In this document: positions 1-64,000 of the stretch, piece after piece | Layout of the letters: every line of letters starts with the position of its first letter | How positions within the stretch are numbered: the stretch's first letter is position 1 | Virus record (IMG/VR): IMGVR_UViG_3300034157_000065 | Location: 32,001 to 96,000 of that record | Strand: one strand, 5' to 3' | From: a virus | Taxonomy: Duplodnaviria > Caudoviricetes | Length of the DNA: 64,000 nt | Notes under the pieces: model-generated | Told to the model about the DNA's origin: nothing | The model's input: only the letters and a program-made list of their open reading frames with translations | Databases searched by the model: none | Made by a program: the position numbers and the translations under genes

Positions 1-393
1 GAGCATATTTCTGAACTTTTTGAAGCTGTCGTAGATTATGCACAAAAAAATAAAAGTATTATTATGTTGACATATGATAAAGACTCACCTTGGGGTGGTA
101 TCGACAAAACACGTTTAATAAACATTGTAAATACTGTGGTTGATCAGTCTATTGATAATGTTCCTTTTCTTTGTAATTTTGGCATAGAAAAAGATAGACA
201 TCACTATGCTTGCAACTACCTAGTTAACATGAATGGTATGAAATATGAAGAGTTACCAAAATTATTTGAGAAATTGAAAACGTTTATTGATAGTAATCCT
301 GAACTTGATGATTTACAGCTTGAATTAAAAATGGACGAATTCATTGCAAAAGAACGAAATAAATTAAAATCCGACAATAAAGCATCCATTTAA
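1..393 (+). CDS. hypothetical protein, 5'-truncated by window edge
   Basis: Frame 1 is open from base 1 to TAA at 393; the track start at 64 is probably internal. Confidence 0.7.
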   Translation, partial: EHISELFEAVVDYAQKNKSIIMLTYDKDSPWGGIDKTRLINIVNTVVDQSIDNVPFLCNFGIEKDRHHYACNYLVNMNGMKYEELPKLFEKLKTFIDSNPELDDLQLELKMDEFIAKERNKLKSDNKASI

Positions 394-448
394 TTGATAC
401 AAAAAAAAAAGAGAACATCAAGTTCTCTTTTTATATCTCTATCTAGAA

Positions 449-826
449 TTAGCCGATTTGAGAAACAATTGTCAGCGTTGGTTCTTTACTGACCACACCA
501 TATTTTTCAAGCAATGGGATAGCAAACTCATTGTAGATCTCCAATGTTTCCATCAATGTTTCTGTGGTATCTGATGATTTGTTGAGATACTGCTTAATTT
601 CATTTCGATCTTCAGTAATAGCGACACCCAGAAAATGTGGGATTGATTTATCTTCATCATAAACATAACCGACTTCTCGATACATGTTCTGACTGTCAGT
701 AAACATAAAGACTTCATTATCTTCATCATACTTTTCGTCTTCATAAATATCTTTATACAATGCTGTCGCTTGAGTGTGAGTTAACGGAACGGCTAGAATT
801 AAAATATCTGTCTTGTTTACGCTCAT
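449..826 (-). CDS. hypothetical acidic protein (125 aa)
   Basis: ORF with AGGAG RBS upstream; ends at a convergent hairpin near 405-432. Confidence 0.75.
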   Translation of the reverse strand: MSVNKTDILILAVPLTHTQATALYKDIYEDEKYDEDNEVFMFTDSQNMYREVGYVYDEDKSIPHFLGVAITEDRNEIKQYLNKSSDTTETLMETLEIYNEFAIPLLEKYGVVSKEPTLTIVSQIG

Positions 827-1004
827 AATGAGTCTCCTATGTTAAAAATAATTAGCTCCTAATCATACTCAAAATAAGTATATAAGTCAAAGTATTTTTA
901 TAACAAAATCATGTCTTTTTTATCTATTTTTTCATTGATTTTTTCTTTTACACTCAATATTTTTATGGTATAATGGATTTATCGAAAACAACGAGGGTTT
1001 AACC

Positions 1005-1202
1005 ATGCCAAAGCAAACCATTGATGTGTCCAAAATCGCCTGCCAACTTGACGAAAAAACAGTCGAGATCACCAAGATTGACGAACTGATTGCTCGTGAA
1101 AAGAAAGAAAGTTGCATTGAGACTTTTAAAGTCGCTCGTAAAATCGCTTTCAAAGAAATGAAAAAACTTCAAAAAATCATTCAAAAACAAGTTGCCGCTT
1201 AA
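1005..1202 (+). CDS. small helical/coiled-coil protein (65 aa) ending QVAA
   Basis: TGGTATAAT -10 near 966-974, GAGGG RBS. Confidence 0.75.
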   Translation: MPKQTIDVSKIACQLDEKTVEITKIDELIAREKKESCIETFKVARKIAFKEMKKLQKIIQKQVAA

Positions 1203-1205
1203 CTT

Positions 1206-1982
1206 ATGTCACTGTTTGACATTTATGAAAAAAGCAAAAGCAGGGTTTCGCTGAGTGCGGAGCAATGCTTGTACTTTAAAAATGTGCTTGTACAAAAATT
1301 ATCACTTATCAACAACAATTCATTGCTTACATTTGAACAACTTTATAATCGTCTTCATTTTTTTGAGCATAAAACCACTATCTACGATTTTACAGAAAAA
1401 CAAAAATTAGGTATTTCATTATCTTATCGTCTTGATAATATTAATGTTTCAATGTACGTTTATGTTAATTTTGATGATAATGGTGTTTTTAGTAGTCTTT
1501 CTTATCCAACAATGCGAATAGTTGATAAAAATATTATCACCCTTTTACATTTATTTGACTCTAACCGCGATGGAATAGCTTTATCTTTTAATCCATCCGA
1601 ATTAAATTCTGATTATATTATTGATATGTCAGGTGTTTTTTTGTTTGATTATAAGTTCGATTTTAAATTAGATTTATTTTATTATTTTTCGGATCATTTA
1701 ATCACTGCTCAACATTATGTTAGATATTGTAATAGAGGGACAATTAAATTAACAGTAGATACCTTTGATAATATTGAAGCTGAATATCTGTATGTTGATT
1801 TTGTTAATTTGTTATATTCAGGTAATTCCTATTTTTTAAATTCTTTTGTCAAGATCCCCATCAATTTTTCATCACTTAAATTGTTTAAAAAAAGCCGACA
1901 CTTATTTGATATGATTTTGAACAGTAATCACAAAGAAGTTTTGTTAGATGAATTAAAAGTCTATGAGATGGCAACTTATTAA
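1206..1982 (+). CDS. hypothetical protein, family B, C-terminal tag (EMATY)
   Basis: Shares L..KL...NNN..LT.E.L block with 3261, 53130, 53958. Confidence 0.8.
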   Translation: MSLFDIYEKSKSRVSLSAEQCLYFKNVLVQKLSLINNNSLLTFEQLYNRLHFFEHKTTIYDFTEKQKLGISLSYRLDNINVSMYVYVNFDDNGVFSSLSYPTMRIVDKNIITLLHLFDSNRDGIALSFNPSELNSDYIIDMSGVFLFDYKFDFKLDLFYYFSDHLITAQHYVRYCNRGTIKLTVDTFDNIEAEYLYVDFVNLLYSGNSYFLNSFVKIPINFSSLKLFKKSRHLFDMILNSNHKEVLLDELKVYEMATY

Positions 1983-2045
1983 TCATTGAAATGAGTCCTA
2001 TTTTATGCTATAATTAACGATAAATTTTAATGAAGGTTTTTTAAT

Positions 2046-3251
2046 ATGTCACATTCACGCATTGATACGTTGGCTAATGTTATCCATTTGGCTCCCTATA
2101 TTGATTCATTTAACTTCAACCGAATGGAACCAGTGCGTGATGTTGGTGATATGAGTTTTTCAACTCAATATTTTGCTAGCTCACGTTATGACACCTTATC
2201 TATTATTTTTCCCAGCTTTCAAGAAAGCTTAGGGTTTATGTTTTCTGACTTTACCGATTCAGAAATTAAAATGATTGATTCTGCTCTTCAATTTTATCTT
2301 CGATTATTCCCTTATGATCCTTTATTGGACGCTATGAAAGATCCTGTCACAACTGTCTATATGCACAAACGAGACGATTCATTTCTGATGAAGTTTAAAT
2401 GCTTCTCTATTGCGTATCGCTATAATGAATGGATCTTCCAGATTAATGACAAATTTAATAAAGATAGATGTATGTTAGCGATGACTTACGATGAGCTTCA
2501 TATGGCTATACTGAGTGCGTTTGATGCTATGTTTAAGGATATCTTTATGACACACTCATTGATTGTTGATAATAACATTGTTAAGGCTGTGGCTGCCAAT
2601 CAAACCAACTTTGCTTTCTCAACGATGCGTTATAATCATACCTTTACGCATGAAAGTGATATGGACTTTGCCATGCACATTAAAAAATATAATAAATTTA
2701 GGGTGTTTGAAGATCGCCTAAGTAATGAACATATTTTTAATAAAGATGAATTGTGTGTTATTGGTAATTTTACTGTTGAAAAGAATATTATGAGTGTTTC
2801 AAAATTATCAGAAACTCAGATTACTATTCATAATGAGTCTGTTCATTTGTTAGATCATTTATTTAAAGTTTCGCTAAGACCTACAGAACTTGACTATTTG
2901 AAAAACATTCTAGAATTGATGCGGCTTTCTGATAGTTGCTATCCTAATCAAAAAGATACCAAAATTAAGATTGTTCGTTCAAATAACAGTAAGAAAACTA
3001 TTTTTAATTTGATTACAGAACGTTGCCCTTTTACTTTCAGAACTGGACGACACAGTATTACTATTGGTTCTTATATTTCCGTAGGGATTTATATTGAAGA
3101 CGAATACACTTCATTGAAACTACCCTCTTTTGAGGCGGCTTATGAAGCTTGTTATAAAAAATTCATTACACATGTAAGTAAAACGTTAGACATTAAACCA
3201 GAAGATGTGACTGAGCTTCATTTTAAAACACTTGAAATGTCTAATTATTAG
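2046..3251 (+). CDS. hypothetical protein (401 aa), C-terminal tag (EMSNY), TAG stop
   Basis: Long ORF with own TGCTATAAT promoter; last ~30 aa resemble the C-terminus of 57556..58179. Confidence 0.8.
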   Translation: MSHSRIDTLANVIHLAPYIDSFNFNRMEPVRDVGDMSFSTQYFASSRYDTLSIIFPSFQESLGFMFSDFTDSEIKMIDSALQFYLRLFPYDPLLDAMKDPVTTVYMHKRDDSFLMKFKCFSIAYRYNEWIFQINDKFNKDRCMLAMTYDELHMAILSAFDAMFKDIFMTHSLIVDNNIVKAVAANQTNFAFSTMRYNHTFTHESDMDFAMHIKKYNKFRVFEDRLSNEHIFNKDELCVIGNFTVEKNIMSVSKLSETQITIHNESVHLLDHLFKVSLRPTELDYLKNILELMRLSDSCYPNQKDTKIKIVRSNNSKKTIFNLITERCPFTFRTGRHSITIGSYISVGIYIEDEYTSLKLPSFEAAYEACYKKFITHVSKTLDIKPEDVTELHFKTLEMSNY

Positions 3252-3260
3252 GAGAGTATT

Positions 3261-4079
3261 ATGATTGGCGAAATGTTTCTTTTTGAAAAATTTAATATCA
3301 GTTCTTTAAAGACTTCATTAACTGAAAAACAAGTGGCTTCTTTTACCAAAAGATTGACAGAATTGTTGTTTAAATTTAATAACAATCCTGCAATTACAAT
3401 GGATTACTTGGTAGAAAACTTAAAAATCACTGAATCATCAGCTAAATTTAGTAAAAATGACAATCCATCTCGGCCTTTTATTTTTATTGATATTGATTTT
3501 ATGTTAGCGAATACATTGATTGAAGTTCGTATCTCTGCTGAATTCAATAGTGCTTGTTGCCGTATTCCGTTAACTTATTACAAGTATGATATTGCCATTC
3601 AAAAAACAGAACATTCTGGATTATTCACTTTGTTGAATATGTATAAGCCCGGTGTTGGAACTAATTATTTTTATTTTGGCTCATTTAGGGATGACTCCGT
3701 TTATACAGTGACTACAAAAAATGCATTTAAATTTCAACATTACTTTGTTAAGACGACTCGTAACAGATTTCACATAGAATATGTCATTAAGAAAAACAAG
3801 ATTGTATCCAGTCAAATCATTGATGATGAAAATGATGAATATCTCAAGTATGACAATAAGCCACTTTCAGCCCATGATGAAACACTGTTCATCCATTTTG
3901 CAAATGCCGCCTATACAAAAGAGTCTGAATTTGTTAACTCTTTTGTTAAAGGTAGCGTTAATTTTAAAGACATGAAATGTTTTGCTCAGCTAAAAAAGAT
4001 GTTTTTAGACATTTACACAGGTGAACATCGTGAAAGACTTATTGATGAATTGCTAGTCTTTCAGATGGTGGATATTTAA
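3261..4079 (+). CDS. hypothetical protein, family B, C-terminal tag (QMVDI)
   Basis: AGGAG RBS; paralogous to 1206..1982 (both end in an L[LI]DEL.V[YF].M pattern). Confidence 0.8.
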   Translation: MIGEMFLFEKFNISSLKTSLTEKQVASFTKRLTELLFKFNNNPAITMDYLVENLKITESSAKFSKNDNPSRPFIFIDIDFMLANTLIEVRISAEFNSACCRIPLTYYKYDIAIQKTEHSGLFTLLNMYKPGVGTNYFYFGSFRDDSVYTVTTKNAFKFQHYFVKTTRNRFHIEYVIKKNKIVSSQIIDDENDEYLKYDNKPLSAHDETLFIHFANAAYTKESEFVNSFVKGSVNFKDMKCFAQLKKMFLDIYTGEHRERLIDELLVFQMVDI

Positions 4080-4139
4080 GGTTGATTCAGAATGCCAATT
4101 GTAGTATAATAGATCAATTCAAATACAGAGGCTTTCATC

Positions 4140-4631
4140 ATGGAAAAGCGTTGGGTCAATACAAATCAGGAAGCGATTAATAAAGCATTCATGTCTTATG
4201 CTCGCCATACTTTTTCCAAATATAAAGGAAATGTGTGTGCTGAAACCTATGCAGAGATTGATAAACAGGGCCGTCTAGCTTATGTTTATGAGGTGTCCAA
4301 CCATTTTCAGTCGTCTTGGTCTAATTCCGATGTATTGACGAATGACAAGAAGTTTTATCCAGAAGAACTAGATACGGTCGTTCGTTTCTATGTGGGCTTA
4401 GTTGTTCCACGTTTGAAAAAATTACAAGTGGCTGCTATTGCTGAGCGGGTTAAATGGGTGATGGTTGAAAGTCATCATTCTAATTCCTCTGACTGGTATA
4501 CCACTATTTCTTTTGATGCGAAAAGTATTCATTTGACGAAAGTAATCGAAATTGCCACTCAGTATTTGAAAGATAACTTGATGTATAGAGAAAAAACAGA
4601 ATACACAAAAAAAGCTTTACCTGCTGTCTAA
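4140..4631 (+). CDS. hypothetical protein (163 aa)
   Basis: TTGATT...TATAAT promoter, GAGG RBS. Confidence 0.75.
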   Translation: MEKRWVNTNQEAINKAFMSYARHTFSKYKGNVCAETYAEIDKQGRLAYVYEVSNHFQSSWSNSDVLTNDKKFYPEELDTVVRFYVGLVVPRLKKLQVAAIAERVKWVMVESHHSNSSDWYTTISFDAKSIHLTKVIEIATQYLKDNLMYREKTEYTKKALPAV

Positions 4632-4681
4632 AATTTGCTATAATTCAATCTCAAATCAAACAACACTTGGAGTTTTACACT

Positions 4682-4870
4682 ATGACAACTACACCTACTG
4701 CTCGTAAATTTGGCCCAAAAGAACTGGTTAAAACTCGTAATGGTTGGACTGGCCGTGTAGCTGCTTCTTATAAAGAAGATGGCGTAGTTCAATATGTGCT
4801 CAGCGAAATTAATACGGGTGAATCGAAGACTGTCGCAGAGAAAGACCTGCAGCGTGTTGCCATCGGTTAA
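4682..4870 (+). CDS. small SH3/KOW-like beta-barrel protein
   Basis: GGAG RBS favours ATG 4682; pattern F..KELV...G.TGRV....Y......E.DL is typical of small SH3-like folds (inference). Confidence 0.65.
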   Translation: MTTTPTARKFGPKELVKTRNGWTGRVAASYKEDGVVQYVLSEINTGESKTVAEKDLQRVAIG

Positions 4871-4887
4871 AGAAACCAACACAAAAA

Positions 4888-4914
4888 AGATCCTCTTCGG
4901 GGGATTTTTTTTTA
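4888..4914 (+). terminator. intrinsic terminator
   Basis: AGATCCTC-TTCG-GGGGATTT followed by a T run. Confidence 0.85.
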
Positions 4915-5133
4915 TTTAAAATTTTGTTAAATCACCACCTTCCTACTCGCTTTTGTTCGTTTAATGATTAAAGAATATTTTAAACAAATAGATCAAACTA
5001 TTTTATATATATTTATTTATAAATAGTCGAAAAACATGACAAAATATAATTTTTTTCTTGTGATATTGTTTGACAATATATAAATGGAGGCATAAAATGA
5101 AATTAAGGATAACTACTCCTATGGAGGCACAAT

Positions 5134-5592
5134 ATGTCTAAGACTTTTAATCAATTGCTTATTGAGGACGTTCTAGAAAGTGACAACAAAGAGTTCTTTA
5201 AACTGGTGGCTTGTCACAACAAGACAAGATTAAGATGGCAAACAGGTATCTTCTTCTTCGTTATTTTTGGATATCTCATTCAACGTTCTGTTTTCGGAAA
5301 CCCATTTCCATATCTATGGATAGCCTTGGGAATTCTGGCTCTCTTCATTCTTTTCAACTTCGCTAAACAACATTTAACATTCATTAAGTTTTTTAACTTG
5401 ACTTATCGAGTTAATCACCTCAACCATGTCTGTGATTGTGTGATTGCTGGTGATGATGAATCCATTAAGCCTGACGCACGTTGCATCAAATCAGATATTG
5501 AAAAAGGTGTTGTTGATAGTAAATATTTGGAAAAGCTATCACTTGATCGTAAACACCTAGAAGAATATATTGATCAAAAATATGGTGATTAA
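5134..5592 (+). CDS. membrane protein (2 TM segments)
   Basis: GGAGG RBS; two hydrophobic stretches. Confidence 0.75.
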   Translation: MSKTFNQLLIEDVLESDNKEFFKLVACHNKTRLRWQTGIFFFVIFGYLIQRSVFGNPFPYLWIALGILALFILFNFAKQHLTFIKFFNLTYRVNHLNHVCDCVIAGDDESIKPDARCIKSDIEKGVVDSKYLEKLSLDRKHLEEYIDQKYGD

Positions 5593-5640
5593 CCATTATG
5601 TAAACCACTCACTTAGCCAGACCTTGAAAGTTTGGCTTTT

Positions 5641-6531
5641 CTATTTAAACATTGCCATGTCTAAGAAATCAATATCTCGCTGATCAAAATAATCAACCTC
5701 GTTAAAATCTTCGTTCAGTAAATTAGGTTTTATCTGATCTATTAATGCAGCAGGCACATACTTGTTTTTGTAAAAATAATGAATTTCTGTTGGCTGATGG
5801 TTTTCATCAGTTATTACAATGGCGGGTGTTATCTTTTCTTTATTAAAGTTGACATGTATGTAGACAATGATGTTTAAATTAAAATAATGATAGCACTTTA
5901 AATAGTGTTCTTTATTTTTATTGTCGCTTAATTCATCATGAAAGGCTCTCATAAAAAAATGACTATGCATGGGGATGAACGTAGCATTTTTATATTCGAC
6001 AATACTGGGTGTGTTTTCATCGTAGTAATAGGATACTTTACCATCCTCTAATTTTGTGAATATTTTTTCAGACAGCAGTATTCCATTCTTATTATTAACA
6101 AGAACATCATTAAAGCTTAGTCGCACTCTCATTTTTTCTTCGTCTACTACCAAATCCAAAAATCTATCAATGTGATCATAGTATTCATGATTGATGGCTG
6201 TTAAACCATTACCAAATAATAATTCTTTAAATTCAGATATATCAATACTTTCTTTATATTTAATTTTTCTTTTTATATCTGTATATTCGTGATATCTTGG
6301 GATGATATTGGTTAATTCATCTTCAATATCAATGTCTTCATTAACAATTAATGGTAATTTCATGTCGTTAGCTTGTTTAAGTTCTTCATATTTATTCTCG
6401 GGTGAAACATATATTTCTGTTTTCGATGGGGCACTTGGCATTATTGTTACTGTTCCATCATCAGCTACGAATTCAATAGGAGATTCATAGGTGACTAGCG
6501 AAATATTTTTAATGACGGTGTGTTTTGACAT
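5641..6531 (-). CDS. hypothetical protein, family A, C-terminal tag variant (DMAMFK), TAG stop
   Basis: GGAG RBS favours MSKH start at 6531; shares YYDENTPSI...PAI...P.E.H..YKN.Y...KPN.L.EDF...YF..RD.DFLDM domain with 8261, 9170, 10052. Confidence 0.8.
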   Translation of the reverse strand: MSKHTVIKNISLVTYESPIEFVADDGTVTIMPSAPSKTEIYVSPENKYEELKQANDMKLPLIVNEDIDIEDELTNIIPRYHEYTDIKRKIKYKESIDISEFKELLFGNGLTAINHEYYDHIDRFLDLVVDEEKMRVRLSFNDVLVNNKNGILLSEKIFTKLEDGKVSYYYDENTPSIVEYKNATFIPMHSHFFMRAFHDELSDNKNKEHYLKCYHYFNLNIIVYIHVNFNKEKITPAIVITDENHQPTEIHYFYKNKYVPAALIDQIKPNLLNEDFNEVDYFDQRDIDFLDMAMFK

Positions 6532-6606
6532 GAATAGCTCCAAAATATTTTGAATAATATCATAATTCAACAATAAAGTCCATTAGTATCATTGTCTATC
6601 TTAATC

Positions 6607-6635
6607 TTGACGCAAATTATTAAAAATGTTATAAT
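6607..6635 (+). promoter_or_regulatory. sigma70-type promoter
   Basis: TTGACG-N17-TATAAT with extended TG. Confidence 0.8.
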
Positions 6636-6666
6636 TAGGCAATTATCCAATACAGGAGCATTCAAA

Positions 6667-6852
6667 ATGTCTTCAAGAGCTGAGCGATTCGCCAATTGTA
6701 AACACAAGAAAGTTCAAGACTTTACAGAAATCTGTCTTGAATGTGGAGAAAGCATTTATACCACTGTCTCCGAAATCAATCTGGAAGAACATCGGAAGGA
6801 ACGTAAGAACCGTGAAGGTGATTCCTTTGATAAAGATAATACTGGTTGGTAA
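6667..6852 (+). CDS. small putative Zn-binding protein (CxH...CxxC)
   Basis: AGGAG RBS before ATG 6667; CKH and CLEC motifs. Confidence 0.7.
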   Translation: MSSRAERFANCKHKKVQDFTEICLECGESIYTTVSEINLEEHRKERKNREGDSFDKDNTGW

Positions 6853-6883
6853 TTGTGTAATAGACATATGAGGATTAATACTA

Positions 6884-7333
6884 ATGATTCTATCTTGTAC
6901 AAAATGTAACACTGTTCTGACCAACGATCTCTATCCAGTTAAAGACTTTGTAAAAGATCCAGTTATCGTGAATGAAATTCCTGTTGATGGGTCTGTTATT
7001 GTGGCTGCACGTTTTGAAGAAGGCGATGAATATGATCCCAATCCAACTTATTCGATCAAGAAAGGAACATTTGCGTTATTGAAACATGCAAATCCGTCTA
7101 TGCTGCAGTTCAACCAATATCGTAAAGCCAAGAACAACATACTTGTTTCACAAGAAGATATTCTTGATCAAGCTCAGTTGACCTTTGTGTCTGGCTGGGG
7201 GTGTTGTGGCAATAGCTATATTGACTTTAAATGCCCATCTTGCAGTGCCTTCTTAGGTTATCAGCACCTTGATTGCTATGACAGCAAACACATCCGCTTT
7301 TATGATAAAAACGTAACACGTCAATATAAGTAA
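6884..7333 (+). CDS. Cys-rich putative Zn-binding protein
   Basis: N-terminal CTKC and C-terminal GCCG...CPSC...DC; GAGGA RBS. Confidence 0.7.
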   Translation: MILSCTKCNTVLTNDLYPVKDFVKDPVIVNEIPVDGSVIVAARFEEGDEYDPNPTYSIKKGTFALLKHANPSMLQFNQYRKAKNNILVSQEDILDQAQLTFVSGWGCCGNSYIDFKCPSCSAFLGYQHLDCYDSKHIRFYDKNVTRQYK

Positions 7334-7420
7334 TCATTATCCTTCGTTATTCTTAAAGATATCTTCTGTTTTTATTTTTTTTGTGGTATAATGCCATTAT
7401 TAAAACAGGAGATTTCCTTC

Positions 7421-8209
7421 ATGCAAAATTATACATCAATTTCTAAACAAGATGCTATTGCTAAGTTTGGGCACTATTTTATTTTAGAAAGTTCTACTAA
7501 TCGCTTTGGATATGAGATTGTTGAAAAACTTGGTCAATATCATTCTATTTTTGACGATGAAGAAAGCATGGATTTTGAAGATGCCTGTGCATCACTTAAT
7601 GCCAAAGTGATGGTTGCTGCTCATAAAACTATTATCAACAATGATTTGATGTTGAATACATTCTCTAGTAAATGGGATCTTTTCTTTTACCGTAAGGGCT
7701 GGCTTAAACCAGAAAAGAGCCAGAAAATTTACGACTTTCTTGCAAAGAATGATCTAGCTCGTAGTAATTTGGAGTTGGTTCGTAACAATTTGAATTGTGA
7801 AATTGATTTTAAACTGTTCACTAAACATCTCCCTGATCAGTTTCATTTGCCTGTGACTTATTTTGAAAATGATAAAGTCTATTATCAATTTAAACATTCT
7901 AACAGCGTTAATAAACACAGTGAAGTGATTGAAGTTGTACCGTCTAGTATCGAAGTTTCTGTTGATAAAGATAATGTTATTTCTATGGAGGTAGCGTTTA
8001 GAAACCTTTCTGGTGATAAGGTAGATGGCATGGTTTCTACTCGTGATTTTAAACAATACAATGATCAGACTAATGTTAATCAGTATTTTGAAACAGGTTA
8101 CAGTGATACTTTTGTCTTTATTGATAAAGATGAGTGCAAGCGGTTTGCCATTGCAAAAATCAATAAGGATATTGAGCATTTTAAAAAATCCATTGAAGCA
8201 CTGTCTTAA
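7421..8209 (+). CDS. hypothetical protein
   Basis: AGGAG RBS favours ATG 7421; TGGTATAAT upstream. Confidence 0.75.
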   Translation: MQNYTSISKQDAIAKFGHYFILESSTNRFGYEIVEKLGQYHSIFDDEESMDFEDACASLNAKVMVAAHKTIINNDLMLNTFSSKWDLFFYRKGWLKPEKSQKIYDFLAKNDLARSNLELVRNNLNCEIDFKLFTKHLPDQFHLPVTYFENDKVYYQFKHSNSVNKHSEVIEVVPSSIEVSVDKDNVISMEVAFRNLSGDKVDGMVSTRDFKQYNDQTNVNQYFETGYSDTFVFIDKDECKRFAIAKINKDIEHFKKSIEALS

Positions 8210-8230
8210 TCATTAAAGATCAGATACAAA

Positions 8231-8260
8231 AAAGCCTGATTGATTTCAGGCTTCTTTTTT
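8231..8260. terminator. bidirectional terminator between convergent genes
   Basis: AAAGCCTGA-TTGATT-TCAGGCTT flanked by A and T runs. Confidence 0.75.
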
Positions 8261-9157
8261 TTAAATGTTTAACATGTCTAAGAAATCCATGTCTTTTTTA
8301 CTAAAATAATCTTTATTTTTAAAATCTTCCATCAATATATTGGGTTTTAATAATTCCATTAAGTCAGGTGTAATGTATTCATTTTTATAATAACAATGAA
8401 CTTCTAGTGGTTTGTTATCCATATCATAAATGATAATTGCAGGCACTATTCTTGATTCCTCTGGATTAATCGTCATGTTGACTATTACATTTAATTTCGT
8501 GTAGTGATACATTGCCATGTAGGATTTTTTTGAACCCGCATCTTTTATATCTTCTTCATGAGCCAAAATAACGGTAGACTCTTTAAATTCAATAATACTT
8601 GGTGTGTTTTCATCAAAGTAGTAATCAATCTTGTTATCAGTTTGTTTCAGGAATACTTTTTTAGATAAGATATAATGACGCTCTGTTTCTTCACATTCTT
8701 TGTCATATTTATCTATGTTGTCTATATCAATGTTTACTATCATTGAATTGTCATCAATAATATTATCCATGCAAGCATTCAATGCTTCGTACTTCTCGGT
8801 ATCTAAACTAATGAATTCACGACTAAACAGAATCTCTTGCAGATCATCAACCATGACATCTTTAATGTATTTTAGTCTTGGCTCAATTTCATGATAGTGT
8901 TTATATTCTGGTTTTTTATCGGCCTCTCTTTTAAACAACCTTGTGTTTTGGTAGTAGATTGGTCCTAACAATGATTTTAATGGATTGTTTTGAGCAAATA
9001 CATTGCCTATGTTTAAAGCATTGATATTGTTACCGATATTGTTACTGATGGAACTGTTTATAAATTTGTCTGCAATTTGATGGAGTTGTAAAAAATCGAC
9101 ATCACTTTCCCAATTCGTCTTGAAGATATTTTTGACTCTGATTGTATGTCGTGTCAT
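8261..9157 (-). CDS. hypothetical protein, family A, C-terminal tag (DMLNI)
   Basis: Tandem paralog of 9170 and 10052. Confidence 0.85.
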   Translation of the reverse strand: MTRHTIRVKNIFKTNWESDVDFLQLHQIADKFINSSISNNIGNNINALNIGNVFAQNNPLKSLLGPIYYQNTRLFKREADKKPEYKHYHEIEPRLKYIKDVMVDDLQEILFSREFISLDTEKYEALNACMDNIIDDNSMIVNIDIDNIDKYDKECEETERHYILSKKVFLKQTDNKIDYYFDENTPSIIEFKESTVILAHEEDIKDAGSKKSYMAMYHYTKLNVIVNMTINPEESRIVPAIIIYDMDNKPLEVHCYYKNEYITPDLMELLKPNILMEDFKNKDYFSKKDMDFLDMLNI

Positions 9158-9169
9158 TTTGGTATCCTT

Positions 9170-10021
9170 TTAAATTAAGATCATGTCTAAGAATTCAATA
9201 TCTCTCACCGTAAAATACTCGGTAGATCTAAAATCTTCTTTTAATATATTTGGCTTCAATTCATTCAGTATTTCTTTTGCAATGTAGTCATTTTTATAAC
9301 AACAGTGAACTTCTAGTGGTTCTCCTTTCATATTTTCTATAATAATAGCTGGAACCACTTTGTTTTCATCTGGATTCACTATTGTATGTACTTTAATACC
9401 TAGTTGAGTGTAATGGTGTAGTTTAAGGTAGGTGCTTTTATTATCCTCAAAAACAAAATGATCAAACCCAGTGATTTTTTTGTCATTCTTTTCTCTGTAT
9501 ACACTTGGACAGTTTTCATTAAAATAAGGAATAAAATTAGACTCATTTTGTATTTTAAAATCTTTTCTTACTAATGTCATTCTTCCGTTGCATGTTCTAA
9601 ACTCCAGATCGATGACTAAACCTTCTGGTAACGTCATCTGATTGATACCGTTTTTTATCCATTCAGCATCTTTCTCATCGAATGTAATAAATTCATTATC
9701 AAATAAGAACGCTTTAAAGTTTTCAACAGTAAACTCATCTTTGTATGCTGGCATCATTTTATTTTCAGGGTAAACATTGAATTCAGGTATTTGAATTTTC
9801 TTTGTGCTCACTTTATTATTTGTATGGTTTTGATAATACATTGATTTTAAACCTGTTGGAGTAAAACTAGCCATAAGGTCACGTAAGAATTTTGGATTGC
9901 TGAATGCAAAAGGATTTACCGTATTTGATAACTTATCAGCACCTATAACAATCAAACCATCTATATGGTTATCTTCAACTTCTGGGTAAATCGTTATTCT
10001 ATGTTTTGATTTGTTTGCCAT
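9170..10021 (-). CDS. hypothetical protein, family A, C-terminal tag (DMILI)
   Basis: GGAG RBS favours the MANK start; conserved EVHC.YKN and KPNIL.EDF blocks. Confidence 0.85.
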   Translation of the reverse strand: MANKSKHRITIYPEVEDNHIDGLIVIGADKLSNTVNPFAFSNPKFLRDLMASFTPTGLKSMYYQNHTNNKVSTKKIQIPEFNVYPENKMMPAYKDEFTVENFKAFLFDNEFITFDEKDAEWIKNGINQMTLPEGLVIDLEFRTCNGRMTLVRKDFKIQNESNFIPYFNENCPSVYREKNDKKITGFDHFVFEDNKSTYLKLHHYTQLGIKVHTIVNPDENKVVPAIIIENMKGEPLEVHCCYKNDYIAKEILNELKPNILKEDFRSTEYFTVRDIEFLDMILI

Positions 10022-10051
10022 TGTATTCTCCATTTGCTTTTACTTTTATTT

Positions 10052-10906
10052 TCAAATCATTACCATGTCTAAGAACTCTATGTCCCTTTTATCAAAGTAG
10101 CCATCATCTTTAAAGTTTTCTGATAAAATGTTAGGTTTTATTTCTTTTATAAGATCATTTGAAATATACTGATTTTTATAATAACAGTGGACTTCAAGTG
10201 GATGGTCATCAAGATCAGTTACTACAATAGCAGGCACGATTCTTTCAGCCACTGGGTTTTTGATTAGTCTGACCCATATACCAAGTTCTTTGTAATAATG
10301 GAGTTCCATATAGCTCTGTTTTGTTTCATAGTTAAAAACATTATTACTACTGATAATATTTGAATTTTTACATTCGATAACGCTTGGTTTTGAATTATCG
10401 AAGTAGTAGACCAATTCATTATCAATATTTTTTACGAATGTTTTCTTGTTCGCAAAAAGCTTCTCTTTATCGTTTACAAAGCTTAAATGGACTGTCATAT
10501 CAGCATTGTCAACTGAATTGTCTAACAGTTCAATAATCGTAGCCTCATCTTCGCTGACGATAACAAACTCATTGTTGTACAAAAATTCTTTAAAATTGGT
10601 AAGATTGATGTCCATTAGATGTTCATATTTCTTTTCATTTTTTGGATAGCTATTGAATTTAGGAAAGGACTCAATCCAAGAATCAAATAGCGTCATGTTC
10701 ATCGGCGTTATAGGTGGCATATTTAGTATAGGTAATGAAAATGTTGATTTAGTTCTTGGCTGCACACCATTTTGGCTTACACTTTGACTTAAACTTTGTT
10801 TTGTATTATTCCAAAAATGTGAAGGTGTCGGCATCCCAAACAAAAGATCTTCGTCTCCCCAATTAAGGCCATGAATGAAATTTATTGTTATTTTATGTCT
10901 TGACAT
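10052..10906 (-). CDS. hypothetical protein, family A, C-terminal tag (DMVMI)
   Basis: GGAG RBS favours the MSRH start; same conserved C-terminal domain. Confidence 0.85.
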   Translation of the reverse strand: MSRHKITINFIHGLNWGDEDLLFGMPTPSHFWNNTKQSLSQSVSQNGVQPRTKSTFSLPILNMPPITPMNMTLFDSWIESFPKFNSYPKNEKKYEHLMDINLTNFKEFLYNNEFVIVSEDEATIIELLDNSVDNADMTVHLSFVNDKEKLFANKKTFVKNIDNELVYYFDNSKPSVIECKNSNIISSNNVFNYETKQSYMELHYYKELGIWVRLIKNPVAERIVPAIVVTDLDDHPLEVHCYYKNQYISNDLIKEIKPNILSENFKDDGYFDKRDIEFLDMVMI

Positions 10907-11000
10907 AATGTTCTCCAAAGACCTTATACCTTATCACAAATTTACTTAAAAATCCAGCTTTTTCTTTACCCTAAAAAGCATTAAAAAATAAAAAAAGATG

Positions 11001-11029
11001 TTGCCATTTTCAAAAAACATTGATAGAAT
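11001..11029 (+). promoter_or_regulatory. sigma70-type promoter upstream of ncRNA candidate
   Basis: TTGCCA-N17-TAGAAT with TG extension and A-rich UP region. Confidence 0.7.
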
Positions 11030-11035
11030 ACAAAC

Positions 11036-11160
11036 ACTTAAACAAAGGCAGTAAATAAAGGTTGAAAACACCGAAGGTCGTAAATGCTAGTCGCCACAAA
11101 CCAGCTTGTAGGCAAGCAGTTCAATAGAACACTTTACGGCATCTTGAACTATTTATTCAC
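11036..11160 (+). ncRNA. candidate structured small RNA
   Basis: No ORF/RBS; nested stems GTCGTAAA/TTTACGGC, TGCT/AGCA, GCC.ACAA/TTGT.GGC, GTTC/GAAC. Confidence 0.45.
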
Positions 11161-11202
11161 TTAATATTGGAGTATTTTAAGATGTAAATTTTAAAAATAA
11201 TA

Positions 11203-11231
11203 TTGACAACAAAGCATAATAGAGATAGAAT
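11203..11231 (+). promoter_or_regulatory. sigma70-type promoter
   Basis: TTGACA-N17-TAGAAT. Confidence 0.8.
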
Positions 11232-11275
11232 TAACCCGCAACAAACAAACTTAAATAGAATTGGAGATCTACAAC

Positions 11276-11395
11276 ATGGCACAAAGCGAAAAAGTAAAAC
11301 GTGAAATTGAACTGGCCCACCGTAAACGTGAGTCTGAAGTTGAAGCCCAAAAAGAACGTGACTGGTCACGTCATGAAAAGAATTCTCGCAAGTAA
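11276..11395 (+). CDS. 39-aa charged peptide MAQSEKVKREIELAHRKRESEVEAQKERDWSRHEKNSRK (not in ORF track)
   Basis: Own promoter, GGAG RBS, terminator at 11416-11441; paralog at 50654. Confidence 0.8.
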   Translation: MAQSEKVKREIELAHRKRESEVEAQKERDWSRHEKNSRK

Positions 11396-11462
11396 GTCTT
11401 GATTGAGACATAAACAAAAAACCCCTTCTTGGGGTTTTTTCTTTTTTACTCTATTTTTAAAA

Positions 11463-11882
11463 TTAGTGGTTGTTACTTGTTGTTACTATTTCAGTTTTTT
11501 CATAACCTAATGTTTTTCTGTATGCCTCTATGATCTCTTTTTCCAATTCTGCTTTCTTAATCTTTCCTATTGTTAATACACTTAACAACTCTCTTACATG
11601 ACTGGCGTCAAATTCATGTTTGACAAGAGCGTCCACAACATAATTTTTGATTTCATCATTTCTTAACATTTTTATTTTTTTCTTTTTTAATTCAACTACT
11701 TTTTTATATTTTCTTGCATTGTACTTCTTCTGACAAAAAGAACAAATGGTAGAAAGTATAATTAATCCCACAAATAAAGCGATGAATTCAGGTAACTTAT
11801 CTGGAGCGGCATGGTAAACTGTTGCAAAAGATAGAAAAAGAACCATAATAATTGCCATAACTGCGATAACCAAATGAAACAT
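11463..11882 (-). CDS. membrane protein with pilin-like hydrophobic N-terminus
   Basis: AGGAG RBS; MFHLVIAVMAII...ATVYH start and a second TM helix. Confidence 0.7.
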   Translation of the reverse strand: MFHLVIAVMAIIMVLFLSFATVYHAAPDKLPEFIALFVGLIILSTICSFCQKKYNARKYKKVVELKKKKIKMLRNDEIKNYVVDALVKHEFDASHVRELLSVLTIGKIKKAELEKEIIEAYRKTLGYEKTEIVTTSNNH

Positions 11883-12057
11883 TGTAAACTCCTTTTTAAT
11901 TATTGATTAAAAAAGCTTACCATTTAAAACAATCAATTCAAATTTTATTTATTATATTATAGTCTTTTTAGTTTTTTTGATTTTAATTTACGTTGAATAA
12001 ATTCAAATGTTTTAATTATATGGTATGATATAAATAAACAATAATAATTTATTAAAA

Positions 12058-13524
12058 ATGGATAGTTTTCAAAAACTTCATAATATAAAAGAAGCCTTCG
12101 ATGATAGACTTTATCAAACAGAAGACTTTAAAATCACAAAAGGATTACTTTATGATTTTGGTTCATATCTTGAACAAAACAAGGGCGTTTTGTATGGCTT
12201 ATTAGGAGCGTCAATTTTTAATATTGCTGCCAATGCTCTTCCAGTCAATAATACGGCTACTGCACCCACCTTTAATAATCCTGTTGTGATCGAACAAATG
12301 AAGAATAAACTTGATTCTAATTTGATTAATCGCCGTGGTATGGATGTTTATTCCAAAATAGAAAGTTTCAAAGCGGCTGCTCAATTGGGTAACACCATTC
12401 AGAATCATAAGTATATTGGACATGAAATTCATGAACTTAATGCGGATACCATTAAAGGCTTAAAAGATGATGTAGCTGGCACTGTCAAAGTGTTTGAAAA
12501 CCCATTCTGGAAAGGTAACTACATTGAAATAAATGTAACCAAAGACCAGTCCAACCAGTTTGTCTTTCCTAACCCTTATGCATTTGAAGCCACTTCAAAG
12601 AACTCATTATTGTTAGTTGATAACAGTGAACAAAAATTATATTACAATAATCAACAAGCCATTGAATATGCAAAATACAGTGGAACTACCAATATTGACT
12701 TGATGACTAAATATATTGTCTACCATGAGTCAGCACATGCTTCTTTTAGGCAAGCATTTAGGTTAGGTTCTGATATGGATCTTTTAAAAGGCGAAGTCCA
12801 TTCAGATATCACTGCATTAACCATGATTGGTGTTGAATCTAGAAGTTTAACTGAATTTAATGAAGCAGCAGATATGCTTATGCAATTAAGAGTTAAGTCC
12901 TTAGAAGCTGGTGATTATGGTCACAATGACTCTTATGCGATTAGTGAATTAAAGAAAGTTATCAATGAAAACCCTGATCTATTAAAGATGAAAGTTACTG
13001 ACATTGCAGAGTTCTCGTATATCTTAACAGATACTCTTTTCAAAGAAAATGTTAAACAAAATAATTTACAATTATTAGAGCGACTTGGTATTACGCTTGA
13101 TAGAAAAAGTATTTTCAATGATTTAAAAGCGAATAGAAATTTAGATTTATATGATTCAGTTGGTGTTAAATTGACCAATAACTATGGTTTCAGAAGTGAA
13201 ACTATTACCATGAGTGGAATTGATTCAAGAATTGAAAACTTTGCTAAAAAGATAGAAAAAGAAATGAAAGACCATATGCAGTTCGATGCTGTCAGTACGT
13301 TAATGTTTAGAGATAATGGTGGGGATGTTGGCAGAACGACGAAGGCTATTCACAACAATGTGAAAACCCATCCGATCATTTCACAAGCAGTGATTGATCC
13401 TATTAAACAAAAAGTGCATATAGATGGTTTAGAATACGATTTGTCAAAAGTGAACGATATTCGATTACAACAGATTGCAAAAGAATCTCAAACCTATATC
13501 AACAAACAAAACTACAAAATATAA
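12058..13524 (+). CDS. putative Zn metallopeptidase (HExxH) with extended N-terminal leader
   Basis: YHESAH plus downstream EVHSD; paralog of 47106..48785. Confidence 0.7.
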   Translation: MDSFQKLHNIKEAFDDRLYQTEDFKITKGLLYDFGSYLEQNKGVLYGLLGASIFNIAANALPVNNTATAPTFNNPVVIEQMKNKLDSNLINRRGMDVYSKIESFKAAAQLGNTIQNHKYIGHEIHELNADTIKGLKDDVAGTVKVFENPFWKGNYIEINVTKDQSNQFVFPNPYAFEATSKNSLLLVDNSEQKLYYNNQQAIEYAKYSGTTNIDLMTKYIVYHESAHASFRQAFRLGSDMDLLKGEVHSDITALTMIGVESRSLTEFNEAADMLMQLRVKSLEAGDYGHNDSYAISELKKVINENPDLLKMKVTDIAEFSYILTDTLFKENVKQNNLQLLERLGITLDRKSIFNDLKANRNLDLYDSVGVKLTNNYGFRSETITMSGIDSRIENFAKKIEKEMKDHMQFDAVSTLMFRDNGGDVGRTTKAIHNNVKTHPIISQAVIDPIKQKVHIDGLEYDLSKVNDIRLQQIAKESQTYINKQNYKI

Positions 13525-13546
13525 AAAAGGCACTAAGGTGCCTTTC
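13524..13546. terminator. bidirectional terminator
   Basis: AAAGGCAC-TAAG-GTGCCTTT. Confidence 0.8.
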
Positions 13547-13568
13547 TATCTCATTTAAACTCATCTGG

Positions 13569-14132
13569 TTATTGTTGGATTTGGATGTTTAAGTTAGTTC
13601 CCGCACTCCAACTATTCCACATGTCGCAAGTGCTTGTAAAACGATAAGAGATGAAGGTTGGGAATGCACTATTACTTTTTGTTCCTGTGTAGCTAGCACC
13701 ATTCCAATTCATAGATAAAGAAGGTGGTAAGCTATCGTATTGTCCGTTATTTAATAATTGAAAAGCATAAACACATGAACCGCCACTTGGATAACCATAG
13801 ACTTGTCCTACTGTTTCATTTACATCATTTATTTTAATACTGTTTTTATCAATTCCCCCATAATTACCGGCAATACCACCACAAATAGAGTTTATAGCAA
13901 ATCCTTTTAATTTACTAACACAGACAGCATAGTTTGGATGGAGGCCAACGGTTATATTATGAACAGATAATCCAGTATCTGGCTCCGGTTCTTCTGGAAC
14001 TGTTGGTGTTTCATCTGGATTATTAATAAAATTTATTGGTACATTTGTTTTGATAACTACTTCATATGCACTGAATGCGATTGTTGGACATGTTAATAGG
14101 AAAACCACTGTTGAAAGATGTTTTATGTTCAT
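13569..14132 (-). CDS. exported beta-rich protein with Pro/Glu linker
   Basis: Sec signal peptide (AFS|A), PTVPEEPEP linker, four Cys in the mature part. Confidence 0.75.
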   Translation of the reverse strand: MNIKHLSTVVFLLTCPTIAFSAYEVVIKTNVPINFINNPDETPTVPEEPEPDTGLSVHNITVGLHPNYAVCVSKLKGFAINSICGGIAGNYGGIDKNSIKINDVNETVGQVYGYPSGGSCVYAFQLLNNGQYDSLPPSLSMNWNGASYTGTKSNSAFPTFISYRFTSTCDMWNSWSAGTNLNIQIQQ

Positions 14133-14285
14133 TTTTTTTTATTTTATTATTGTTATCTTTATTTTAACATGCGGCCAAATAGTGTCAATTTAATCTATTA
14201 TTTCGTCTGTTTGTTCGAAAAAAAATTGTGATGGCTTATTTGTTGTGTTATCATTGGTCATCTTAAACAGAGCGGAGTTATCGAA

Positions 14286-14516
14286 ATGACCATTAACGTT
14301 AAAGACGAAGTTGTGATGAAAGCGAGTGTTATTAAACGCACTAATCATTCAGATTTTGCAAAACACTTCAAAGGTGTTGTTACGCAGATTGTTGGTAACA
14401 CTGCAGATGTTCAAACGGCTACGGGCATTCGTTCGGTTCCTGTTGCTAATCTTGCTATTGTTCGCAATGTATTTGATGCTCGGACCAACAAGTCATCTCG
14501 CCTTATTGTTGATTAA
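14286..14516 (+). CDS. small SH3-like protein
   Basis: GGAG RBS; short beta-strand pattern. Confidence 0.65.
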   Translation: MTINVKDEVVMKASVIKRTNHSDFAKHFKGVVTQIVGNTADVQTATGIRSVPVANLAIVRNVFDARTNKSSRLIVD

Positions 14517-15091
14517 TTTTCCTGTATATATAACATCCTTTTTCCAGACCATACATTTTTGTTGGCTAGTAGTCTAATAACCATGTATGTTTCTGGTTGA
14601 TCGTAAGATTCTGTTTTACGAGTTGTGTATTGTGGTTGTTTGTCACTGTCTAAATCAAAAGAAAAAGTGTCAATTTTTAGTCCTTGTGGAATTGAAATTC
14701 GTTCAATACCTTTTGACACATCATCTTTGGTAAATATGTTTTCTTCTGTATTCATTGAGTCTTGTTGAAATCCTTTTTCGTTAAAGCACGCAATTAAAGT
14801 GATATCTTGGTCAGTCTTATTTTTCTTGGAAAGACAAATCTGTTCATACACATCAGTGATAGCTCTATCTCTTGTACTGATCGATGGACTGTACATTTTT
14901 GTGTTTAAACTGACATTAATAGTTTTCTTGTTTTCAGGTATTTCGATAGCGGTTGATCCTGATTCCAATGAATAGATTTTATACTCTGGTTCAACATTCT
15001 TTTCATTATCTTTTGAATCCTTATGCGTTGTACAGGCTGATACCAGCACCACGACTGCACTCAGTAAGATAAGTTTATTCATTTTCATCAT
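14513..15091 (-). CDS. lipoprotein
   Basis: Lipobox LVSAC after a hydrophobic stretch; GAGG RBS. Confidence 0.75.
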   Translation of the reverse strand: MMKMNKLILLSAVVVLVSACTTHKDSKDNEKNVEPEYKIYSLESGSTAIEIPENKKTINVSLNTKMYSPSISTRDRAITDVYEQICLSKKNKTDQDITLIACFNEKGFQQDSMNTEENIFTKDDVSKGIERISIPQGLKIDTFSFDLDSDKQPQYTTRKTESYDQPETYMVIRLLANKNVWSGKRMLYIQEN

Positions 15092-15223
15092 TTAGACCTC
15101 TTTATGCTTAATTTTGCAAGTTATCATATCAATTTTTTCTTTTAAGTCAATGATAAAGTGATTGATGGTATAGCAGTATTGTGCTATAATTTATCTTCAT
15201 AAATAGCACTCATCGGAGTTCAC

Positions 15224-15718
15224 ATGTTTAAACCTCTCGTTATTTTTGTTGCAATGCTTTTTTCTGCCATCGTATCGGCAGCCAGTATTCCAATGAACAA
15301 GGTGTCCTTTAATGGGATTGACTTTTCAATGGGAAAAAGTGCTCTGACCGCCCGTGGTTATTCCTGCATGGGTGAAGAATGCCATAAAGATGACCTTTCT
15401 GTTACTTTTGAGCATGAAAAAATGAAACGAATGGTCAGCAACGTTGAATATCGTTTAGAGTTGGATTGTGAAAAAATGATTGTAGGCATCAACGATTCTA
15501 TTTTCAAACGTTATCTAGTCGAACAGAATTATAATCCTACAGGGCCGGGGCGTGCTGACCCTAGTAAGACATCTCGTATCATCAACAGTGATGGTGGTAA
15601 AATTACAATGAATGTTGAGTGTTCAGTTGGAAAACGCTATGCGGGTGTATCTACCATTACTACTGAGATGTATTTCACAGACCTTCCAGTCAATATCTTT
15701 GCCGCTTCGCTTAAATAA
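15224..15718 (+). CDS. exported protein
   Basis: Signal peptide (VSA|A); distant similarity to 24459 and 60977. Confidence 0.75.
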   Translation: MFKPLVIFVAMLFSAIVSAASIPMNKVSFNGIDFSMGKSALTARGYSCMGEECHKDDLSVTFEHEKMKRMVSNVEYRLELDCEKMIVGINDSIFKRYLVEQNYNPTGPGRADPSKTSRIINSDGGKITMNVECSVGKRYAGVSTITTEMYFTDLPVNIFAASLK

Positions 15719-15720
15719 GG

Positions 15721-16224
15721 ATGGATATTATGGATAACATCAGTGTACGGAAGTCTCCTAAATTTAATCGTTTACTTTTTGGTGATGATAACGTGCTTAT
15801 TTTGAGTAATAAGCATATGCAAGTTCATACTGATGTTTATCCATTGCTTGAAGAAGCCTTTTCCATGTTTACACCTACAAAAGAAACCATTCAGAAAACT
15901 GTGGTTACGTTTGATCGTATCATAGGCTCCACTATTTGCGTTAAAACAACGCCAGAAGATGAAATTGTGTATGCAAAGAGGAAGGGACGTAAATGGAAGT
16001 CTAGAATGGTTAAAAACAGAACCCCTACGCCTTCTGATGAGTTGACCTTTGTTGTTAAACGATGTAAGAATAACATTTACCGCTTATTGACCGCTTATGT
16101 AGGTGGACAATCAGAACGTGAACCCGATGATACCAATATTCGCACAGATGAAGAATATGATCGATGTGTTGAATTTTGGAGCAATCATGCACTTCTTTAC
16201 ATTGAAGAAGACATTGCTCATTAA
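15721..16224 (+). CDS. conserved-looking hypothetical protein
   Basis: Motifs YAKRKGR..SR.V, LLTAYVG...REP.D, FWSNHAL. Confidence 0.75.
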   Translation: MDIMDNISVRKSPKFNRLLFGDDNVLILSNKHMQVHTDVYPLLEEAFSMFTPTKETIQKTVVTFDRIIGSTICVKTTPEDEIVYAKRKGRKWKSRMVKNRTPTPSDELTFVVKRCKNNIYRLLTAYVGGQSEREPDDTNIRTDEEYDRCVEFWSNHALLYIEEDIAH

Positions 16225-16288
16225 TTGATACTTAATTTTAAATACAAAAAAGACCTTTTTCAAGGTCTTTTTATTTTTTATCTATCTT

Positions 16289-18652
16289 TTACAAACCTTT
16301 ACATACGGCACTACTTAATGGACCTGCACCTGCTTGTTTTGTGTATAGATACCCATCAGAAGCTCTTAATGATGTTACGTTTTTTGCTGTAATTAATGCA
16401 GTTGTTGGATTTCCACCATATGACTGTGTTATTACAACAGCTCCGTTCCAAATTACTCTTATTAGTGGGTTAGGTGCCACTGTCCATGAATTACTTGAAC
16501 TGTATGCTTGACAAGTATAAGCTGTTCCTATTACATTTTGGGTTGGTGTTGTGTTTATAGGTGAGCTTTCTAATATTTGGGCACCATTATTTCTAATAGC
16601 ACTAGTGCCTGTTTCTATTTGTCTTTCTTGTCTATATCTTGTATTAGGTTGCGAACAACTTCTACTTTGCGTAAATGAACTACCAGCAGGTTGGCTTGCT
16701 ACAGTTGGTGACCATGCTGAACATGTTACTGAACCCAATACCCATGATGTATATGTTGGTGTTGTCGCTATCCAGTTTTCAACCTGAACGTTTATTGTTT
16801 TAGACACAGTTGTTCCAGCAATACTTGATCCTGTTACAGTGTAGGTAAATGTTCCAGCGGCTGTTGGATTGATAGCTAATGAATTAGCTGCAGCAACGAC
16901 CATACCAGATGTCGATACGCCTGAACCATTGTTGTTTGATGAAACAGTGTAACTGACAATATCATTACCTGTCCAGCTAAGTGTGAAAGATGTGTTGATG
17001 TTCACAACAGATGGAGCTGTTAAGTTACCCATTACTGGATTGCTTGCTACGTTAACTGTTACTGCTCTTACTGGACTGTATCTTGTTACACCGTTAACTG
17101 TTTTAGTAGCCGCCATGTAATAGCTGTAACTGCCTATTCCCATTGGAGCATTTGATGGGTGTGAAGCTACTGCATCATTTGCACTTGTTCTTGGTTGAGC
17201 AACTGCACCAGTACTTGCACCTGAACCCACAAAGGACAATGCAGCGTTAGGAGCTACCGTCACCGCTGCTTGCCCGTTTACAGTAAAGCTACCTAATGTT
17301 GGGTCAGCTTCAACAGCAACTGTTGTTGTCTTAACCAATTCTTTGTTAACAAGGTTAGTGCCTGTAATCGTATATTCAAAACTACCAGTGGCTGTTGGTG
17401 TAACAGTATACGTTGTTGCCGTTCCGACATCTTGTGAACCACTCACACCAGATTCTGAACCATTTGATGACAACTTGTAGTTGGATATGTTACTACCTGA
17501 CCAGTTGAAAACAACAGGAGCATTGGTGAAGCTACTGACTGGACCCGAGAAGGATGGTAATGCACCTGCACCGACTACGTTAACACTGATTGTTTTATCA
17601 ATTGTTTTTCCAGCCCCATTAGTGCCAACTAACACATAGTTTTGGGAACCTGTTGTATCAGCAACCGCCGTGTGATGACCATTAGCAACTGTTGTTCCAT
17701 TCAATGAGTAACTTTCGTTGTTAGAACCAGTCCATGTGAAATCTAATGCGGCATTCTGTTCAACCGTTATCGCTGCATCGCTGTTGTTTATTTTATAAGA
17801 AGCAATGGTTGGAAGACCATAAACAGTTACGTTGATTGGACTACTTGTATCTTCAAGACCACTTAAACTGGTTGTTTTCAATGTGTAGTCGAAACTCCCT
17901 ACACTTCCAACTGTTACTGTTTTAGAAGTGTCTGTTGTATTGACTGCACCAAACGGACTTAACTCTAAACCTTCACTGTCATTGACCGACCAATTAAATG
18001 TTACGTTGTCGCCAATAGTTACCTTCGTCTTGTCACTTGTAAAGCTGTTTACTTTTGAAGTGTTAACCACGTCAATTGACAGCATTCTGTTCGTGTTGTT
18101 TTCGTTGTTGTAACCTGTTACAGACATTTTGTAAGTTGTATCTTGGGTTGGAACAACTGAGAAGTTGCCAGACAGGCTTACGTTACCAATGGCATTATCT
18201 ATGCTTACCGCTTCGGCATCAGTCACATTCCAATTCAGTTTGACTGGTTGACCAAATCCTACTTTCAATTTATCAGCATTGAAACTGACAACAGGCGTTG
18301 GTTGTATTACTGTAAGTTTTAAAGTCTTTTCTTCTATTTTTTTCTCGTTGTCCAAAGTAATAATATAATCAGTGGTTACTAATGGGGATAATGGATATGA
18401 ACCAAATGAAGAAGACTCATCAAAGTTCTTATCAGATGAAATTACTTTTAAACTTTTAATATAGTTATAATTCCAGTTTAATGCAGTAGATTCACCACGA
18501 TTAATCGTAGCAGGTGCAAAGTCTATTGTTCCTGTAATTTCATCTGGCGTGTCAATATTCATGTGTTGTGGATCTAATGGCATTCTTACCATGTAACCGG
18601 CAGAGGCTATTGAAACTGTCAAGACTGACAGTAATATTATTTTCTTATTCAT
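16289..18652 (-). CDS. exported Ig/PKD-like repeat protein, putative adhesin or surface/virion protein (787 aa)
   Basis: Signal peptide MNKKIILLSVLTVSIASA|G; repeated ~80-90 aa Thr/Ser/Val-rich units (L.W...Y.L...); Cys/Trp module near the C-terminus. Confidence 0.8.
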   Translation of the reverse strand: MNKKIILLSVLTVSIASAGYMVRMPLDPQHMNIDTPDEITGTIDFAPATINRGESTALNWNYNYIKSLKVISSDKNFDESSSFGSYPLSPLVTTDYIITLDNEKKIEEKTLKLTVIQPTPVVSFNADKLKVGFGQPVKLNWNVTDAEAVSIDNAIGNVSLSGNFSVVPTQDTTYKMSVTGYNNENNTNRMLSIDVVNTSKVNSFTSDKTKVTIGDNVTFNWSVNDSEGLELSPFGAVNTTDTSKTVTVGSVGSFDYTLKTTSLSGLEDTSSPINVTVYGLPTIASYKINNSDAAITVEQNAALDFTWTGSNNESYSLNGTTVANGHHTAVADTTGSQNYVLVGTNGAGKTIDKTISVNVVGAGALPSFSGPVSSFTNAPVVFNWSGSNISNYKLSSNGSESGVSGSQDVGTATTYTVTPTATGSFEYTITGTNLVNKELVKTTTVAVEADPTLGSFTVNGQAAVTVAPNAALSFVGSGASTGAVAQPRTSANDAVASHPSNAPMGIGSYSYYMAATKTVNGVTRYSPVRAVTVNVASNPVMGNLTAPSVVNINTSFTLSWTGNDIVSYTVSSNNNGSGVSTSGMVVAAANSLAINPTAAGTFTYTVTGSSIAGTTVSKTINVQVENWIATTPTYTSWVLGSVTCSAWSPTVASQPAGSSFTQSRSCSQPNTRYRQERQIETGTSAIRNNGAQILESSPINTTPTQNVIGTAYTCQAYSSSNSWTVAPNPLIRVIWNGAVVITQSYGGNPTTALITAKNVTSLRASDGYLYTKQAGAGPLSSAVCKGL

Positions 18653-18860
18653 ATCTCTATAGATGTTGTTTTTATAATAATATTATACCACAATTTAGCT
18701 AAAAAACAATTTTCTTTCACGAAAATTTCACATTTTTTTTACATTATTTTTACATTATGTACATCATTAATAATTGTTTTCTATTCCATCCTATTTTTAC
18801 CATCCATTATTGTTTAAATTATGGTCAATATTAAATTAAAAATATATTTTAATATTATTA

Positions 18861-19055
18861 TCCTGTTACTTTGAGTTACGACGAGTAAAACTCTCGATAA
18901 TGTGTTACTTTGCCATAAAAAGACCTAAAATAGTGTTACATGTCTGAATTGTGTAACTATATGACACATTTTGGTAGTTGATTTCCCTGAAATACTTGAT
19001 ATAATGTGGTTACAAATTAGCGAATTTCTAATTTATCTCAAAAAATGTAACTATT
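18861..19055. repeat. cluster of GTTAC/GTAAC motifs around a promoter
   Basis: GTTAC at 18865, 18875, 18904, 18935, 19009; GTAAC at 18953, 19047; TATAAT at 19000. Confidence 0.55.
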
Positions 19056-19132
19056 TAATATAATTTATTGAGCTGTTGGTATAACCATAGCTCTGCTTGA
19101 TTAACTAAACTAAAAAATAAAGGTGATATAAA

Positions 19133-19384
19133 ATGTTCTTAAATACTATCAGTATAACTAAACAACTTTTGAAGACTGGCCGTCTTGAAATGAACTACAA
19201 CGAAAAGAATTTTCGTAAAAAGTACGAACTTGGTTTCTGGGAAGTTTATCAAGATGTTCATTCAGTCTCAAAAAACATTATCAGTGGTCCATACAGAGTC
19301 TTCAGACCTATTTACAAAACTGGAACGCTTGATAAGTTGAATTCAAAACTTGAAAAATTGACAGCTCAATCTTCTCTTTATTGA
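19133..19384 (+). CDS. small basic hypothetical protein (83 aa)
   Basis: AAGGTG RBS; terminator at about 19411-19437. Confidence 0.7.
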   Translation: MFLNTISITKQLLKTGRLEMNYNEKNFRKKYELGFWEVYQDVHSVSKNIISGPYRVFRPIYKTGTLDKLNSKLEKLTAQSSLY

Positions 19385-19503
19385 GATTATTGTTCTTTTA
19401 TTGTATGACAAAAGCCCCTTTTCGAAGGGTTTTTTTGTTGACTTAAAAACAAATAAATGATATTATAATGCCTCTTAATAAGTCAACAACTCAATAAGGA
19501 AGC

Positions 19504-19713
19504 ATGATGAAAATTAAAGAAAATTACAAAGTGTTAGGTGATGATTGGTGGAAAGTTCCGAATGGCGAATTTGTCATCACCACTGATACTCTTATTGTTA
19601 CCGATGTCACCGAAGAAAAAACAATCTTTGATGTCCATCGTAATGGTGCCGTCATTGGAGAACTTCGTGTTCATCATGCTTTTGTTAAAGAAGACTTTGA
19701 AAAAATTGCATAA
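19504..19713 (+). CDS. hypothetical protein (69 aa)
   Basis: TAAGGA RBS, own promoter. Confidence 0.7.
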   Translation: MMKIKENYKVLGDDWWKVPNGEFVITTDTLIVTDVTEEKTIFDVHRNGAVIGELRVHHAFVKEDFEKIA

Positions 19714-19774
19714 AAATTTTGTAAATTATAATAAAAAAGAGACTCCAAAGAGTCTCTTTTTTGTTTTCTAACTA

Positions 19775-22141
19775 TCAAGGCGTACTACAAACTTGCCAGA
19801 ATCCACCTGTGACGTTTGGCCCTCTTGTGTATGACTTACCATCCCAACCAGTGATTTGAGTCACGTTCATGGCACCAGCACCCGGATATTGTGATGAGGT
19901 TGCTTTTGTTCCGCCATTCCAAACTACGTTAACCAATGAGTTGGCACCACCTACAACAACTGTCTGCCACTGGTTACCCGAGTCATATCGACACACGATG
20001 GTTGGTTTGGTACCAATAGCATATTGTGTATTGGGTTGGTTGCTCAATGTTTGAGATTCCCCCACGGCTGTTGTATTTCTTACTTCACCTGTTGCTACTT
20101 CTTGTATACGATCTTGACGTGTTCTTGATTGGTTCAAGTAACAGTATTGTGTTTGATAAAAACCTGTTCCTGAGTTTACTTCACTTACGGCTGGTGAGAA
20201 TGCTGTACAACTGTAGAAACCACTGCTGTTAACCCATCCAGTGTAAGTAGGAGCGATTGCAACCCACTGCTCGACCTTAACGTTTCCAGATGTTCTGGCC
20301 GTTGATATTCCAGCGGCGTTTGTTGCTGTCACTGTATAATTATAGGTTCCTGCTGCTTGTGGTGTTACACCTAATGCTGCACCGGCACCAGTTGACACTC
20401 CAGCTACCGCTACACCAGAAGCCGCAACGTTCCCTTTAACTGTGTAGCTTGCAACATCAGTTCCACTCCATGATAATGTAAATCCCGAACCATAGTTGAT
20501 GATGGTTGGTGTTGATATGGCACCAATCGTTGGAGCATTTATAACCGAAACTGTGACTGATCTTAATGCACTGTCTCTGGTTACTCCATTTATAGTCTTA
20601 GTTCCAGCACCATAATAAGTTGAAAACCCAGCAGAAGCTGACGCATTTGATGGTAATAAGCTTGTCACTCCACCAGAAGTTTTACCTACCAATGTAGCTC
20701 CACTGCTCAAACCAGTTCCCACAAATGATAAAGCTTGGTTTGGAGATACCGTAATAGATGATTGACCATTTACTGTCATTCCTGCCATCGTTGGATCAGC
20801 TTCCACCATAACACTGGTTTTCTTCACTGTTGTTTTGCTTGCAGCATTAGTTCCTGTTAATGTGTATTCTAAACTACCTACTGCGGTTGGTGTTGTTGTA
20901 TAGGTTAAAGCAGTTCCTACATCTTGTGAACCACTTATACCTGAACCTGCAACACCTGATAATTTATAGTTATTGATATTAGTTCCTGTCCAGTTTAGAA
21001 CAATAGGTGTATTAGCAAATGTTGTTGGCACTGTTGAGAACGATGGAATGTTACCTGCACCCACTACATTGACACTGACTGATTTATTGATTGTTTTACC
21101 CGCTCCATTCACACCTGTTAAGACATAGTTCTTCGTGCCTGTTGAAGCGTCTGCATTCACCGTGTAGGTTCCATTTGACACAGCGACTCCATTGATGTCA
21201 TAACTAATATTGTTTGCACCAGTCCATGTGAAGGCTAATGGATCATTCGCTTCAACTGTTACCGATGTGTCACTGTTGTTAACTTTATATGAAGTGATGG
21301 TTGGAAGACCATAAACACTCACGTCAATAGGATTTGATGTTTTCGTCATTCCACTAAAACTGGTTGTTTTCAATGAATATGTAAAGTCACCTACGGTTCC
21401 CATTGTTACTGCTTTACTGGTTGATGTTTTATCTACGGTACCGAAAGGAATTAACTCTAAGCCTTCACTGTCATTGGTTGTCCAGTTAAAGGTGATATCA
21501 TCACCAATGCTTACTTTGGTCTTGTCAGATTGAAAACTGCCTATTGCAGAATCCTTTACAACATCAATTGAAATTGATTTACTGGTATTATTCTCATTGT
21601 TGTAACCTGTCACATTAAGCTTGTAGGTTGTATCATTAACCGGCGAGACGGTATAGGAGCTATTTAACCCACTGATTCCTGCATTTTCAAGTAAAGCTGA
21701 TTCAGCATCTGAGACATTCCATGTAAGCTTAGAAGACTGGCCTTCACCAATCTTTGTTTTATCCGCCGTAAAGCTAACCACAGGCGTAGGCTGTATCACT
21801 GTCAGTTTTAAAGTTTTTTCTTCAATTTTTTTATTGTTGTCTAATGTGATATCGTAATTAGTCGTCTTTAATGGCGATAATGGATACGAACCAAAATAGG
21901 CTGTCTCATTAAAGCTTTCATCGGATGAAACGACCTTTAAACTTTTTATATAATTGTAATTCCAGTTTAAGGCTGTTGATTCACCACGATTGATGGTTGC
22001 AGGTGCCAGTTCAATAACCCCTGTAATTTCATCAGGTGTGTCTATATTGATATATTTAGGATCTAATCTGAACGTGGCGACATAACCCGCAGACGCGATT
22101 GATACTGTCAAGACGGACAGCAATATTATTTTTTTATTCAT
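19775..22141 (-). CDS. exported Ig/PKD-like repeat protein (788 aa), paralog of 16289..18652
   Basis: Identical first 20 aa and colinear repeats; more divergent C-terminal part. Confidence 0.8.
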   Translation of the reverse strand: MNKKIILLSVLTVSIASAGYVATFRLDPKYINIDTPDEITGVIELAPATINRGESTALNWNYNYIKSLKVVSSDESFNETAYFGSYPLSPLKTTNYDITLDNNKKIEEKTLKLTVIQPTPVVSFTADKTKIGEGQSSKLTWNVSDAESALLENAGISGLNSSYTVSPVNDTTYKLNVTGYNNENNTSKSISIDVVKDSAIGSFQSDKTKVSIGDDITFNWTTNDSEGLELIPFGTVDKTSTSKAVTMGTVGDFTYSLKTTSFSGMTKTSNPIDVSVYGLPTITSYKVNNSDTSVTVEANDPLAFTWTGANNISYDINGVAVSNGTYTVNADASTGTKNYVLTGVNGAGKTINKSVSVNVVGAGNIPSFSTVPTTFANTPIVLNWTGTNINNYKLSGVAGSGISGSQDVGTALTYTTTPTAVGSLEYTLTGTNAASKTTVKKTSVMVEADPTMAGMTVNGQSSITVSPNQALSFVGTGLSSGATLVGKTSGGVTSLLPSNASASAGFSTYYGAGTKTINGVTRDSALRSVTVSVINAPTIGAISTPTIINYGSGFTLSWSGTDVASYTVKGNVAASGVAVAGVSTGAGAALGVTPQAAGTYNYTVTATNAAGISTARTSGNVKVEQWVAIAPTYTGWVNSSGFYSCTAFSPAVSEVNSGTGFYQTQYCYLNQSRTRQDRIQEVATGEVRNTTAVGESQTLSNQPNTQYAIGTKPTIVCRYDSGNQWQTVVVGGANSLVNVVWNGGTKATSSQYPGAGAMNVTQITGWDGKSYTRGPNVTGGFWQVCSTP

Positions 22142-22283
22142 ATCTCATTTGATTGTTGTTTTTTTAATATTATTATACATAACTCTGTGCAAAAAACAAC
22201 CTGAAGTCTTATATTTTGTTGATTTTATGACGAAAATGATATATAATCACCACTCTAAAATTCAAAATAAATGGAGACATCTC

Positions 22284-22541
22284 ATGTCAAAAATCAACAC
22301 CACTCACAGACCTAAAAATTTAGTTAGATTTATATTTTGGGGATTTTGTGCCATGATTTTCTTATTTGTTCAAAATTTCTTTTATCATATATACTACAAT
22401 GGTAAGCATAAGCTTAAACAGGGGAAAATTCCCTTCTGTAAGTTCGTTATTTTGACAATTGTTACCTTTAACCTTGCTTGCCTTGGTAGTTTCTGGGATC
22501 AAGCAAAAGATATGGTTCCTAAGATCTACCACATTAGCTAA
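22284..22541 (+). CDS. small membrane protein
   Basis: GGAG RBS favours ATG 22284; two hydrophobic segments. Confidence 0.65.
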   Translation: MSKINTTHRPKNLVRFIFWGFCAMIFLFVQNFFYHIYYNGKHKLKQGKIPFCKFVILTIVTFNLACLGSFWDQAKDMVPKIYHIS

Positions 22542-22561
22542 TATTACGGATAGGTGATGAC

Positions 22562-22894
22562 ATGAGATTAAAGTTTCTTTGGTTAAAATTTATGCTCAAA
22601 TTCATGGGATTTAAAGTCGTAGAAGTCCGGCTGGTTGATTCTGATCATAACGTGTTGCGTTATACTTTGAACAATGACTACAACCAGAAATCAGGTTCGT
22701 ATGCCAACTATCCTTTTCTGAGTATTTCTATTGATCCTACTGGTATTTACTCGACCCATATACATCAACACAATCCTATTATTAAAAATGATGTCTATAT
22801 ATCACGATCACCGCATAAACTCATTAAGTTGTGGTTGGTTGCTTTTCATCATTTCAAAGCCACATACAAAATTAAAATTCAGGAGGCTTCATAG
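22562..22894 (+). CDS. hypothetical protein, TAG stop
   Basis: AGGTG RBS; coupled to the next gene. Confidence 0.65.
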   Translation: MRLKFLWLKFMLKFMGFKVVEVRLVDSDHNVLRYTLNNDYNQKSGSYANYPFLSISIDPTGIYSTHIHQHNPIIKNDVYISRSPHKLIKLWLVAFHHFKATYKIKIQEAS

Positions 22895-23298
22895 TGAATA
22901 ATTCCCATGCTGAACGTATTAATTTGAAGGTTTTGCGGCCTTATCATAACCATAACGAAAGATTGTTCAACAACCTTCGGGAAGCTCATGATTTTGCACC
23001 AAAAGTAGCCCAACAGATGGCTTATGAAGCTTTGCTAGTTGAAGATCGAGCTTTTGATGGATTGTTTCGTAAAATTAGAAGTTTTGTTTTAAAAACAGAA
23101 TATGAACCATTAACCAGTATTGAGTATTCCATTTTTGATGGAGCTATCAACTTTTACAAAAAAAGCATTGAAGAATCAAAAGTAGAGTTGGTCGCTCGCA
23201 TGGTTACGCAACCCGTGATTGATGCTTATGTTGAAAGCCAAAAAGAAACGGTTCAACTGGCTGAAAAAATCATTAGTAAGATCCTTAAATCAGTCTGA
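22894..23298 (+). CDS. hypothetical protein (134 aa)
   Basis: AGGAGG RBS before GTG. Confidence 0.75.
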   Translation: MNNSHAERINLKVLRPYHNHNERLFNNLREAHDFAPKVAQQMAYEALLVEDRAFDGLFRKIRSFVLKTEYEPLTSIEYSIFDGAINFYKKSIEESKVELVARMVTQPVIDAYVESQKETVQLAEKIISKILKSV

Positions 23299-23740
23299 TT
23301 TCAAGGGCTAGTTTTTCTTTTTCGACATCTTTGAATAGCTGATTGAAGTCAAATACTATTTTGGGGATGTCGATAATTTTATATGTTTTGTCCATTTCCA
23401 TTTTTTCATAAATTGATATGTTCATTCTAGGATTTAGATGTTCTTTATTTTGATCGATAATGAAAGCGTCTCCATAATGATTGTCTCCCTTGTAAATTTC
23501 GTGCATATGTCCACGTCCCGTTATAACACGATAAGCATCATTTTCTTTAAAGATATGTATTCCAAAATAATGAAATAATTCTAAGTCTTCATGCATTTCA
23601 ATTCTTGATAAATCTATCATCTTTTCATAATAATTTAATTTCAGTTGAATGTAGAGATCATTAATTATCTGGTCATCTTCTGGTTCTTGATTGATTATAT
23701 ACTTGGCAATTCTAGGAGTGACTTTCATAATGGTCCTCAT
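23285..23740 (-). CDS. hypothetical protein, tag-like C-terminus (LEIRLI)
   Basis: ORF; start may be the MKVT ATG at 23728. Confidence 0.7.
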   Translation of the reverse strand: MRTIMKVTPRIAKYIINQEPEDDQIINDLYIQLKLNYYEKMIDLSRIEMHEDLELFHYFGIHIFKENDAYRVITGRGHMHEIYKGDNHYGDAFIIDQNKEHLNPRMNISIYEKMEMDKTYKIIDIPKIVFDFNQLFKDVEKEKLALEIRLI

Positions 23741-23882
23741 TGTTTTTATATAACTTTATCACTTTTTTATTCATTGTAAATATTCATTTTTTCTAAATAA
23801 ATTGATATTTTTTGAGAATTGATGTATAATAAACCATCTAATCCATGCAAATGCTGGACAACTATTCTCTTGGAGATTTAAA

Positions 23883-24377
23883 ATGACTTTGAGTAAAAAA
23901 GAACAGGCCATACAAGTGATTGATGCGGCTTTTGAAGCTGCCCTTAAAGACCAACGTTCAGGATTTGCATGGGAGCTTTTTTGGAAATTTGGTGTGTTCT
24001 CGAAAATTCAGGATTTCAATCTTAAGTTAATGATGGATTCTATTGCTAGCGGAAAACCAAAAGAATTCGATACTAATCAAATGATTGATACCGAATCACA
24101 AGAACTTCTTGAAACCATTAAAGAACGCAAAAAAGCATTGTACAAAGAACACAGTATTAAACGTGTAAAGTTTGCTGTTTATCGTGAACGCATTGTTACC
24201 TTCTTCAAACATAAACGTGATATTGATTTTAACTCATTGGATGAAGTTGCTGCTAAGTCACTTCTTCAAACAGAAGACATTATGAGTTCCACCGATAATA
24301 TCTATGATGCTTTAGGTATGACTCATATGCAGTATAAGTATCTCTATCAACGAGGTAGTGTACAACTTAAGGCTTAA
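23883..24377 (+). CDS. hypothetical protein (164 aa)
   Basis: GGAG RBS, TATAAT promoter. Confidence 0.75.
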   Translation: MTLSKKEQAIQVIDAAFEAALKDQRSGFAWELFWKFGVFSKIQDFNLKLMMDSIASGKPKEFDTNQMIDTESQELLETIKERKKALYKEHSIKRVKFAVYRERIVTFFKHKRDIDFNSLDEVAAKSLLQTEDIMSSTDNIYDALGMTHMQYKYLYQRGSVQLKA

Positions 24378-24388
24378 CACATTGTCTT

Positions 24389-24444
24389 TTGTTGATAACT
24401 TATTGACTTTAAGGTTCGATGCCTTAAACTTTAGTTATCAACAA
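24389..24444. repeat. inverted repeat enclosing a putative promoter
   Basis: TTGTTGATAACT (24389-24400) / AGTTATCAACAA (24433-24444) with inner TTTAAGG/CCTTAAA. Confidence 0.7.
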
Positions 24445-24458
24445 GAGATTCCTATTTA

Positions 24459-24980
24459 ATGTTAGAATTATTTATTAAACTTATATTAGTCAGCTTTTAT
24501 GCTATTATGACTGGATGTAGCCCTAATGGTCATTTAACTGAAAATCTTGAACCACAAGGTAAAGCAATGTTCGATCCCGAAAATAGAACGATGCTGGGGT
24601 ATAAGCTATATGATAATATGGATAACATTTCAAAAGACCCACATTATACTTTCTTGAGAAAAGAAGATGATGTGACTTATTACACCGTTAAAAACAAAAA
24701 TAACGACCCAAGACAGATCTCTATTGTGGTCAGTGTCCGTAATGATAAAATATATTCAGTAGAAAGCCGCTACCAATACCCACATTTCAGAAGCTGTAAT
24801 GCGGCAGCCGAACAAATCTACAATGAAACCAAAAACTTTTTTCCGCTTGAAAAACGACCTGATGTCAATGATAAAGGCTATCACTTCGATGGTGTTCTAA
24901 AAAATTACATCTTTATTACAGCCTGCACTGATTTATTGGATACTGATAAAATCATACACAGCACCACCTACATGCGATAA
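24459..24980 (+). CDS. lipoprotein
   Basis: Lipobox-like IMTGC after a hydrophobic stretch. Confidence 0.7.
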   Translation: MLELFIKLILVSFYAIMTGCSPNGHLTENLEPQGKAMFDPENRTMLGYKLYDNMDNISKDPHYTFLRKEDDVTYYTVKNKNNDPRQISIVVSVRNDKIYSVESRYQYPHFRSCNAAAEQIYNETKNFFPLEKRPDVNDKGYHFDGVLKNYIFITACTDLLDTDKIIHSTTYMR

Positions 24981-25081
24981 GTGGTTGTTGACGGCTTTGA
25001 TAAATGTATAATACTAATTCAATATTGACGACAGCTTATTAATTGTCTATATTGTCAGATACTTTTTCAATTTTCAAATAT

Positions 25082-25158
25082 CTCTGCGTAGCTCAGTTGG
25101 ATAGAGTGCTCGCTTCCGAAGCGAACGGTCGTTGGTTCGAATCCAACCGTAGAGGCCA
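25082..25158 (+). tRNA. tRNA-Arg(CCG)
   Basis: Cloverleaf: acceptor CTCTGCG/CGTAGAG, D loop AGTTGGATA (A20), anticodon loop TTCCGAA, T arm GTTGG-TTCGAAT-CCAAC, G73, encoded CCA. Confidence 0.93.
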
Positions 25159-25179
25159 TATAAATATAGGAGACTATTT

Positions 25180-25524
25180 ATGAGTATTCAAAAATATCTA
25201 TACCTTGCAGTTATCATTGATACATCACAAGACGTTGTTTGTGTTGCAGCAGTCACTAAAGACACTTGGGATACTCATAAAATGTATGATGATCCTAATG
25301 ATATTGAAGACATTGTTTCTCGTATTAGTGTTAATGGTTATTTTATGGAGTCCAGTGGAATGGATTACTCATTGCTTGATGTTATTGAAAAAAATGGAAT
25401 GCCGTTAACCTCCAAAGATGCTCATATACTTGTGAATGACCTCGAATCAAATGGTTTTACGATTAACAACGAATTTGCAAAGAACATTCATGAGTTGTCA
25501 GAAGGTCTATATCAGATGGCTTAA
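25180..25524 (+). CDS. hypothetical protein (114 aa)
   Basis: AGGAG RBS just after the tRNA; terminator at about 25544-25567. Confidence 0.75.
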   Translation: MSIQKYLYLAVIIDTSQDVVCVAAVTKDTWDTHKMYDDPNDIEDIVSRISVNGYFMESSGMDYSLLDVIEKNGMPLTSKDAHILVNDLESNGFTINNEFAKNIHELSEGLYQMA

Positions 25525-25571
25525 ATTTTTATTGAGTGCAAATAAAGCACCTGAAGGTGCTTTTTTCTTAT

Positions 25572-26360
25572 TTAAATTGCCATCATTTTAATAATGGTCA
25601 GATTTTCATCTAGTCCGCTATCAAATACGCCAGTTTTATATAATTTTTTCATTTCTGTATAAAATAGCTCTAATGTTTCATTACTATCAACATTTCTAAT
25701 ACTGAATTGTGGATACAGATCGATGAACGTCTCTAATGATTGTAAAATAACGTTTATATTTTTGTTAAAAAATTCATCAAAGTTATCTATACTTTCAACA
25801 TCAGCTTTAAAAACCATGTCTTCATTATTCGATTTGTAATCGTAGAGAACTAATAAATCTTTTGTTTTCTGTCCATCTGCAGTAAACGAATACCTTACCA
25901 TGAAATCATCATACGATGTGTCTGTCATATCAATTGAACGCTCTACATCATAATCGAGCATGTCATTATGTGCATTTATATCAGCGTCTACGGTAAAGAA
26001 TTGACTTGTCGCTGGGAACTTTACACGGTTATTATAAATACCAACCTCAGTCGAAAAGCTTATATTTTTAAAATTTCCCAATTTATCGTAATTAAAGCGA
26101 AGATTACCAGCAAGATTTTGAAAACCGTAGACGACGATGGCGGTTCCATTATCACCTACCATATAACGCTCAATTCGAACTGCATCAAAATTTGTTTCTG
26201 AGTCAAACGATTGATTAATTTGATTAAACCAATGAACAATCCTATGTTTAAAATAAAATTGATATTCTGGTTGCAGTTTAACCATGACTATTCGTCTATC
26301 TTTTAAAATAGAAAAGTCAGGATTCAAGTAGTCGAATGTTACCGTTTCATCAGTTTTCAT
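25572..26360 (-). CDS. hypothetical protein, C-terminal tag (KMMAI)
   Basis: 262-aa ORF coupled to the upstream gene; weak family B resemblance. Confidence 0.8.
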   Translation of the reverse strand: MKTDETVTFDYLNPDFSILKDRRIVMVKLQPEYQFYFKHRIVHWFNQINQSFDSETNFDAVRIERYMVGDNGTAIVVYGFQNLAGNLRFNYDKLGNFKNISFSTEVGIYNNRVKFPATSQFFTVDADINAHNDMLDYDVERSIDMTDTSYDDFMVRYSFTADGQKTKDLLVLYDYKSNNEDMVFKADVESIDNFDEFFNKNINVILQSLETFIDLYPQFSIRNVDSNETLELFYTEMKKLYKTGVFDSGLDENLTIIKMMAI

Positions 26361-27056
26361 TTATTGAACCTTTACAATAAAGTCGTTTAATTTAAAATCG
26401 CTAAAAAAATCATTGAAATTATTGGCGTTCATGGAGATTTCGTATTTTTTATTGCTAATTGCTTTTGCTCTTTGTGAATTTTCAACACCTACTTTTACAA
26501 AGCTGTTTATATCCAGATCAAGCGTAGCAATATAACCATTCTTGTTACCAAATGAGGCTTGTATTTGATAACCACCACCCGCTAACACCCAAATAGGTTC
26601 ATCAGTCTTGGAGATTAAATGATTATGGATATCATTTACTCGTTCATGATAATGAGTGCTGAGTAATTTAAAATGCTTGATAGCGTGTTCAATACTGTTT
26701 TTATCCTTGTCAGTAACATATCGACCATAATCATCAAGTCCATATTGAATGCCATCATGAGTGACCGCTACCATTGATTCATTATGCCATGCACGACCTT
26801 TGACGTGTTCAGCTATAATGCCAAAATCAGAGTATGCCGCGATAATAGATTCAATAGCCGGACGAGTAGAGATCCAATAACCTAATTCAACCAACGTTTT
26901 AAAACCATTGTCGGCTTGAAACTCTGCCCATTCATAATCACCCGCCATGAAACGGGCAAATAGTCTCTTTTGCTCAGACGTTGCAACAGAAATCTTGGCT
27001 TTAAAGTTTTCAACTTCTTCTGGTGTCTCTGGATAACGGTAATCATATTCACTCAT
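26361..27056 (-). CDS. hypothetical protein
   Basis: GAGGT RBS favours the MSEY start. Confidence 0.75.
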   Translation of the reverse strand: MSEYDYRYPETPEEVENFKAKISVATSEQKRLFARFMAGDYEWAEFQADNGFKTLVELGYWISTRPAIESIIAAYSDFGIIAEHVKGRAWHNESMVAVTHDGIQYGLDDYGRYVTDKDKNSIEHAIKHFKLLSTHYHERVNDIHNHLISKTDEPIWVLAGGGYQIQASFGNKNGYIATLDLDINSFVKVGVENSQRAKAISNKKYEISMNANNFNDFFSDFKLNDFIVKVQ

Positions 27057-27077
27057 GAAAGTAACCTCATTCAAATA

Positions 27078-27554
27078 TTATTCAGAATCGTCTTCGGCAT
27101 CAGCATTGTTAACCGAACTTTCTTCAAGAGCTTGACGAAATTTAGCGACCAGCACATCAATAGCATCTGGGGTGTTTCGGAAGTGCGATTCAATACGTTC
27201 TACGTTGATTTCTTCATCGCCTTTACGGTCATAGAACAAAATGTTAGAAACAGCTTGCTCAGCCAAGGCAGTCATGTCATCGTCAGTGAGTGGAAACACT
27301 TCGAGAGCGTCATGCAGTTTGTGAGAGTGTGCATATTCATTAATGGCTTTAATAACAAGCTCACTACCATTTTCAACGTAATAAGAATAAAGCATGGTGA
27401 TGTCACGTTGATCTTTTTCTTCTTTCACATGAGTCAAGACTTCTTGAATGAACGAGTCACCTTGTTTTTTCAGGCTACGTTTGATAAGTGTGGTGTCATA
27501 CAAACCATCCAGAAAATCTTTAATTTCTTCAAAGCTCTTTTCAGTAGTAGTCAT
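27078..27554 (-). CDS. acidic hypothetical protein
   Basis: AGGAG RBS favours the MTTT start; TGCTATAAT promoter on the minus strand. Confidence 0.75.
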   Translation of the reverse strand: MTTTEKSFEEIKDFLDGLYDTTLIKRSLKKQGDSFIQEVLTHVKEEKDQRDITMLYSYYVENGSELVIKAINEYAHSHKLHDALEVFPLTDDDMTALAEQAVSNILFYDRKGDEEINVERIESHFRNTPDAIDVLVAKFRQALEESSVNNADAEDDSE

Positions 27555-27680
27555 GGTGTATCTCCTAAATAATTTCAAGAATTATAGCACATTCCATGAG
27601 GATTGACAACGAAAATAAGACTTGTCAGGCACTCATTATTTTGATAAAATATAGGCCATTACTCATGAGGATAAACCATT

Positions 27681-28022
27681 ATGTCTCGATTGACCGATCT
27701 CGCTTTAAAAGACGCAGAAGAATGCCTATCTAAATCCAGTCTCAATCTCTACCAGATTAAGATCGCTATTGAATCCACCATGCGAAACCTTCAAGAAGAA
27801 TGCAGCCTTTTAAATAGTCTGGTTAATACTTTGCAAGGTGAGACAGATGAGGAAAAGGAAGCTAACAGTAAATTGTTAGCCAAGTTGAATAGTGCAGTTG
27901 AAATCAATCGAAAAATGTATACGGAAAATATGAAAGCACTGGATCAAGTGCAATTAGCTACTACTCTTTCTAGTCGAGCTGATCGTTGGATTGGAGCGGT
28001 TGCAGAAGATTTGAAGAAATAA
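27681..28022 (+). CDS. coiled-coil protein (113 aa)
   Basis: GAGGA RBS; heptad-like pattern; terminator at about 28039-28062. Confidence 0.75.
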   Translation: MSRLTDLALKDAEECLSKSSLNLYQIKIAIESTMRNLQEECSLLNSLVNTLQGETDEEKEANSKLLAKLNSAVEINRKMYTENMKALDQVQLATTLSSRADRWIGAVAEDLKK

Positions 28023-28145
28023 TTAATTTAAGCGTAAGAAAACCATCCTAGGATGGTTTTTTATTGTCTTATTTTTATTTAACAACCATTAAAAAAGTGT
28101 ATTTTTATTTATTTAGTCGAAAAAAAAGGAACTCTTTCAAGTTCC

Positions 28146-28538
28146 TTATTGTTGTGTTACTGATACATCCACTGATTCGCCGTAATAACCATTTGAAGAC
28201 CCGAAGAATCGTAATACCACCAATCCTCGCTCAGTCGCCATTCGATAATAAGTCCAAGTAAATGATTCTCCTTGATAACATGACGATCCAACAATCAAAT
28301 CGCTGTTAGAAGTTTCCTCAGCCATAACGACAGTGTGCCCGACTAAATCATCAATGTCGCCAATGATCTCTTCTAAATACACGTCTTCACAGCAATCTTG
28401 GTGATGTAAGAACGTAAACACCAAACCACTTGTTGTACGCACTACAAACTCAGAATCGTTACGGTTACCGCTCACAGACTCGATAGTTTCACCTACCATT
28501 CTGTTCAATGTTGCATTTACTTCGTTTTGCATATTCAT
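28146..28538 (-). CDS. conserved phage-type hypothetical protein
   Basis: H.QDCCE.V...I.GD..DL.G and TWT.Y...T..G.V..RF.G.SNGYY.E.V motifs, recalled from phage proteins. Confidence 0.8.
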   Translation of the reverse strand: MNMQNEVNATLNRMVGETIESVSGNRNDSEFVVRTTSGLVFTFLHHQDCCEDVYLEEIIGDIDDLVGHTVVMAEETSNSDLIVGSSCYQGESFTWTYYRMATERGLVVLRFFGSSNGYYGESVDVSVTQQ

Positions 28539-28713
28539 TAGTAATTCTCCTATTGGTAATCAGTACCAATCCATAAGAGTCATTCATTACTATTGAATGT
28601 CGCCATTCTAGCATGTGATCCTTATTAAATCAAGCATATATTTCAACATTTTCATTGATTTCTTCATTTAAACGCCTATAATCTTTAAACATTCTATTGG
28701 AGAAATGTTAATA

Positions 28714-29394
28714 ATGAGCACAATATCAGTTGTAGGTGGAAAGAATAAAGCTGTGGTTACTGGTCGATTACAAACCGTTGTGTTTACGTTGGTCGATAAA
28801 GATACCGAAATCATTGATGATTATCAAAACTACTATTCAGTGTATAGTTTGAAGACTGAGGATGGAGATGGCATTAATCATAAGGTGAAAAATCAAAAAC
28901 TAGACATTGAACTTAACAAAAAAACAGCTTTCACTTTCATTGATGGTGAAATTGTTGCCTATAAAGCTAACAAGAATAATAATCATTCAGCAGAAGTCTT
29001 GGATGATTTAAGTCATGTGCGGTCAAAACCTAATATCTTCATATCATTTATTGCATTGGTGGTATTAAATATTCCATTTTTTAATACTTTAATGTATTTA
29101 TTTTATGCTCTTGCACCACTATTTGAAAGCGACGACTATTCGCTAATAAATGATGAAGTTATTAATACGGCAAGAGACAAATCTATTGTCCCTCAATCTT
29201 TGATTTCCACCTTGATTAGTCTTGTTGGCAGTGGTCTTATTGTTTATGATTATCCGACCGTTGGAGTGCTTGTAAACCTTGCTATTTCACTGCCTTTCAT
29301 CTATAATTCAAACAGAATTGAGCGTGAGGTTATTGATGGAAAAAACAGGCTAATTTCTAAAATTAAAGCTGATCTTGACAACTTTAAAATATAA
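28714..29394 (+). CDS. membrane protein
   Basis: Several TM segments in the C-terminal half. Confidence 0.7.
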   Translation: MSTISVVGGKNKAVVTGRLQTVVFTLVDKDTEIIDDYQNYYSVYSLKTEDGDGINHKVKNQKLDIELNKKTAFTFIDGEIVAYKANKNNNHSAEVLDDLSHVRSKPNIFISFIALVVLNIPFFNTLMYLFYALAPLFESDDYSLINDEVINTARDKSIVPQSLISTLISLVGSGLIVYDYPTVGVLVNLAISLPFIYNSNRIEREVIDGKNRLISKIKADLDNFKI

Positions 29395-29420
29395 ACTTAA
29401 CTTATTTGGAGAAATAGACT

Positions 29421-29828
29421 ATGTATCAATCATTTCAAGACTTCATCAAGAAAACTGAAGAGTCCCATGCGGCTATGGTAGCTACGGCTAATGAGAAACC
29501 AAGTTTGGAAACTTACCGTGATACAGTGGCTAAATTGCTAGGTCATGATGACATTCATTCTCTGGAAGCATCTTTGGATAGTAATTATCAACCCAGTTAT
29601 GTCTTGGTGTATATGTGGCAAGGTGTGACAGATACTATTCGCACCTATAAAGCGACTGACTCTGGTAAAGAACAGATGTTGGAAGACTTCTCTGAGAAGG
29701 TTAAAGATCGACTTGGCATTCTTCCCGATGGTAGTTTGTCAGATGAATCACAGGCTCTGTTAGATACGGCTATTGATGACATGTTTTATGAAGATTCAAA
29801 AGTAACCGTTACTTGTTACAAAGTTTAA
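29421..29828 (+). CDS. hypothetical protein (135 aa)
   Basis: GGAG RBS; terminator at 29841-29868. Confidence 0.75.
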   Translation: MYQSFQDFIKKTEESHAAMVATANEKPSLETYRDTVAKLLGHDDIHSLEASLDSNYQPSYVLVYMWQGVTDTIRTYKATDSGKEQMLEDFSEKVKDRLGILPDGSLSDESQALLDTAIDDMFYEDSKVTVTCYKV

Positions 29829-29883
29829 ATTGTGTTAACAAAAAAGCCATCTTCGGATGGCTTTTTTATTCTTTTAAATCTAT

Positions 29884-30924
29884 TCAATCACACGTTGTAA
29901 TCAACAAGCCATGCTCTTTATTGAATTTAACACTGTCTTTATTTTTCAATATTAATATTTGTTGTAAGTTAGTTAATCCTTCTGTCTGGTTATTAATCAG
30001 TTCAGCGACCGCATTGACGCCACCTTTCTCGAAAGCCTTGATAGTTGCTATGTCACGAGTTAGTTGACCGTCAGTTATATTCCGTCTAATTGCCAGTATA
30101 GACTTCTTATACTCTTCTGGGTATTTTGTTTGGAGGTAATCTGATTTATTGGCGGTATAATAATTTAGAAATTCTTTCCTCAATCCGATCAACTCTTCAT
30201 TGCTAAATTTTTCATAATTATTTTTAAAATAGTTAATTTCACCCAAACCATCTAGTTTTTCAATGTAATCATTGACAACAACTTCGGTCACTTCTATACC
30301 AAGAGCACCTGATATCTTATTATAACTGGGAGCACCACATAATTTTGCCGAAAGTTCATGTCTTTTGTTTACTTTATCATTTTCAAGTTGTTGTTCTGTT
30401 GCTACGATAAGAGCAGCAATAACACTAAATGTCACGGCTAGTTTCAAGAACCCTTTATTGACACTCAATTCATCATGAAAAAATTTGTTAGCACAAAACA
30501 ATGCCAAAACAATAATAAAGGCATACATTATGTAGGTTAATGTGAGTATTGCTTCTGTTTTTTCTGGATTCAAGTCGGTGGCTATTTGGCCTACTGAATA
30601 AGTAATCATACATAAGAGTATTGATTTAGACGTTAATTGTAAGTACGCAGTTTTATAGGGTTTTCCTAGAACATAATACTTGAATACAAGTAAAAATATG
30701 AAAAAAATAGCATACACCAAATTAAGTTGGCTTCTAAACAGATCAAATGCTGAACCTGTCGTTAAACTTAAATATTTAGTGTAACTCTCAGAATTATCAA
30801 ATAAGGTGACGATTTCCATGATCCCATTTGTTAATCCCATACCTAAACTCATTAAACATGTGTATAGAAATATTCCTATAAAACACCCAAATAATAGTTT
30901 TTTTTCTCTTTTGTCTTCGTTCAT
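29884..30924 (-). CDS. multi-pass membrane protein with soluble C-terminal domain
   Basis: About 5 TM helices; AGGAG RBS favours the MNED start. Confidence 0.75.
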   Translation of the reverse strand: MNEDKREKKLLFGCFIGIFLYTCLMSLGMGLTNGIMEIVTLFDNSESYTKYLSLTTGSAFDLFRSQLNLVYAIFFIFLLVFKYYVLGKPYKTAYLQLTSKSILLCMITYSVGQIATDLNPEKTEAILTLTYIMYAFIIVLALFCANKFFHDELSVNKGFLKLAVTFSVIAALIVATEQQLENDKVNKRHELSAKLCGAPSYNKISGALGIEVTEVVVNDYIEKLDGLGEINYFKNNYEKFSNEELIGLRKEFLNYYTANKSDYLQTKYPEEYKKSILAIRRNITDGQLTRDIATIKAFEKGGVNAVAELINNQTEGLTNLQQILILKNKDSVKFNKEHGLLITTCD

Positions 30925-31062
30925 GAAAATTCTCCTTTGCATAATTAGACCACTATCCTATTAAATGTCAATAATTTATGAAAACATTAAAATTTTGGTT
31001 TATTTTTTATTGTAAATGTGGTATTATCTCAAAATATTTATTCATATTAAGAGGCATTGTTA

Positions 31063-31986
31063 ATGCAAATCATTCATCATAATAAAACCACTGTCCAAAG
31101 ATCGTCTAAAAGAACATTATCTGCTAACTTGTTGTCTTTTCTTGATGAAACAAGCCAACGATTCGGTTTTGATAATGCTCAAATCTATCATTTAACACAT
31201 AGTAATGTTGGTGATTATAAAGATATTATTATGACAACCATTAAGGAGCATTTAAAGAAAATGCGAGGTCTTGGGCCAAAAGATAAAATGGAGGAAGTCA
31301 TTAAAGAAGCAGATCGCTATTATGAGGAACTTCAACCTATTTTACCAACGTCTATGATTGTTTTTGAGCATATCTATTTCTCTGTAACTGAATCATCTAT
31401 GTTGTTTTTTAAAGAACATAATGAAATGTTATTTATTGAAAATATTATGTCTACTTTGGAATTAAATCGCCCACATTTTATTATTGACAACCTTATTATG
31501 CCCAATGGTAGCTGGAAAATGCCTGTTGTACAATCCATTGCTTATGAAAGTTCGAGTGTGAAAGGAACTTTTCCGTTTCTATCATTTCTGTTTCCCTACA
31601 ATGAAAAAACGTCTAAAATTGATTTTAGTCAACGTGAAAAAGCTCACAATAAAAAACTCGAATTACAAGTCAGAACACTTCGTATGGGCCAAGATGAAGC
31701 TATAAAACTTAAGATTCCACATAACATAGACAGTTTTAATATTAATCTTGATAATGCCTATGTTTTCAATACTCGGTTAATACATAATGACATTATTATT
31801 TTTAACGAATATGATATTTCAATCAATGATGATCGTAAAACAGTTGTCGCATATTTAATGCCGTTTCTTGAAGATTTACAAGAAAAGTATGAAATCAATG
31901 ATGATGTTCCAGTGACTTTAACAAAAGAATATTATGACTATTTTAAGGCTAATATTAGGCCCGTTATTGACATGGTAATGTGCTAA
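31063..31986 (+). CDS. hypothetical protein, C-terminal tag (DMVMC)
   Basis: GAGG RBS; ~307-aa ORF. Confidence 0.8.
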   Translation: MQIIHHNKTTVQRSSKRTLSANLLSFLDETSQRFGFDNAQIYHLTHSNVGDYKDIIMTTIKEHLKKMRGLGPKDKMEEVIKEADRYYEELQPILPTSMIVFEHIYFSVTESSMLFFKEHNEMLFIENIMSTLELNRPHFIIDNLIMPNGSWKMPVVQSIAYESSSVKGTFPFLSFLFPYNEKTSKIDFSQREKAHNKKLELQVRTLRMGQDEAIKLKIPHNIDSFNINLDNAYVFNTRLIHNDIIIFNEYDISINDDRKTVVAYLMPFLEDLQEKYEINDDVPVTLTKEYYDYFKANIRPVIDMVMC

Positions 31987-32085
31987 CAAGTTACTGACAA
32001 ACCTGCCCGGTTTGTGATATACTATGCACCTATTATTGAAATGTTAAAATTTAACCCATTGTTCACTATTTAAGAGGATTTAATA

Positions 32086-32646
32086 ATGATTACTAAAGAT
32101 ATGTCTGTTCTTGAAGCCGTTACAATCGTCAATAATTATGTGGAAAAAGCCGAAGAATTTTATCTAACCTACCATGAAGCTGTTCGAGCACTTCGTAAAG
32201 CAGCAGTATTCATTCGTAATGGTGATACTAAACAGCTTGTTCTGAAAGAGATTAAAGCGTATGAGAATGACAACCAAGAATTTGTACGTCGCTATCAACC
32301 GTTGGTATTTTCATTTATCTATTTCATCTTCAACCATCCAGATAAAGAATCGCTTTTTGTCAGTGAAATTGTTCCTGAATCTGATGCAGACTTCTATAAT
32401 TACAAGTTTTCTGGTCATTTTGGTGAACCCTTGGCACGTTTGCTTGAACTTGAAAAAGACGAGATTGAATTTAATCTGGGCGGGTTCTATGAAGATATGC
32501 CGACTGAAAACCTAATCAATGGTAATATGACGCCAGCAGAATTCATTAAGGCAATCAGAAAATATGTGGAAGATGAACAGACTTTCAATTTTGATACAAT
32601 TGCCAAAAATCATAAAGATGTTGTTGATTCCTACGAAAATAAATGA
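32086..32646 (+). CDS. hypothetical protein (186 aa)
   Basis: GAGGA RBS. Confidence 0.75.
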   Translation: MITKDMSVLEAVTIVNNYVEKAEEFYLTYHEAVRALRKAAVFIRNGDTKQLVLKEIKAYENDNQEFVRRYQPLVFSFIYFIFNHPDKESLFVSEIVPESDADFYNYKFSGHFGEPLARLLELEKDEIEFNLGGFYEDMPTENLINGNMTPAEFIKAIRKYVEDEQTFNFDTIAKNHKDVVDSYENK

Positions 32647-32665
32647 TTTTTTAATGAATAAGCTG

Positions 32666-32694
32666 TTGTCAAAGGCCATGAATTGTCGTATAAT
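32666..32694 (+). promoter_or_regulatory. sigma70-type promoter of the CUA tRNA
   Basis: TTGTCA-N17-TATAAT. Confidence 0.75.
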
Positions 32695-32713
32695 GGCCTC
32701 GTTGCAAAAAAAA

Positions 32714-32782
32714 CTGCCGCTAAGGCTGACCTTGGCCCTCTAAAAGCTAAAGGGAACGGTTCGACTCCGTTGCGGTGGACCA
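32714..32782 (+). tRNA. non-canonical tRNA with CUA (amber) anticodon, 69 nt, reduced D-arm
   Basis: Acceptor CTGCCGC/GCGGTGG, A73, CCA; T arm AACGG-TTCGACT-CCGTT; anticodon loop CTCTAAA; D hairpin (A)AGG-CTGA-CCT(T). Confidence 0.75.
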
Positions 32783-32791
32783 ATTTAATAT

Positions 32792-32828
32792 AATGCCAAC
32801 TCATAGCGATGTGATGTTGGCATTTTTA
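32792..32828 (+). terminator. intrinsic terminator after the CUA tRNA
   Basis: AATGCCAAC...GTTGGCATT plus T run. Confidence 0.75.
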
Positions 32829-32884
32829 TTGTCTTTAATTTAATTTCATGCTATAATCAACCAAACTTTTTGGAGTGTTATTAC

Positions 32885-33496
32885 ATGGCACATGAAGAAC
32901 AATTGAAGACCGTTGTGGATCGTATGAAATCTGTCTATGATATTGACATTATCAGTATGTGTTTGGTTAAAAATCAACATACTATTTATACAGCCAAGAC
33001 ATCTCTTGGCCCCGCTCGTATTTATATTCACAATATGTGTGCTAACATCACTTTCACATCAAGTATCGTTTTTGATGGTCAAAATCTCAATTTAAAGAAA
33101 GATGGTTCTAACCTTCAGCCCATTGTTGATGATATTAATGAACGAGCGATGGTGCTTAATGTGGTTAAATTGAAAACGATGGGTGGTAAACATATCCATT
33201 TCTTCGAAGATACTAAGTTTACGCTTAAATTCATTGTTAGCTATGCTTTAAAAAACCCACAAATTGTTTTTAAGGCTGTTCCTTATCCCCATTATGCCAA
33301 GTTTGTGTTTCTGGATGAAGTTGATTATCCGGGGTGTCAAAAAGAATTCCAAATCTCCTATATTCGAGATACTTTTCAGTCAATGTATGGCATTGATCAA
33401 GCCTTCCATTTTGTGCATGATTACTTTAAATCTAAAAAGATGACAATGGATGATGTTGTGAGATTAACAGCCCTTAATGATATGGTGATGATATGA
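32885..33496 (+). CDS. hypothetical protein, C-terminal tag (DMVMI)
   Basis: GGAG RBS favours ATG 32885; first gene of a three-gene tagged run. Confidence 0.8.
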   Translation: MAHEEQLKTVVDRMKSVYDIDIISMCLVKNQHTIYTAKTSLGPARIYIHNMCANITFTSSIVFDGQNLNLKKDGSNLQPIVDDINERAMVLNVVKLKTMGGKHIHFFEDTKFTLKFIVSYALKNPQIVFKAVPYPHYAKFVFLDEVDYPGCQKEFQISYIRDTFQSMYGIDQAFHFVHDYFKSKKMTMDDVVRLTALNDMVMI

Positions 33497-34140
33497 AAAG
33501 CTATAACGAATCGGACCCCATCCATCTTACTAGTATTGAGTCTGCACGTAAAATTCTGGTTGCTAAATTTGGCATTGACTTTACTAATGTAACCCGTGAA
33601 AGCCACGGAGACTATGTGGCTTCTGGGAAATATCCTGTCGATATTTATGCTTTAAACCACACCGATCTATACATTGGGATTAAAAATTTATTGCATCTTG
33701 AAAATGGTCTTTTAGTTTCAAAACTCAATGATCCTATGATTAATGAGTTCGTAAGAGATATGAACTCTTTCTTTTATATTTTCGACGCCTTACGTTTTAC
33801 AACGTGGTATAAAGATGTATTCTATTCTATTTTAGATAATATTAAACCTTCTATTATTTTCAAATATAATATTGAGTGTGATGATATGATGATTCATCTT
33901 GACTTAAACCCCAGTATTGAATCAGAAGATTCTATTTACATCACAACAAAAGATATCATTATTCAACATGGTTATGAACCCGCTGGTTTTAAAGCCGTCT
34001 ATCATGCAAATGGTTCGAACTATTTCAGTGATTTGTTGACTTACAAAACTAGACTTTTAAAGGTTTGGAATATTGATGAAAATAGTAGTGATATTGACTA
34101 TAAACGTCTTGGCGATTTAACTGACATGATTAATATTTAA
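33493..34140 (+). CDS. hypothetical protein, family C, C-terminal tag (DMINI)
   Basis: ATGA overlap; shares IQH.YEP.GF and IDYKRLG.L.DMI.I with 34145. Confidence 0.8.
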   Translation: MKSYNESDPIHLTSIESARKILVAKFGIDFTNVTRESHGDYVASGKYPVDIYALNHTDLYIGIKNLLHLENGLLVSKLNDPMINEFVRDMNSFFYIFDALRFTTWYKDVFYSILDNIKPSIIFKYNIECDDMMIHLDLNPSIESEDSIYITTKDIIIQHGYEPAGFKAVYHANGSNYFSDLLTYKTRLLKVWNIDENSSDIDYKRLGDLTDMINI

Positions 34141-34144
34141 GGAC

Positions 34145-34870
34145 TTGATGATGACTGATGCTATTAAATCTAATGAAGAACAAGAAGAATCATCGTATGG
34201 ACGAGCATTACGAGAGTTTGTTTTTACGCCTGAACCTCAGAAATCAACTCGTGAAAAGGTTATGGATGTTAAACAATTGATTTTTGAGCATCTAAATATC
34301 TCTATTCATAATATGGAACCATCTTTATTTGGTGAATACACTGCAAAATCAGATGATGGGCATGATGTTAATATCTATTTATCTGGCTTTGGTGATGTTT
34401 GTTTTGCATTTGACAACATCATTACGCTTGATAATGGAATCGTTTCATCCGCCTTAAAATCGCCTATCATTCAGACTATGTTGAAAGATGTCAATCAATA
34501 TTTAGGCATTACTGAAAGTTTTCGTCTGACTAACGATCACATTGAACATTTGCCAGTTTTACCCAATGTTAAACCTTGGCTTGTGTTTAAATATATGAAA
34601 GAAACTAATAGCATTACTATTCAGGTTAGTTTTAAAATTTCTCTTAGATCAACAGGTGAGGCTTATTATTTAACGACCAAACAGACAGCCATTCAACATT
34701 TTTATGAACCATCTGGTTTTAATTGTATTTACTCAATTACAGGCGACAGTATTACTAATGATATTCAACATTATAAGGAACGTATGCTAAATGTATGGGG
34801 ACTTAACGAAGACGGCCAAGAAATTGACTATAAAAGACTTGGGGTATTGTCGGATATGATCAGTATTTGA
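34145..34870 (+). CDS. hypothetical protein, family C, C-terminal tag (DMISI)
   Basis: Tandem paralog of 33493. Confidence 0.8.
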   Translation: MMMTDAIKSNEEQEESSYGRALREFVFTPEPQKSTREKVMDVKQLIFEHLNISIHNMEPSLFGEYTAKSDDGHDVNIYLSGFGDVCFAFDNIITLDNGIVSSALKSPIIQTMLKDVNQYLGITESFRLTNDHIEHLPVLPNVKPWLVFKYMKETNSITIQVSFKISLRSTGEAYYLTTKQTAIQHFYEPSGFNCIYSITGDSITNDIQHYKERMLNVWGLNEDGQEIDYKRLGVLSDMISI

Positions 34871-34925
34871 TTGCTTCATTTCCATCTTTCTGTTATACTC
34901 AGGCACCTTATTGGAGATATTTCAC

Positions 34926-35075
34926 ATGAAAAAATCATTGTTGGCTCTTTGTCTTATGTTTGGTATGACCCAAGTGCAAGCGGCTGAACGTATTGTTATT
35001 GATATTCTCTTCCCGGTGACCTTGTGTGGCCCTATTTCCAAGCCCGCTACACAATTGAAAAAATGTGAGATCTAA
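34926..35075 (+). CDS. 49-aa secreted peptide (not in ORF track)
   Basis: GGAG RBS; MKKSLLALCLMFGMTQVQA|AERIVIDILFPVTLCGPISKPATQLKKCEI; stop abuts the next ATG. Confidence 0.7.
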   Translation: MKKSLLALCLMFGMTQVQAAERIVIDILFPVTLCGPISKPATQLKKCEI

Positions 35076-35567
35076 ATGCAGAGTTACATTTCATTCAAAG
35101 AGCTTCTTGAACAACCTGTTCAATCAATCGTTTCAGATGATGATGATGTTGAAGACTATTTGTCTATTCAAATTGGTGAGTTGGTTGATTTTCCAAGAAA
35201 TTTTAAAAATAATGAAGCCATCAAAATTCATATTTTTGAAGATTTCTGTTATGATGGCCGGCGAGTATGGCAACTTTTTTATGTTACGTTTAAAGATAAA
35301 ATTGTTATGGCTTGTTATGCGGCTGGTCGAGAAGGACAAGACAGTTATTCAGCCAGAGTTTTTGACTTGGAAGCTTTTTCTGAGATGGTTATGTTTATTG
35401 CCGAACAACGTGATTTTTATGACATTGAAAAGTTAAAACATGATGAATTGAATAAAATTAGAAAAAAGATTGCCGCTATTGATATACCGACTGGTTTTGA
35501 TGAAAGTGCGAATGATTTTATCAATTTTTATAGCAATAAATTTAATGATGTCTTTAGTAATTGGTAG
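35076..35567 (+). CDS. hypothetical protein, TAG stop
   Basis: DGRR.W.L and AGREG.D motifs. Confidence 0.75.
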   Translation: MQSYISFKELLEQPVQSIVSDDDDVEDYLSIQIGELVDFPRNFKNNEAIKIHIFEDFCYDGRRVWQLFYVTFKDKIVMACYAAGREGQDSYSARVFDLEAFSEMVMFIAEQRDFYDIEKLKHDELNKIRKKIAAIDIPTGFDESANDFINFYSNKFNDVFSNW

Positions 35568-35611
35568 CCTTGTGATATAATACAGGCCACACATGAGAGT
35601 AGAGGCTAATC

Positions 35612-36136
35612 ATGACTTTATCCATACGCAAAGAATACGAAACCTTGGGGGTTGATACCTATTACAGCGATCATGCTGAAACGTATCATAATCCTCATGC
35701 TGCCTTCGCATTGAACTGTCTTGACCAACTTTGGGAAAAAGACTTTAAAAGCGTGCTGGATTTTGCTTGTGGTGATGGCCTTGTCTCTAAGCACCTTGCT
35801 AAAACTCAATCCGTAGATAGCATTGTTGGCTGTGATAAATTTCTATTTTCCCGTTATATAAAAGAAACCCATAATGAATGCTTTCAATATTCTTTCGAGG
35901 ATATTGCTAATGGCAACTTTGAGATGCCCAAGGTTGATGTGATTGTTTTTAGCTATGCCATTGACCTTGTTGAATCGTCTTACTTGAATACTATGCTTTA
36001 TGGACTTTCAACAGTGGCTGAGAATTTGATTGTTATTCGTCCTAACAACCATGTTGTAGAACATTTTGCTTGGACATTAAGTAACTCTGTAAAAGTAGAA
36101 AAATCGCGTGGCATGTTGTATACAAAAACCATTTAA
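35612..36136 (+). CDS. class I SAM-dependent methyltransferase
   Basis: Motif I VLDFACGDG, then IVGCD and DVIVFSYA. Confidence 0.8.
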   Translation: MTLSIRKEYETLGVDTYYSDHAETYHNPHAAFALNCLDQLWEKDFKSVLDFACGDGLVSKHLAKTQSVDSIVGCDKFLFSRYIKETHNECFQYSFEDIANGNFEMPKVDVIVFSYAIDLVESSYLNTMLYGLSTVAENLIVIRPNNHVVEHFAWTLSNSVKVEKSRGMLYTKTI

Positions 36137-36150
36137 CTAGGAGCTTTAAA

Positions 36151-36570
36151 ATGATGAAGAAAATTGTTGGTCTAATGCTTATGTCCTTGTGCTTAATGAG
36201 CTTGGGTGCTTATGCTAATACTAGTGTTAGCACTTCTATTATCAATACAGTTGCCGCTTCTAGCATTATTGATGACCCCGAGGTTGAACCAGTAGCTGAA
36301 CCTGTTGTGGCGGTAAAGATTGAAGCAAAAGAAAAGTCATACAATGTAGAACCAGCCGGTAGTTATATGTTTACCATTTGTAATAGTGGACAAGCACAGA
36401 CAGCCCTTGCTTGGCAAACGGTTTGTGTAGCTGACAGGAAGCGTTCATTCATTTCCAGTATGTGTCCTATCATGTCTTATTTGCGTTATTGCCAACCTGC
36501 CACCGCACAGGAAGTAAAAGGATTGAACCCTTTGAAAGCGAATTATAATAACGTATTCATCAAAGAATAA
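36151..36570 (+). CDS. exported Cys-containing protein
   Basis: Signal peptide (AYA|N). Confidence 0.7.
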   Translation: MMKKIVGLMLMSLCLMSLGAYANTSVSTSIINTVAASSIIDDPEVEPVAEPVVAVKIEAKEKSYNVEPAGSYMFTICNSGQAQTALAWQTVCVADRKRSFISSMCPIMSYLRYCQPATAQEVKGLNPLKANYNNVFIKE

Positions 36571-36581
36571 AGGTGAATTCT

Positions 36582-37064
36582 ATGAACTCTGCACCACTCA
36601 TGTATTCGATTACGTTTAAGCAAAAGATTGAGCCTTTCATGACTCATGATGATTTGAAACGAGTCACCAACATAATCATTGAAAATTGGTCTAAGATAGT
36701 TGATGAAACGCTAGCTAATGCAACACCAGAAGATTATAAGAACCCTTGGAACTATGTAGATCTTAATCGTGGCTTGATTTCTGGTAAGCTTTTGAATTAT
36801 AATAGCCGGGTTGTAGGTGACGATCTTGTTATTGAATTCAATCTGAATGAGATTCTGGATAGTTCATCAGAAATTAAAGCTGATTACTGGGAAGACAAGT
36901 ATCTTCAAAATTACAATGATGTTGAAAAATTGTTTCACCCACTCATTGATCGCTTTTTTAATAACTTTGGTGGTGCTTTCAGTTTCATTATGTTCGAAGA
37001 AATGGTTGCCAGTAACAATTTTAAAGAGTTTCCACAAATGCAACACAAGTTGTTTAATAAATAA
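36582..37064 (+). CDS. hypothetical protein
   Basis: AAGGTG RBS. Confidence 0.7.
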   Translation: MNSAPLMYSITFKQKIEPFMTHDDLKRVTNIIIENWSKIVDETLANATPEDYKNPWNYVDLNRGLISGKLLNYNSRVVGDDLVIEFNLNEILDSSSEIKADYWEDKYLQNYNDVEKLFHPLIDRFFNNFGGAFSFIMFEEMVASNNFKEFPQMQHKLFNK

Positions 37065-37095
37065 ATTTAACTCTCTTAGTAAAGGAAAAAACAAA

Positions 37096-37428
37096 ATGAT
37101 TAAACTGATGTTCTCGGCTGTCACTCTTGCTCTGTGTGCTTTTCAAACCGTTGCTCTGGCTGGTCCTATGGTTGTGATGCCAAGAGTTTATGTTGCACCT
37201 GTGCGTGTTGCTCCTGTTACTCCGACTGTCAAAGTAACGCCACCACCGGCCCGTGTGCAAGCCCCCAAAGCTAGCCAGCCTGATACGACTGCTACTAGTC
37301 TGATTCCCATCATGACAGGTATTGCTGTTATGAACGCCACTTCATCCGCGAATGCCGCCACTTCAGAAGAAGATGAACCTGAACAATCTGATGACGAATC
37401 TTCAACCGACGATTCTGTTAAAGAGTGA
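37096..37428 (+). CDS. exported Pro/Val-rich low-complexity protein with acidic tail
   Basis: AAGGA RBS before ATG 37096; signal peptide (ALA|G). Confidence 0.7.
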   Translation: MIKLMFSAVTLALCAFQTVALAGPMVVMPRVYVAPVRVAPVTPTVKVTPPPARVQAPKASQPDTTATSLIPIMTGIAVMNATSSANAATSEEDEPEQSDDESSTDDSVKE

Positions 37429-37513
37429 TAGTCAAGACGGCATGATTGTGGTATAATAGCTTCAATTAAACGAGTTATCTTATCCCAATTATGCCATCTT
37501 GAAGGTAAATGAT

Positions 37514-38125
37514 ATGACCACTGAAACCGAATACCCTTTGATTGAAAACCTTGAACTTGTTAAACGCAAGAAGTTCGAAACACCAGAACAACGTCTTCAT
37601 GCTATTATTACCGTTCTTGATGAGGAAGCATCTTCTCGTTGGGTAGAACGGGATTCTGACGAAGCTGTTCCGGTTGAAATGCGTCGTCAGTCTAATTACC
37701 GTTGGGATGTGGCTAGTTGCGTATTCAAGGATGATGACATTCTGCACATGATGCGAGTTAAAGAATTGACCAACACTGTCACTCAAAGTCACTTGCTGTG
37801 TGTGTCTTTACCCGAAATCTTTTACGATATGGCTGCCAACTTGCTTTACCTTTCTTATGCAAAGGACAGTGGCAGTCAGTTAACCGCAGAAGAAAATAAT
37901 GAAATCATCAAAACTATTTTTGGTGAGCAATTTTCTCGCTTGGATCAAGCTTTTCATGAATGGTTGATTGAGCATGTTCCAAAAATGTTGGTGGTGCATC
38001 CCGCTTGGACGAATACTGACCCAGTTAAATATACTGCAAGTCAAGTTCAGCATTATCGCACAACTTACGAAGGTTCTTTTTTTATGCCTCATATTGAAGA
38101 AGCAATTCAAAATGTTACAGGTTAA
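37514..38125 (+). CDS. hypothetical protein
   Basis: AAGGT RBS; terminator at 38154-38178. Confidence 0.75.
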   Translation: MTTETEYPLIENLELVKRKKFETPEQRLHAIITVLDEEASSRWVERDSDEAVPVEMRRQSNYRWDVASCVFKDDDILHMMRVKELTNTVTQSHLLCVSLPEIFYDMAANLLYLSYAKDSGSQLTAEENNEIIKTIFGEQFSRLDQAFHEWLIEHVPKMLVVHPAWTNTDPVKYTASQVQHYRTTYEGSFFMPHIEEAIQNVTG

Positions 38126-38248
38126 AATTCCTAAAAACTAACTTTTAAGCTGTAAAGCCTCTTCGGAGGCTTTTTTTATGAATTTTAATTAACTTGATTT
38201 TTTCTGTAAGAGTGCTACTCTTTTATTTACACTAATGGAGCCATCAAA

Positions 38249-38830
38249 TTGTTCAGAAAATTTATTAATTATATAAAATTAGATAAAACAACTATTCTTA
38301 TACTTGTTGCTATCTTATCCTTCAAGTCTTTTGCGTATAATCCATCTTATGTGCCTACTGGATCAATGATACCTACCATTGATGAGAAATCATTTATACT
38401 GGTCGATGTTCATAGTTATGGCCTGAAAATACCTTTTACTAAAATTGAGATTTTAAAAACAGGTCATCCAGAACGTGGTGATATTGCTGTGTTTAGAATG
38501 CCACTGGATGAAAGCACCAATTATGTAAAACGTATTGTGGCAGTAGCGGGTGATACTGTTTATTTCAACGATCATTCATTTAAAATTAATGAAATACCAA
38601 CTGACATGCCTAACATGAAGAAAGCTGTTGTTCCAGTCGGTTACTATTTTGCTATTGGTGATAATATTAATCACTCCTACGATAGCCGTTTCTGGGGTTA
38701 CGTTCCAGAGAGTAATTTAGTGGGTAAATATGTCACCACATTGCTCAGTTTGAATAAGATATTGCCTAATTCAGACAAGCCTGCAGAGCACGAAAAACAT
38801 GGCGAAGAAAAACTCAATTTGCAAAAATAA
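38249..38830 (+). CDS. lepB: signal peptidase I (S26)
   Basis: Box B TGSMIPT (catalytic Ser), box C RGDIAVF, box D YVKRIVAVAGD (Lys), box E GDN...SYDSRFWG.V. Confidence 0.92.
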   Translation: MFRKFINYIKLDKTTILILVAILSFKSFAYNPSYVPTGSMIPTIDEKSFILVDVHSYGLKIPFTKIEILKTGHPERGDIAVFRMPLDESTNYVKRIVAVAGDTVYFNDHSFKINEIPTDMPNMKKAVVPVGYYFAIGDNINHSYDSRFWGYVPESNLVGKYVTTLLSLNKILPNSDKPAEHEKHGEEKLNLQK

Positions 38831-38871
38831 TAAAACCTGCTATAATTGGCTCCAACAACGGAGCCTTTTCT

Positions 38872-39147
38872 ATGTCCAATAAAACTTTTATTGCATTTGT
38901 TAACTTGGTTGACAAATATGAAAAAACATTAAATGAACTTGATGATCCAGAACTCATGAAGACTGATAAGTTGTTTGCAATGACAATGGCTGACTTCAAA
39001 GAAGAGTTTATCAGTTATTGGCTGCTGATTGAACAGTATTCTCGACTTAAAGTGTTTGGCACTGAGGAAGAGATGTTTGCGACTTTAAGTGAAATGCAAA
39101 AAATCATTGATAAAAAGAATGAACCTGTTCAGGAAAATTTTGTTTGA
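38872..39147 (+). CDS. hypothetical protein (91 aa)
   Basis: GGAG RBS. Confidence 0.7.
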   Translation: MSNKTFIAFVNLVDKYEKTLNELDDPELMKTDKLFAMTMADFKEEFISYWLLIEQYSRLKVFGTEEEMFATLSEMQKIIDKKNEPVQENFV

Positions 39148-39184
39148 TGTATTTCCAATCTATTAACTACATAAGGAGCTTTTA

Positions 39185-39310
39185 ATGAACGATAAAACAA
39201 AACCAATTCCACCTGTGAAACCAAAAGGCCCACCTGTTAGACGAGTGGTTAACGAGAAAGTTATCAACAAGAAAGAAATTGAGGATTGGGATAACCGCAA
39301 AAAACAGTAG
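39185..39310 (+). CDS. 41-aa Pro/Lys-rich peptide (not in ORF track), TAG stop
   Basis: TAAGGAG RBS; MNDKTKPIPPVKPKGPPVRRVVNEKVINKKEIEDWDNRKKQ. Confidence 0.65.
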   Translation: MNDKTKPIPPVKPKGPPVRRVVNEKVINKKEIEDWDNRKKQ

Positions 39311-39375
39311 TCGCTGTAGACGAAAACCTTCATTCATGGTATAATAGCTCCATATTTCAAGCAGAGTGAACAAAC

Positions 39376-40269
39376 ATGAAAGCTTCCGATTTTAACAAAA
39401 ACTTCATCAAAGACCTTAAACTGCCAATTGCAGTGGATAAGTCTCCCTATTTTGAACATTACCTTGAATTGACCAGTCCTTATTATGGTTCCGTTGAAAA
39501 ATACGAAACCTTTAAGCGTGACTTTGAAGCGTTCGGTAGTCAATTCTTCTTTGAACACAACCGTAAAACAGTGAACGGCACCCTTGATATGATCTCGGCT
39601 TCGCCTGAATACGCTCGTTTTAACGCAATGGATATGAGTGTATTCAACAAAGAAATCAAAATCAGTGCAAAAGACCTTTACAAGTCGGATAAGGCTGATA
39701 AAAAGTTTTACAGCATTGATTTGGTTAAAGCCAACTTCCAGTCGCTGTTGCTGGTAGAGCCGACCATTTTTGGTGGTCATACCGATTATACTGAATTTGC
39801 GATTAGTCGTGGTTTTAACGAATACATGCTCATCAGTAAAATTACTCGCCAAATCTTGTTTGGTAACTTGAACCCGAAACGTCAACAAAAGGTTCAATAC
39901 TTCATGATGAACCAGATTGCTGATAAGTTGATTAAAGCCGGTGTGGATGTTTCGTGTGTGTATAGCCTTTCTTCTGATGAACTTGTCTTTGAACAAGGCG
40001 ACTACAAGAAAGAGGCTATTTTGGACGCTATTGCACCACTTGGCTATAATGTTCGTCTGGAAGCTTTCACGCTTCGTAAACCCTTTGATAAGCCCTTCTA
40101 TGTGAAGGAAAGGGATGATGGCAGTGTAGAGTTTAAGATGGTTCCTACGGCTGTAATGGCTGAGTTCATCAAACGCTTTGAAGGTCGTGCTGTTGAAGAC
40201 ATTGACCTTTACTTCTACGATGAAAGTAAACGCCTTGCAAAATTCGTTGAACCTGCCATCGAAAATTAA
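39376..40269 (+). CDS. putative minimal PolB-like palm-domain nucleotidyltransferase
   Basis: SIDLVKANF, KITRQILFG and SSDEL in the order and spacing of PolB motifs A, B, C; CDS clear, function inferred. Confidence 0.5.
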   Translation: MKASDFNKNFIKDLKLPIAVDKSPYFEHYLELTSPYYGSVEKYETFKRDFEAFGSQFFFEHNRKTVNGTLDMISASPEYARFNAMDMSVFNKEIKISAKDLYKSDKADKKFYSIDLVKANFQSLLLVEPTIFGGHTDYTEFAISRGFNEYMLISKITRQILFGNLNPKRQQKVQYFMMNQIADKLIKAGVDVSCVYSLSSDELVFEQGDYKKEAILDAIAPLGYNVRLEAFTLRKPFDKPFYVKERDDGSVEFKMVPTAVMAEFIKRFEGRAVEDIDLYFYDESKRLAKFVEPAIEN

Positions 40270-40369
40270 TATTGATAGTTAAAAAAGCAGTCTTCGGGCT
40301 GCTTTTTTCTTTCCATAACTCTTATACTATGGTATAATCACTATCTTAATTAAATAAACAGGTGACAAC

Positions 40370-41080
40370 ATGATCGGTAGAAAAGCATATTTCCGTTATG
40401 GTAACAAAGTGATGGCTGTTGAGGTCTATGCTGAGACTCCAGAAGCCTTTAAAGAGCGGACGGGCATTGATGTTATTGACCATACCGTTGCAGAAGTCGC
40501 CATTTTGGTTGATTATACAGGTGTTGTCTCCGAAGTCCGTGTTGGAAAGTCTGTTGAAAAACTGCGTTATGCTCAAGGGATTGCAGAAGTCATTACACGT
40601 CCAAGGTTGATGATGGCTCAACAAGATATTGATGATGCGATTGCTCGCTCGACCATTTCTTTGGAATTGAAACAAATTGCCGATATTCCTGACATGCCTG
40701 AACATTTCAAAGATTATTTGACTCCTTCATTCTATTTTGATACAGATGACCGCAAAGCTGGTAAAACAAGTTTCGTGGGTTTTGTTGAAATACCTAACGA
40801 AAACCATTTTATTTTGAATAATTTGATTACGTTGCATTCTGCTGCATTTAGTATGCCTGATAAAAAGGAGTTTGTTTCTGTTCATATTTTTAAAAGTGGA
40901 ACTTTTGAATTTGACACAGAGAAGGATGTTATTGAAAAAGGTGAGTGGATTGTCTTAATTTATGGTGTGGATAACTATTCTTTAGGCAAACGCTTTCATA
41001 CCGAACAGGAAGCAAATGATTTTGTTCGTCTTGGTTGGAAGATGGAACTTGAAAACGACTTACTCTACTACAATTCATAA
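40370..41080 (+). CDS. hypothetical protein (236 aa)
   Basis: AGGTG RBS, TGGTATAAT promoter. Confidence 0.75.
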   Translation: MIGRKAYFRYGNKVMAVEVYAETPEAFKERTGIDVIDHTVAEVAILVDYTGVVSEVRVGKSVEKLRYAQGIAEVITRPRLMMAQQDIDDAIARSTISLELKQIADIPDMPEHFKDYLTPSFYFDTDDRKAGKTSFVGFVEIPNENHFILNNLITLHSAAFSMPDKKEFVSVHIFKSGTFEFDTEKDVIEKGEWIVLIYGVDNYSLGKRFHTEQEANDFVRLGWKMELENDLLYYNS

Positions 41081-41123
41081 GTATTAAAATACGACAAAAG
41101 GCTCATTAGTGGGCCTTTTTTTA

Positions 41124-41152
41124 TTGACGATTTTTGATAAAAGTGGTATAAT
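41124..41152 (+). promoter_or_regulatory. sigma70-type promoter
   Basis: TTGACG-N17-TATAAT. Confidence 0.8.
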
Positions 41153-41195
41153 TCTTTCCAATAACTACCATATAAGGTAGTATGGAGGATGGAAA

Positions 41196-41375
41196 ATGCG
41201 TATGTTACTGTTGAAAGTTCTCATTGTTGTTAGCGTTTTGACACTTGTTGTAACGGGGAGTATTTGGGCTGCTGTTCTTTCAGTCGCTTTTGGTTCTCTG
41301 TTGGCATTAGAGAAAAATGAAGTTACACACTTGTGCCACAAACAATGCACTTATAAATTTAGCCAAAATTATTAA
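41196..41375 (+). CDS. 59-aa membrane protein (not in ORF track)
   Basis: GGAGG RBS; MRMLLLKVLIVVSVLTLVVTGSIWAAVLSVAFGSLLAL... Confidence 0.6.
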   Translation: MRMLLLKVLIVVSVLTLVVTGSIWAAVLSVAFGSLLALEKNEVTHLCHKQCTYKFSQNY

Positions 41376-41387
41376 GGATACCAAACA

Positions 41388-41714
41388 ATGACTATTCAAT
41401 ATATTATGACTCATGATGTATGGCTGGCCCATGTGGTTAGCTTGATTCCTGATGCCTGTGCCAAAGATGAAACCAAAGAGAATATTGCTTTTGATTTGGC
41501 AATGGAGTTTGGTATTTTGAGTGGTCTTGTTCCAAGCGGTTGGTATCCTGATGAAGCCGTTGGTCATTTGGTGGATCGTGAAGAAGAAAAAGGCAATCTT
41601 GATGATAGTGATCTTGTCGAATTTGATGCAAAAGTCTCGGCTTATCATGATAAATTGAAAGCTAAATATGAACAAGAACAAACCGAATCCGCTATTAAAC
41701 AGGGAAATGTGTAA
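41388..41714 (+). CDS. hypothetical protein (108 aa)
   Basis: TAAGGA RBS; TAATG coupling to the next gene. Confidence 0.75.
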   Translation: MTIQYIMTHDVWLAHVVSLIPDACAKDETKENIAFDLAMEFGILSGLVPSGWYPDEAVGHLVDREEEKGNLDDSDLVEFDAKVSAYHDKLKAKYEQEQTESAIKQGNV

Positions 41715-42874
41715 TGACTACCAGTGCCAACCAACAAGTTGTTTCCATCGTTAATGCTCTGACTGATTATCTGTTTTCGGATAAACTTGATCAGAGTATT
41801 GTCGAGTTCAAAAAATATACACCAATCGAAGAACCTGTTGTCATGACAATGGAATTGATGAGAGCTATTATTGATAAAACAGCAACCCCTGAACAACTTG
41901 AATTGGTCGATAAGTTGTCAATGCAAACACTTCGTAAATTTTCTGAAGAAGATGCAACCAATTCTCTTATTTTTAACATTGATGGATTTCGCTATCATGT
42001 TAAACAATCAGTTAAGGATTACACTGTCTATTCAAAATATAAAGCTCCTGATTTTTCTGCACTTCCAGAGAAATTTAAAGAGCCTCTTATTTATGATGTT
42101 GATCTTATTCATGAGCGTTTCGTTGAATTGACTAGCCTTTATCCACAACAATCGTTTATTACCTTTACCAACAAAGATCGTTATAGTTCTAATGAGTTTA
42201 GTGAGTATGGTATTGCTCGCCTAAGCACCTACTATCCAGTGGCTTATGTTTCAAAAGACCTTCTTGATCTGTGTGACCAATTTCCAGAAGCTTTTAGTGA
42301 AGAACAGCTTGCCTTTATTGATGAGAACAAAAAAAGCAGTTTTCAGAAAGTTGAAGGTTCTCAAAAGACGCTTGAAGACGCTTTCAAAGTATGGAAAAGC
42401 TTGCTTCGTAAAAAGAAAGCTACTGCTGATAAACAGTTTGCATTTAATGACGCTGATAACTATGCTTATCTTGAAGAAACGGACACTCATCTGTTGATGT
42501 CACAACGTAGCCAGAACACTCTGTATGCTTACGTCTTTGAAAAAGCAACTGGTCGTTACAAAGTGTGGAAAGCTGCCCGAGAAGTGAAAGCTGAACATGA
42601 TGATTTCTACTATTCTGAGATGGTTGACGATTGTACGAACTATTTGGAAATGGCTCAGTATTATATCGGTCGTTCCTATGGCCCTACTACCTATCCAGTG
42701 ATGGTTGAACATGATGGGTATGATAAATCGGCTCAGCATTACCTTCAGAACTTTGCAGACGATGATGGCTTGGTTTATGATTCGTCGCGTGGATTTAACT
42801 TGCAGTCTGATGACGCTGGTAATCTTTTTAGTGATTTTGACTTGTTGTTGCAGGTCATCCACCATTACAATTAA
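41714..42874 (+). CDS. hypothetical protein (386 aa)
   Basis: Long ORF; terminator at about 42898-42919. Confidence 0.8.
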   Translation: MTTSANQQVVSIVNALTDYLFSDKLDQSIVEFKKYTPIEEPVVMTMELMRAIIDKTATPEQLELVDKLSMQTLRKFSEEDATNSLIFNIDGFRYHVKQSVKDYTVYSKYKAPDFSALPEKFKEPLIYDVDLIHERFVELTSLYPQQSFITFTNKDRYSSNEFSEYGIARLSTYYPVAYVSKDLLDLCDQFPEAFSEEQLAFIDENKKSSFQKVEGSQKTLEDAFKVWKSLLRKKKATADKQFAFNDADNYAYLEETDTHLLMSQRSQNTLYAYVFEKATGRYKVWKAAREVKAEHDDFYYSEMVDDCTNYLEMAQYYIGRSYGPTTYPVMVEHDGYDKSAQHYLQNFADDDGLVYDSSRGFNLQSDDAGNLFSDFDLLLQVIHHYN

Positions 42875-42991
42875 CCGATAATTATTTTTACAATAATAAG
42901 CCTAGCAATAGGCTTTTTTCGTTGATATTAATTAATTATTTTGATACAATAATCGCTTCTTAATACTAATGAAGCATTAAAGGAAATAATC

Positions 42992-43423
42992 ATGTCAAAA
43001 GTCTATAATGGTGGTATTTATACATTCTCTTTTAAATTGAGTGGTTCATTATCAATTGAAGACATTTCAGATTCTTTTTTTAAGAAACTTCATTCAAGCG
43101 ACGACTTGAAGTCATTGCTCACAGACCATCAGTATTCAGTTTATGAAACGATTCTTCTGTTTAAAGAACATGAGGAAGAAGGCTATAACTATAAGACGAT
43201 TGACGGACTAGAACGAATTATTGATAATGAAGACGGCGAATTTTCAATTGGGTTTGCTTGTTCCAGACGCTTTACAACTGATGAATTAAAAGATCTCTAC
43301 GTTCATGTGGTCATACCTATTATGATCGCTTCTGATGTAGCCTGTACGCCTACTGGTGGGTTTTCAGAACATCATGAAGTCATTGAGCGGACGTATCAAA
43401 ATCACACGATTTCATTCGCTTAA
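42992..43423 (+). CDS. hypothetical protein (143 aa)
   Basis: AAGGA RBS. Confidence 0.7.
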   Translation: MSKVYNGGIYTFSFKLSGSLSIEDISDSFFKKLHSSDDLKSLLTDHQYSVYETILLFKEHEEEGYNYKTIDGLERIIDNEDGEFSIGFACSRRFTTDELKDLYVHVVIPIMIASDVACTPTGGFSEHHEVIERTYQNHTISFA

Positions 43424-43482
43424 ATTGTTGATTGTGATCAAATTTGATGGTATAATTTCACCATATTTAGGAGCCATCTGTT

Positions 43483-43734
43483 TTGAAATCTTCATCTCAA
43501 ACCCTTAATTTTTTGGGGCTATTATTACTGAAATTAGCTTATGCTCTTTTTATTAAGATGCTAGGGTCTTGCTATAGCAAAAAAACGCTAATTTTAGGAA
43601 CTTTTCGTATTATTGATGATGAGATTACTTACACTGATATTGAAAAGGATGTTGTACATAGATTGTTTGGATTTCCTGTTTTAACCCATGCTGGGAAGCT
43701 GACTGATGACGATTGGAAGCGTATTATTTCTTAA
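43483..43734 (+). CDS. hypothetical protein (83 aa)
   Basis: AGGAG RBS before TTG. Confidence 0.6.
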   Translation: MKSSSQTLNFLGLLLLKLAYALFIKMLGSCYSKKTLILGTFRIIDDEITYTDIEKDVVHRLFGFPVLTHAGKLTDDDWKRIIS

Positions 43735-43754
43735 CATTTTTTAGGTAACAAACA

Positions 43755-43964
43755 TTGGCACACTTTATCAGAAATTATCTAATGCTCATCGAATCCCATG
43801 CTGGGATTTTCTTTATTGCTTTCTTCATCTGTCTTGCAGTCTTTTACCATCTTCCAGAAAAAAGTGTATTGATGTTCTTGGGTGTTTTTAGCATACCATT
43901 CGTCATTATTCCATTATTTTTCAAAATTCTTTTATTTTTCTTTGAAAAAAACGAGTTTAAATAG
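43755..43964 (+). CDS. small 2-TM membrane protein, TAG stop
   Basis: Two hydrophobic helices. Confidence 0.6.
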   Translation: MAHFIRNYLMLIESHAGIFFIAFFICLAVFYHLPEKSVLMFLGVFSIPFVIIPLFFKILLFFFEKNEFK

Positions 43965-44118
43965 TTGATTTTTATGTGTTTTTTCACACCACAAAAAAGA
44001 TTAAAATACTTTGTAAGTATTTGATTTTAAAGGGTTTAAATCCTTGTGTATTTTTATAAAAACTTGCTTTTTTATGATTTTCTTGGTATAATACTCTCAC
44101 ACAAACAGGAGAGCAAAT

Positions 44119-44328
44119 ATGACTATCAAAATGAATACTGTAGAATCCAGCTCAATCTTTCAAGTCGGCTATCGTCGTCGTGTTATGCAAGTTCAGTTCA
44201 ATTCCGGTCGTCTTTATGAGTTCCGTAAAGTGCCTCGTGCAAAGTATGACCAACTGTTGAAGTCCCCATCGAAAGGTGAGTTCTTCAACCGTGAAATCAA
44301 AGGTTCTTATGTAGAAGCTGAGATTTAA
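44119..44328 (+). CDS. KTSC domain protein
   Basis: SSSI..VGY...L/M.VQF.SG..Y.F..VP...YD.LL..PSKG.FFN..IK..Y. Confidence 0.9.
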   Translation: MTIKMNTVESSSIFQVGYRRRVMQVQFNSGRLYEFRKVPRAKYDQLLKSPSKGEFFNREIKGSYVEAEI

Positions 44329-44422
44329 ATCAGGTTTATCAAAGGGCACTTCGGTGCCTTTTGTTATTATTGTAAATTTTAAAAATTATGCTATAATAGC
44401 TCAAATTTCGTAGGAGACTACA

Positions 44423-44749
44423 ATGTCCAATTCCAGTCCTTGTGTTGAATGTCCGTTCAAACAATCCATCCCCGGTGATTGCCATGTTGCGTGTGGTCAT
44501 CCTGTGGCTAATGGTGAGCGTCAAATGATGCTTTTAATGATGGTTATGACAGGCCAGCTAAACACTATTGAAAAAGCTTTGGGGCTTACAATAAGTCCAC
44601 ATGGGGCGGCTTCTGGGTGGGCTAATTTCCCTGTGAACTACGACCCTATCTGGGTTACTGGAACGTGTTCTATGCTGGAAAACTACAAGACGGCTTTGGC
44701 ACTTCATCAAGAAAAAAAATCTGCTGAACTTATCCATAAAGAAGTCTGA
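44423..44749 (+). CDS. Cys/His-containing phage-type hypothetical protein
   Basis: C..C.F...IPGD.H..C.HP and HG...GW..FP.NYDP.W....C. Confidence 0.75.
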   Translation: MSNSSPCVECPFKQSIPGDCHVACGHPVANGERQMMLLMMVMTGQLNTIEKALGLTISPHGAASGWANFPVNYDPIWVTGTCSMLENYKTALALHQEKKSAELIHKEV

Positions 44750-44845
44750 TACCTTATTACTACACCGTTAACAATTAAAGACTTGAGCGATCAGGTCTTT
44801 TTTGTTATAATGAAACTCTCCAATTCCTATAACGGCTTATTGACA

Positions 44846-45304
44846 ATGAATGATGGTATTACTCACAAAGAACGACTTCATATTGATAAGGTCGTAAACT
44901 TTGCTAAACATATTGATGACAATGGTTTTCAGCACAAAGTGGCTGCAGCGATTGTTTATAAAAATAAAATCATCAGTCTTGAACACAACGTTGATAAAAG
45001 CCATACCTTTCAAAAACGTTTTGCTAAAAACGAACATGCTATTTTCTTTCACGCAGAAACCAGTGCTATCCATAAAGCGTTAAAAATCCTTGGTGCAGAT
45101 AAGCTTAGTAAAGCTACGCTGCTGGTGGTTCGGTTGTCTTCGGTTAAGAGTAAGTATCGTCAACGCCTGTTGCACCACACATTAGCCACCAGCAAGCCTT
45201 GTGAGGGGTGTTCGTCGTGCATTAACCATTATGGTATTAAGAAAGTGATTCACAGTGTTATCAATGGTTTTGAAGTGTACAATAATTTGGAAATGGTTGC
45301 TTAA
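44846..45304 (+). CDS. Zn-dependent cytidine/dCMP deaminase-fold protein
   Basis: H.VAAAIV, HAE and KPCEGC motifs; start uncertain. Confidence 0.85.
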   Translation: MNDGITHKERLHIDKVVNFAKHIDDNGFQHKVAAAIVYKNKIISLEHNVDKSHTFQKRFAKNEHAIFFHAETSAIHKALKILGADKLSKATLLVVRLSSVKSKYRQRLLHHTLATSKPCEGCSSCINHYGIKKVIHSVINGFEVYNNLEMVA

Positions 45305-45356
45305 AAAATAACTTTGTGTTATTATAATGTCTCAAAAATAAACTAGGAGTTCTACA

Positions 45357-45947
45357 ATGAAGCGAATTATGTTTACACTCATGTTGTTCCTCAGTATGAG
45401 TTTTGCTGCTTACGGAGCACCACAAACCACAGGTTGTAACATTTCAACCGATGGACTTTCACCAGAAGTTGTAAAACAAATGATGGATCTTTGTGTTAAA
45501 GACAAAGAACAACAAGCATCAGTTTCCGGTGTAGCGTCTGAAAATATCAAGAACCTTGGCGAGTTTGCGACTATCTCCAAAGAGTTTGCAAGTTCTCTAG
45601 GTATCGCAGCCAATGAGTTGGGTGTTGCAGCCAACACCTTTTTGGCTTCACCCGCAGGTATGTTGACGGCTGGTGTGATTATTTGGAAAGTGTTTGCAAT
45701 GAATATTCTTGGTCTGTTTTTTATTCTGGTTGTTATCGGTATCTGGATTTTCATGTTGCGAGCCGCTATGACTGAATCATTTGAAACAAAAATGGTTAAA
45801 GGTTGGGGTGAAGTTGAACGAGAGAAAAGAACTCGTATCTACATGGATTTCGAAAACATTTCAGGTGAACGTGGTTGGTCGTTGGTTTTGGTTAACATTG
45901 TTCCTATCATCTTGATTGCTATTATTGTTGGTAACATGATGCATTAA
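45357..45947 (+). CDS. membrane protein with signal peptide
   Basis: AGGAG RBS; N-terminal signal, C-terminal TM helices. Confidence 0.75.
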   Translation: MKRIMFTLMLFLSMSFAAYGAPQTTGCNISTDGLSPEVVKQMMDLCVKDKEQQASVSGVASENIKNLGEFATISKEFASSLGIAANELGVAANTFLASPAGMLTAGVIIWKVFAMNILGLFFILVVIGIWIFMLRAAMTESFETKMVKGWGEVEREKRTRIYMDFENISGERGWSLVLVNIVPIILIAIIVGNMMH

Positions 45948-45987
45948 AAATTTGAAGACAACAAAAAAGGCACTTAGGTGCCTTTTT

Positions 45988-46458
45988 TCAGTGTTGTGTT
46001 TTATTATTTTTGATTACGGTAAATCCTAATTTTACTTCTTTTTTAATACCTTGTGCCCTTTCAGCTAAAACAGCATTTACGTCAGCCAAATCATAATTAA
46101 TTTCATGAATTACAATTCTTGTAGGGTTTAATTTTGCTCTTTTTTCTGCTGTATACTCAGTTTTTTCAGATTCACTCATTTTAGCCATTTTGTCATATTC
46201 TTCATCAACTAATCGTTGGACAGAATTAACAACCATATCATCAAAAGATTTTTTTGGTTGAGTTGGTTGAGAGTCTGATAAACTCATGTTTATCATGAGT
46301 GCAGTAGGAATTGCAAGCCCAGCTATCAAGAGTTTATGGTTAGCACAAAAACTTTTAAAGCTTTGAAGAATCCCTTTTGTGTTTTCAAATTTATCTGATT
46401 GATTAAGATTGTTAGCAAATTCTTCTTTGAGTTCTTTTATCTCTGAGAGCTTGGACAT
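45988..46458 (-). CDS. membrane-anchored/exported protein with the same extended leader as 12058 and 47106
   Basis: KELKE.F..NL.QS..F..TKG leader then hydrophobic segment; no HExxH. Confidence 0.75.
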   Translation of the reverse strand: MSKLSEIKELKEEFANNLNQSDKFENTKGILQSFKSFCANHKLLIAGLAIPTALMINMSLSDSQPTQPKKSFDDMVVNSVQRLVDEEYDKMAKMSESEKTEYTAEKRAKLNPTRIVIHEINYDLADVNAVLAERAQGIKKEVKLGFTVIKNNKTQH

Positions 46459-46623
46459 AGTTAATCTCCATTATAAGTGTTATTTTTTATATTTTAACAT
46501 ATTAAAATAATAATTATAGAGTTCACCTTTAAAACAATGCTGTTTTTGGTTACATAAACAATAAAAACATTGCTTATTTATAGAATATTTGCTATAATTT
46601 AAACATATTAATTAAGTGAGAGA

Positions 46624-46824
46624 ATGATTATGTCTTTTTTTGAAGGTGGTGGTAAATCGCGTATTCATGATGATGTCGCTGATGTTCATAAACGTTTTGA
46701 TGCGGCTGTTAAAGCTGCCAAGACTGACAGTCAAAAACGTAATCTTGAAATGGAACGCTCTGAGGCCGTAAGTGCTGTTTGTAAGCGTTATGGTCAAAGT
46801 GGTCGTGGCGGTTTTCTAGAATAA
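46624..46824 (+). CDS. small hypothetical protein
   Basis: TGCTATAAT promoter upstream. Confidence 0.65.
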   Translation: MIMSFFEGGGKSRIHDDVADVHKRFDAAVKAAKTDSQKRNLEMERSEAVSAVCKRYGQSGRGGFLE

Positions 46825-46861
46825 TATATTAACATCCTTTTACTTAAAATAAGGTGGCAAA

Positions 46862-47059
46862 ATGTCGTATACTTTTGATGAACAAAACAATGTCTATCTG
46901 CTTGAAAGCAACCTTGATGAAAATGATCTTTACGATGCTCTTTTGTCTATAGCAAAAGATAATGATCTTATTGAAGCCAACCAAGCATCAGATGCTTCTC
47001 ATATCATGTCTATTCTATCAAATAACAGTGTTGATATTGAGTTTCTACCAGAAGAATAA
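46862..47059 (+). CDS. small acidic protein
   Basis: AAGGTGG RBS. Confidence 0.65.
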   Translation: MSYTFDEQNNVYLLESNLDENDLYDALLSIAKDNDLIEANQASDASHIMSILSNNSVDIEFLPEE

Positions 47060-47105
47060 ATGGATATTACTAGGCGTAAAATAATATAAAGGCAATTAAG
47101 TGCCT

Positions 47106-48785
47106 TCATATCTTTGGTTTTTTAATTAATGGTGTTATAGGATCATTCATTGTCTTATTTTTTAATTCTTCTTTAATCTTTAATACTTTCGAGTAGTCAT
47201 AATTAACTTCGTCTATAAATATTTTATTAGAGACTCCTGCTAATATCTCTTTTGTTATGATAGGTCTACTATCAACTTCTTTTTTTATGGTTTCAATGAA
47301 TTTTTCCGTAAAATTTTCCAGTGTTCTCTCTTTCCTAGTCTCTCTGTTGTGTTTAGCATTCTTAAATTGGTCATATGTTTGATCGTAAATCGCAGATGTT
47401 ATTTGATTGTATTTAAAACCGTAGGCTATATTATTTGATATTTTCTCTACTAATGGGTCTAGTTTCTTATTTTCATCAGTATAGTTATCAATTGAAGCAA
47501 AAGGCATTTTTTCTATTTCGCTAACAATAGATGATAACAACCTGACATTACCACCTTCAATGATATTCTTTTTGATATCTTCGTTGTTTGCTTTTAAATC
47601 AATTGCATAGGTTTCTCCATTTGGCATGATTGCTGTATTGGATATATGGTTGGTTATCATAGAAGCAAATTCAATGACATCTCGTTTATCCATTTCCAAT
47701 AACCTTGGATTGTCATTAATTGCTTTCTTTAATTCAGTTAATACATATATTGTGTTATGTGAATGAAATCCAAGAAGCACCTCATTCACTCTCATTTTAA
47801 TAATGCTGTCTACCATTTTATTAAAATGTGATAAATCACCCGATTCAACGCCTAGCATAGTCAGGGCGGCTACATCTGAATGGGCCTCTCTATCCACAGC
47901 ACGATTTAGCTGACAACTGACTGGATCGTAGTTAATTGATTGCTTTAATGCCGCATGAGTGGCTTCATGGTAGATAACGAATTTATACAAGTCAAATAGT
48001 TCTTGTTTAGTTTCTGAACCTGTTATAAAGTCTTTTGCCATTCTTATTTCATTAGCAGAAGTATCTAATAAATACAATGAATTTGAAATCGTTGATTGAT
48101 GAGCTGTATTTAAAACTACTGGTTGGTAATGACTGTTATCTTCAGGTCTTGCTCCATACACCTCAATTGTATTATTTTCCCAGAAAGGATTTTTGAACAC
48201 AATCATTTCGTTAGCTTTTAAATTCATAATGGCGTCAATGTTCGCATCCGTAATCTCTTGAACCGTCTCATTAGCGTGTTTAATATTTTTTATTTGATGG
48301 GCTAACTCAACATCTTTCATAAAGTTTATGGTTCTTTGTATAGGGTCTTTTTCTTGTAGCCTATCCTTATAATTATACATCATGGCAGAAATGTCACTTT
48401 CATGCTGGTCTAAATCATATGTCTTTGTTGTTTTTGTTGTCTTTGTTGGAATTTCATCTAGGTTATAAGATTTGTTAATTGAATCTAATGTTGGTATTTC
48501 AGGAATGTCATCAAGATTGACTGGCACATGGATGGCGTCTAAGTCATGAGTAATTTGGCTTTTAACTTGTGTTGATTGTTCGGTATCTGCATTGGCTATT
48601 GGTGATCCAAATATCATTGTATTGATAGCTATAGCTCCAATCAGACCTGTAATGAATTTTTTATTATTTTCATAGTGCTTTTTAAAGTTTCTAAAAAGAC
48701 CTTTTGTGTGTTTAAATTCATTTGATTGATAAAGATTATCATCAAAATATTCTTTTAATTCTTCTATTTTATTAAATTTAGACAT
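47106..48785 (-). CDS. putative Zn metallopeptidase (HExxH) with extended N-terminal leader
   Basis: YHEATH plus EAHSD; F.NPFW..N.IE and ALTM.GVES shared with 12058. Confidence 0.7.
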   Translation of the reverse strand: MSKFNKIEELKEYFDDNLYQSNEFKHTKGLFRNFKKHYENNKKFITGLIGAIAINTMIFGSPIANADTEQSTQVKSQITHDLDAIHVPVNLDDIPEIPTLDSINKSYNLDEIPTKTTKTTKTYDLDQHESDISAMMYNYKDRLQEKDPIQRTINFMKDVELAHQIKNIKHANETVQEITDANIDAIMNLKANEMIVFKNPFWENNTIEVYGARPEDNSHYQPVVLNTAHQSTISNSLYLLDTSANEIRMAKDFITGSETKQELFDLYKFVIYHEATHAALKQSINYDPVSCQLNRAVDREAHSDVAALTMLGVESGDLSHFNKMVDSIIKMRVNEVLLGFHSHNTIYVLTELKKAINDNPRLLEMDKRDVIEFASMITNHISNTAIMPNGETYAIDLKANNEDIKKNIIEGGNVRLLSSIVSEIEKMPFASIDNYTDENKKLDPLVEKISNNIAYGFKYNQITSAIYDQTYDQFKNAKHNRETRKERTLENFTEKFIETIKKEVDSRPIITKEILAGVSNKIFIDEVNYDYSKVLKIKEELKNKTMNDPITPLIKKPKI

Positions 48786-48916
48786 TCTTTAACCTCGAAC
48801 CTATTAATTAAATCATACCATATAAAAATAATAATCCTATATGTTGGAAACACTTTGCAGGCTTTTTTTGTTTGTGATATACTCACATTTAACTTTTAAT
48901 AATGGAGAAATTGTTT

Positions 48917-49216
48917 ATGACTGCTGATGACTTGAAGAAATTGTTTAATGAGTACGCTGAATCCGATGAACCTCATAAATTTGATCGAGTTCCTGTGAAA
49001 TTTAGCAAACGTGACGACCTCCATGCTTTTATTTTGTTGGATAAAATCATGCCTGATGGTCACACCATGATTTCAGCCGCTGGACATGATGAAATCTTCT
49101 TGGATTTTGAAATTGAAGAATTGGCTAAGGTCATCACCCAAGAACAAATTCTGGAATTAGTGCGTTGTGGTGTGTCTTACGATGGACATCATGACCGCCT
49201 TTACATGTTTGTTTAA
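48917..49216 (+). CDS. phage-type hypothetical protein
   Basis: GGAG RBS; SKR.DLHAFILLD, A.HDEI and LVRCGV motifs. Confidence 0.75.
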   Translation: MTADDLKKLFNEYAESDEPHKFDRVPVKFSKRDDLHAFILLDKIMPDGHTMISAAGHDEIFLDFEIEELAKVITQEQILELVRCGVSYDGHHDRLYMFV

Positions 49217-49285
49217 TTAACAGTTGATTTAAGATGGCTCATTTGGTATAATGGGCCTTCTTAATTTATAACAAGGTGTTTTACC

Positions 49286-49720
49286 ATGTCGCTTAAACTT
49301 ATTACAACTCCTGATACTCTTAAACTTCATCCAACCATCTATGAATGTGGTGTCATGATTGATTGTTTTGATAAGTTGAAATCCGATGATATGGAGCGTA
49401 AGAACTACTTGTCAGACGCGGTTGTCAAAAAAATGCGAGATTTTGTTGAATCTCATTACATTGTTTTCTACTTTGTAGATTCTTACACCTATTCTGTCAA
49501 AGACTACAATGACAGCGATGGTGACTATACTCATTCGGACTCTGAAACTAATACCTATTGTGTTCCTATGGAAGAAATGATTGCTCAATTGACCGAAATG
49601 GGCTATAATGATGCCACTAAAATGATAAAGGACGCGGTTATTACTGACCACGATATTAATCTTTATTACGGTGAGCGTATCTCACTTCAATCCTATTCCA
49701 TTAAAGTTGAAGGAATTTAA
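49286..49720 (+). CDS. hypothetical protein
   Basis: Weak paralog of the next gene (Y.D..G.Y.H, VP..E, YYG). Confidence 0.7.
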   Translation: MSLKLITTPDTLKLHPTIYECGVMIDCFDKLKSDDMERKNYLSDAVVKKMRDFVESHYIVFYFVDSYTYSVKDYNDSDGDYTHSDSETNTYCVPMEEMIAQLTEMGYNDATKMIKDAVITDHDINLYYGERISLQSYSIKVEGI

Positions 49721-49721
49721 C

Positions 49722-50234
49722 ATGTCCATCCACTACGTTGCAGGTCATAATGCTGAGCAAGGTGAAGCCTTCGTTTGGCAAATTGAAAATGGCCTGTTGC
49801 ATGAAGACATCAGTTACATGCTTAGAGAAGTTTTCCCAGAGCTTCGTTTTATGCTGGATTATGAACCAGAAGATGCCTACAACGCAGAAGTTCATGTGGC
49901 TAACAAGATTAAATTTCACGATAAAATTGTGGAAGACTACTTATTGATTTATTACCCAGTCATTGAGACGGCTCCTGTCGATTCGTATCGAGATGAATGT
50001 GGTGGTTATTGCCATAAGTCTACCACTGATGTAGACATTGAAGTTCCACTTTACGAGATTCGTGAACTTGTTCGTGAACATTATCCACAAGTAGAAAATG
50101 TTGTTTCTTTTGTTGACAACATGCTTAAAATTCATGCTAATGACACTTATTGGCATAATGACTATTATGGCAGTAGTGTGACTTACGCTTACATTAAAAT
50201 CAAAAAAGATGCTGATCTTAGTCGCTATCTTTAA
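49722..50234 (+). CDS. hypothetical protein
   Basis: AAGGA RBS favours ATG 49722. Confidence 0.7.
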   Translation: MSIHYVAGHNAEQGEAFVWQIENGLLHEDISYMLREVFPELRFMLDYEPEDAYNAEVHVANKIKFHDKIVEDYLLIYYPVIETAPVDSYRDECGGYCHKSTTDVDIEVPLYEIRELVREHYPQVENVVSFVDNMLKIHANDTYWHNDYYGSSVTYAYIKIKKDADLSRYL

Positions 50235-50251
50235 TCTATAAGGAAACTGTT

Positions 50252-50557
50252 ATGAGCCGTATGACTGTTCGTTTTGACCGCGTATTTACCAAGAAAGGTA
50301 AGTTTAATCTGCAAGAGTTTAATCTTGACTATTTTGATCCATATCGTCGTAATGATGATAATAAAAACCATGTTGAGTTGTTTGAACTCTTGTTTGACAA
50401 GGATGGTAATGTGCTGGATGAAGTTCGTCATGAACTTGAAGCCTATATCCAGTTGAAGAACTTTCCAGCTTTGTCGGATGCCGTTAAATTGTTTTATGCT
50501 GGTATCCACGGTAGTAATACCAATGGTTCTTATCCAGCCGTTTACATGTTTCGTTAA
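50252..50557 (+). CDS. hypothetical protein (101 aa)
   Basis: TAAGGA RBS. Confidence 0.7.
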   Translation: MSRMTVRFDRVFTKKGKFNLQEFNLDYFDPYRRNDDNKNHVELFELLFDKDGNVLDEVRHELEAYIQLKNFPALSDAVKLFYAGIHGSNTNGSYPAVYMFR

Positions 50558-50653
50558 TTCAAAAATAAATTTGAAATTGTTAAAAAAGTAGTTGTTTTAA
50601 AATAAAAACGTTGATATAATAACCCCACACTAACCAAAGAAGGAAACACAATC

Positions 50654-50779
50654 ATGGCAACAGTAAATTCAGCAAAAAAAGCACAAGAAATCGAACAAGC
50701 ATACGCACAGGTTGCTGAAACCAAGCGTCGTCAAGAAGAAAAAATGTGGTCGCAACACGAAAAAGCACGTAAGCGTTAA
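50654..50779 (+). CDS. 41-aa charged peptide MATVNSAKKAQEIEQAYAQVAETKRRQEEKMWSQHEKARKR (not in ORF track)
   Basis: AAGGA RBS, TATAAT upstream; paralog of 11276..11395. Confidence 0.8.
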   Translation: MATVNSAKKAQEIEQAYAQVAETKRRQEEKMWSQHEKARKR

Positions 50780-50807
50780 TTCCCTTCATTTTCCAAAAGG
50801 ATTTACA

Positions 50808-51143
50808 ATGTCACAAGTTAATGCGGTAATTGAGTTCGATAACCTGAATAATCCACCAGAAGGCTTTTATGCTTCGGCAATGGGGTGGTATTTTCATGGT
50901 GAGCTTCAAGATATGGTAGGCTTTGATATTCCATCCGCTTCAGTTGACCTTATTGAAGTGCCAGATGGTATCTATGCTGGCACTTACAAAGGGCTGGACT
51001 GCACTTTCTTTAACTGGTCTTACTTTGAAGAAGACAGTTATACCAAGAAGCGTCGTCATCGTGGTTTTATTGTTCTTAACTCGGATAAAAAAGCTTACGA
51101 GTTTGCTCAGTTGGCTTATGATACAAAACGTAAATATCTTTAA
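50808..51143 (+). CDS. hypothetical protein
   Basis: AAGGA RBS favours ATG 50808 over the track start 50712. Confidence 0.7.
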   Translation: MSQVNAVIEFDNLNNPPEGFYASAMGWYFHGELQDMVGFDIPSASVDLIEVPDGIYAGTYKGLDCTFFNWSYFEEDSYTKKRRHRGFIVLNSDKKAYEFAQLAYDTKRKYL

Positions 51144-51244
51144 AGCTTAAAAACAATGAAAAAGGTCAAGTTCGCTTGATCTTTTTTTTGCCTTTATTTT
51201 CTTGTCATGATATACTAAGCCATTACTTAATTCGGAGTGTCACC

Positions 51245-51676
51245 ATGCATAATATTGTAGCGTCCAAACTCATTAATGACCTTATCCTGAACACTGATGT
51301 GAGTAGCCAGCTTATTCTTGGTGAAATCAAAAAAACACAAAGCCTTGTGGGCAGTCGCCAACTCTTGATTGAAATTGATACGGATGATGATTTTGCTGTT
51401 GATGGTTCATCCGATTTTTCTAAAACATTTGATTTGGGTGAGCGTGACATTGTTGAAGTCTACAAAGAAGCTATTAAGAGTATCAAGTTTGGGCATGATA
51501 ACGTTAAAAATTATAAGGTCGATAATTTCTTGGCCTATATTATGACTGACGATTTCTTGAATGAAGTGTCTACTGGACATGCCTCTACCGGGGGAAATCA
51601 GACCATTTACGTCACAGTGGTTGATGCTCCTAGAACTATGAGTTTTGGCTCTTTGGTCATTGATTTGACCAAATAA
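51245..51676 (+). CDS. hypothetical protein
   Basis: GGAG RBS favours ATG 51245. Confidence 0.7.
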   Translation: MHNIVASKLINDLILNTDVSSQLILGEIKKTQSLVGSRQLLIEIDTDDDFAVDGSSDFSKTFDLGERDIVEVYKEAIKSIKFGHDNVKNYKVDNFLAYIMTDDFLNEVSTGHASTGGNQTIYVTVVDAPRTMSFGSLVIDLTK

Positions 51677-51734
51677 TGCTTTCATTGTTCATTCATTTGT
51701 GATAAAATAGGCCCATTAGAGGGCTTATTTTTTT

Positions 51735-52382
51735 ATGAGAAAATCAATTACTGTCACCACCATTGAAGAATTGAAATCAGTTGCATTTGATTACAATGCT
51801 CCGGTTTTTGTTGCTCCTGATATTCTTATCAGTGACTTTATTGCTACTGATGATGAATGTGATAAATTATTGGCTAACTTGAAAAATTATCATAAAGATG
51901 TGATTGCTTTCTTTTTTGTCCATGAAGGTTTTCGTGTTTACTTCTTAATTATTGATCATTTTGTTGTATTGAAAAAATATGCCATTGATAATGTAACGAT
52001 CCTTAATTTGAAAAAATTTGTGATTCAATCAGTTCGTTTTGATTCAAGTAGTCACGAGTGGGAAGAAAAACAATTTTATACTTATAACCGTGGAAATAAA
52101 CCTGAAAGTGTTGTCCGCAATTATGGATCTTTTATTGCTAAGTATCGCTATGTTTATGATAAAACCTATGTGAGCCAAATTAGAGTCACTGATCAATCCC
52201 AATACCTTATTGACATGACCTTTAAACGCAATGGTCGGGAGATAACATTGGTCGAATTGGCAGCAGACTATCCAGAAATTGCATCCGCTTTGAGAGGTAA
52301 AGTTCGATCAATTGAAAACCTTACCAACAAAAGCAAATTGATTAAATCTTATCTACCTATTATTGATATGATTCTTATTTAA
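51735..52382 (+). CDS. hypothetical protein, family D, C-terminal tag (DMILI)
   Basis: Shares N-terminal TIEELK...F with 52392. Confidence 0.8.
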   Translation: MRKSITVTTIEELKSVAFDYNAPVFVAPDILISDFIATDDECDKLLANLKNYHKDVIAFFFVHEGFRVYFLIIDHFVVLKKYAIDNVTILNLKKFVIQSVRFDSSSHEWEEKQFYTYNRGNKPESVVRNYGSFIAKYRYVYDKTYVSQIRVTDQSQYLIDMTFKRNGREITLVELAADYPEIASALRGKVRSIENLTNKSKLIKSYLPIIDMILI

Positions 52383-52391
52383 GGAATAACC

Positions 52392-53021
52392 ATGCTATTA
52401 ATCAATACCATTGAAGAGTTAAAAGACTGTCTGTTCTCAGTTGAGCACACTGGCCGCTTTATCAAACCTGTTCAAGAATTCGTTAAATCGGGTGAGATTA
52501 TTAAACCCGAAAACCGATCAGAATATATTTATGTACTGGATAACTTGCACACCATTCACTTTCAATTGAGTGAAGATCTTATTGTATTCAAAGGTTTTCA
52601 CATTAAACGAGAAAAAAATTATACGCTTCATAGATTAAATGATCTTCCTGCTACTATGTTCTATTTGAAAAATGGTATGCTTAACACCACTAGCTGGTAT
52701 GTGAATAGCAACGCTGTTCGTGACAATCCCATGAAACCAGTACTCGTTGATCGTCGTGAGGGTGACTACTGGACTTTCCAGTATGCAGGTAGCAATGATG
52801 GTTGCTTTGAGATGTCTCACATTATCTATGACAAGCGTAAGAAAGGTGAGTGGCGTGTAATGGATATGTTGGCTAGGCGACGTGGACAAAACATGAATTT
52901 TAAAGAGATTAAAAAACAATTTCCTTTTGTTGAAGATATTACATTTGATGATTGCTATGACCTTAGTACAAATATTTTTACTGCAGATCAAGTAACCTTG
53001 ATGCGAATGATTGATATTTGA
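52392..53021 (+). CDS. hypothetical protein, family D, C-terminal tag (RMIDI)
   Basis: TAAGGA RBS; tandem with 51735. Confidence 0.8.
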   Translation: MLLINTIEELKDCLFSVEHTGRFIKPVQEFVKSGEIIKPENRSEYIYVLDNLHTIHFQLSEDLIVFKGFHIKREKNYTLHRLNDLPATMFYLKNGMLNTTSWYVNSNAVRDNPMKPVLVDRREGDYWTFQYAGSNDGCFEMSHIIYDKRKKGEWRVMDMLARRRGQNMNFKEIKKQFPFVEDITFDDCYDLSTNIFTADQVTLMRMIDI

Positions 53022-53129
53022 AATCGGCAATATAATACTGCTTAATGTTAAAAGATGGCATCTAATCGGCATTATATTGCAGATTTAGGTGCTTTTTTGT
53101 ATCCTTTTACGCAATATAATGCAGTTTTG

Positions 53130-53942
53130 TTATATTTCGATCATTTCAATCAGTTTTAAGTAATCCATAAAAGCTACTTTGTTATCACCATTAAAATTAT
53201 CATAAAATGAGTTATTGACCACTTTAAACCAATTGTTGTCTTCTAAGTTAATAGTTTTAGGATTAAAGAAGCTTGAGTCTACCTCTGATTTTACATTCAT
53301 GACGTGTTTGGTAAATCTTAACAACATCATTTCTGTTTCAACATCACCATTAGAGTTTAGTGAGTAACTTGTACCACTAGATTTAACTATATTTTTCAAT
53401 TCAAATGTTTTACGGCAAATTTTATGGTCTTTGTCGAAGAAATATGTCATATTCGCTATCTTTCTTAAATGCAACAAAATAACCCAGTGTTTTTGCTTGA
53501 TGGCATACGTTGAACCATAGTAATCTTTCTGTATATAAAACTCTAACTGGTTGGCACCGTTATTAAAATGATTTAAGTTTAAGTAATTGATTAATGTTGA
53601 TTCCATTAAATCACCCTTATATTGAGCAGTGTAATGAGTTTGTTGACCAGTATCATCGTAATATACATACATGGACAAATCAAATTCACAGTCAAACAAT
53701 TCAAATAGGTTAAATTTAAAAGTAATGATAATGCAATCACTGGCTTTTTCCGATACATAAAAAGAGGTTTCATCTTTTACTAAATGAAGATGTTCTTCAA
53801 TTAACTCTTTGGTTAAATTTGGATTATTGTTAATTGCTATTAATTTTTCACACATCATGGCCCTAATAATTTCAAAGTGTTTGTCTTTGAGCTTATTATT
53901 TGTAGATAAATCTTCAAAATGTGGAAAATATAATTTCATCAT
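53130..53942 (-). CDS. hypothetical protein, family B, C-terminal tag (EMIEI)
   Basis: Tandem paralog of 53958 (LN.NHFN, F.KHV, GD...AF.DY). Confidence 0.85.
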   Translation of the reverse strand: MMKLYFPHFEDLSTNNKLKDKHFEIIRAMMCEKLIAINNNPNLTKELIEEHLHLVKDETSFYVSEKASDCIIITFKFNLFELFDCEFDLSMYVYYDDTGQQTHYTAQYKGDLMESTLINYLNLNHFNNGANQLEFYIQKDYYGSTYAIKQKHWVILLHLRKIANMTYFFDKDHKICRKTFELKNIVKSSGTSYSLNSNGDVETEMMLLRFTKHVMNVKSEVDSSFFNPKTINLEDNNWFKVVNNSFYDNFNGDNKVAFMDYLKLIEMIEI

Positions 53943-53957
53943 AAACCCTGTCTTTTG

Positions 53958-54749
53958 TTAAATTGCTATCATGTCTATTACATTCATATAATCTAAGAAC
54001 GCTGTTCGTTTGTCACCTGTTAAGCTTCTGAAAAAGTATTTATGAACGTCCCGCATCCATTCTGATTGTGTAAAATCTATATCATTGTAATTGATAAATG
54101 AGGCATCAACAAAATCTCTTTCAGTTATGACATGTTTTACAAACTTTAAAAACATAAGTTCGGTTTCAAACTTCTCAAAACCTTCCATTGAATAATTAGA
54201 ACTTGAATTATTAATTTTTGATTCAAACCCACGTAAATAAACCTTATGCTCAGTGTCAAAACGATATTTTAAAGTAGTTCTTATTTTTGGATATTCTGGT
54301 GTTTTTATATAATTTTCTTTGATGATTTCATATATAGTTTTATTGTTTGTATCTTCATCTAATGAAAACTCTAATTTAGAAAAATCGTCATTAAAATGAT
54401 TAATATTTAAAAGATTCATTACACTTAAATCATTTTTTGATCCCATATATGTTGAATGCCATCTATTGTATTGTCCATGTTGATTAAAATATAAATGTAC
54501 AGGTATTACAATATAACAATCGAAAAAATTAATAGCAAAGTTAACTGTACAGTAATCCTTAGTGTTATAAAATTTGGTAGTTGTTCCATAAATCCCAAGG
54601 TTACTTTGAATATCTTCGTTTGTGATATTTTGATTATTATTCATTTTTACAAATTTTTCGTACAATAATTCCCACACCTTACCTTCTTGGTCTTTCGCAA
54701 GGTTGGGGTTTCTTGATAATTCTTCGTAATTTGGAAATGAAAGATACAT
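53958..54749 (-). CDS. hypothetical protein, family B, C-terminal tag (DMIAI)
   Basis: GAGGA RBS on the minus strand. Confidence 0.85.
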   Translation of the reverse strand: MYLSFPNYEELSRNPNLAKDQEGKVWELLYEKFVKMNNNQNITNEDIQSNLGIYGTTTKFYNTKDYCTVNFAINFFDCYIVIPVHLYFNQHGQYNRWHSTYMGSKNDLSVMNLLNINHFNDDFSKLEFSLDEDTNNKTIYEIIKENYIKTPEYPKIRTTLKYRFDTEHKVYLRGFESKINNSSSNYSMEGFEKFETELMFLKFVKHVITERDFVDASFINYNDIDFTQSEWMRDVHKYFFRSLTGDKRTAFLDYMNVIDMIAI

Positions 54750-54892
54750 TGAAAATCCTCAATTTTAATATCTTTTTATTATACCTTATTTTAAACTTTT
54801 AGTCCATCAAAAAACCATGAAAATATTGACAAAAATAGATAAATTTATTGATTTTTTATTTTAAATATGTTAAAATACTCGCTCTTTAAGAG

Positions 54893-55336
54893 GTGAATTT
54901 TATGGAGTTAGATATTAAGGTTGTGAAAGAATTAGGTCCGCATGTCGGCCAAAAAGTTTGGATTTGTGATTATCGTCAACCTGACTTGGATAAGAAAGCT
55001 ATCCGTCATGTCCCACCAACAGAAGTGTTTATTGTATCAAACGCAGAAAACACGACTAATAAAAAAATCTATTATTCAGAAACTCATTTCAGACCTATTG
55101 GTAAAAATGGTGAAGCGAGTAGCAAAATGATTGGTATTTTTGACAATACAGGTTATCGTAGTTTTACAGGCACACCGCTTCACGTTTTTGATAACAAAGA
55201 TGAATGTGTTGAGTTTTATAACGATCAAGCTGACAAAATTATTTCAGCCATTGATGAAAAGATCAGTTGGGTTGTGGTAGGATTGAACAACTACAAAAAA
55301 GAAGTCCTCGACAACAAACTGAAATCAAGAAAATAA
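54893..55336 (+). CDS. hypothetical protein
   Basis: G.KVWICDY...K.IR.V.P motif; start may be ATG 54902. Confidence 0.75.
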   Translation: MNFMELDIKVVKELGPHVGQKVWICDYRQPDLDKKAIRHVPPTEVFIVSNAENTTNKKIYYSETHFRPIGKNGEASSKMIGIFDNTGYRSFTGTPLHVFDNKDECVEFYNDQADKIISAIDEKISWVVVGLNNYKKEVLDNKLKSRK

Positions 55337-55385
55337 CAACATAAAGGATGGCTTCGGTCATCCTTTTCTTTCGGAGAATGACTTA

Positions 55386-55715
55386 ATGCTTAATTTCCTG
55401 TTCAAAAAAGTGATTGTGGTGGAATATGAACATCGTGTCAGTATTTACGACACATTTGAAAAAGTAACTAATAATGATGCCTTGTTGCCTTATGTGAACA
55501 AGAATATGACCCTTAAAAATGGAGTAAAATCTATTAAGGCTGATTTACATACAGGGGCGGAATACTATTACCCTGTGACTATTTATGCCGCTCACCGCTT
55601 TAATTTCTTACACCTGAGTGATTCAGCTTCGTGTGCTTATCAACAGTTTAAATCTCTTTTGACCCGTTCATCCTGTGATTGGGATAGTTTTTCGGCCTAC
55701 TCTTTCAAAAAATAA
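55386..55715 (+). CDS. hypothetical protein
   Basis: GGAG RBS. Confidence 0.65.
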   Translation: MLNFLFKKVIVVEYEHRVSIYDTFEKVTNNDALLPYVNKNMTLKNGVKSIKADLHTGAEYYYPVTIYAAHRFNFLHLSDSASCAYQQFKSLLTRSSCDWDSFSAYSFKK

Positions 55716-55749
55716 TATATCTTTAACTTTTTAAAATGAGGTATTTGAC

Positions 55750-56199
55750 ATGTGTATTGAAAACCAGAAGCCTGATACATTTGAAAGAATTCTTTTAGCT
55801 GTTATGGGTGGAGCTATGATTGCGTTGGCATTCCTTTTTTTGAGTTTGTTTATTTTTGAAGTTCCATCTTCAGAAACAACTTATAAGGTTCGGCAAGACA
55901 TCTTTACAATCAATCGAACATTTGACCAAAATTCCAACACATGGTTGGTTGGCGTCATGGATGCTGATAATCTCAAACTGGGATCATTTGTTTGTGCATC
56001 AGAACCTATGAATGCTAATCCTGCACTTTACTATAACCTGACTAGAGAAGATATTTTCTTTGGGCCTTCTAAATACTATTTTTCTTTTAGTTACGTGGAA
56101 AACTGTAAAAGTGTAAGTGCAAGCTTTTCATCAGATACAACACAAATGCCAAACGTGCAAAATAGAACACCACGACAAAAAGGCGAATTCATATTATAG
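55750..56199 (+). CDS. single-TM membrane protein, TAG stop
   Basis: GAGGT RBS; N-terminal TM. Confidence 0.7.
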   Translation: MCIENQKPDTFERILLAVMGGAMIALAFLFLSLFIFEVPSSETTYKVRQDIFTINRTFDQNSNTWLVGVMDADNLKLGSFVCASEPMNANPALYYNLTREDIFFGPSKYYFSFSYVENCKSVSASFSSDTTQMPNVQNRTPRQKGEFIL

Positions 56200-56259
56200 T
56201 GGTTGATTTTTTTTTCATTCCATGCTATAATGACTTCTTAATTTATAGAGGTCATTATC

Positions 56260-56739
56260 ATGGGTGTGACATTTCAGGCTCAAATCAATCACGATGATTA
56301 CCCTCAACAGAAGGTGTTCATGGCTGATCTTTATCCCGATTTGGATGAAGAGTATTTCAAGCTTGAAGGGTATTGCCCATTCGATGAAGACACTCAACGC
56401 CATTACCAGATGGAACGTGTCATTGACTTCAAACAAAGTCGTGATTTCAGCTACGCTAATTTTTATTTGTTGTTGGATCTGGTAGATCGTAATATCCGTA
56501 TTGCTACACAAGCTGATGGTGGCTACTATGCTATCAATCATGCTGACCTTCAAGTGTTCCGCAAGAAAGTCTTTATGGCCTTGAATAAGGTCAACGAAGG
56601 CCATGCCGTTGAGCCATCACAAAATGGCAACTTCTATGATGGTGGTGCCTCTATGGATTATATTCAGGGTGCTCTCAGTGATATGCTTGAAATCATTGAT
56701 CAGGCATACAAGAAAAACTTAAATATTCTTTGGGCTTAA
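56260..56739 (+). CDS. hypothetical protein (159 aa)
   Basis: GAGGT RBS. Confidence 0.75.
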   Translation: MGVTFQAQINHDDYPQQKVFMADLYPDLDEEYFKLEGYCPFDEDTQRHYQMERVIDFKQSRDFSYANFYLLLDLVDRNIRIATQADGGYYAINHADLQVFRKKVFMALNKVNEGHAVEPSQNGNFYDGGASMDYIQGALSDMLEIIDQAYKKNLNILWA

Positions 56740-56741
56740 TT

Positions 56742-57089
56742 ATGATCAATTCAAAACAAGTATTTAAAGCAGGCTTATGCAGTATCTTGGGATCTGTGTC
56801 ATTCTCACTTTTCTTCTGGAATAGTTATATGCTCTCGACAGGTCGGTTTATGGTCTGGAAAGCATTTGAAGGGGATTCTCACCTCCTAATGTTCGCTTTA
56901 TTCCTTATGCCATTACTGATTGGTTTGTCTGCCGGATTTGGTATGATTTTTTATTCATTTAATCTAGAAAGTAAAGAAGCCGACAAAAGAATGCAAGATC
57001 GAATAGCACTCAGAGATAAGCAATTAGAAGATACTACATTAAGTAGCCTAGAAAGAATTGATATAATTCTAGGTAACAACCAAAACTAA
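56742..57089 (+). CDS. 2-TM membrane protein
   Basis: Two hydrophobic segments. Confidence 0.65.
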   Translation: MINSKQVFKAGLCSILGSVSFSLFFWNSYMLSTGRFMVWKAFEGDSHLLMFALFLMPLLIGLSAGFGMIFYSFNLESKEADKRMQDRIALRDKQLEDTTLSSLERIDIILGNNQN

Positions 57090-57110
57090 CCAACCTATGG
57101 GAGAACTCAT

Positions 57111-57491
57111 ATGACAATAGCTCAGAAAGACAATGAAAGTTTTGTTAACGCTATCCGCTCAATGACTGAAAAGTTTATTGCTCTGTTTGAAACTCACTCG
57201 GTATCCAATGATTTTTCTTGGTTTAAATTTCGTGATGACACACTTTTAACTGCTATTCAACATTCCTTTGGTGAATTGACTAAGGAAGAATTGATAGAAT
57301 ATCAGCGTGTCTTTAATCAAGTCATGGTTGAACATGGTTACAGTATCACTTCTGTAAATCACCTTGACGATAAAGTCGAATTATGGCATGATACCCCTTC
57401 ATTAAATATGGAACTTCACGAATATCTTGGTATTGCTTGGGGTGATTATCATCATTTTATGTTTGGTCGAGATATTTATTTGAAAAAATAA
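57111..57491 (+). CDS. hypothetical protein (126 aa)
   Basis: GGGAG RBS; WH....LHEYLG..W..Y motif. Confidence 0.7.
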   Translation: MTIAQKDNESFVNAIRSMTEKFIALFETHSVSNDFSWFKFRDDTLLTAIQHSFGELTKEELIEYQRVFNQVMVEHGYSITSVNHLDDKVELWHDTPSLNMELHEYLGIAWGDYHHFMFGRDIYLKK

Positions 57492-57555
57492 CTCCATAGA
57501 TTTTTTTCTTGAACAGTTTTTTTAATAATTTCAACTCTTAGCTACGGATCAAAAT

Positions 57556-58179
57556 ATGAATGTCAATGCGGCTGAAACAGATAGCTTTAAAGAACTGTTT
57601 ACTGTGTTCGCTAAGGAACACGATATAACGGTGGGACGTTATTGTGCAGTCAAACTGCTAAGTTTCTACAATTATAATTTTGATCCGGTTCTGCTCTTTC
57701 AACTGGATGCTGATTTGGTTGCTCCACTTGTCTTAAAACCTTTTAAACATTTTCATGTGAAAAAGCTAGTCACCCGCTTAACCGATTTTTTGGGTGAAGT
57801 CGTTGAAGATAGTTTAGAGGGGTTTCTTTCCGCCGACTTCTTTGATCAATTCATCCTTCACAACATTCAAAACATTGTATTGAAAGAAGGGTATACCAGT
57901 GTTCACGATGTGGCTTATTATCAATTAGAATTGATCAGCACATCTACACGCCTTATGGTGAATTTTCATACTGAACCTGCACAGCCTAGATTTTATAGAA
58001 ATACAGAAATGAAGGGATCTATTAAATACCTCAATATGGATGTTTATTATCGAGATTTTGAATCACTCAGAGAACCTATGTTGGCATATTATGCCGATGA
58101 AATTGGTAAATTCCTCAATATTCCAGTGAATGAAATTGACGATAACGTTTTGAAACTGGTTGAAATGGTTAAAATCTAG
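57556..58179 (+). CDS. hypothetical protein, C-terminal tag (EMVKI), TAG stop
   Basis: C-terminus resembles that of 2046..3251. Confidence 0.8.
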   Translation: MNVNAAETDSFKELFTVFAKEHDITVGRYCAVKLLSFYNYNFDPVLLFQLDADLVAPLVLKPFKHFHVKKLVTRLTDFLGEVVEDSLEGFLSADFFDQFILHNIQNIVLKEGYTSVHDVAYYQLELISTSTRLMVNFHTEPAQPRFYRNTEMKGSIKYLNMDVYYRDFESLREPMLAYYADEIGKFLNIPVNEIDDNVLKLVEMVKI

Positions 58180-58197
58180 CACGTTTCTCGTTTTTTC

Positions 58198-58226
58198 TTG
58201 ACGTGGAGTGATTTCTTTAGTATAAT
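58198..58226 (+). promoter_or_regulatory. sigma70-type promoter of the RNA ligase
   Basis: TTGACG-N17-TATAAT. Confidence 0.8.
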
Positions 58227-58260
58227 TACGAGATTGAAAATAAAAGAGGATTACATAAAA

Positions 58261-59346
58261 ATGTCTACGTTTAAAGCGACCGTTCTTCCAGTCATTGTTG
58301 AGCCACATCCTAACGCTGATGCGATTGAACTGGCTCGCGTCGGGGATTTCTTCTCGATCATCCAAAAAGGATACCTGAAAACAGGTGATTTGGCTGTTTA
58401 TATTCCAGAAGGTGCTCTTGTTCCTGATTTCATTCAAGAAGAAGTAGGTTGCCTTGGTAAATTGGCAGGTTCCAAGAAAAACCGTTTGAAGCCTTCCATG
58501 CTTCGTGGCATTCTCAGTCAAGGTCTTTGCTTCAAAGCCCGTGATGGCTGGGCTATTGGTGACGATAAAGCCGAAGAATTGGGTATCATCAAGTATGAAG
58601 CTCCTATTCCAGCTTCCATGAATGGTGAGATTTCTAACGTGGGTATTGAAAACACTTTCCACTTTGACATTGAAAACGTCAAGCGTTACCCTGATGTGTT
58701 GGTTGATGGTGAGCTTGTCTCCATGACTGAAAAACTTCATGGTACTTTCACTGTTGCTGGTAGCGTTTATGGCAAAGACCCTATTCCACATGTGGTTGAT
58801 GGTCGCTCATTCGTGAGTAGCAAAGGTTTCTTCAACAAAGGTTTGGTGCTTCGTGATAACGATCAAAATGCTCATAACATTTACATTCGTGTTGCTAAAA
58901 AGTTCAATCTTTACGAAATTACAGCTATCCTTGCAGATCGCTACAAAACTAATGCTTACATTTCAGGTGAGACATTCGGTGCTGTTCAAGATTTGACGTA
59001 TGGTTTGGACAATGGTGTGTTTGATTTCCGTGTGTTCAACGTCTTTCTTGGTTCCCGCACAGAAGCCAGTGGTGTGTTCCCTGTTAATGATGATGAACTT
59101 GAAGCCTTGTTGACTGAGTTCAACTTGAAGCGTGTTCCTGTGCTTTACAAGGGGCCATTCAGCAAAGAAGTCATGTTGCAATACACTGATGGCTTGGAAA
59201 CTTATTCGGGCAAGGAAACACACATTCGTGAGGGTGTTGTGATTGAACCACTTGTTCAACGTCGAGATTCTACTATTGGACGTGTTGTATTGAAAAGTGT
59301 TTCGACAGCTTACCTTTCTCGTAAAGGTGGAACAGAACTAAACTGA
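58261..59346 (+). CDS. ATP-dependent RNA ligase, DRB0094 (Rnl5) family
   Basis: N-terminal PHPNADAIELA.V...GDLAVYIPE domain; motif I TEKLHGT, GETFG, FRVF, EGVV, LKSVS..YL; GAGGA RBS before ATG 58261. Confidence 0.9.
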   Translation: MSTFKATVLPVIVEPHPNADAIELARVGDFFSIIQKGYLKTGDLAVYIPEGALVPDFIQEEVGCLGKLAGSKKNRLKPSMLRGILSQGLCFKARDGWAIGDDKAEELGIIKYEAPIPASMNGEISNVGIENTFHFDIENVKRYPDVLVDGELVSMTEKLHGTFTVAGSVYGKDPIPHVVDGRSFVSSKGFFNKGLVLRDNDQNAHNIYIRVAKKFNLYEITAILADRYKTNAYISGETFGAVQDLTYGLDNGVFDFRVFNVFLGSRTEASGVFPVNDDELEALLTEFNLKRVPVLYKGPFSKEVMLQYTDGLETYSGKETHIREGVVIEPLVQRRDSTIGRVVLKSVSTAYLSRKGGTELN

Positions 59347-59383
59347 TAGGAACCTTCGGGTTCCTCTTTCTTTGAGGTATATC

Positions 59384-59722
59384 ATGAGTAAACTAACGTG
59401 TACAGAAATTAAAGCGGCTGTTGGATTAGTCGCATTGAAACATAATTTGCAAGTGGATTGGAGTTCAGAAGACTCTTTTACATGGATTACCATGTGGCGT
59501 GATGGCGTTAAATTTAAAGCCGAAGAAGCTGCAGTTATCTCGCAAGAAATTGCAAATTCTACTCAGCACGACTTCTACTTGAGTAAAATCCTTGCTGATG
59601 GTTTTGAAGGTGCATTTGACGCTGACATGCGTAAATTATTGCCTGATGAAATACCACTTGTTTATTCCGACCGTGGCAAATCAAAAATTTGTGATTATGG
59701 CGAACGATTTGAATATCAATAA
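59384..59722 (+). CDS. hypothetical protein
   Basis: GAGGT RBS. Confidence 0.7.
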   Translation: MSKLTCTEIKAAVGLVALKHNLQVDWSSEDSFTWITMWRDGVKFKAEEAAVISQEIANSTQHDFYLSKILADGFEGAFDADMRKLLPDEIPLVYSDRGKSKICDYGERFEYQ

Positions 59723-59802
59723 CTTTAAAAGGAGCCGAAAGGTTCCTTTTTTCATTCTACTATGGTATAATGCCTTATCAAAAATCAAAGGTGTTATTAC
59801 TC

Positions 59803-60402
59803 ATGAACGAAAAAATTGTTAAACTTCTCAACTCCTTTTACAATATCGGTTTTGATGGGGTTGATTATTTCTCCGTATTCCCAACCGTTCCTAATGACCA
59901 AATTTCAGAATTCGCTATCTGTATTGCCCATGACTGCGATATTCATGTGATGCCTTGCATGAATCCAGATGTTACAACTCTTCGTGATGCCGATGGCAAC
60001 ATGAATGATATTTATCAAGACATGTTCTTTTCCTTTGAACAATATCCAACACTGACCGGTTTCTTGAAAATCGCCGCTCGGGGCATTGGTATGGACAACA
60101 TGTTGGGGCGTATTTCCAGTGGTGTTGATTTGAAAAATCCAATCGAACTCATCAATGCCATTGTTGAAGAACAAGATTACCCAGAAGTGCTGGATGGGTT
60201 TGTTTACTCTCGCCTACAAGATGATAATGATGGTGAAGACACTTCGACACTTGATATCAGCTTTGACAGTGTGGGTGCCTATGTAAAGGTTCGTTCGCTG
60301 GATAGTCTTCGGTATCGCACCAGTTATGGCGGCGGTAAAAGTGACCGTCTTCGTAATTCCTTGCTGTTAATTTGCTACATTATCCATCATAACCTTGTAT
60401 AA
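59803..60402 (+). CDS. hypothetical protein
   Basis: AAGGTG RBS; C-terminal LRYRT..GGG.S.R.RN.L motif. Confidence 0.75.
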   Translation: MNEKIVKLLNSFYNIGFDGVDYFSVFPTVPNDQISEFAICIAHDCDIHVMPCMNPDVTTLRDADGNMNDIYQDMFFSFEQYPTLTGFLKIAARGIGMDNMLGRISSGVDLKNPIELINAIVEEQDYPEVLDGFVYSRLQDDNDGEDTSTLDISFDSVGAYVKVRSLDSLRYRTSYGGGKSDRLRNSLLLICYIIHHNLV

Positions 60403-60452
60403 AACGCTCTAAACTGCTATAATAGACCATACTTTTTCATCGGAGATACATT

Positions 60453-60881
60453 ATGACTACTTTGCACAAAGGCTTCAACAAAATCATGGAAAGCGAATCC
60501 ATTTTGAGTGGCAATGTCTTCTCAACCGTTCAGCGTTCCATGTATGTTCGTGGTGTTCATAATGTGGAATGCAACGGTTATGACTTTAAAACAGGCGAAC
60601 TGCACCAACGTGACATGAATATCTTCACTGATTTCATGCAGCGTAATGTTTCGGCAGACTCGTTCATTCGTGATGACTTTTATAGCAAAGTGTCTGAATT
60701 GTCTTTTAAAGGTGATCTGTGTCTTTATATCTTTCACAGTTCTGCAAAATCGGCTGCCATTGCCATTGCGATTGCTGATAAGAGTGGTCTGCAGTATTTC
60801 TATGAACTCAAAGGCGATATTAAGAACCGCAGTATCGTTAATTATATCAAAAGCGAACTGAATACCAAAGGTTGGTATTAA
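60453..60881 (+). CDS. hypothetical protein (142 aa)
   Basis: GGAG RBS. Confidence 0.7.
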   Translation: MTTLHKGFNKIMESESILSGNVFSTVQRSMYVRGVHNVECNGYDFKTGELHQRDMNIFTDFMQRNVSADSFIRDDFYSKVSELSFKGDLCLYIFHSSAKSAAIAIAIADKSGLQYFYELKGDIKNRSIVNYIKSELNTKGWY

Positions 60882-60976
60882 TTAACCTTTCATCATACTC
60901 TTAGTTGTTAATTTTGACTTTCATTCAGATTATAGTATACTGAACCGAAGTTAAAAGAAAACAACTAGGAGTTTAT

Positions 60977-61477
60977 ATGTTAAAGAAAACCTTATTAGCG
61001 TGTCTTTTGATCAGTAGTTCCTTAGCTGTTCATGCAGCCGATTTTGCACCCTTCGGAATCAAAATTGGAGAACAAAGTTCGTTCTATCCAAAAAATCTCC
61101 AACCCACTGTCCTTGAACCTGTTAAAGTTCAGCCACCACAACCCGTTGAAGACTTCTTCAATGAATACAATGTCTATTTTAATGACGATCAACTTGTTCG
61201 CAAAGTAGAAGCTACTGGTGATTTAACCTCGGGCAAATACAGTTGTGTCGATATTGCCAATTCATTAAATGACACTTTTTTGAAGACCTATACCAATGCT
61301 CAACCTAGTGTTCAAAATGGTGCTATGTATGCGTATACCGTTGAAGAGGGGACTGATAGTTATTCCGCCTATATTGCTTGTGATGAAACATCAATTCATT
61401 ATGTCATGTTTAATCCTGTACTTGAAAAGATAAGAGATAACGTTGAAAGTCCAAAAAAAGTAGACGTTCAACTATAA
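60977..61477 (+). CDS. exported protein
   Basis: Signal peptide (VHA|A), PFGIKIG motif. Confidence 0.75.
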   Translation: MLKKTLLACLLISSSLAVHAADFAPFGIKIGEQSSFYPKNLQPTVLEPVKVQPPQPVEDFFNEYNVYFNDDQLVRKVEATGDLTSGKYSCVDIANSLNDTFLKTYTNAQPSVQNGAMYAYTVEEGTDSYSAYIACDETSIHYVMFNPVLEKIRDNVESPKKVDVQL

Positions 61478-61555
61478 TTCTTTAAATGTATAAAATCAGC
61501 CAGCACTTGTGTTGGCTTTTTTGTTTTTTCTGCTATAGTAAATCTTTTAAGGAGA

Positions 61556-61954
61556 ATGAAAATGGCCGGAATTCCAAAAGTATCAATTCGTTTCACCGAC
61601 ACTTACAAAGCAGCATTATCAGAAATAACGAGCACTATTGAAAATTTTAGAGCACTTGATGATTTATATGACATCTACATGGTTGAATCAACGATCAGAA
61701 CAGCCAGTATGGTAGAGGGTGACGATATATTTTCAGACGATTATGATTTTGGATTAGACGCAGAATCATTGTACATAAACATCTCTGATTTACCGACTTT
61801 GAAACCATGTAAATCACCTACACTCAGTATGTTGGAATATAGTTTTAAAGATTCGCCATTGAAGTTGTGGATACATATTACTGATGATGATCAAACTTTT
61901 GTTTTTGTACAAGTTCCTATGACTCATCTTATTGAGAATGCAAGGCACTACTAA
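61556..61954 (+). CDS. hypothetical protein
   Basis: AAGGAG RBS; weak N-terminal similarity to the next gene. Confidence 0.7.
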   Translation: MKMAGIPKVSIRFTDTYKAALSEITSTIENFRALDDLYDIYMVESTIRTASMVEGDDIFSDDYDFGLDAESLYINISDLPTLKPCKSPTLSMLEYSFKDSPLKLWIHITDDDQTFVFVQVPMTHLIENARHY

Positions 61955-62376
61955 TGACTGACATTGTTCCTTTGCTTCCACAGCTCACACATACACCAGA
62001 TATTGTTAAAGCCATTGACACCATCACTGGCTTGATTAAAAAAGTGAAAACAGCTCATGACCTTTTTTCAAAAAGAGATATTATAGAGCGAGCCACAGAG
62101 CTTGACTATCGTCTTCATTATGAGAAAAAGTTGCCTAATGATATGTTGTTCATTCCGATACCTTATCAGGTTCTTAATATATCCAGTGCTGAACTTGAGG
62201 TGATTAAACGTCACTTTGAAATCAGATCCGGTATTGTTTTCTCCATCAAGAATTTAAAAATCAAACACGAATATAATCATTGTATTGGTTTTAAACTTGA
62301 TGTCTTATATCCAGCACCTGTTGAAGTCGTACCTGTAAAAGAAGATGTTAAGCCACCTGTTAAAAAATCCAAATAA
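61954..62376 (+). CDS. hypothetical protein
   Basis: TAATG coupling. Confidence 0.7.
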   Translation: MTDIVPLLPQLTHTPDIVKAIDTITGLIKKVKTAHDLFSKRDIIERATELDYRLHYEKKLPNDMLFIPIPYQVLNISSAELEVIKRHFEIRSGIVFSIKNLKIKHEYNHCIGFKLDVLYPAPVEVVPVKEDVKPPVKKSK

Positions 62377-62400
62377 AAAACCCCGCTCTTTCGAGCAGGG
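62375..62400 (-). terminator. intrinsic terminator oriented for a minus-strand transcript
   Basis: Minus strand reads CCCTGCTC-GAAA-GAGCGGGG-TTTTTT. Confidence 0.8.
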
Positions 62401-62680
62401 CTTTGATAATAGGTAAGAGCGGCGATGAATTGCCGGATAAAGAACCCCTATTGATCCCGTGTTATAATGGCCCTTGGTGGCTACCATATCACTGGTTATT
62501 TTCACAACTCCCTCCCAGATCAACCACACCCAGTTAGAATGTCAGATTTTCTATTATCTACTGTTAACGAGGAAAAAATCTTCGAGACGAAAAAAACCTT
62601 TCAACAGTGAGTTTTTTTTTACAACAAAAAGTATACGGCATGAAACTACTCAATAAAAAAATCCGATATACCCTACCAAG
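62377..62680 (-). ncRNA. candidate ~300-nt structured non-coding RNA
   Basis: Bounded by a minus-strand promoter and terminator; several stems; no credible ORF. Confidence 0.55.
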
Positions 62681-62686
62681 ACCTTT

Positions 62687-62715
62687 ATCATATGACTTTT
62701 TGGTATAATTGTCAA
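62687..62715 (-). promoter_or_regulatory. sigma70-type promoter (minus strand)
   Basis: Minus strand reads TTGACA-N17-TATGAT. Confidence 0.75.
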
Positions 62716-62802
62716 TGGCATTATAATGTTTTAGCTTTTAATTTTACTTTTGTTTTTTTTGCGATTATGTTATAATTAGACATCCTTTTAGAGAGCGTAA
62801 TT

Positions 62803-63390
62803 ATGTTCGACATTAAGTATACGGAAATTCATGACAACCGCAAAATGGCTAATCTCATCAAGCGTCATAAGCTTTTTGAAAAAGAGCATCGCTCTAGCCG
62901 TTTTGAGAACAACGCTTTCTACATCTTGGAAGGGGATGAAGTTCGCCCTATGGGTGATGTTACCTTCATTAAAGTCAGTCATTTTTCGACTGTTGTTTGT
63001 CGTGTTGACAAAAAACCAGTTGGCTTGCTTGTTCTGGAACATTACATTGTTAATGACACCATTGATCCAAAGTTCACCTTGAACAATAAAAAACGTCGTT
63101 ATACGATGATTGGTCTGGTTGGCACATACGTTAAACCTGAATTTCGTAAGAAAGGTATTGGACATGCCATGATGAGTGTTTTGAATGAACAACTTCAAGA
63201 CCTCTATGTCAGCGATGATACGCATGTTCACATGTTAGCCGCTACTGGGAAAACGTTTGACCTTGTTCAAGCTGAAATGCCATCGTTCTGCCCTGTTGTG
63301 GCACCTTACAATTCTAACAAGTGGAAAGATACCGCAAAAAGCTGGTATACTTATAGTCGTCATCATGAAGGTATGGTGGAATTCGTTTGA
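62803..63390 (+). CDS. GNAT-family acetyltransferase
   Basis: Acetyl-CoA motif A: YVKPEFRKKGIG..MM. Confidence 0.8.
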   Translation: MFDIKYTEIHDNRKMANLIKRHKLFEKEHRSSRFENNAFYILEGDEVRPMGDVTFIKVSHFSTVVCRVDKKPVGLLVLEHYIVNDTIDPKFTLNNKKRRYTMIGLVGTYVKPEFRKKGIGHAMMSVLNEQLQDLYVSDDTHVHMLAATGKTFDLVQAEMPSFCPVVAPYNSNKWKDTAKSWYTYSRHHEGMVEFV

Positions 63391-63430
63391 TTGTGGTATA
63401 ATACTCTACACACATTTGAGGGTAATGACG

Positions 63431-63709
63431 ATGATGAGCAAAATTCTGTTTGGCCTTGGTGCTGCATGGACTTGGTTCTGGTATAACACCGTTACCCGCA
63501 TGTTTGTTGTTCTTATTCCGACTTACATGGTATTTGTAATACCCTTTTTCAAGTATGTTCTGGAAGTTCCAGACGCTGACATGGCAAACTCTCTTTCCGC
63601 CCTCTATTTCTTTATTTTCGTTATTGCTGTCTATGATAATGACTTCTCCAAACGTAAAAAATATGGTATTCCCGACCGTTTATTTTTCAAGAAAAAAAGT
63701 AAATCTTGA
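63431..63709 (+). CDS. membrane protein
   Basis: GAGGG RBS favours a start near 63431; TM helices. Confidence 0.65.
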   Translation: MMSKILFGLGAAWTWFWYNTVTRMFVVLIPTYMVFVIPFFKYVLEVPDADMANSLSALYFFIFVIAVYDNDFSKRKKYGIPDRLFFKKKSKS

Positions 63710-63763
63710 TCTAGTCAGCGGTTTTGTGTATAATACACGAACTTAATTGATTTGGAGACTGTC

Positions 63764-64000
63764 ATGTCCACTGCAAAAGCCTTAATTATGAGCGATCTTC
63801 ACCTTGAATACGGGAATAGAATTAATATTCCTGTGATTGATGGTGTGAAGTTTTTGATCTTGGCCGGGGATATTGGCAGTAACCAGTCTCACCTTGAATT
63901 TATCAAAGACTGTGCCAGTAAATACACGGTCATTTATATCTTGGGCAACCATGAATTTTATGGTTTCACCTTGAAAGAAGTCCGTGATTTTTGGAGTTCT
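63764..64000 (+). CDS. calcineurin-like metallophosphoesterase, 3'-truncated (not in ORF track)
   Basis: GGAG RBS; MSTAKALIMSDLHLE...LAGDIG...ILGNHEFY. Confidence 0.9.
   Translation, partial: MSTAKALIMSDLHLEYGNRINIPVIDGVKFLILAGDIGSNQSHLEFIKDCASKYTVIYILGNHEFYGFTLKEVRDFWSS

Follow-up and report, generated by a model that had tools for sequence, protein, structure and literature searches.

Why do so many otherwise dissimilar proteins of one phage finish in the same few residues? The question is raised by the window, that is, the whole stretch of 64,000 nucleotides that was analysed, which is part of a 192,830-bp record (~59% complete) of an uncultivated huge phage. It probably infects a gammaproteobacterium, and a syntenic relative of 437 kb (G003) is available for comparison. 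An earlier sequence-only reading had picked out a C-terminal tag on about 18 proteins of dissimilar families and had proposed that they form a docking or targeting system. It was found that about one in five proteins of this phage ends in a common helix with an invariant Met at position -4, the last residue being -1. The proteins that carry this tail are called carriers here.

Frequency of the C-terminal tag

Across the 192,830-bp record, 57 of the 303 called proteins end in M-x-x-[ILVYCFM], against 3.6 expected from composition, 2.9 expected from how often the pattern occurs internally, and 3.3 on average (maximum 10) when the last 30 residues were shuffled 2000 times. The narrower ending [DE]-M-x-x-I is observed 26 times where 0.08 would be expected, and occurs internally only 15 times in ~57,000 residues. 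Counting Met from position -1 to position -12 gives 2, 11, 14, 61, 4, 2, 4, 4, 13, 2, 4 and 10, respectively; in G003, Met stands at -4 in 102 of 596 proteins, versus 8-18 at other offsets. A 14-residue position matrix, trained only on the 437-kb relative and then applied to this genome, passes 41 of the 303 C-termini at a threshold that 6 of 52,363 internal windows attain. When the Met column is masked, 31 of the 303 still pass (0.3 expected). No such tag was seen in three controls, where Met is at -4 in 2 of 68 proteins of the first 50 kb of RaK2 (the motif in none), in 1 of 31 of T4 and in 0 of 25 of an Acinetobacter contig. A chance origin is excluded. The scan of C-termini against shuffled ones, which had been proposed as a check, shows strong C-terminal enrichment in the record, Met is likewise concentrated at -4 in its relative, and the tail is specific to C-termini, as had been claimed. 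The scale was underestimated: there are ~57 carriers per 193 kb, and the phenomenon is clade-wide. The motif, reported as unrecognised, has no description in Pfam, PHROGs or the literature searched.

Tagged proteins in the window

The 18 proteins first listed are given below; the single coordinates used for them originally were the low coordinate of each open reading frame, not the position of the tail.

1206..1982, + strand: carrier, family F4, 258 aa, ends ...DELKVYEMATY; ortholog tail kept in relatives L015/L016
2046..3251, + strand: carrier, own cluster c8, 401 aa, ends ...HFKTLEMSNY
3261..4079, + strand: carrier, F4, 272 aa, ends ...ELLVFQMVDI
5641..6573, - strand: F3 member with variant tail, 310 aa, ends ...DIDFLDMAMFK
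8261..9157, - strand: carrier, F3, 298 aa, ends ...DMDFLDMLNI
9170..10033, - strand: carrier, F3, 287 aa, ends ...RDIEFLDMILI; AlphaFold2 model
10052..10918, - strand: carrier, F3, 288 aa, ends ...RDIEFLDMVMI
23285..23740, - strand: non-carrier, 151 aa, ends ...KLALEIRLI, without Met at -4
25572..26360, - strand: carrier, singleton, 262 aa, ends ...ENLTIIKMMAI
31057..31986, + strand: carrier, singleton, 309 aa, ends ...IRPVIDMVMC; start uncertain (TTG 31057 or ATG 31063)
32870..33496, + strand: carrier, 208 aa, ends ...LTALNDMVMI; 4-nt overlap with the next carrier gene
33493..34140, + strand: carrier, F6, 215 aa, ends ...LGDLTDMINI
34145..34870, + strand: carrier, F6, 241 aa, ends ...LGVLSDMISI
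51735..52382, + strand: carrier, 215 aa, ends ...SYLPIIDMILI; G003 homolog tagged
52392..53021, + strand: carrier, 209 aa, ends ...QVTLMRMIDI; G003 homolog ends ...VLDMIFQ, Met at -4 retained
53130..53942, - strand: carrier, F4, 270 aa, ends ...DYLKLIEMIEI
53958..54749, - strand: carrier, F4, 263 aa, ends ...DYMNVIDMIAI
57556..58179, + strand: carrier, 207 aa, ends ...NVLKLVEMVKI; G003 homolog tagged (E 1e-63)

All 18 quoted C-termini are present in the sequence, Met lies exactly at -4 with a hydrophobic last residue in 16 of the 18, and 17 carry the tail. The exception is 23285..23740, which has no Met at -4, a matrix score of -3.0 (below threshold) and an untagged counterpart in L015 (ending ...ITLEITQF), and is therefore not a member. 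The protein at 5641..6573 has the F3 tail with its end altered to F-K, and relative L001 has the same variant (...DFLEMVMFK). For 2046..3251, the orthologs in L015/L016 end ...HFKTLEMSSY, and the G003 homolog ends ...NLLEMVRH, again with Met at -4 retained. No further carrier of at least 50 aa was found in the window beyond those listed.

Anatomy of the tail and the level of selection

The tag is laid out as a polar N-cap with acidic residues beside it, hydrophobic residues at -13, -9, -7 (mostly L/I/V) and -6, [DE/K] at -5, M at -4, a hydrophobic residue at -3, any residue at -2 and I/Y at -1, where the chain ends. The whole helix comprises 14-20 residues, and Pro or Gly occurs within the last 12 residues of 13% of carriers versus 52% of other proteins. 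The view of the tail as a helix-like run followed by an end at fixed distance is thus borne out.

The only fully invariant codon in the tag is ATG. At -7 and -6 there is free variation among Leu, Val and Ile codons, GAA, GAT, GAC and GAG are all present at -5, and the Ile codons at -1 (ATT/ATA/ATC) track genome usage. All three stop codons are used by carrier genes, the nucleotides downstream hold no information, and a Shine-Dalgarno (SD)-like sequence precedes 1% of tag Met codons versus 51% of gene starts. The free variation of synonymous codons and the use of all three stops show that it is the protein on which selection acts.

The tail is the part of the proteins that is conserved best, and in 16 of 21 clusters, among them all ten of the largest, its conservation exceeds that of the body (e.g. 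0.42 vs 0.22). F3 sequences that are 28-50% identical to the query overall hardly vary in their last 30 residues, including the polar R277, D278 and D283. An F1 profile search of 1.84 billion representatives returned 66 proteins, 57 of them with the tag; the nine untagged matches are fragments, frameshifted or spurious. The tail is kept in every full-length family member found worldwide.

The carrier class and its predicted structures

By sequence search, 183 carriers form 89 phmmer clusters, or 85 groups after jackhmmer. None of 130 carriers has a real Pfam domain, and neither Pfam nor PHROGs gave a match for the 18 proteins listed for the window. Carrier lengths are tightly distributed at ~190-350 aa (median 249 aa). 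As had been stated, carriers lie on both strands. Most lack N-terminal membrane-like segments, which were found in 6 of 132. They stand in tandem arrays, with 44 of the 57 lying beside another carrier (shuffles: mean 19, maximum 36).

The claim that the families are dissimilar holds for the 85 groups, which sequence search does not join, but not throughout: deeper profiles link F1 with F2 (79%, E 1.6e-5, 154 columns, most of the length) and F8 with g043 (87%). As these links run over most of the length, they point to common descent rather than to a tag added to unrelated proteins. Together with the tight sizes, the lack of any carrier with a known domain suggests that a large part of the set may represent a single, extremely diverged class and not unrelated cargo. 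A profile-profile comparison of F1 and F3 found no similarity (probability 0.6%).

AlphaFold2 models were obtained for F1 and F3, and the tail is a helix in both. In the F3 model (9170..10033; pLDDT 76, pTM 0.76), the tail helix spans 276-286 at pLDDT 79-88 and follows a confidently modelled stretch; in the F1 model, it comes after four other helices (189-242) at pLDDT 84-95. No fold match to the F3 model was found in PDB or BFVD.

A docking helix or a structural core

The reading we prefer, at a probability of roughly 45%, is that about one-fifth of the phage's genes form one clade-restricted, fast-diversifying class of mostly soluble proteins, in each of which a variable alpha/beta body would lead into a terminal helix of 14-20 residues that stays constant and makes contact with a single invariant partner. 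The helix would act as a handle joining many variable bodies to this partner, of phage or host origin, and the repertoire may then consist of interchangeable adaptors or effectors on a common hub. Judging from the models, the unbound protein probably has its helix folded back against the body.

The main rival is a purely structural role, which is quite possible if short of likely. The carriers would then be one ancestral protein diverged beyond recognition, and the helix its most constrained core element (a folding nucleus) that has no common partner and stops where the last hydrophobic residue closes the core. This role fits the AlphaFold2 models, which make the tail a regular element of the fold; the high confidence of the tail within the fold in both F1 and F3 speaks against a docking handle. 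It is also favoured by the narrow size range, by the joining of F1-F2 and F8-g043 over at least 150 columns and by the tandem arrays, as expected of genes that duplicate and diverge. If the tag were portable, some of the proteins bearing it should be recognisable, yet the ~130 carriers are without a known domain. The tail is hydrophobic on several faces and not clearly amphipathic (mean helical hydrophobic moment 0.24 vs 0.27 for other C-termini), which fits burial.

Other features of the tail argue against a purely structural role. A Met in a generic core position would be expected to drift, since a single mutation turns it into Ile or Leu, whereas Met(-4) is essentially invariant whilst the neighbouring hydrophobic positions swap L, I, V and F freely; such a pattern is not usual in generic core packing. 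Structural helices at a C-terminus can normally be extended, but here the chain ends exactly three residues past the Met in 55 of 56 carriers. Polar residues are kept across groups (D/E at -5, R at -10, D at -11 and K at -12), and F1 and F3 differ both in profile and in the predicted order of their secondary-structure elements.

Other explanations

Bacterial beta-clamp motifs include QLDLF and QADMF, and the helix end might similarly be a clamp-binding peptide, tethering the repertoire to the DNA sliding clamp of phage or host as in T4/RB69. The end of RB69 gp43, ...SLFDMFDF, fits the tag at every defined position, including Met at -4, and the SLDFL[FY] of T4 gp43 and gp55 is close to the F3 tail [IM][DE]FLDM, although this likeness was picked out among many known C-terminal motifs. 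T4 gp43, gp55 and gp33 bear interchangeable hydrophobic-acidic C-terminal clamp-binding tails on otherwise unrelated proteins, and so provide a case of such docking peptides (PMC2988020). Even so, clamp binding is very unlikely here. Searches of six related records, the 437-kb one among them, gave no gp45, beta-clamp or PCNA family; no homolog of T4/RB69 gp41, 43, 44, 45, 46, 47, 55, 62 or UvsX was found either, and no PolA or PolB. Carriers are without nucleic-acid-related domains, and what is conserved is a helix of 14-20 residues rather than a peptide of 5-7 residues that follows a loose linker.

It is very unlikely that the tail serves proteolysis, either as a degron or as a tether of the SspB kind, bringing the carrier itself or some host protein bound to the carrier body to a host AAA+ protease or to a small trypsin-like protease of the phage. 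SspB, ssrA and FtsH all use C-terminal recognition, and the tail is hydrophobic and placed a set number of residues from the free C-terminus. Three paralogous proteins of ~200 aa in the record are trypsin-like (PF13365, E 4e-6), but these matches are below the family cut-off and have no positional link to carriers; G003 encodes M48, S49 and M3 peptidases and a DnaK, yet no PDZ domain was found in the six records. High-scoring sigma-70-like promoter matches just upstream of some carrier genes weigh little, because the site count equals that of shuffles. Degrons are usually exposed, whereas this helix is confidently modelled as folded.

A sorting signal, loading carriers into the capsid, another phage compartment or a secretion channel, is a highly improbable reading. 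Loading peptides of encapsulins are C-terminal, and type I secretion substrates have acidic-then-hydrophobic C-terminal motifs; a large class with variable bodies, mostly without membrane-like segments, and two virion-protein paralogs encoded in the window would suit such a signal. However, capsid, portal, terminase and secretion genes were not recognised in the DNA examined, loading a fifth of the proteome is implausible, and the models build the helix into the fold.

Lastly, a nucleic-acid- or translation-level signal, with the ATG nine bases before the stop as a start, RNA motif or coupling element, could draw on the invariant ATG (since Met has only one codon, conservation of the residue and conservation of ATG are indistinguishable at -4), but it is largely refuted already by the hydrophobicity kept through varying synonymous and non-synonymous codons at -13, -9, -7, -6, -3 and -1, the use of three stop codons with nothing conserved past them, the rarity of SD-like sequences before tag ATGs (only 1%), and the Met-masked tail, which still marks C-termini ~100-fold over expectation.

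Comparison with known systems

Clients of the T4/RB69 gp45 clamp resemble the carriers in having one identical, short hydrophobic-acidic peptide at the extreme C-terminus of otherwise unrelated phage proteins. They number three to a handful and have known DNA or RNA functions, however, against ~57 carriers per 193 kb with no known domains; their tails are 6-8 residues after a loose linker, whereas the tag is a 14-20-residue helix modelled within the fold; and a clamp gene was not found in up to 437 kb of related DNA. The ClpX-binding peptide of SspB, the analogy offered in the earlier reading, and C-terminal degrons are likewise C-terminal peptides recognised by one hub. The SspB peptide LRVVK is basic and occurs on a single protein; it is unrelated in sequence to the tag, and no protease link was found here. 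Encapsulin-loading and T4 capsid-targeting sequences share with the docking reading a short terminal peptide that directs unrelated cargo to one shell protein. The former are Gly/Ser/Leu-rich, extended and placed after disordered linkers, whilst the latter are N-terminal and are removed by cleavage. Met at -4 and a helical N-cap are absent from both, and a gene for a shell protein was not seen here.

The reading of the carriers as interchangeable adaptors draws on two precedents, the first being the tails of T4 gp43, gp55 and gp33 (PMC2988020). The second is that of the poxvirus ankyrin-repeat/PRANC families, which are large, rapidly diversifying and tandem, and combine a variable target-binding body with a constant C-terminal F-box-like element that docks on a single host hub, Skp1/SCF. 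The PRANC element, ~40-50 residues long, is a domain whose partner is known, and the bodies are recognisable ankyrin repeats, whereas the carrier bodies are unrecognisable and their constant part is one helix. By analogy, the carriers may be comparable to these families as tandem, diversifying viral proteins built from a variable body and a constant C-terminal element.

A C-terminal tail with methionine at the fourth position from the end

Among the 303 proteins called in G000, the whole IMG/VR record from which the window is taken, 57 end in M-x-x-[ILVYCFM], against an expectation of about 3 whether this is derived from composition, from how often the pattern occurs internally or from shuffles of the last 30 residues (maximum 10 in 2000). 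The pattern thus lies far above both shuffled termini and its internal frequency, which bears out the enrichment supposed by the sequence-only reading, in which a shared tag [DE]-M-[IV]-x-I-stop had been claimed for about 18 proteins of the window. For the form [DE]-M-x-x-I-end, 26 occurrences stand against an expected 0.08, and internally it is found just 15 times. Met is found at position -4 (the fourth residue from the end) in 61 G000 proteins and at each of the other eleven terminal positions in 2-14; in G003, a 437-kb relative, it stands at -4 in 102 of 596 proteins, compared with 8-18 at other offsets. A 20-residue HMMER tail profile gave scores too low for use, and a 14-residue position matrix, trained on G003 alone and applied to G000, was substituted for it. 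Of the 303 G000 C-termini, 41 pass this matrix at a threshold that admits 6 of 52,363 internal windows. Masking of the Met column still leaves 31 C-termini passing, where 0.3 would be expected, and the tag is therefore a module of 14-20 residues, more than a Met.

The consensus opens with a polar N-cap and acidic residues, often [LI]-[ST]-x-[DE]-[DE], and continues with hydrophobic residues at -13 and -9, L/I/V at -7, a hydrophobic residue at -6, D/E/K at -5, M at -4, I/L/V/Q at -3, any residue at -2 and I/Y at -1. Pro or Gly is present in the last 12 residues of 13% of the proteins bearing the tail (hereafter carriers), compared with 52% of other proteins, and a hydrophobic-moment test did not separate the tails from other C-termini. 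No excess of the tag was seen in the controls RaK2, T4, RB69 and an Acinetobacter contig. Codons change freely at every hydrophobic tag position, both synonymously and conservatively, the acidic codons vary and the Ile codons at -1 match genome usage; carriers use all three stop codons with no conservation 3' of the stop, and an SD-like sequence precedes the tag ATG in 1% of cases, against 51% for real starts. Selection on the tag therefore acts at the protein level.

Translation of the 18 listed ORFs reproduced every quoted C-terminus; the coordinates attached to them were the low coordinates of the ORFs, and the tail positions differ. Sixteen have Met exactly at -4 and a hydrophobic final residue, and one further protein carries a variant of the tail:

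5641-6573, (-) strand: true member of carrier family F3; the C-terminus ...DFLDMAMFK is the F3 tail altered to F-K at the end, a variant kept in a relative

The remaining protein, 23285-23740 on the (-) strand, is not a carrier: it ends ...LALEIRLI and has no Met, its matrix score is below threshold, and in a relative the corresponding protein ends ...ITLEITQF. The list had overlooked no carrier of the window.

The carriers

A set of 183 carriers, assembled from G000, G003 and flanking loci, falls into 89 phmmer clusters and into 85 after iterated jackhmmer. None of the 130 that were scanned has a real Pfam domain, all matches being due to chance or below threshold; the single DEDDh match is to a protein that ends ...KKIMDLN and has Met at -4 by chance. 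Pfam and PHROGs likewise gave no match for any of the 18 listed window proteins. Carriers have a median length of 249 aa and a narrow 5-95% range of 188-353 aa, against 58-472 aa for other proteins, and an N-terminal membrane-like segment is present in 6 of 132. They lie in clusters along the genome, the neighbour of a carrier being itself a carrier in 44 of 57 cases (mean of shuffles 19, maximum 36). Sigma-70-like sites are as numerous as in shuffled sequence, and so give no sign of expression timing.

The tail is conserved above the body in 16 of 21 clusters, including all ten largest; in F3 the final 30 residues are almost invariant, polar ones included, whereas the first 100 are divergent. 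When a profile of family F1 was run against 1.84 billion representative proteins, just 66 were found, essentially all of 240-270 aa, of which 57 are tagged and the remainder are fragments or spurious. Judged by this search, the carrier class does not extend beyond the present clade, and its members have not lost the tail.

The bodies had been described as dissimilar, and in sequence comparisons this stands for most of the set, with 85 groups remaining after jackhmmer, 0.6% in the profile comparison of F1 with F3, and most group pairs below 6%. It does not hold throughout. Shallow profiles joined only F9 with group g008 and F5 with group g000, but deeper ones joined F1 with F2 (F1 profile from 55 sequences, 154 columns aligned, 79%, E 1.6e-5), F8 with g043 (87%) and cluster c10 with c11. 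Because of these deeper joins, part of the carrier set is, at the level of sequence profiles, demonstrably related, and all of it may be.

AlphaFold2 was used to model two carriers, one each from F1 and F3. The F3 model (window 9170..10033, (-) strand; pLDDT 76, pTM 0.76) begins with a disordered N-terminus, continues into an eight-stranded alpha/beta body and closes with a C-terminal part in which a confident stretch without regular structure is followed by the tail helix (residues 276-286, pLDDT 79-88). In the F1 model (pLDDT 88, pTM 0.84), two N-terminal helices and eight strands precede five C-terminal helices (189-258), the last of which is the tail (244-258, pLDDT 84-95). Both are thus predicted to be alpha/beta proteins with about eight strands and C-terminal helices, and the order of the elements differs. 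Fold searches covered the PDB by Foldseek (F3 only), VIA-align wide and BFVD (both models) and the Atlas (F1 only); there was no convincing match, the best for F3 having Z 3.0 and the N-terminal part of F1 appearing cystatin-like at Z 7.6, within chance range. An ESM Atlas feature search with F1 and F3 returned no usable match.

The virus, its relatives and other genes

G000 is a single-contig virus record of 192,830 bp with a G+C content of 34%, classed in IMG/VR as a trimmed 'provirus' with a CheckV completeness estimate of 59%; the window covers its bases 32001-96000. Genetic code 11 fits the sequence, and alternative codes did not improve the reading frames. Its relatives come from metagenomes only, and comprise four IMG/VR fragments of 152-181 kb, an ENA contig of 204 kb, and G003 (437,043 bp, rated 98% complete), with whose 320-437 kb region G000 is syntenic. 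The window DNA and the proteins of F1 and F3 had no match among 50,697 phage records by blastn or tblastn. The clade's five fragmentary records (G000, G001, G002, G004 and G005) are all classed as 'provirus'. DNA past the right end of the trimmed G000 is preserved at 10816-12344 of locus L019 (a JGI 3300034156 contig) and encodes two more tagged F8 paralogs; the 'provirus' trimming therefore cut within phage DNA.

The TrpRS of G000 shares 68.6% identity with its counterpart on an Acinetobacter contig. In a relative, DnaK shares 73% identity with a dnaK from a record named Pseudomonas phage Y6, and 64-66% with dnaK of Salmonella and Acinetobacter. On the basis of these identities the host is probably a gammaproteobacterium. 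The best trpS match, 'Acinetobacter phage MD-2021a', was rejected as a phage, being a bacterial contig that offers merely a hint of the host.

Most G000 genes belong to no family. Those that can be recognised are of kinds usual in large phages: RNA ligases of the T4 Rnl1 and Rnl2 types, a RegB-like RNase, frr and TrpRS, together with signal peptidase I, Sir2, deaminases and GNATs. The following were located:

Window 16289-18652, (-), and 19775-22141, (-): virion-like paralogs of 787/788 aa; residues ~43-180 match phrog_2155 'virion structural protein'
Window 38249-38830, (+): signal peptidase I (PF10502, E 7e-34), kept in the 437-kb G003
Window 58198-59346, (+): Rnl2-type RNA ligase with PHA02142 OB domain
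G000 103413-104567, (+): T4 Rnl1-type RNA ligase
Window 12058-13524, (+), and 47106-48785, (-); G000 28837-30663 and 30675-32393: proteins with a basic tail closing with Ile, by C-terminal sequence
G000 118648-119286, (-); 131162-131866, (+); 187405-188007, (+): three paralogs of ~200-234 aa

Apart from the 787/788-aa paralogs, which also match T4-like cyanophage proteins (S-CAM1, S-PM2), no virion-like gene was seen in the window. The RegB-like endoribonuclease is encoded elsewhere in G000, and the sole ARAGORN call in the whole window is a tRNA-Arg(CCG) at 25082-25158. Several of the largest untagged proteins have a basic tail closing with Ile (...NKQNYKI, ...IKKPKI, ...KSLKNNSI, ...KSDNKASI), which may represent a second class of C-terminus. 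Two of the three ~200-234-aa paralogs (118648-119286 and 187405-188007) have weak trypsin-like matches (PF13365, E ~4e-6, below the cut-off), to which the third is linked by BLAST only; no PDZ domain was found in the three.

G003, across loci L031-L052, encodes DnaK, several aminoacyl-tRNA synthetases together with GatA/GatB, enzymes of NAD synthesis, peptidases of types M3, M48 and S49, copies of TnpB and nine paralogous DEDDh exonucleases, its largest protein being of 778 aa. A TnpB/Cas12f-like gene adjoins the F3 array of a relative (L001 14294-16066, ENA ERZ27268020 contig) and is absent there in G000. Pfam searches for hallmark genes found PolB in none of the six records, and none of PolA, Terminase_6N and the HK97 capsid family in G003; a Gp23 search, confined to G001 and G002, was empty, and carries no weight as it was also empty in control genomes. 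Either the hallmark genes of G003 are very divergent or the record is incomplete.

What the tail may do

We consider it a little short of an even chance (about 0.45) that the tail is a constant terminal handle, through which variable carrier bodies would be coupled by the terminal helix to one invariant partner. In favour of this reading, conservation in the carriers is highest in the tail, whose polar positions are kept as well; the Met is invariant while neighbouring hydrophobic positions drift freely; the protein ends exactly three residues past the Met; and the tail is common to groups without other similarity. Ranked below it, as a serious contender of somewhat lower probability, is a purely structural role, in which the tail would be a core helix of one hyper-diverged family. 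Such a role is favoured by the confident modelling of the tail helix, its hydrophobicity on several faces, the lack of a known domain in any carrier, the narrow size range and the merging of some families by deeper profiles; against it stand the features that favour a handle. The two are not exclusive, and both can hold.

If the tail is a handle, the best lead for its partner is a sliding clamp. The tail of RB69 gp43, ...SLFDMFDF, fits the tag at every defined position, its LFDMFDF agreeing with the tag core of L(-7), hydrophobic(-6), [DE](-5), M(-4), hydrophobic(-3), x, hydrophobic(-1), and the F3 tail [IM][DE]FLDM is similar to the LDFL[FY] within the SLDFL[FY] carried by T4 gp43 and gp55. 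However, the clamp families PF09116, PF02916, PF02768 and PF00705 have no match in G000-G005, including the 437-kb G003 (records that may be incomplete), and jackhmmer with T4 and RB69 gp45 found no clamp homolog; a clamp gene in another part of the genome, or the clamp of the host, may still supply the partner. There is likewise no homolog of nine T4/RB69 proteins of replication, recombination and late transcription (gp41, 43, 44, 45, 46, 47, 55, 62 and UvsX), a polymerase of the PolA (G003) or PolB (six records) type was not found, and the lack of real Pfam domains does not bear out carriers as replication, transcription or repair proteins. A PDZ reader, for which the end would be a class II ligand (hydrophobic-x-hydrophobic-COOH), finds no candidate, PF13180 having no match at E <= 0.1 in the six records. 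For a cargo-loading peptide of the encapsulin type or a capsid-targeting signal, the HK97 capsid family offers no shell candidate in G003.

Most genes of huge phages are without known function. Here one rule readable from sequence, Met at -4 in a terminal helix, places some 15-20% of the clade's proteome in one class, and provides a concrete experimental handle on it. Should the helix be a docking handle, a single tail-peptide pull-down would reveal the central hub of an accessory repertoire, and the system would show how a virus couples hundreds of rapidly evolving proteins to one machine. Should it be purely structural, the class would still, to our knowledge and with no systematic comparison made, be among the largest lineage-specific phage expansions, and would exhibit extreme divergence around one invariant helix. 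Either reading bears on the use to which huge phages put their extra DNA.

Comparison with known systems

Shared terminal docking peptides are of a known kind, and the clamp-client tails of T4 are interchangeable docking peptides (PMC2988020). No description of the present motif or its carriers was found in the literature, Pfam, PHROGs or structure libraries. At its widest, the handle reading becomes proteome-wide addressing, in which a terminal helix with an obligatory Met(-4) and one dedicated receptor would bring more than 100 fast-evolving effector bodies per genome to one common machine, such as a hub for degradation, compartment import or DNA tracking; we regard this as rather unlikely. 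Such addressing would stand as the viral equivalent of F-box families and similar substrate-adaptor repertoires, and would be new in its sequence, scale and reader. The novelty here lies in the motif's sequence and helical form, in its carriers and most of all in the scale, at 15-20% of the proteome and at least 85 groups.

What the first reader, a model, noticed from the sequence alone, without database searches (positions are those of the whole stretch)
32666..32828. Stand-alone amber-anticodon tRNA with shrunken D-arm and alanine identity signature
Seen: promoter (TTGTCA-N17-TATAAT), a 69-nt tRNA-shaped gene (32714-32782) and a terminator form their own unit. The T arm and CCA end are canonical. 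The anticodon loop is CUCUAAA (CUA, reads UAG). The D arm is only a 3-4 bp stem with a 4-nt CUGA loop lacking the usual GG, and the anticodon stem has a C.A mismatch. Acceptor pairs are C1-G72, U2.G71, G3.U70 with A73. Established: G3.U70 plus A73 are the main AlaRS determinants and AlaRS ignores the anticodon; a compact D arm with a CUCUAAA loop recalls tRNA-Pyl; C1-G72/A73 occur in bacterial tRNA-Pro. The region is not TAG-recoded: long ORFs are intact in code 11, and TAG ends about 8 genes. Inference: a conditional UAG suppressor (possibly Ala), a partner of an element-encoded synthetase outside the window, or a decoy against tRNA-targeting defence.
Basis: partly seen in the sequence, partly recalled or inferred. 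Interest (0 to 1): 0.8.

Follow-up and report, generated by a model that had tools for sequence, protein, structure and literature searches.

The report
D-stem-less amber tRNA in huge phage
A huge bacteriophage carries a conserved 69-base transfer RNA that would read the stop codon UAG but lacks the D stem every bacterial tRNA has, a shape otherwise known from animal mitochondria, although the phage itself does not use UAG as a sense codon.

Summary
The gene is real. Window 32714-32782 (+) has a consensus promoter and a strong terminator. Its sequence is 94% invariant across four related phage records, while the flanks are 48-63% invariant. It is single-copy and occurs in at least 14 contigs as only four sequence variants.

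The small D arm does not. A diverged homolog in a 437-kb, 98%-complete phage breaks that stem. It shows compensatory changes at five other pairs instead (6:60, 18:39, 19:38, 23:33, 44:56). These define a D-stem-less tRNA:
- a 9-nt connector (YAAGGCUGA);
- an anticodon helix lengthened by pairing with the variable region;
- a normal T arm.

CUA, U33, G3.U70, U2.G71 and C1-G72 are invariant. Position 73 is A in three variants and G in one.

None of the five genomes is TAG-recoded, and TAG stops are not conserved between orthologs.

The element encodes a TrpRS and a ribosome recycling factor. In four of five relatives, but not in this window, the tRNA lies just downstream of an RNA copying the 23S GTPase-associated centre. 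Other first readers of this scan noted that pairing on related DNA.

Best reading: a working UAG-decoding tRNA, probably Ala-charged. Neither expression nor charging has been tested.

The parts
32666..32694 (+). Sigma-70-type promoter, TTGTCA-17-TATAAT. In relatives the same promoter drives the upstream 23S-like RNA plus the tRNA.
   Evidence: 11 of 12 positions match. It is conserved in L002 as TTGCCA-17-TATAAT.
32695..32713 (+). Short 5' leader, presumably removed by RNase P. Positions 32701-32707 (GTTG|CAA) are the scar where relatives carry a ~355-nt 23S GTPase-centre-like RNA.
   Evidence: Alignment, sequence, motif scan.
32714..32720 (+). Acceptor stem, 5' strand (CUGCCGC). Carries C1, U2 and G3 of the C1-G72, U2.G71 and G3.U70 pairs.
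   Evidence: Pairs 1-7:59-65 are 100% kept, with G6:C60 <-> A6:U60 compensatory.
32721..32729 (+). 9-nt connector UAAGGCUGA that replaces the D arm. It is unpaired and contains GG (G11G12).
   Evidence: 8 of 9 nt are identical in the diverged homolog (C8 for U8). The proposed D stem breaks there. RNAalifold leaves it unpaired.
32730..32753 (+). Extended anticodon arm. Helix 17-19:38-40 and helix 20-23:33-36 are separated by one bulged A (36 or 37). A C24xA32 mismatch closes the loop CUCUAAA (32738-32744). The anticodon CUA lies at 32740-32742.
   Evidence: Double compensatory changes at 18:39, 19:38 and 23:33; G.U to A-U at 21:35; the loop is YUCUAAA in all variants.
32754..32771 (+). G41 linker and T arm (AACGG UUCGACU CCGUU).
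   Evidence: C44:G56 <-> G44:C56 is compensatory; the loop is UUCGAMU.
32772..32782 (+). Acceptor stem 3' strand (GCGGUGG), discriminator A (G in one variant) and genome-encoded CCA.
32793..32828 (+). Intrinsic terminator: 8-bp outer stem AUGCCAAC/GUUGGCAU with inner pairs, then UUUUU.
   Evidence: -18.2 kcal/mol, z -5.06. An A-to-G change gives a G.U pair in L049. The 437-kb relative has a different hairpin plus U run at the same place.

Best explanation
This is a phage-encoded transfer RNA that has lost its D stem.

Proposed structure and maturation:
- It is transcribed from its own promoter and ended by an intrinsic terminator.
- RNase P is presumed to trim it to a 69-nt RNA with an encoded CCA end.
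- The RNA has a normal acceptor/T-arm half.
- A 9-nt connector keeps D-loop-like residues (U8, A, GG, A).
- The anticodon helix is lengthened by three pairs borrowed from the variable region. This would restore the anticodon-to-CCA distance, as in D-arm-lacking mitochondrial tRNAs.

Proposed function:
- Its loop (Y32 U33 C34 U35 A36 A37 A38) is a textbook amber-suppressor loop, so it reads UAG.
- G3.U70 is invariant, and AlaRS needs only the acceptor/T minihelix. The most likely charging enzyme is therefore the host AlaRS, giving low-level Ala insertion at UAG in infected cells.
- No phage gene needs this. The effect would be on termination itself: read-through of host and phage UAG stops, in competition with RF1.

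Shown: the gene, its selection, the structure by covariation, the conserved CUA, and the absence of recoding.
Inferred: processing, charging, amino-acid identity, decoding on the ribosome, and benefit to the phage.
For: Gene and transcription unit:
- Promoter and terminator are present.
- A terminator sits at the same place in the 437-kb relative, with a different sequence.
- The locus is intergenic.

Selection:
- 94% of RNA columns are invariant, against 48-63% for the flanks.
- It is single-copy in all five genomes.
- Only four sequence variants occur in 14 contigs from many samples.

Structure:
- 19 of 19 pairs are kept in all four variants.
- 5 pairs changed on both sides, against 0 in all slid controls. 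One of 500 shuffles reached the observed value.
- RNAalifold finds the same D-stem-less fold on its own.

Decoder features:
- The 3' half has exactly canonical spacing from anticodon loop to T arm.
- The distance from nt 1 to the loop is 24 nt, against 30-33 nt in about 100 other phage CUA tRNAs.
- CUA, U33, A37 and A38 are unchanged in the homolog whose stems changed at five pairs.

Ala mark:
- G3.U70 occurs in 43 of 46 tRNA-Ala but in only 23 of 1678 other tRNAs in the phage contigs fetched here.
- It is invariant in the family.

Context:
- The element invests in translation: TrpRS, RRF, two RNA ligases, several tRNAs and a tmRNA-like RNA. This matches what is described for huge phages (PMC7162821).
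- Low GC, TAG as the rarest stop (6-11% against 18-27% for TGA) and possession of a suppressor fit the pre-recoding stage proposed in bioRxiv 10.1101/2021.08.26.457843. That paper also predicts non-canonical suppressor tRNAs that detectors miss.
- Bacterial EF-Tu binds the acceptor stem and T arm, not the D arm (PMC4013460).
Against:
- No in-frame TAG was found in any real gene of five genomes.
- TAG stops turn over freely to TAA between orthologs, so no client codon is known.
- D-arm-lacking tRNAs are documented only with co-evolved mitochondrial factors (PMC4013460). Function on a bacterial ribosome is unproven.
- For Ala identity, pairs 1:72 and 2:71 are C-G and U.G rather than the G-C, G-C of tRNA-Ala, and one variant has G73.
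- The 437-kb relative also has an ordinary cloverleaf CUA tRNA. Plain suppression therefore would not need this odd one.
- Covariation rests on four distinct sequences, and one diverged genome supplies most of the changes.
- The single-sequence fold is not more stable than shuffles (z -1.17).
Confidence: 0.5

Rival explanations
1. It is a tRNA mimic that does not decode. It would be an aminoacylatable or protein-binding RNA that titrates or guides a factor: RF1, EF-Tu, a tRNA-modifying or tRNA-cleaving defence enzyme, or an aminoacyl-tRNA-dependent transferase. It may work together with the 23S GTPase-centre-like RNA that precedes it in most relatives.
For: - No client UAG codons exist in the phage.
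- A normal CUA tRNA coexists with it in the 437-kb relative.
- The loops and the connector are conserved as strongly as the anticodon, as expected for protein-recognition surfaces.
- It is conserved next to a free copy of the ribosome's factor-binding site in four of five genomes.
- The element carries two RNA ligases of the tRNA-repair type, so tRNA-targeting conflict is plausible.
Against: - The loop is precisely that of working amber suppressors, at canonical spacing.
- A decoy has no need for a perfect 7-bp acceptor stem, an encoded CCA and the G3.U70 charging mark.
- No known defence nuclease targets a CUA anticodon (from my own knowledge).
- The window's own phage has lost the 23S-like RNA but kept the tRNA unchanged, so the tRNA works without it.
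Confidence: 0.28
2. It is a UAG decoder charged with tryptophan by the phage's own TrpRS, forming a private synthetase/tRNA pair, rather than by host AlaRS.
For: - All five genomes encode a bacterial-type TrpRS: TIGR00233 at 235 bits, closest to Deinococcus radiodurans TrpRS II at E 2e-102.
- That TrpRS is 95-98% identical between genomes whose other proteins are 30-75% identical.
- The 98%-complete relative has 26 tRNAs but no tRNA-Trp(CCA), while it has two CUA tRNAs.
- CUA differs from CCA at one base.
- TrpRS plus suppressor tRNA modules are reported in recoded Jade phages.
Against: - The genes lie about 98 kb apart.
- The acceptor features do not match bacterial tRNA-Trp (A1-U72, G73, from my own knowledge). 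Here C1-G72 is fixed and G73 occurs in only one variant.
- The Jade module serves TGA, not TAG.
- Co-occurrence within one clade is not independent evidence.
Confidence: 0.1
3. It is a minimal tmRNA-like alanine acceptor: a tRNA-like domain without a message part that enters stalled ribosomes without codon reading.
For: - It shares the layout of the tmRNA tRNA-like domain: G3.U70, A73, CCA, a D loop without a stem, a long helix in place of the anticodon arm and a normal T arm.
- The same genome has a separate 125-nt tmRNA-like RNA.
Against: - Rfam tmRNA gives no match even at E<=10.
- There is no tag reading frame in 69 nt.
- No SmpB family turned up among 271 ORFs.
- The conserved anticodon-type loop is unexplained on this reading.
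Confidence: 0.05
4. It is a decaying pseudo-tRNA or a leftover tRNA fragment from an integration site.
For: - Standard tRNA finders reject it.
- The records are classed as 'provirus'.
Against: - There is strong purifying selection and compensatory substitutions.
- It has its own promoter and terminator.
- The 5' acceptor strand is complete.
- It has an internal, syntenic position in five genomes.
Confidence: 0.03

Closest known systems
Phage-encoded amber suppressor tRNAs of stop-codon-recoded phages (crAss-like, Lak and others; bioRxiv 10.1101/2021.08.26.457843)
   Same: It is phage-borne, has a CUCUAAA anticodon loop and sits in a low-GC genome where TAG is the rarest stop. That paper predicts non-canonical suppressors that detectors miss.
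   Different: The genome is not recoded. The RNA lacks a D stem and is invisible to ARAGORN bacterial mode and to Rfam. It carries the Ala mark G3.U70 rather than Gln- or Trp-type features.
D-arm-lacking mitochondrial tRNAs, e.g. metazoan mt tRNA-Ser(AGY) (PMC4013460)
   Same: There is no D stem, a short connector replaces it, and acceptor and T arms are retained. The length (69 nt) falls in the same range. Extra pairs lengthen the anticodon helix.
   Different: It is found in a bacteriophage that uses bacterial-type promoters and Shine-Dalgarno sites. It has a fully canonical T loop, an encoded CCA, a CUA anticodon and no Ser identity. No co-evolved EF-Tu or synthetase is evident.
tRNA-like domain of tmRNA
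   Same: It shares G3.U70, A73 and a CCA end, a D loop without a stem, a canonical T arm and a long helix in place of the anticodon arm.
   Different: There is no mRNA-like domain or tag frame. It has an anticodon-type 7-nt loop. Rfam tmRNA gives no match, and no SmpB was found in the element.
tRNA-Pyl
   Same: It has a CUA anticodon, a compact 5' region and is missed by some standard models.
   Different: tRNA-Pyl keeps a D stem, has a 3-nt variable loop, a non-canonical T loop and G73 (from my own knowledge). Here the T loop is canonical, the D stem is absent and no PylRS-type family was found.
tRNA-Ala / AlaRS minihelix substrates
   Same: G3.U70 is invariant, A73 is present in three of four variants, and the acceptor/T-arm minihelix that AlaRS needs is intact.
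   Different: Pairs 1:72 and 2:71 are C-G and U.G instead of G-C and G-C. The anticodon is CUA. Charging is untested.

Membership tests
Canonical tRNA (Rfam RF00005 cloverleaf) | Four-armed cloverleaf with a D stem-loop | tested here: not met
   There is no RF00005 match even at E<=10. ARAGORN bacterial mode finds nothing. The candidate D stem breaks in the diverged homolog, with no covariation.
Canonical tRNA (Rfam RF00005 cloverleaf) | 7-bp acceptor stem, discriminator and CCA; 5-bp T stem with a UUCRANY loop; 7-nt anticodon loop with U33 and purine 37 | tested here: met
   Sequence; pairs kept with compensatory changes; loop YUCUAAA in all variants.
Suppressor tRNA of a stop-codon-recoded phage | The host genome of the tRNA uses TAG in frame (code 15-like) | tested here: not met
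   ORF coverage is barely changed by reading TAG as sense in G000 (0.76 to 0.78) and in the 98%-complete G004 (0.77 to 0.79). No in-frame TAG occurs in real genes.
Suppressor tRNA of a stop-codon-recoded phage | Anticodon complementary to a stop codon, conserved among relatives | tested here: met
   CUA is present in all four variants, including the diverged one.
D-arm-lacking tRNA (mitochondrial tRNA-Ser(AGY) type) | D stem replaced by an unpaired connector, with acceptor, anticodon and T helices retained | tested here: met
   Searches support the structure; one search counts against the D stem.
D-arm-lacking tRNA (mitochondrial tRNA-Ser(AGY) type) | Encoded in a metazoan mitochondrial genome and served by adapted mitochondrial factors | tested here: not met
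   It lies in a viral record with sigma-70-type promoters and Shine-Dalgarno-led genes (37% of ORFs against 3% background).
tmRNA | tRNA-like domain plus an internal tag-peptide reading frame; SmpB partner | tested here: not met
   There is no Rfam tmRNA match. The RNA is 69 nt with no frame. No SmpB family appeared in the Pfam census of 271 ORFs.
tRNA-Pyl | Retained D stem with a small loop, 3-nt variable loop, non-canonical T loop; pyl genes nearby | tested here: not met
   The T loop UUCGACU is canonical, the D stem is absent and the variable region is paired. The only synthetase family found is class I W/Y.
AlaRS substrates (alanine identity) | G3.U70 wobble pair in the acceptor stem | tested here: met
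   It is invariant in four variants. The mark is 93% specific to Ala tRNAs in 1724 reference phage-contig tRNAs.
AlaRS substrates (alanine identity) | Actual aminoacylation with alanine | not testable with these tools
   This needs an in vitro charging assay or mass spectrometry. A73 is G in one variant, and pairs 1:72 and 2:71 differ from tRNA-Ala.
Bacterial TrpRS substrates | Anticodon CCA, G73, A1-U72 (from my own knowledge) | tested here: not met
   The anticodon is CUA. C1-G72 is invariant. G73 occurs in only one of four variants. An element-encoded TrpRS does exist.

The most novel reading that the evidence does not exclude
This would be the first D-stem-less, mitochondrion-style tRNA found outside animal mitochondria. 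It would work on bacterial ribosomes as an alanine-inserting UAG reader. In most relatives it would be made from one transcript with a free copy of the ribosome's GTPase-associated centre (the uL11/RF1-sensitive site). Together the two RNAs would form a phage module that weakens RF1 termination at UAG and rewrites stop-codon reading in the infected cell without recoding the phage.
Probability: 0.2. Interest if true: 0.9.

Novelty: new variant of a known kind. Interest (0 to 1): 0.74.

Why it matters
- It would show that the D stem is dispensable for a tRNA used with bacterial translation machinery. The papers I found describe such tRNAs only in metazoan mitochondria.
- It would be a natural, compact, detector-invisible amber suppressor. 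That supports the suspicion that phage suppressor tRNAs are under-counted.
- It would offer a new scaffold for genetic-code engineering.
- An amber-reading tRNA kept under strong selection in a phage with no in-frame TAG raises a clear, testable question: what is stop-codon read-through used for during infection?
- Its linkage to a 23S GTPase-centre mimic gives that question a concrete starting point.

Tried and rejected
- **MFE fold.** The minimum-free-energy fold (CCCU/AGGG helix, 5-nt loop) is refuted by the diverged homolog, where those pairs cannot form.
Rejected on covariation.
- **TAG or TGA recoding.** Rejected for G000-G004.
  - The best in-frame-TAG candidate in G004 (TAG at 34000, minus strand) is antisense to a 355-aa gene.
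  - Long in-frame extensions after TAG in G000 are simply the next genes with their own starts.
- **Conserved read-through sites.** Rejected, because TAG stops are mostly TAA in orthologs.
- **Paralogs of the RNA.** None found in any of the five genomes.
- **Wider homolog hunts.**
  - Six pattern scans of viral contigs, two each of metagenome and GTDB genome contigs, and a TrpRS-anchored scan found only this clade.
  - The pattern returned nothing, although later found a contig that should match it. Absence in those scans is therefore weak evidence.
- **Classifying the canonical CUA tRNA of G004.** Nearest neighbours were ambiguous between Trp-like and Gln-like.
- **Host identification.**
  - The nearest phage isolates give only a weak T4-like virion-protein hit.
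  - The nearest GTDB TrpRS is 47% identical, in a Bacilli MAG.
  - The DnaK of G004 is 73% identical to proteobacterial DnaK.
  - The host remains unknown.
- **Tools unavailable.**
  - The 1.86-Mb metagenome contig could not be opened.

Full report
**What is at the coordinates**

The stretch 32647-32869 is intergenic. It holds four things in order:
- a promoter, TTGTCA-17-TATAAT, at 32666-32694 (11 of 12 consensus positions);
- a 19-nt leader;
- a 69-nt GC-rich RNA at 32714-32782 (58% GC in a 34% GC genome);
- a hairpin plus U run at 32793-32828, folding at -18.2 kcal/mol with z -5.1.

A second promoter then serves the next gene. The RNA has a 7-bp acceptor stem (C1-G72, U2.G71, G3.U70), A73 and an encoded CCA. 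It has a canonical T arm and the loop CUCUAAA.

ARAGORN in bacterial mode does not report it, even with relaxed thresholds. Rfam does not report it even at E<=10. That mode makes 54 calls in 193 kb, so it proves little. The single-sequence fold is not unusually stable (z -1.17).

**The replicon**

The window is part of an IMG/VR record of 192,830 bp, classed as 'provirus' and 59% complete. Most ORFs have no Pfam or PHROG family. Those that do include the following:
- T4-type RNA ligases and a RegB-like endoribonuclease;
- a virion structural protein family;
- Sir2, NAD kinase and signal peptidase;
- a TrpRS closest to Deinococcus radiodurans TrpRS II;
- a ribosome recycling factor.

Genes are led by Shine-Dalgarno motifs (37% against 3% background). 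This translation-heavy inventory matches what is described for huge phages (PMC7162821).

Four related records were found:
- Three are syntenic 'provirus' records of 152-179 kb (G001-G003).
- One is a 437,043-bp contig rated 98% complete (G004).

The window's genome maps collinearly onto the 323-437 kb arm of G004.

**Is the RNA selected?**

Yes.
- Across G000-G003, 94% of its columns are invariant. The adjacent intergenic DNA is 61-63% invariant and the downstream ORF 48%.
- It is single-copy in each genome.
- It appears in 14 contigs from JGI, ENA and Logan assemblies as only four sequence variants.

**Structure**

The three close variants differ at four positions:
- 6:60 (G:C to A:U);
- 21 (G.U to A-U with 35);
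- the discriminator (A to G in one variant).

- It keeps the 69-nt length.
- It changes both sides of 18:39 (C-G to G-C), 19:38 (U-A to C-G), 23:33 (C-G to G-C) and 44:56 (C-G to G-C), as well as 6:60.
- It leaves A10 G11 G12 unchanged.

Counting the revised structure gives:
- 100% of cells paired;
- five pairs with changes on both sides;
- none in any slid control;
- one of 500 shuffles as high.

RNAalifold reaches the same fold unaided, differing only in whether A36 or A37 is the bulge. The MFE alternative cannot form in G004.

The RNA is therefore a D-stem-less tRNA with these parts:
- acceptor stem 1-7:59-65;
- a 9-nt connector, YAAGGCUGA (8 of 9 nt conserved);
- an anticodon helix of 3 + 4 pairs with one bulged A and a C.A closing mismatch;
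- the loop YUCUAAA;
- one linker nucleotide;
- the T arm.

By inference, the connector keeps the usual tertiary players in condensed form (U8, A, G-G, A). The T-loop/D-loop elbow may therefore still form.

The 3' half has exactly canonical spacing. The 5' half is 6-9 nt short: nt 1 to the loop is 24 nt, against 30-33 nt in about 100 other phage CUA tRNAs.

**Does the phage need it?**

No client codons were found.
- Reading TAG as sense barely changes ORF coverage in G000 or in the near-complete G004.
- tblastn comparisons of all ORFs between genomes show no mid-gene TAG in real genes.
- The one long candidate in G004 is antisense to another gene.
- TAG ends 6-11% of genes, against 18-27% for TGA.
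- Those TAG stops are usually TAA in orthologs, so no read-through site is conserved.

This profile is low GC, TAG as the rarest stop, and a suppressor present without recoding. It matches the intermediate stage proposed for the evolution of recoded phages. The same paper predicts suppressors with non-canonical structure (10.1101/2021.08.26.457843).

**Amino-acid identity**

- G3.U70 is invariant here.
- From established knowledge, AlaRS reads the acceptor/T minihelix and ignores the anticodon and D arm. A D-stem-less CUA tRNA could therefore be charged with Ala.
- Against this, 1:72 and 2:71 are not the tRNA-Ala pairs, and one variant has G73.
- The alternative is the element's own TrpRS. It is unusually conserved (95-98% identity). 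The near-complete relative has no tRNA-Trp(CCA) but has two CUA tRNAs.
- The acceptor features do not fit bacterial tRNA-Trp, and nothing links the two genes physically.

**Context in relatives**

In G001-G004 the same promoter first transcribes a ~355-nt RNA, and the tRNA follows within 10-70 nt.
- Its two ends reproduce both halves of the 23S rRNA GTPase-associated centre.
- The first half matches the E. coli 23S gene at about 1049-1084, at 83% identity over 36 nt. It matches all 5,426 genomes, with a median of seven places each.
- The second half carries GCGTAATAGC, found at 23S position 1087.
- The window's phage has a clean deletion of this RNA and keeps the tRNA unchanged.
- Other first readers of this scan noted the same pairing on the related DNA.

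From established knowledge, the uL11/H43-H44 site contacts the elbow of incoming tRNA and affects RF1-dependent termination. The linkage therefore hints at a joint action on UAG termination. That is speculation.

**Verdict**

The best reading is a functional, aminoacylated, UAG-reading tRNA of a shape not previously described outside animal mitochondria, most likely charged with Ala. I put this at about 0.5. The main rival, at about 0.3, is a non-decoding tRNA mimic. A pseudo-gene is effectively excluded.

The replicon itself leaves one open point. The window's own proteins are recorded on a 1.92-Mb contig, and relatives on 1.28-1.86-Mb contigs. I could not inspect or explain these.

Noticed in passing
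L002 ~180-536 (= G001:22975-23330); also G002 ~48.2-48.5 kb, G003 ~125.6-125.9 kb, G004 ~335.9-336.2 kb; absent from the window (scar at 32701-32707): A ~355-nt RNA lies directly upstream of the CUA tRNA, under the same promoter. It reproduces both halves of the 23S rRNA GTPase-associated centre (H43-like GGGCTTAAAAGCAGCCATC; H44-like GGCGTAATAGCACAC), split by a ~250-nt insertion. The first half matches the E. coli 23S gene at about 1049-1084 in all 5,426 genomes.
   Followed up: partly
G000:127897-128021 (L122 7897-8021), about 32 kb beyond the window's end: A 125-nt RNA matches only the tRNA-like domain of Rfam tmRNA (18.6 bits, E 9e-4). It has G3.U70, an ACCA end and its own place in a cluster of small RNA genes.
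   Followed up: no
G000:128160-128233 (L122 8160-8230); G004:389162-389237: These are tRNAs with an 8-nt anticodon loop or a 4-base anticodon. The first scores 34 bits against Rfam tRNA; ARAGORN calls 'agaa' in G004. They may be frameshift-type decoders.
   Followed up: no
G000:163079-164071 (TrpRS) and G000:167915-168538 (RRF): The phage encodes a TrpRS closest to Deinococcus radiodurans TrpRS II (E 2e-102), with a ribosome recycling factor 4 kb away. The TrpRS is 95-98% identical across genomes whose other proteins are 30-75% identical. The near-complete relative has no tRNA-Trp(CCA).
   Followed up: partly
Whole record G000 and relatives: The window's own proteins are on record on a contig of 1,917,244 bp. 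Relatives are on contigs of 1.86, 1.85 and 1.28 Mb, although the near-complete relative is 437 kb. No ORF in G004 exceeds 778 aa. All four 'provirus' records cover the same arm. Whether this is a prophage, a concatemer or something larger is unexplained.
   Followed up: partly
window 58198-59346 and a second ORF in the first half of G000 (not located): There are two RNA ligase genes (PF09414; phrog_968), of the kind phages use to repair tRNAs cut by host anticodon nucleases.
   Followed up: no
L216 96-170; L191 52-122 and L193 5179-5249: Unrelated phage contigs also hold unusual CUA tRNAs. One is a cloverleaf with the same C1-G72, U2.G71, G3.U70 acceptor top and G73 (L216). Another has a shortened 5' half, with nt 1 to the loop at 27 nt (L191/L193).
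   Followed up: no
G004:375947-376020 (L174 1855-1928): The 437-kb relative has an ordinary cloverleaf tRNA(CUA) inside a tRNA array. That phage therefore carries two different amber-reading tRNAs while using the standard code.
   Followed up: partly
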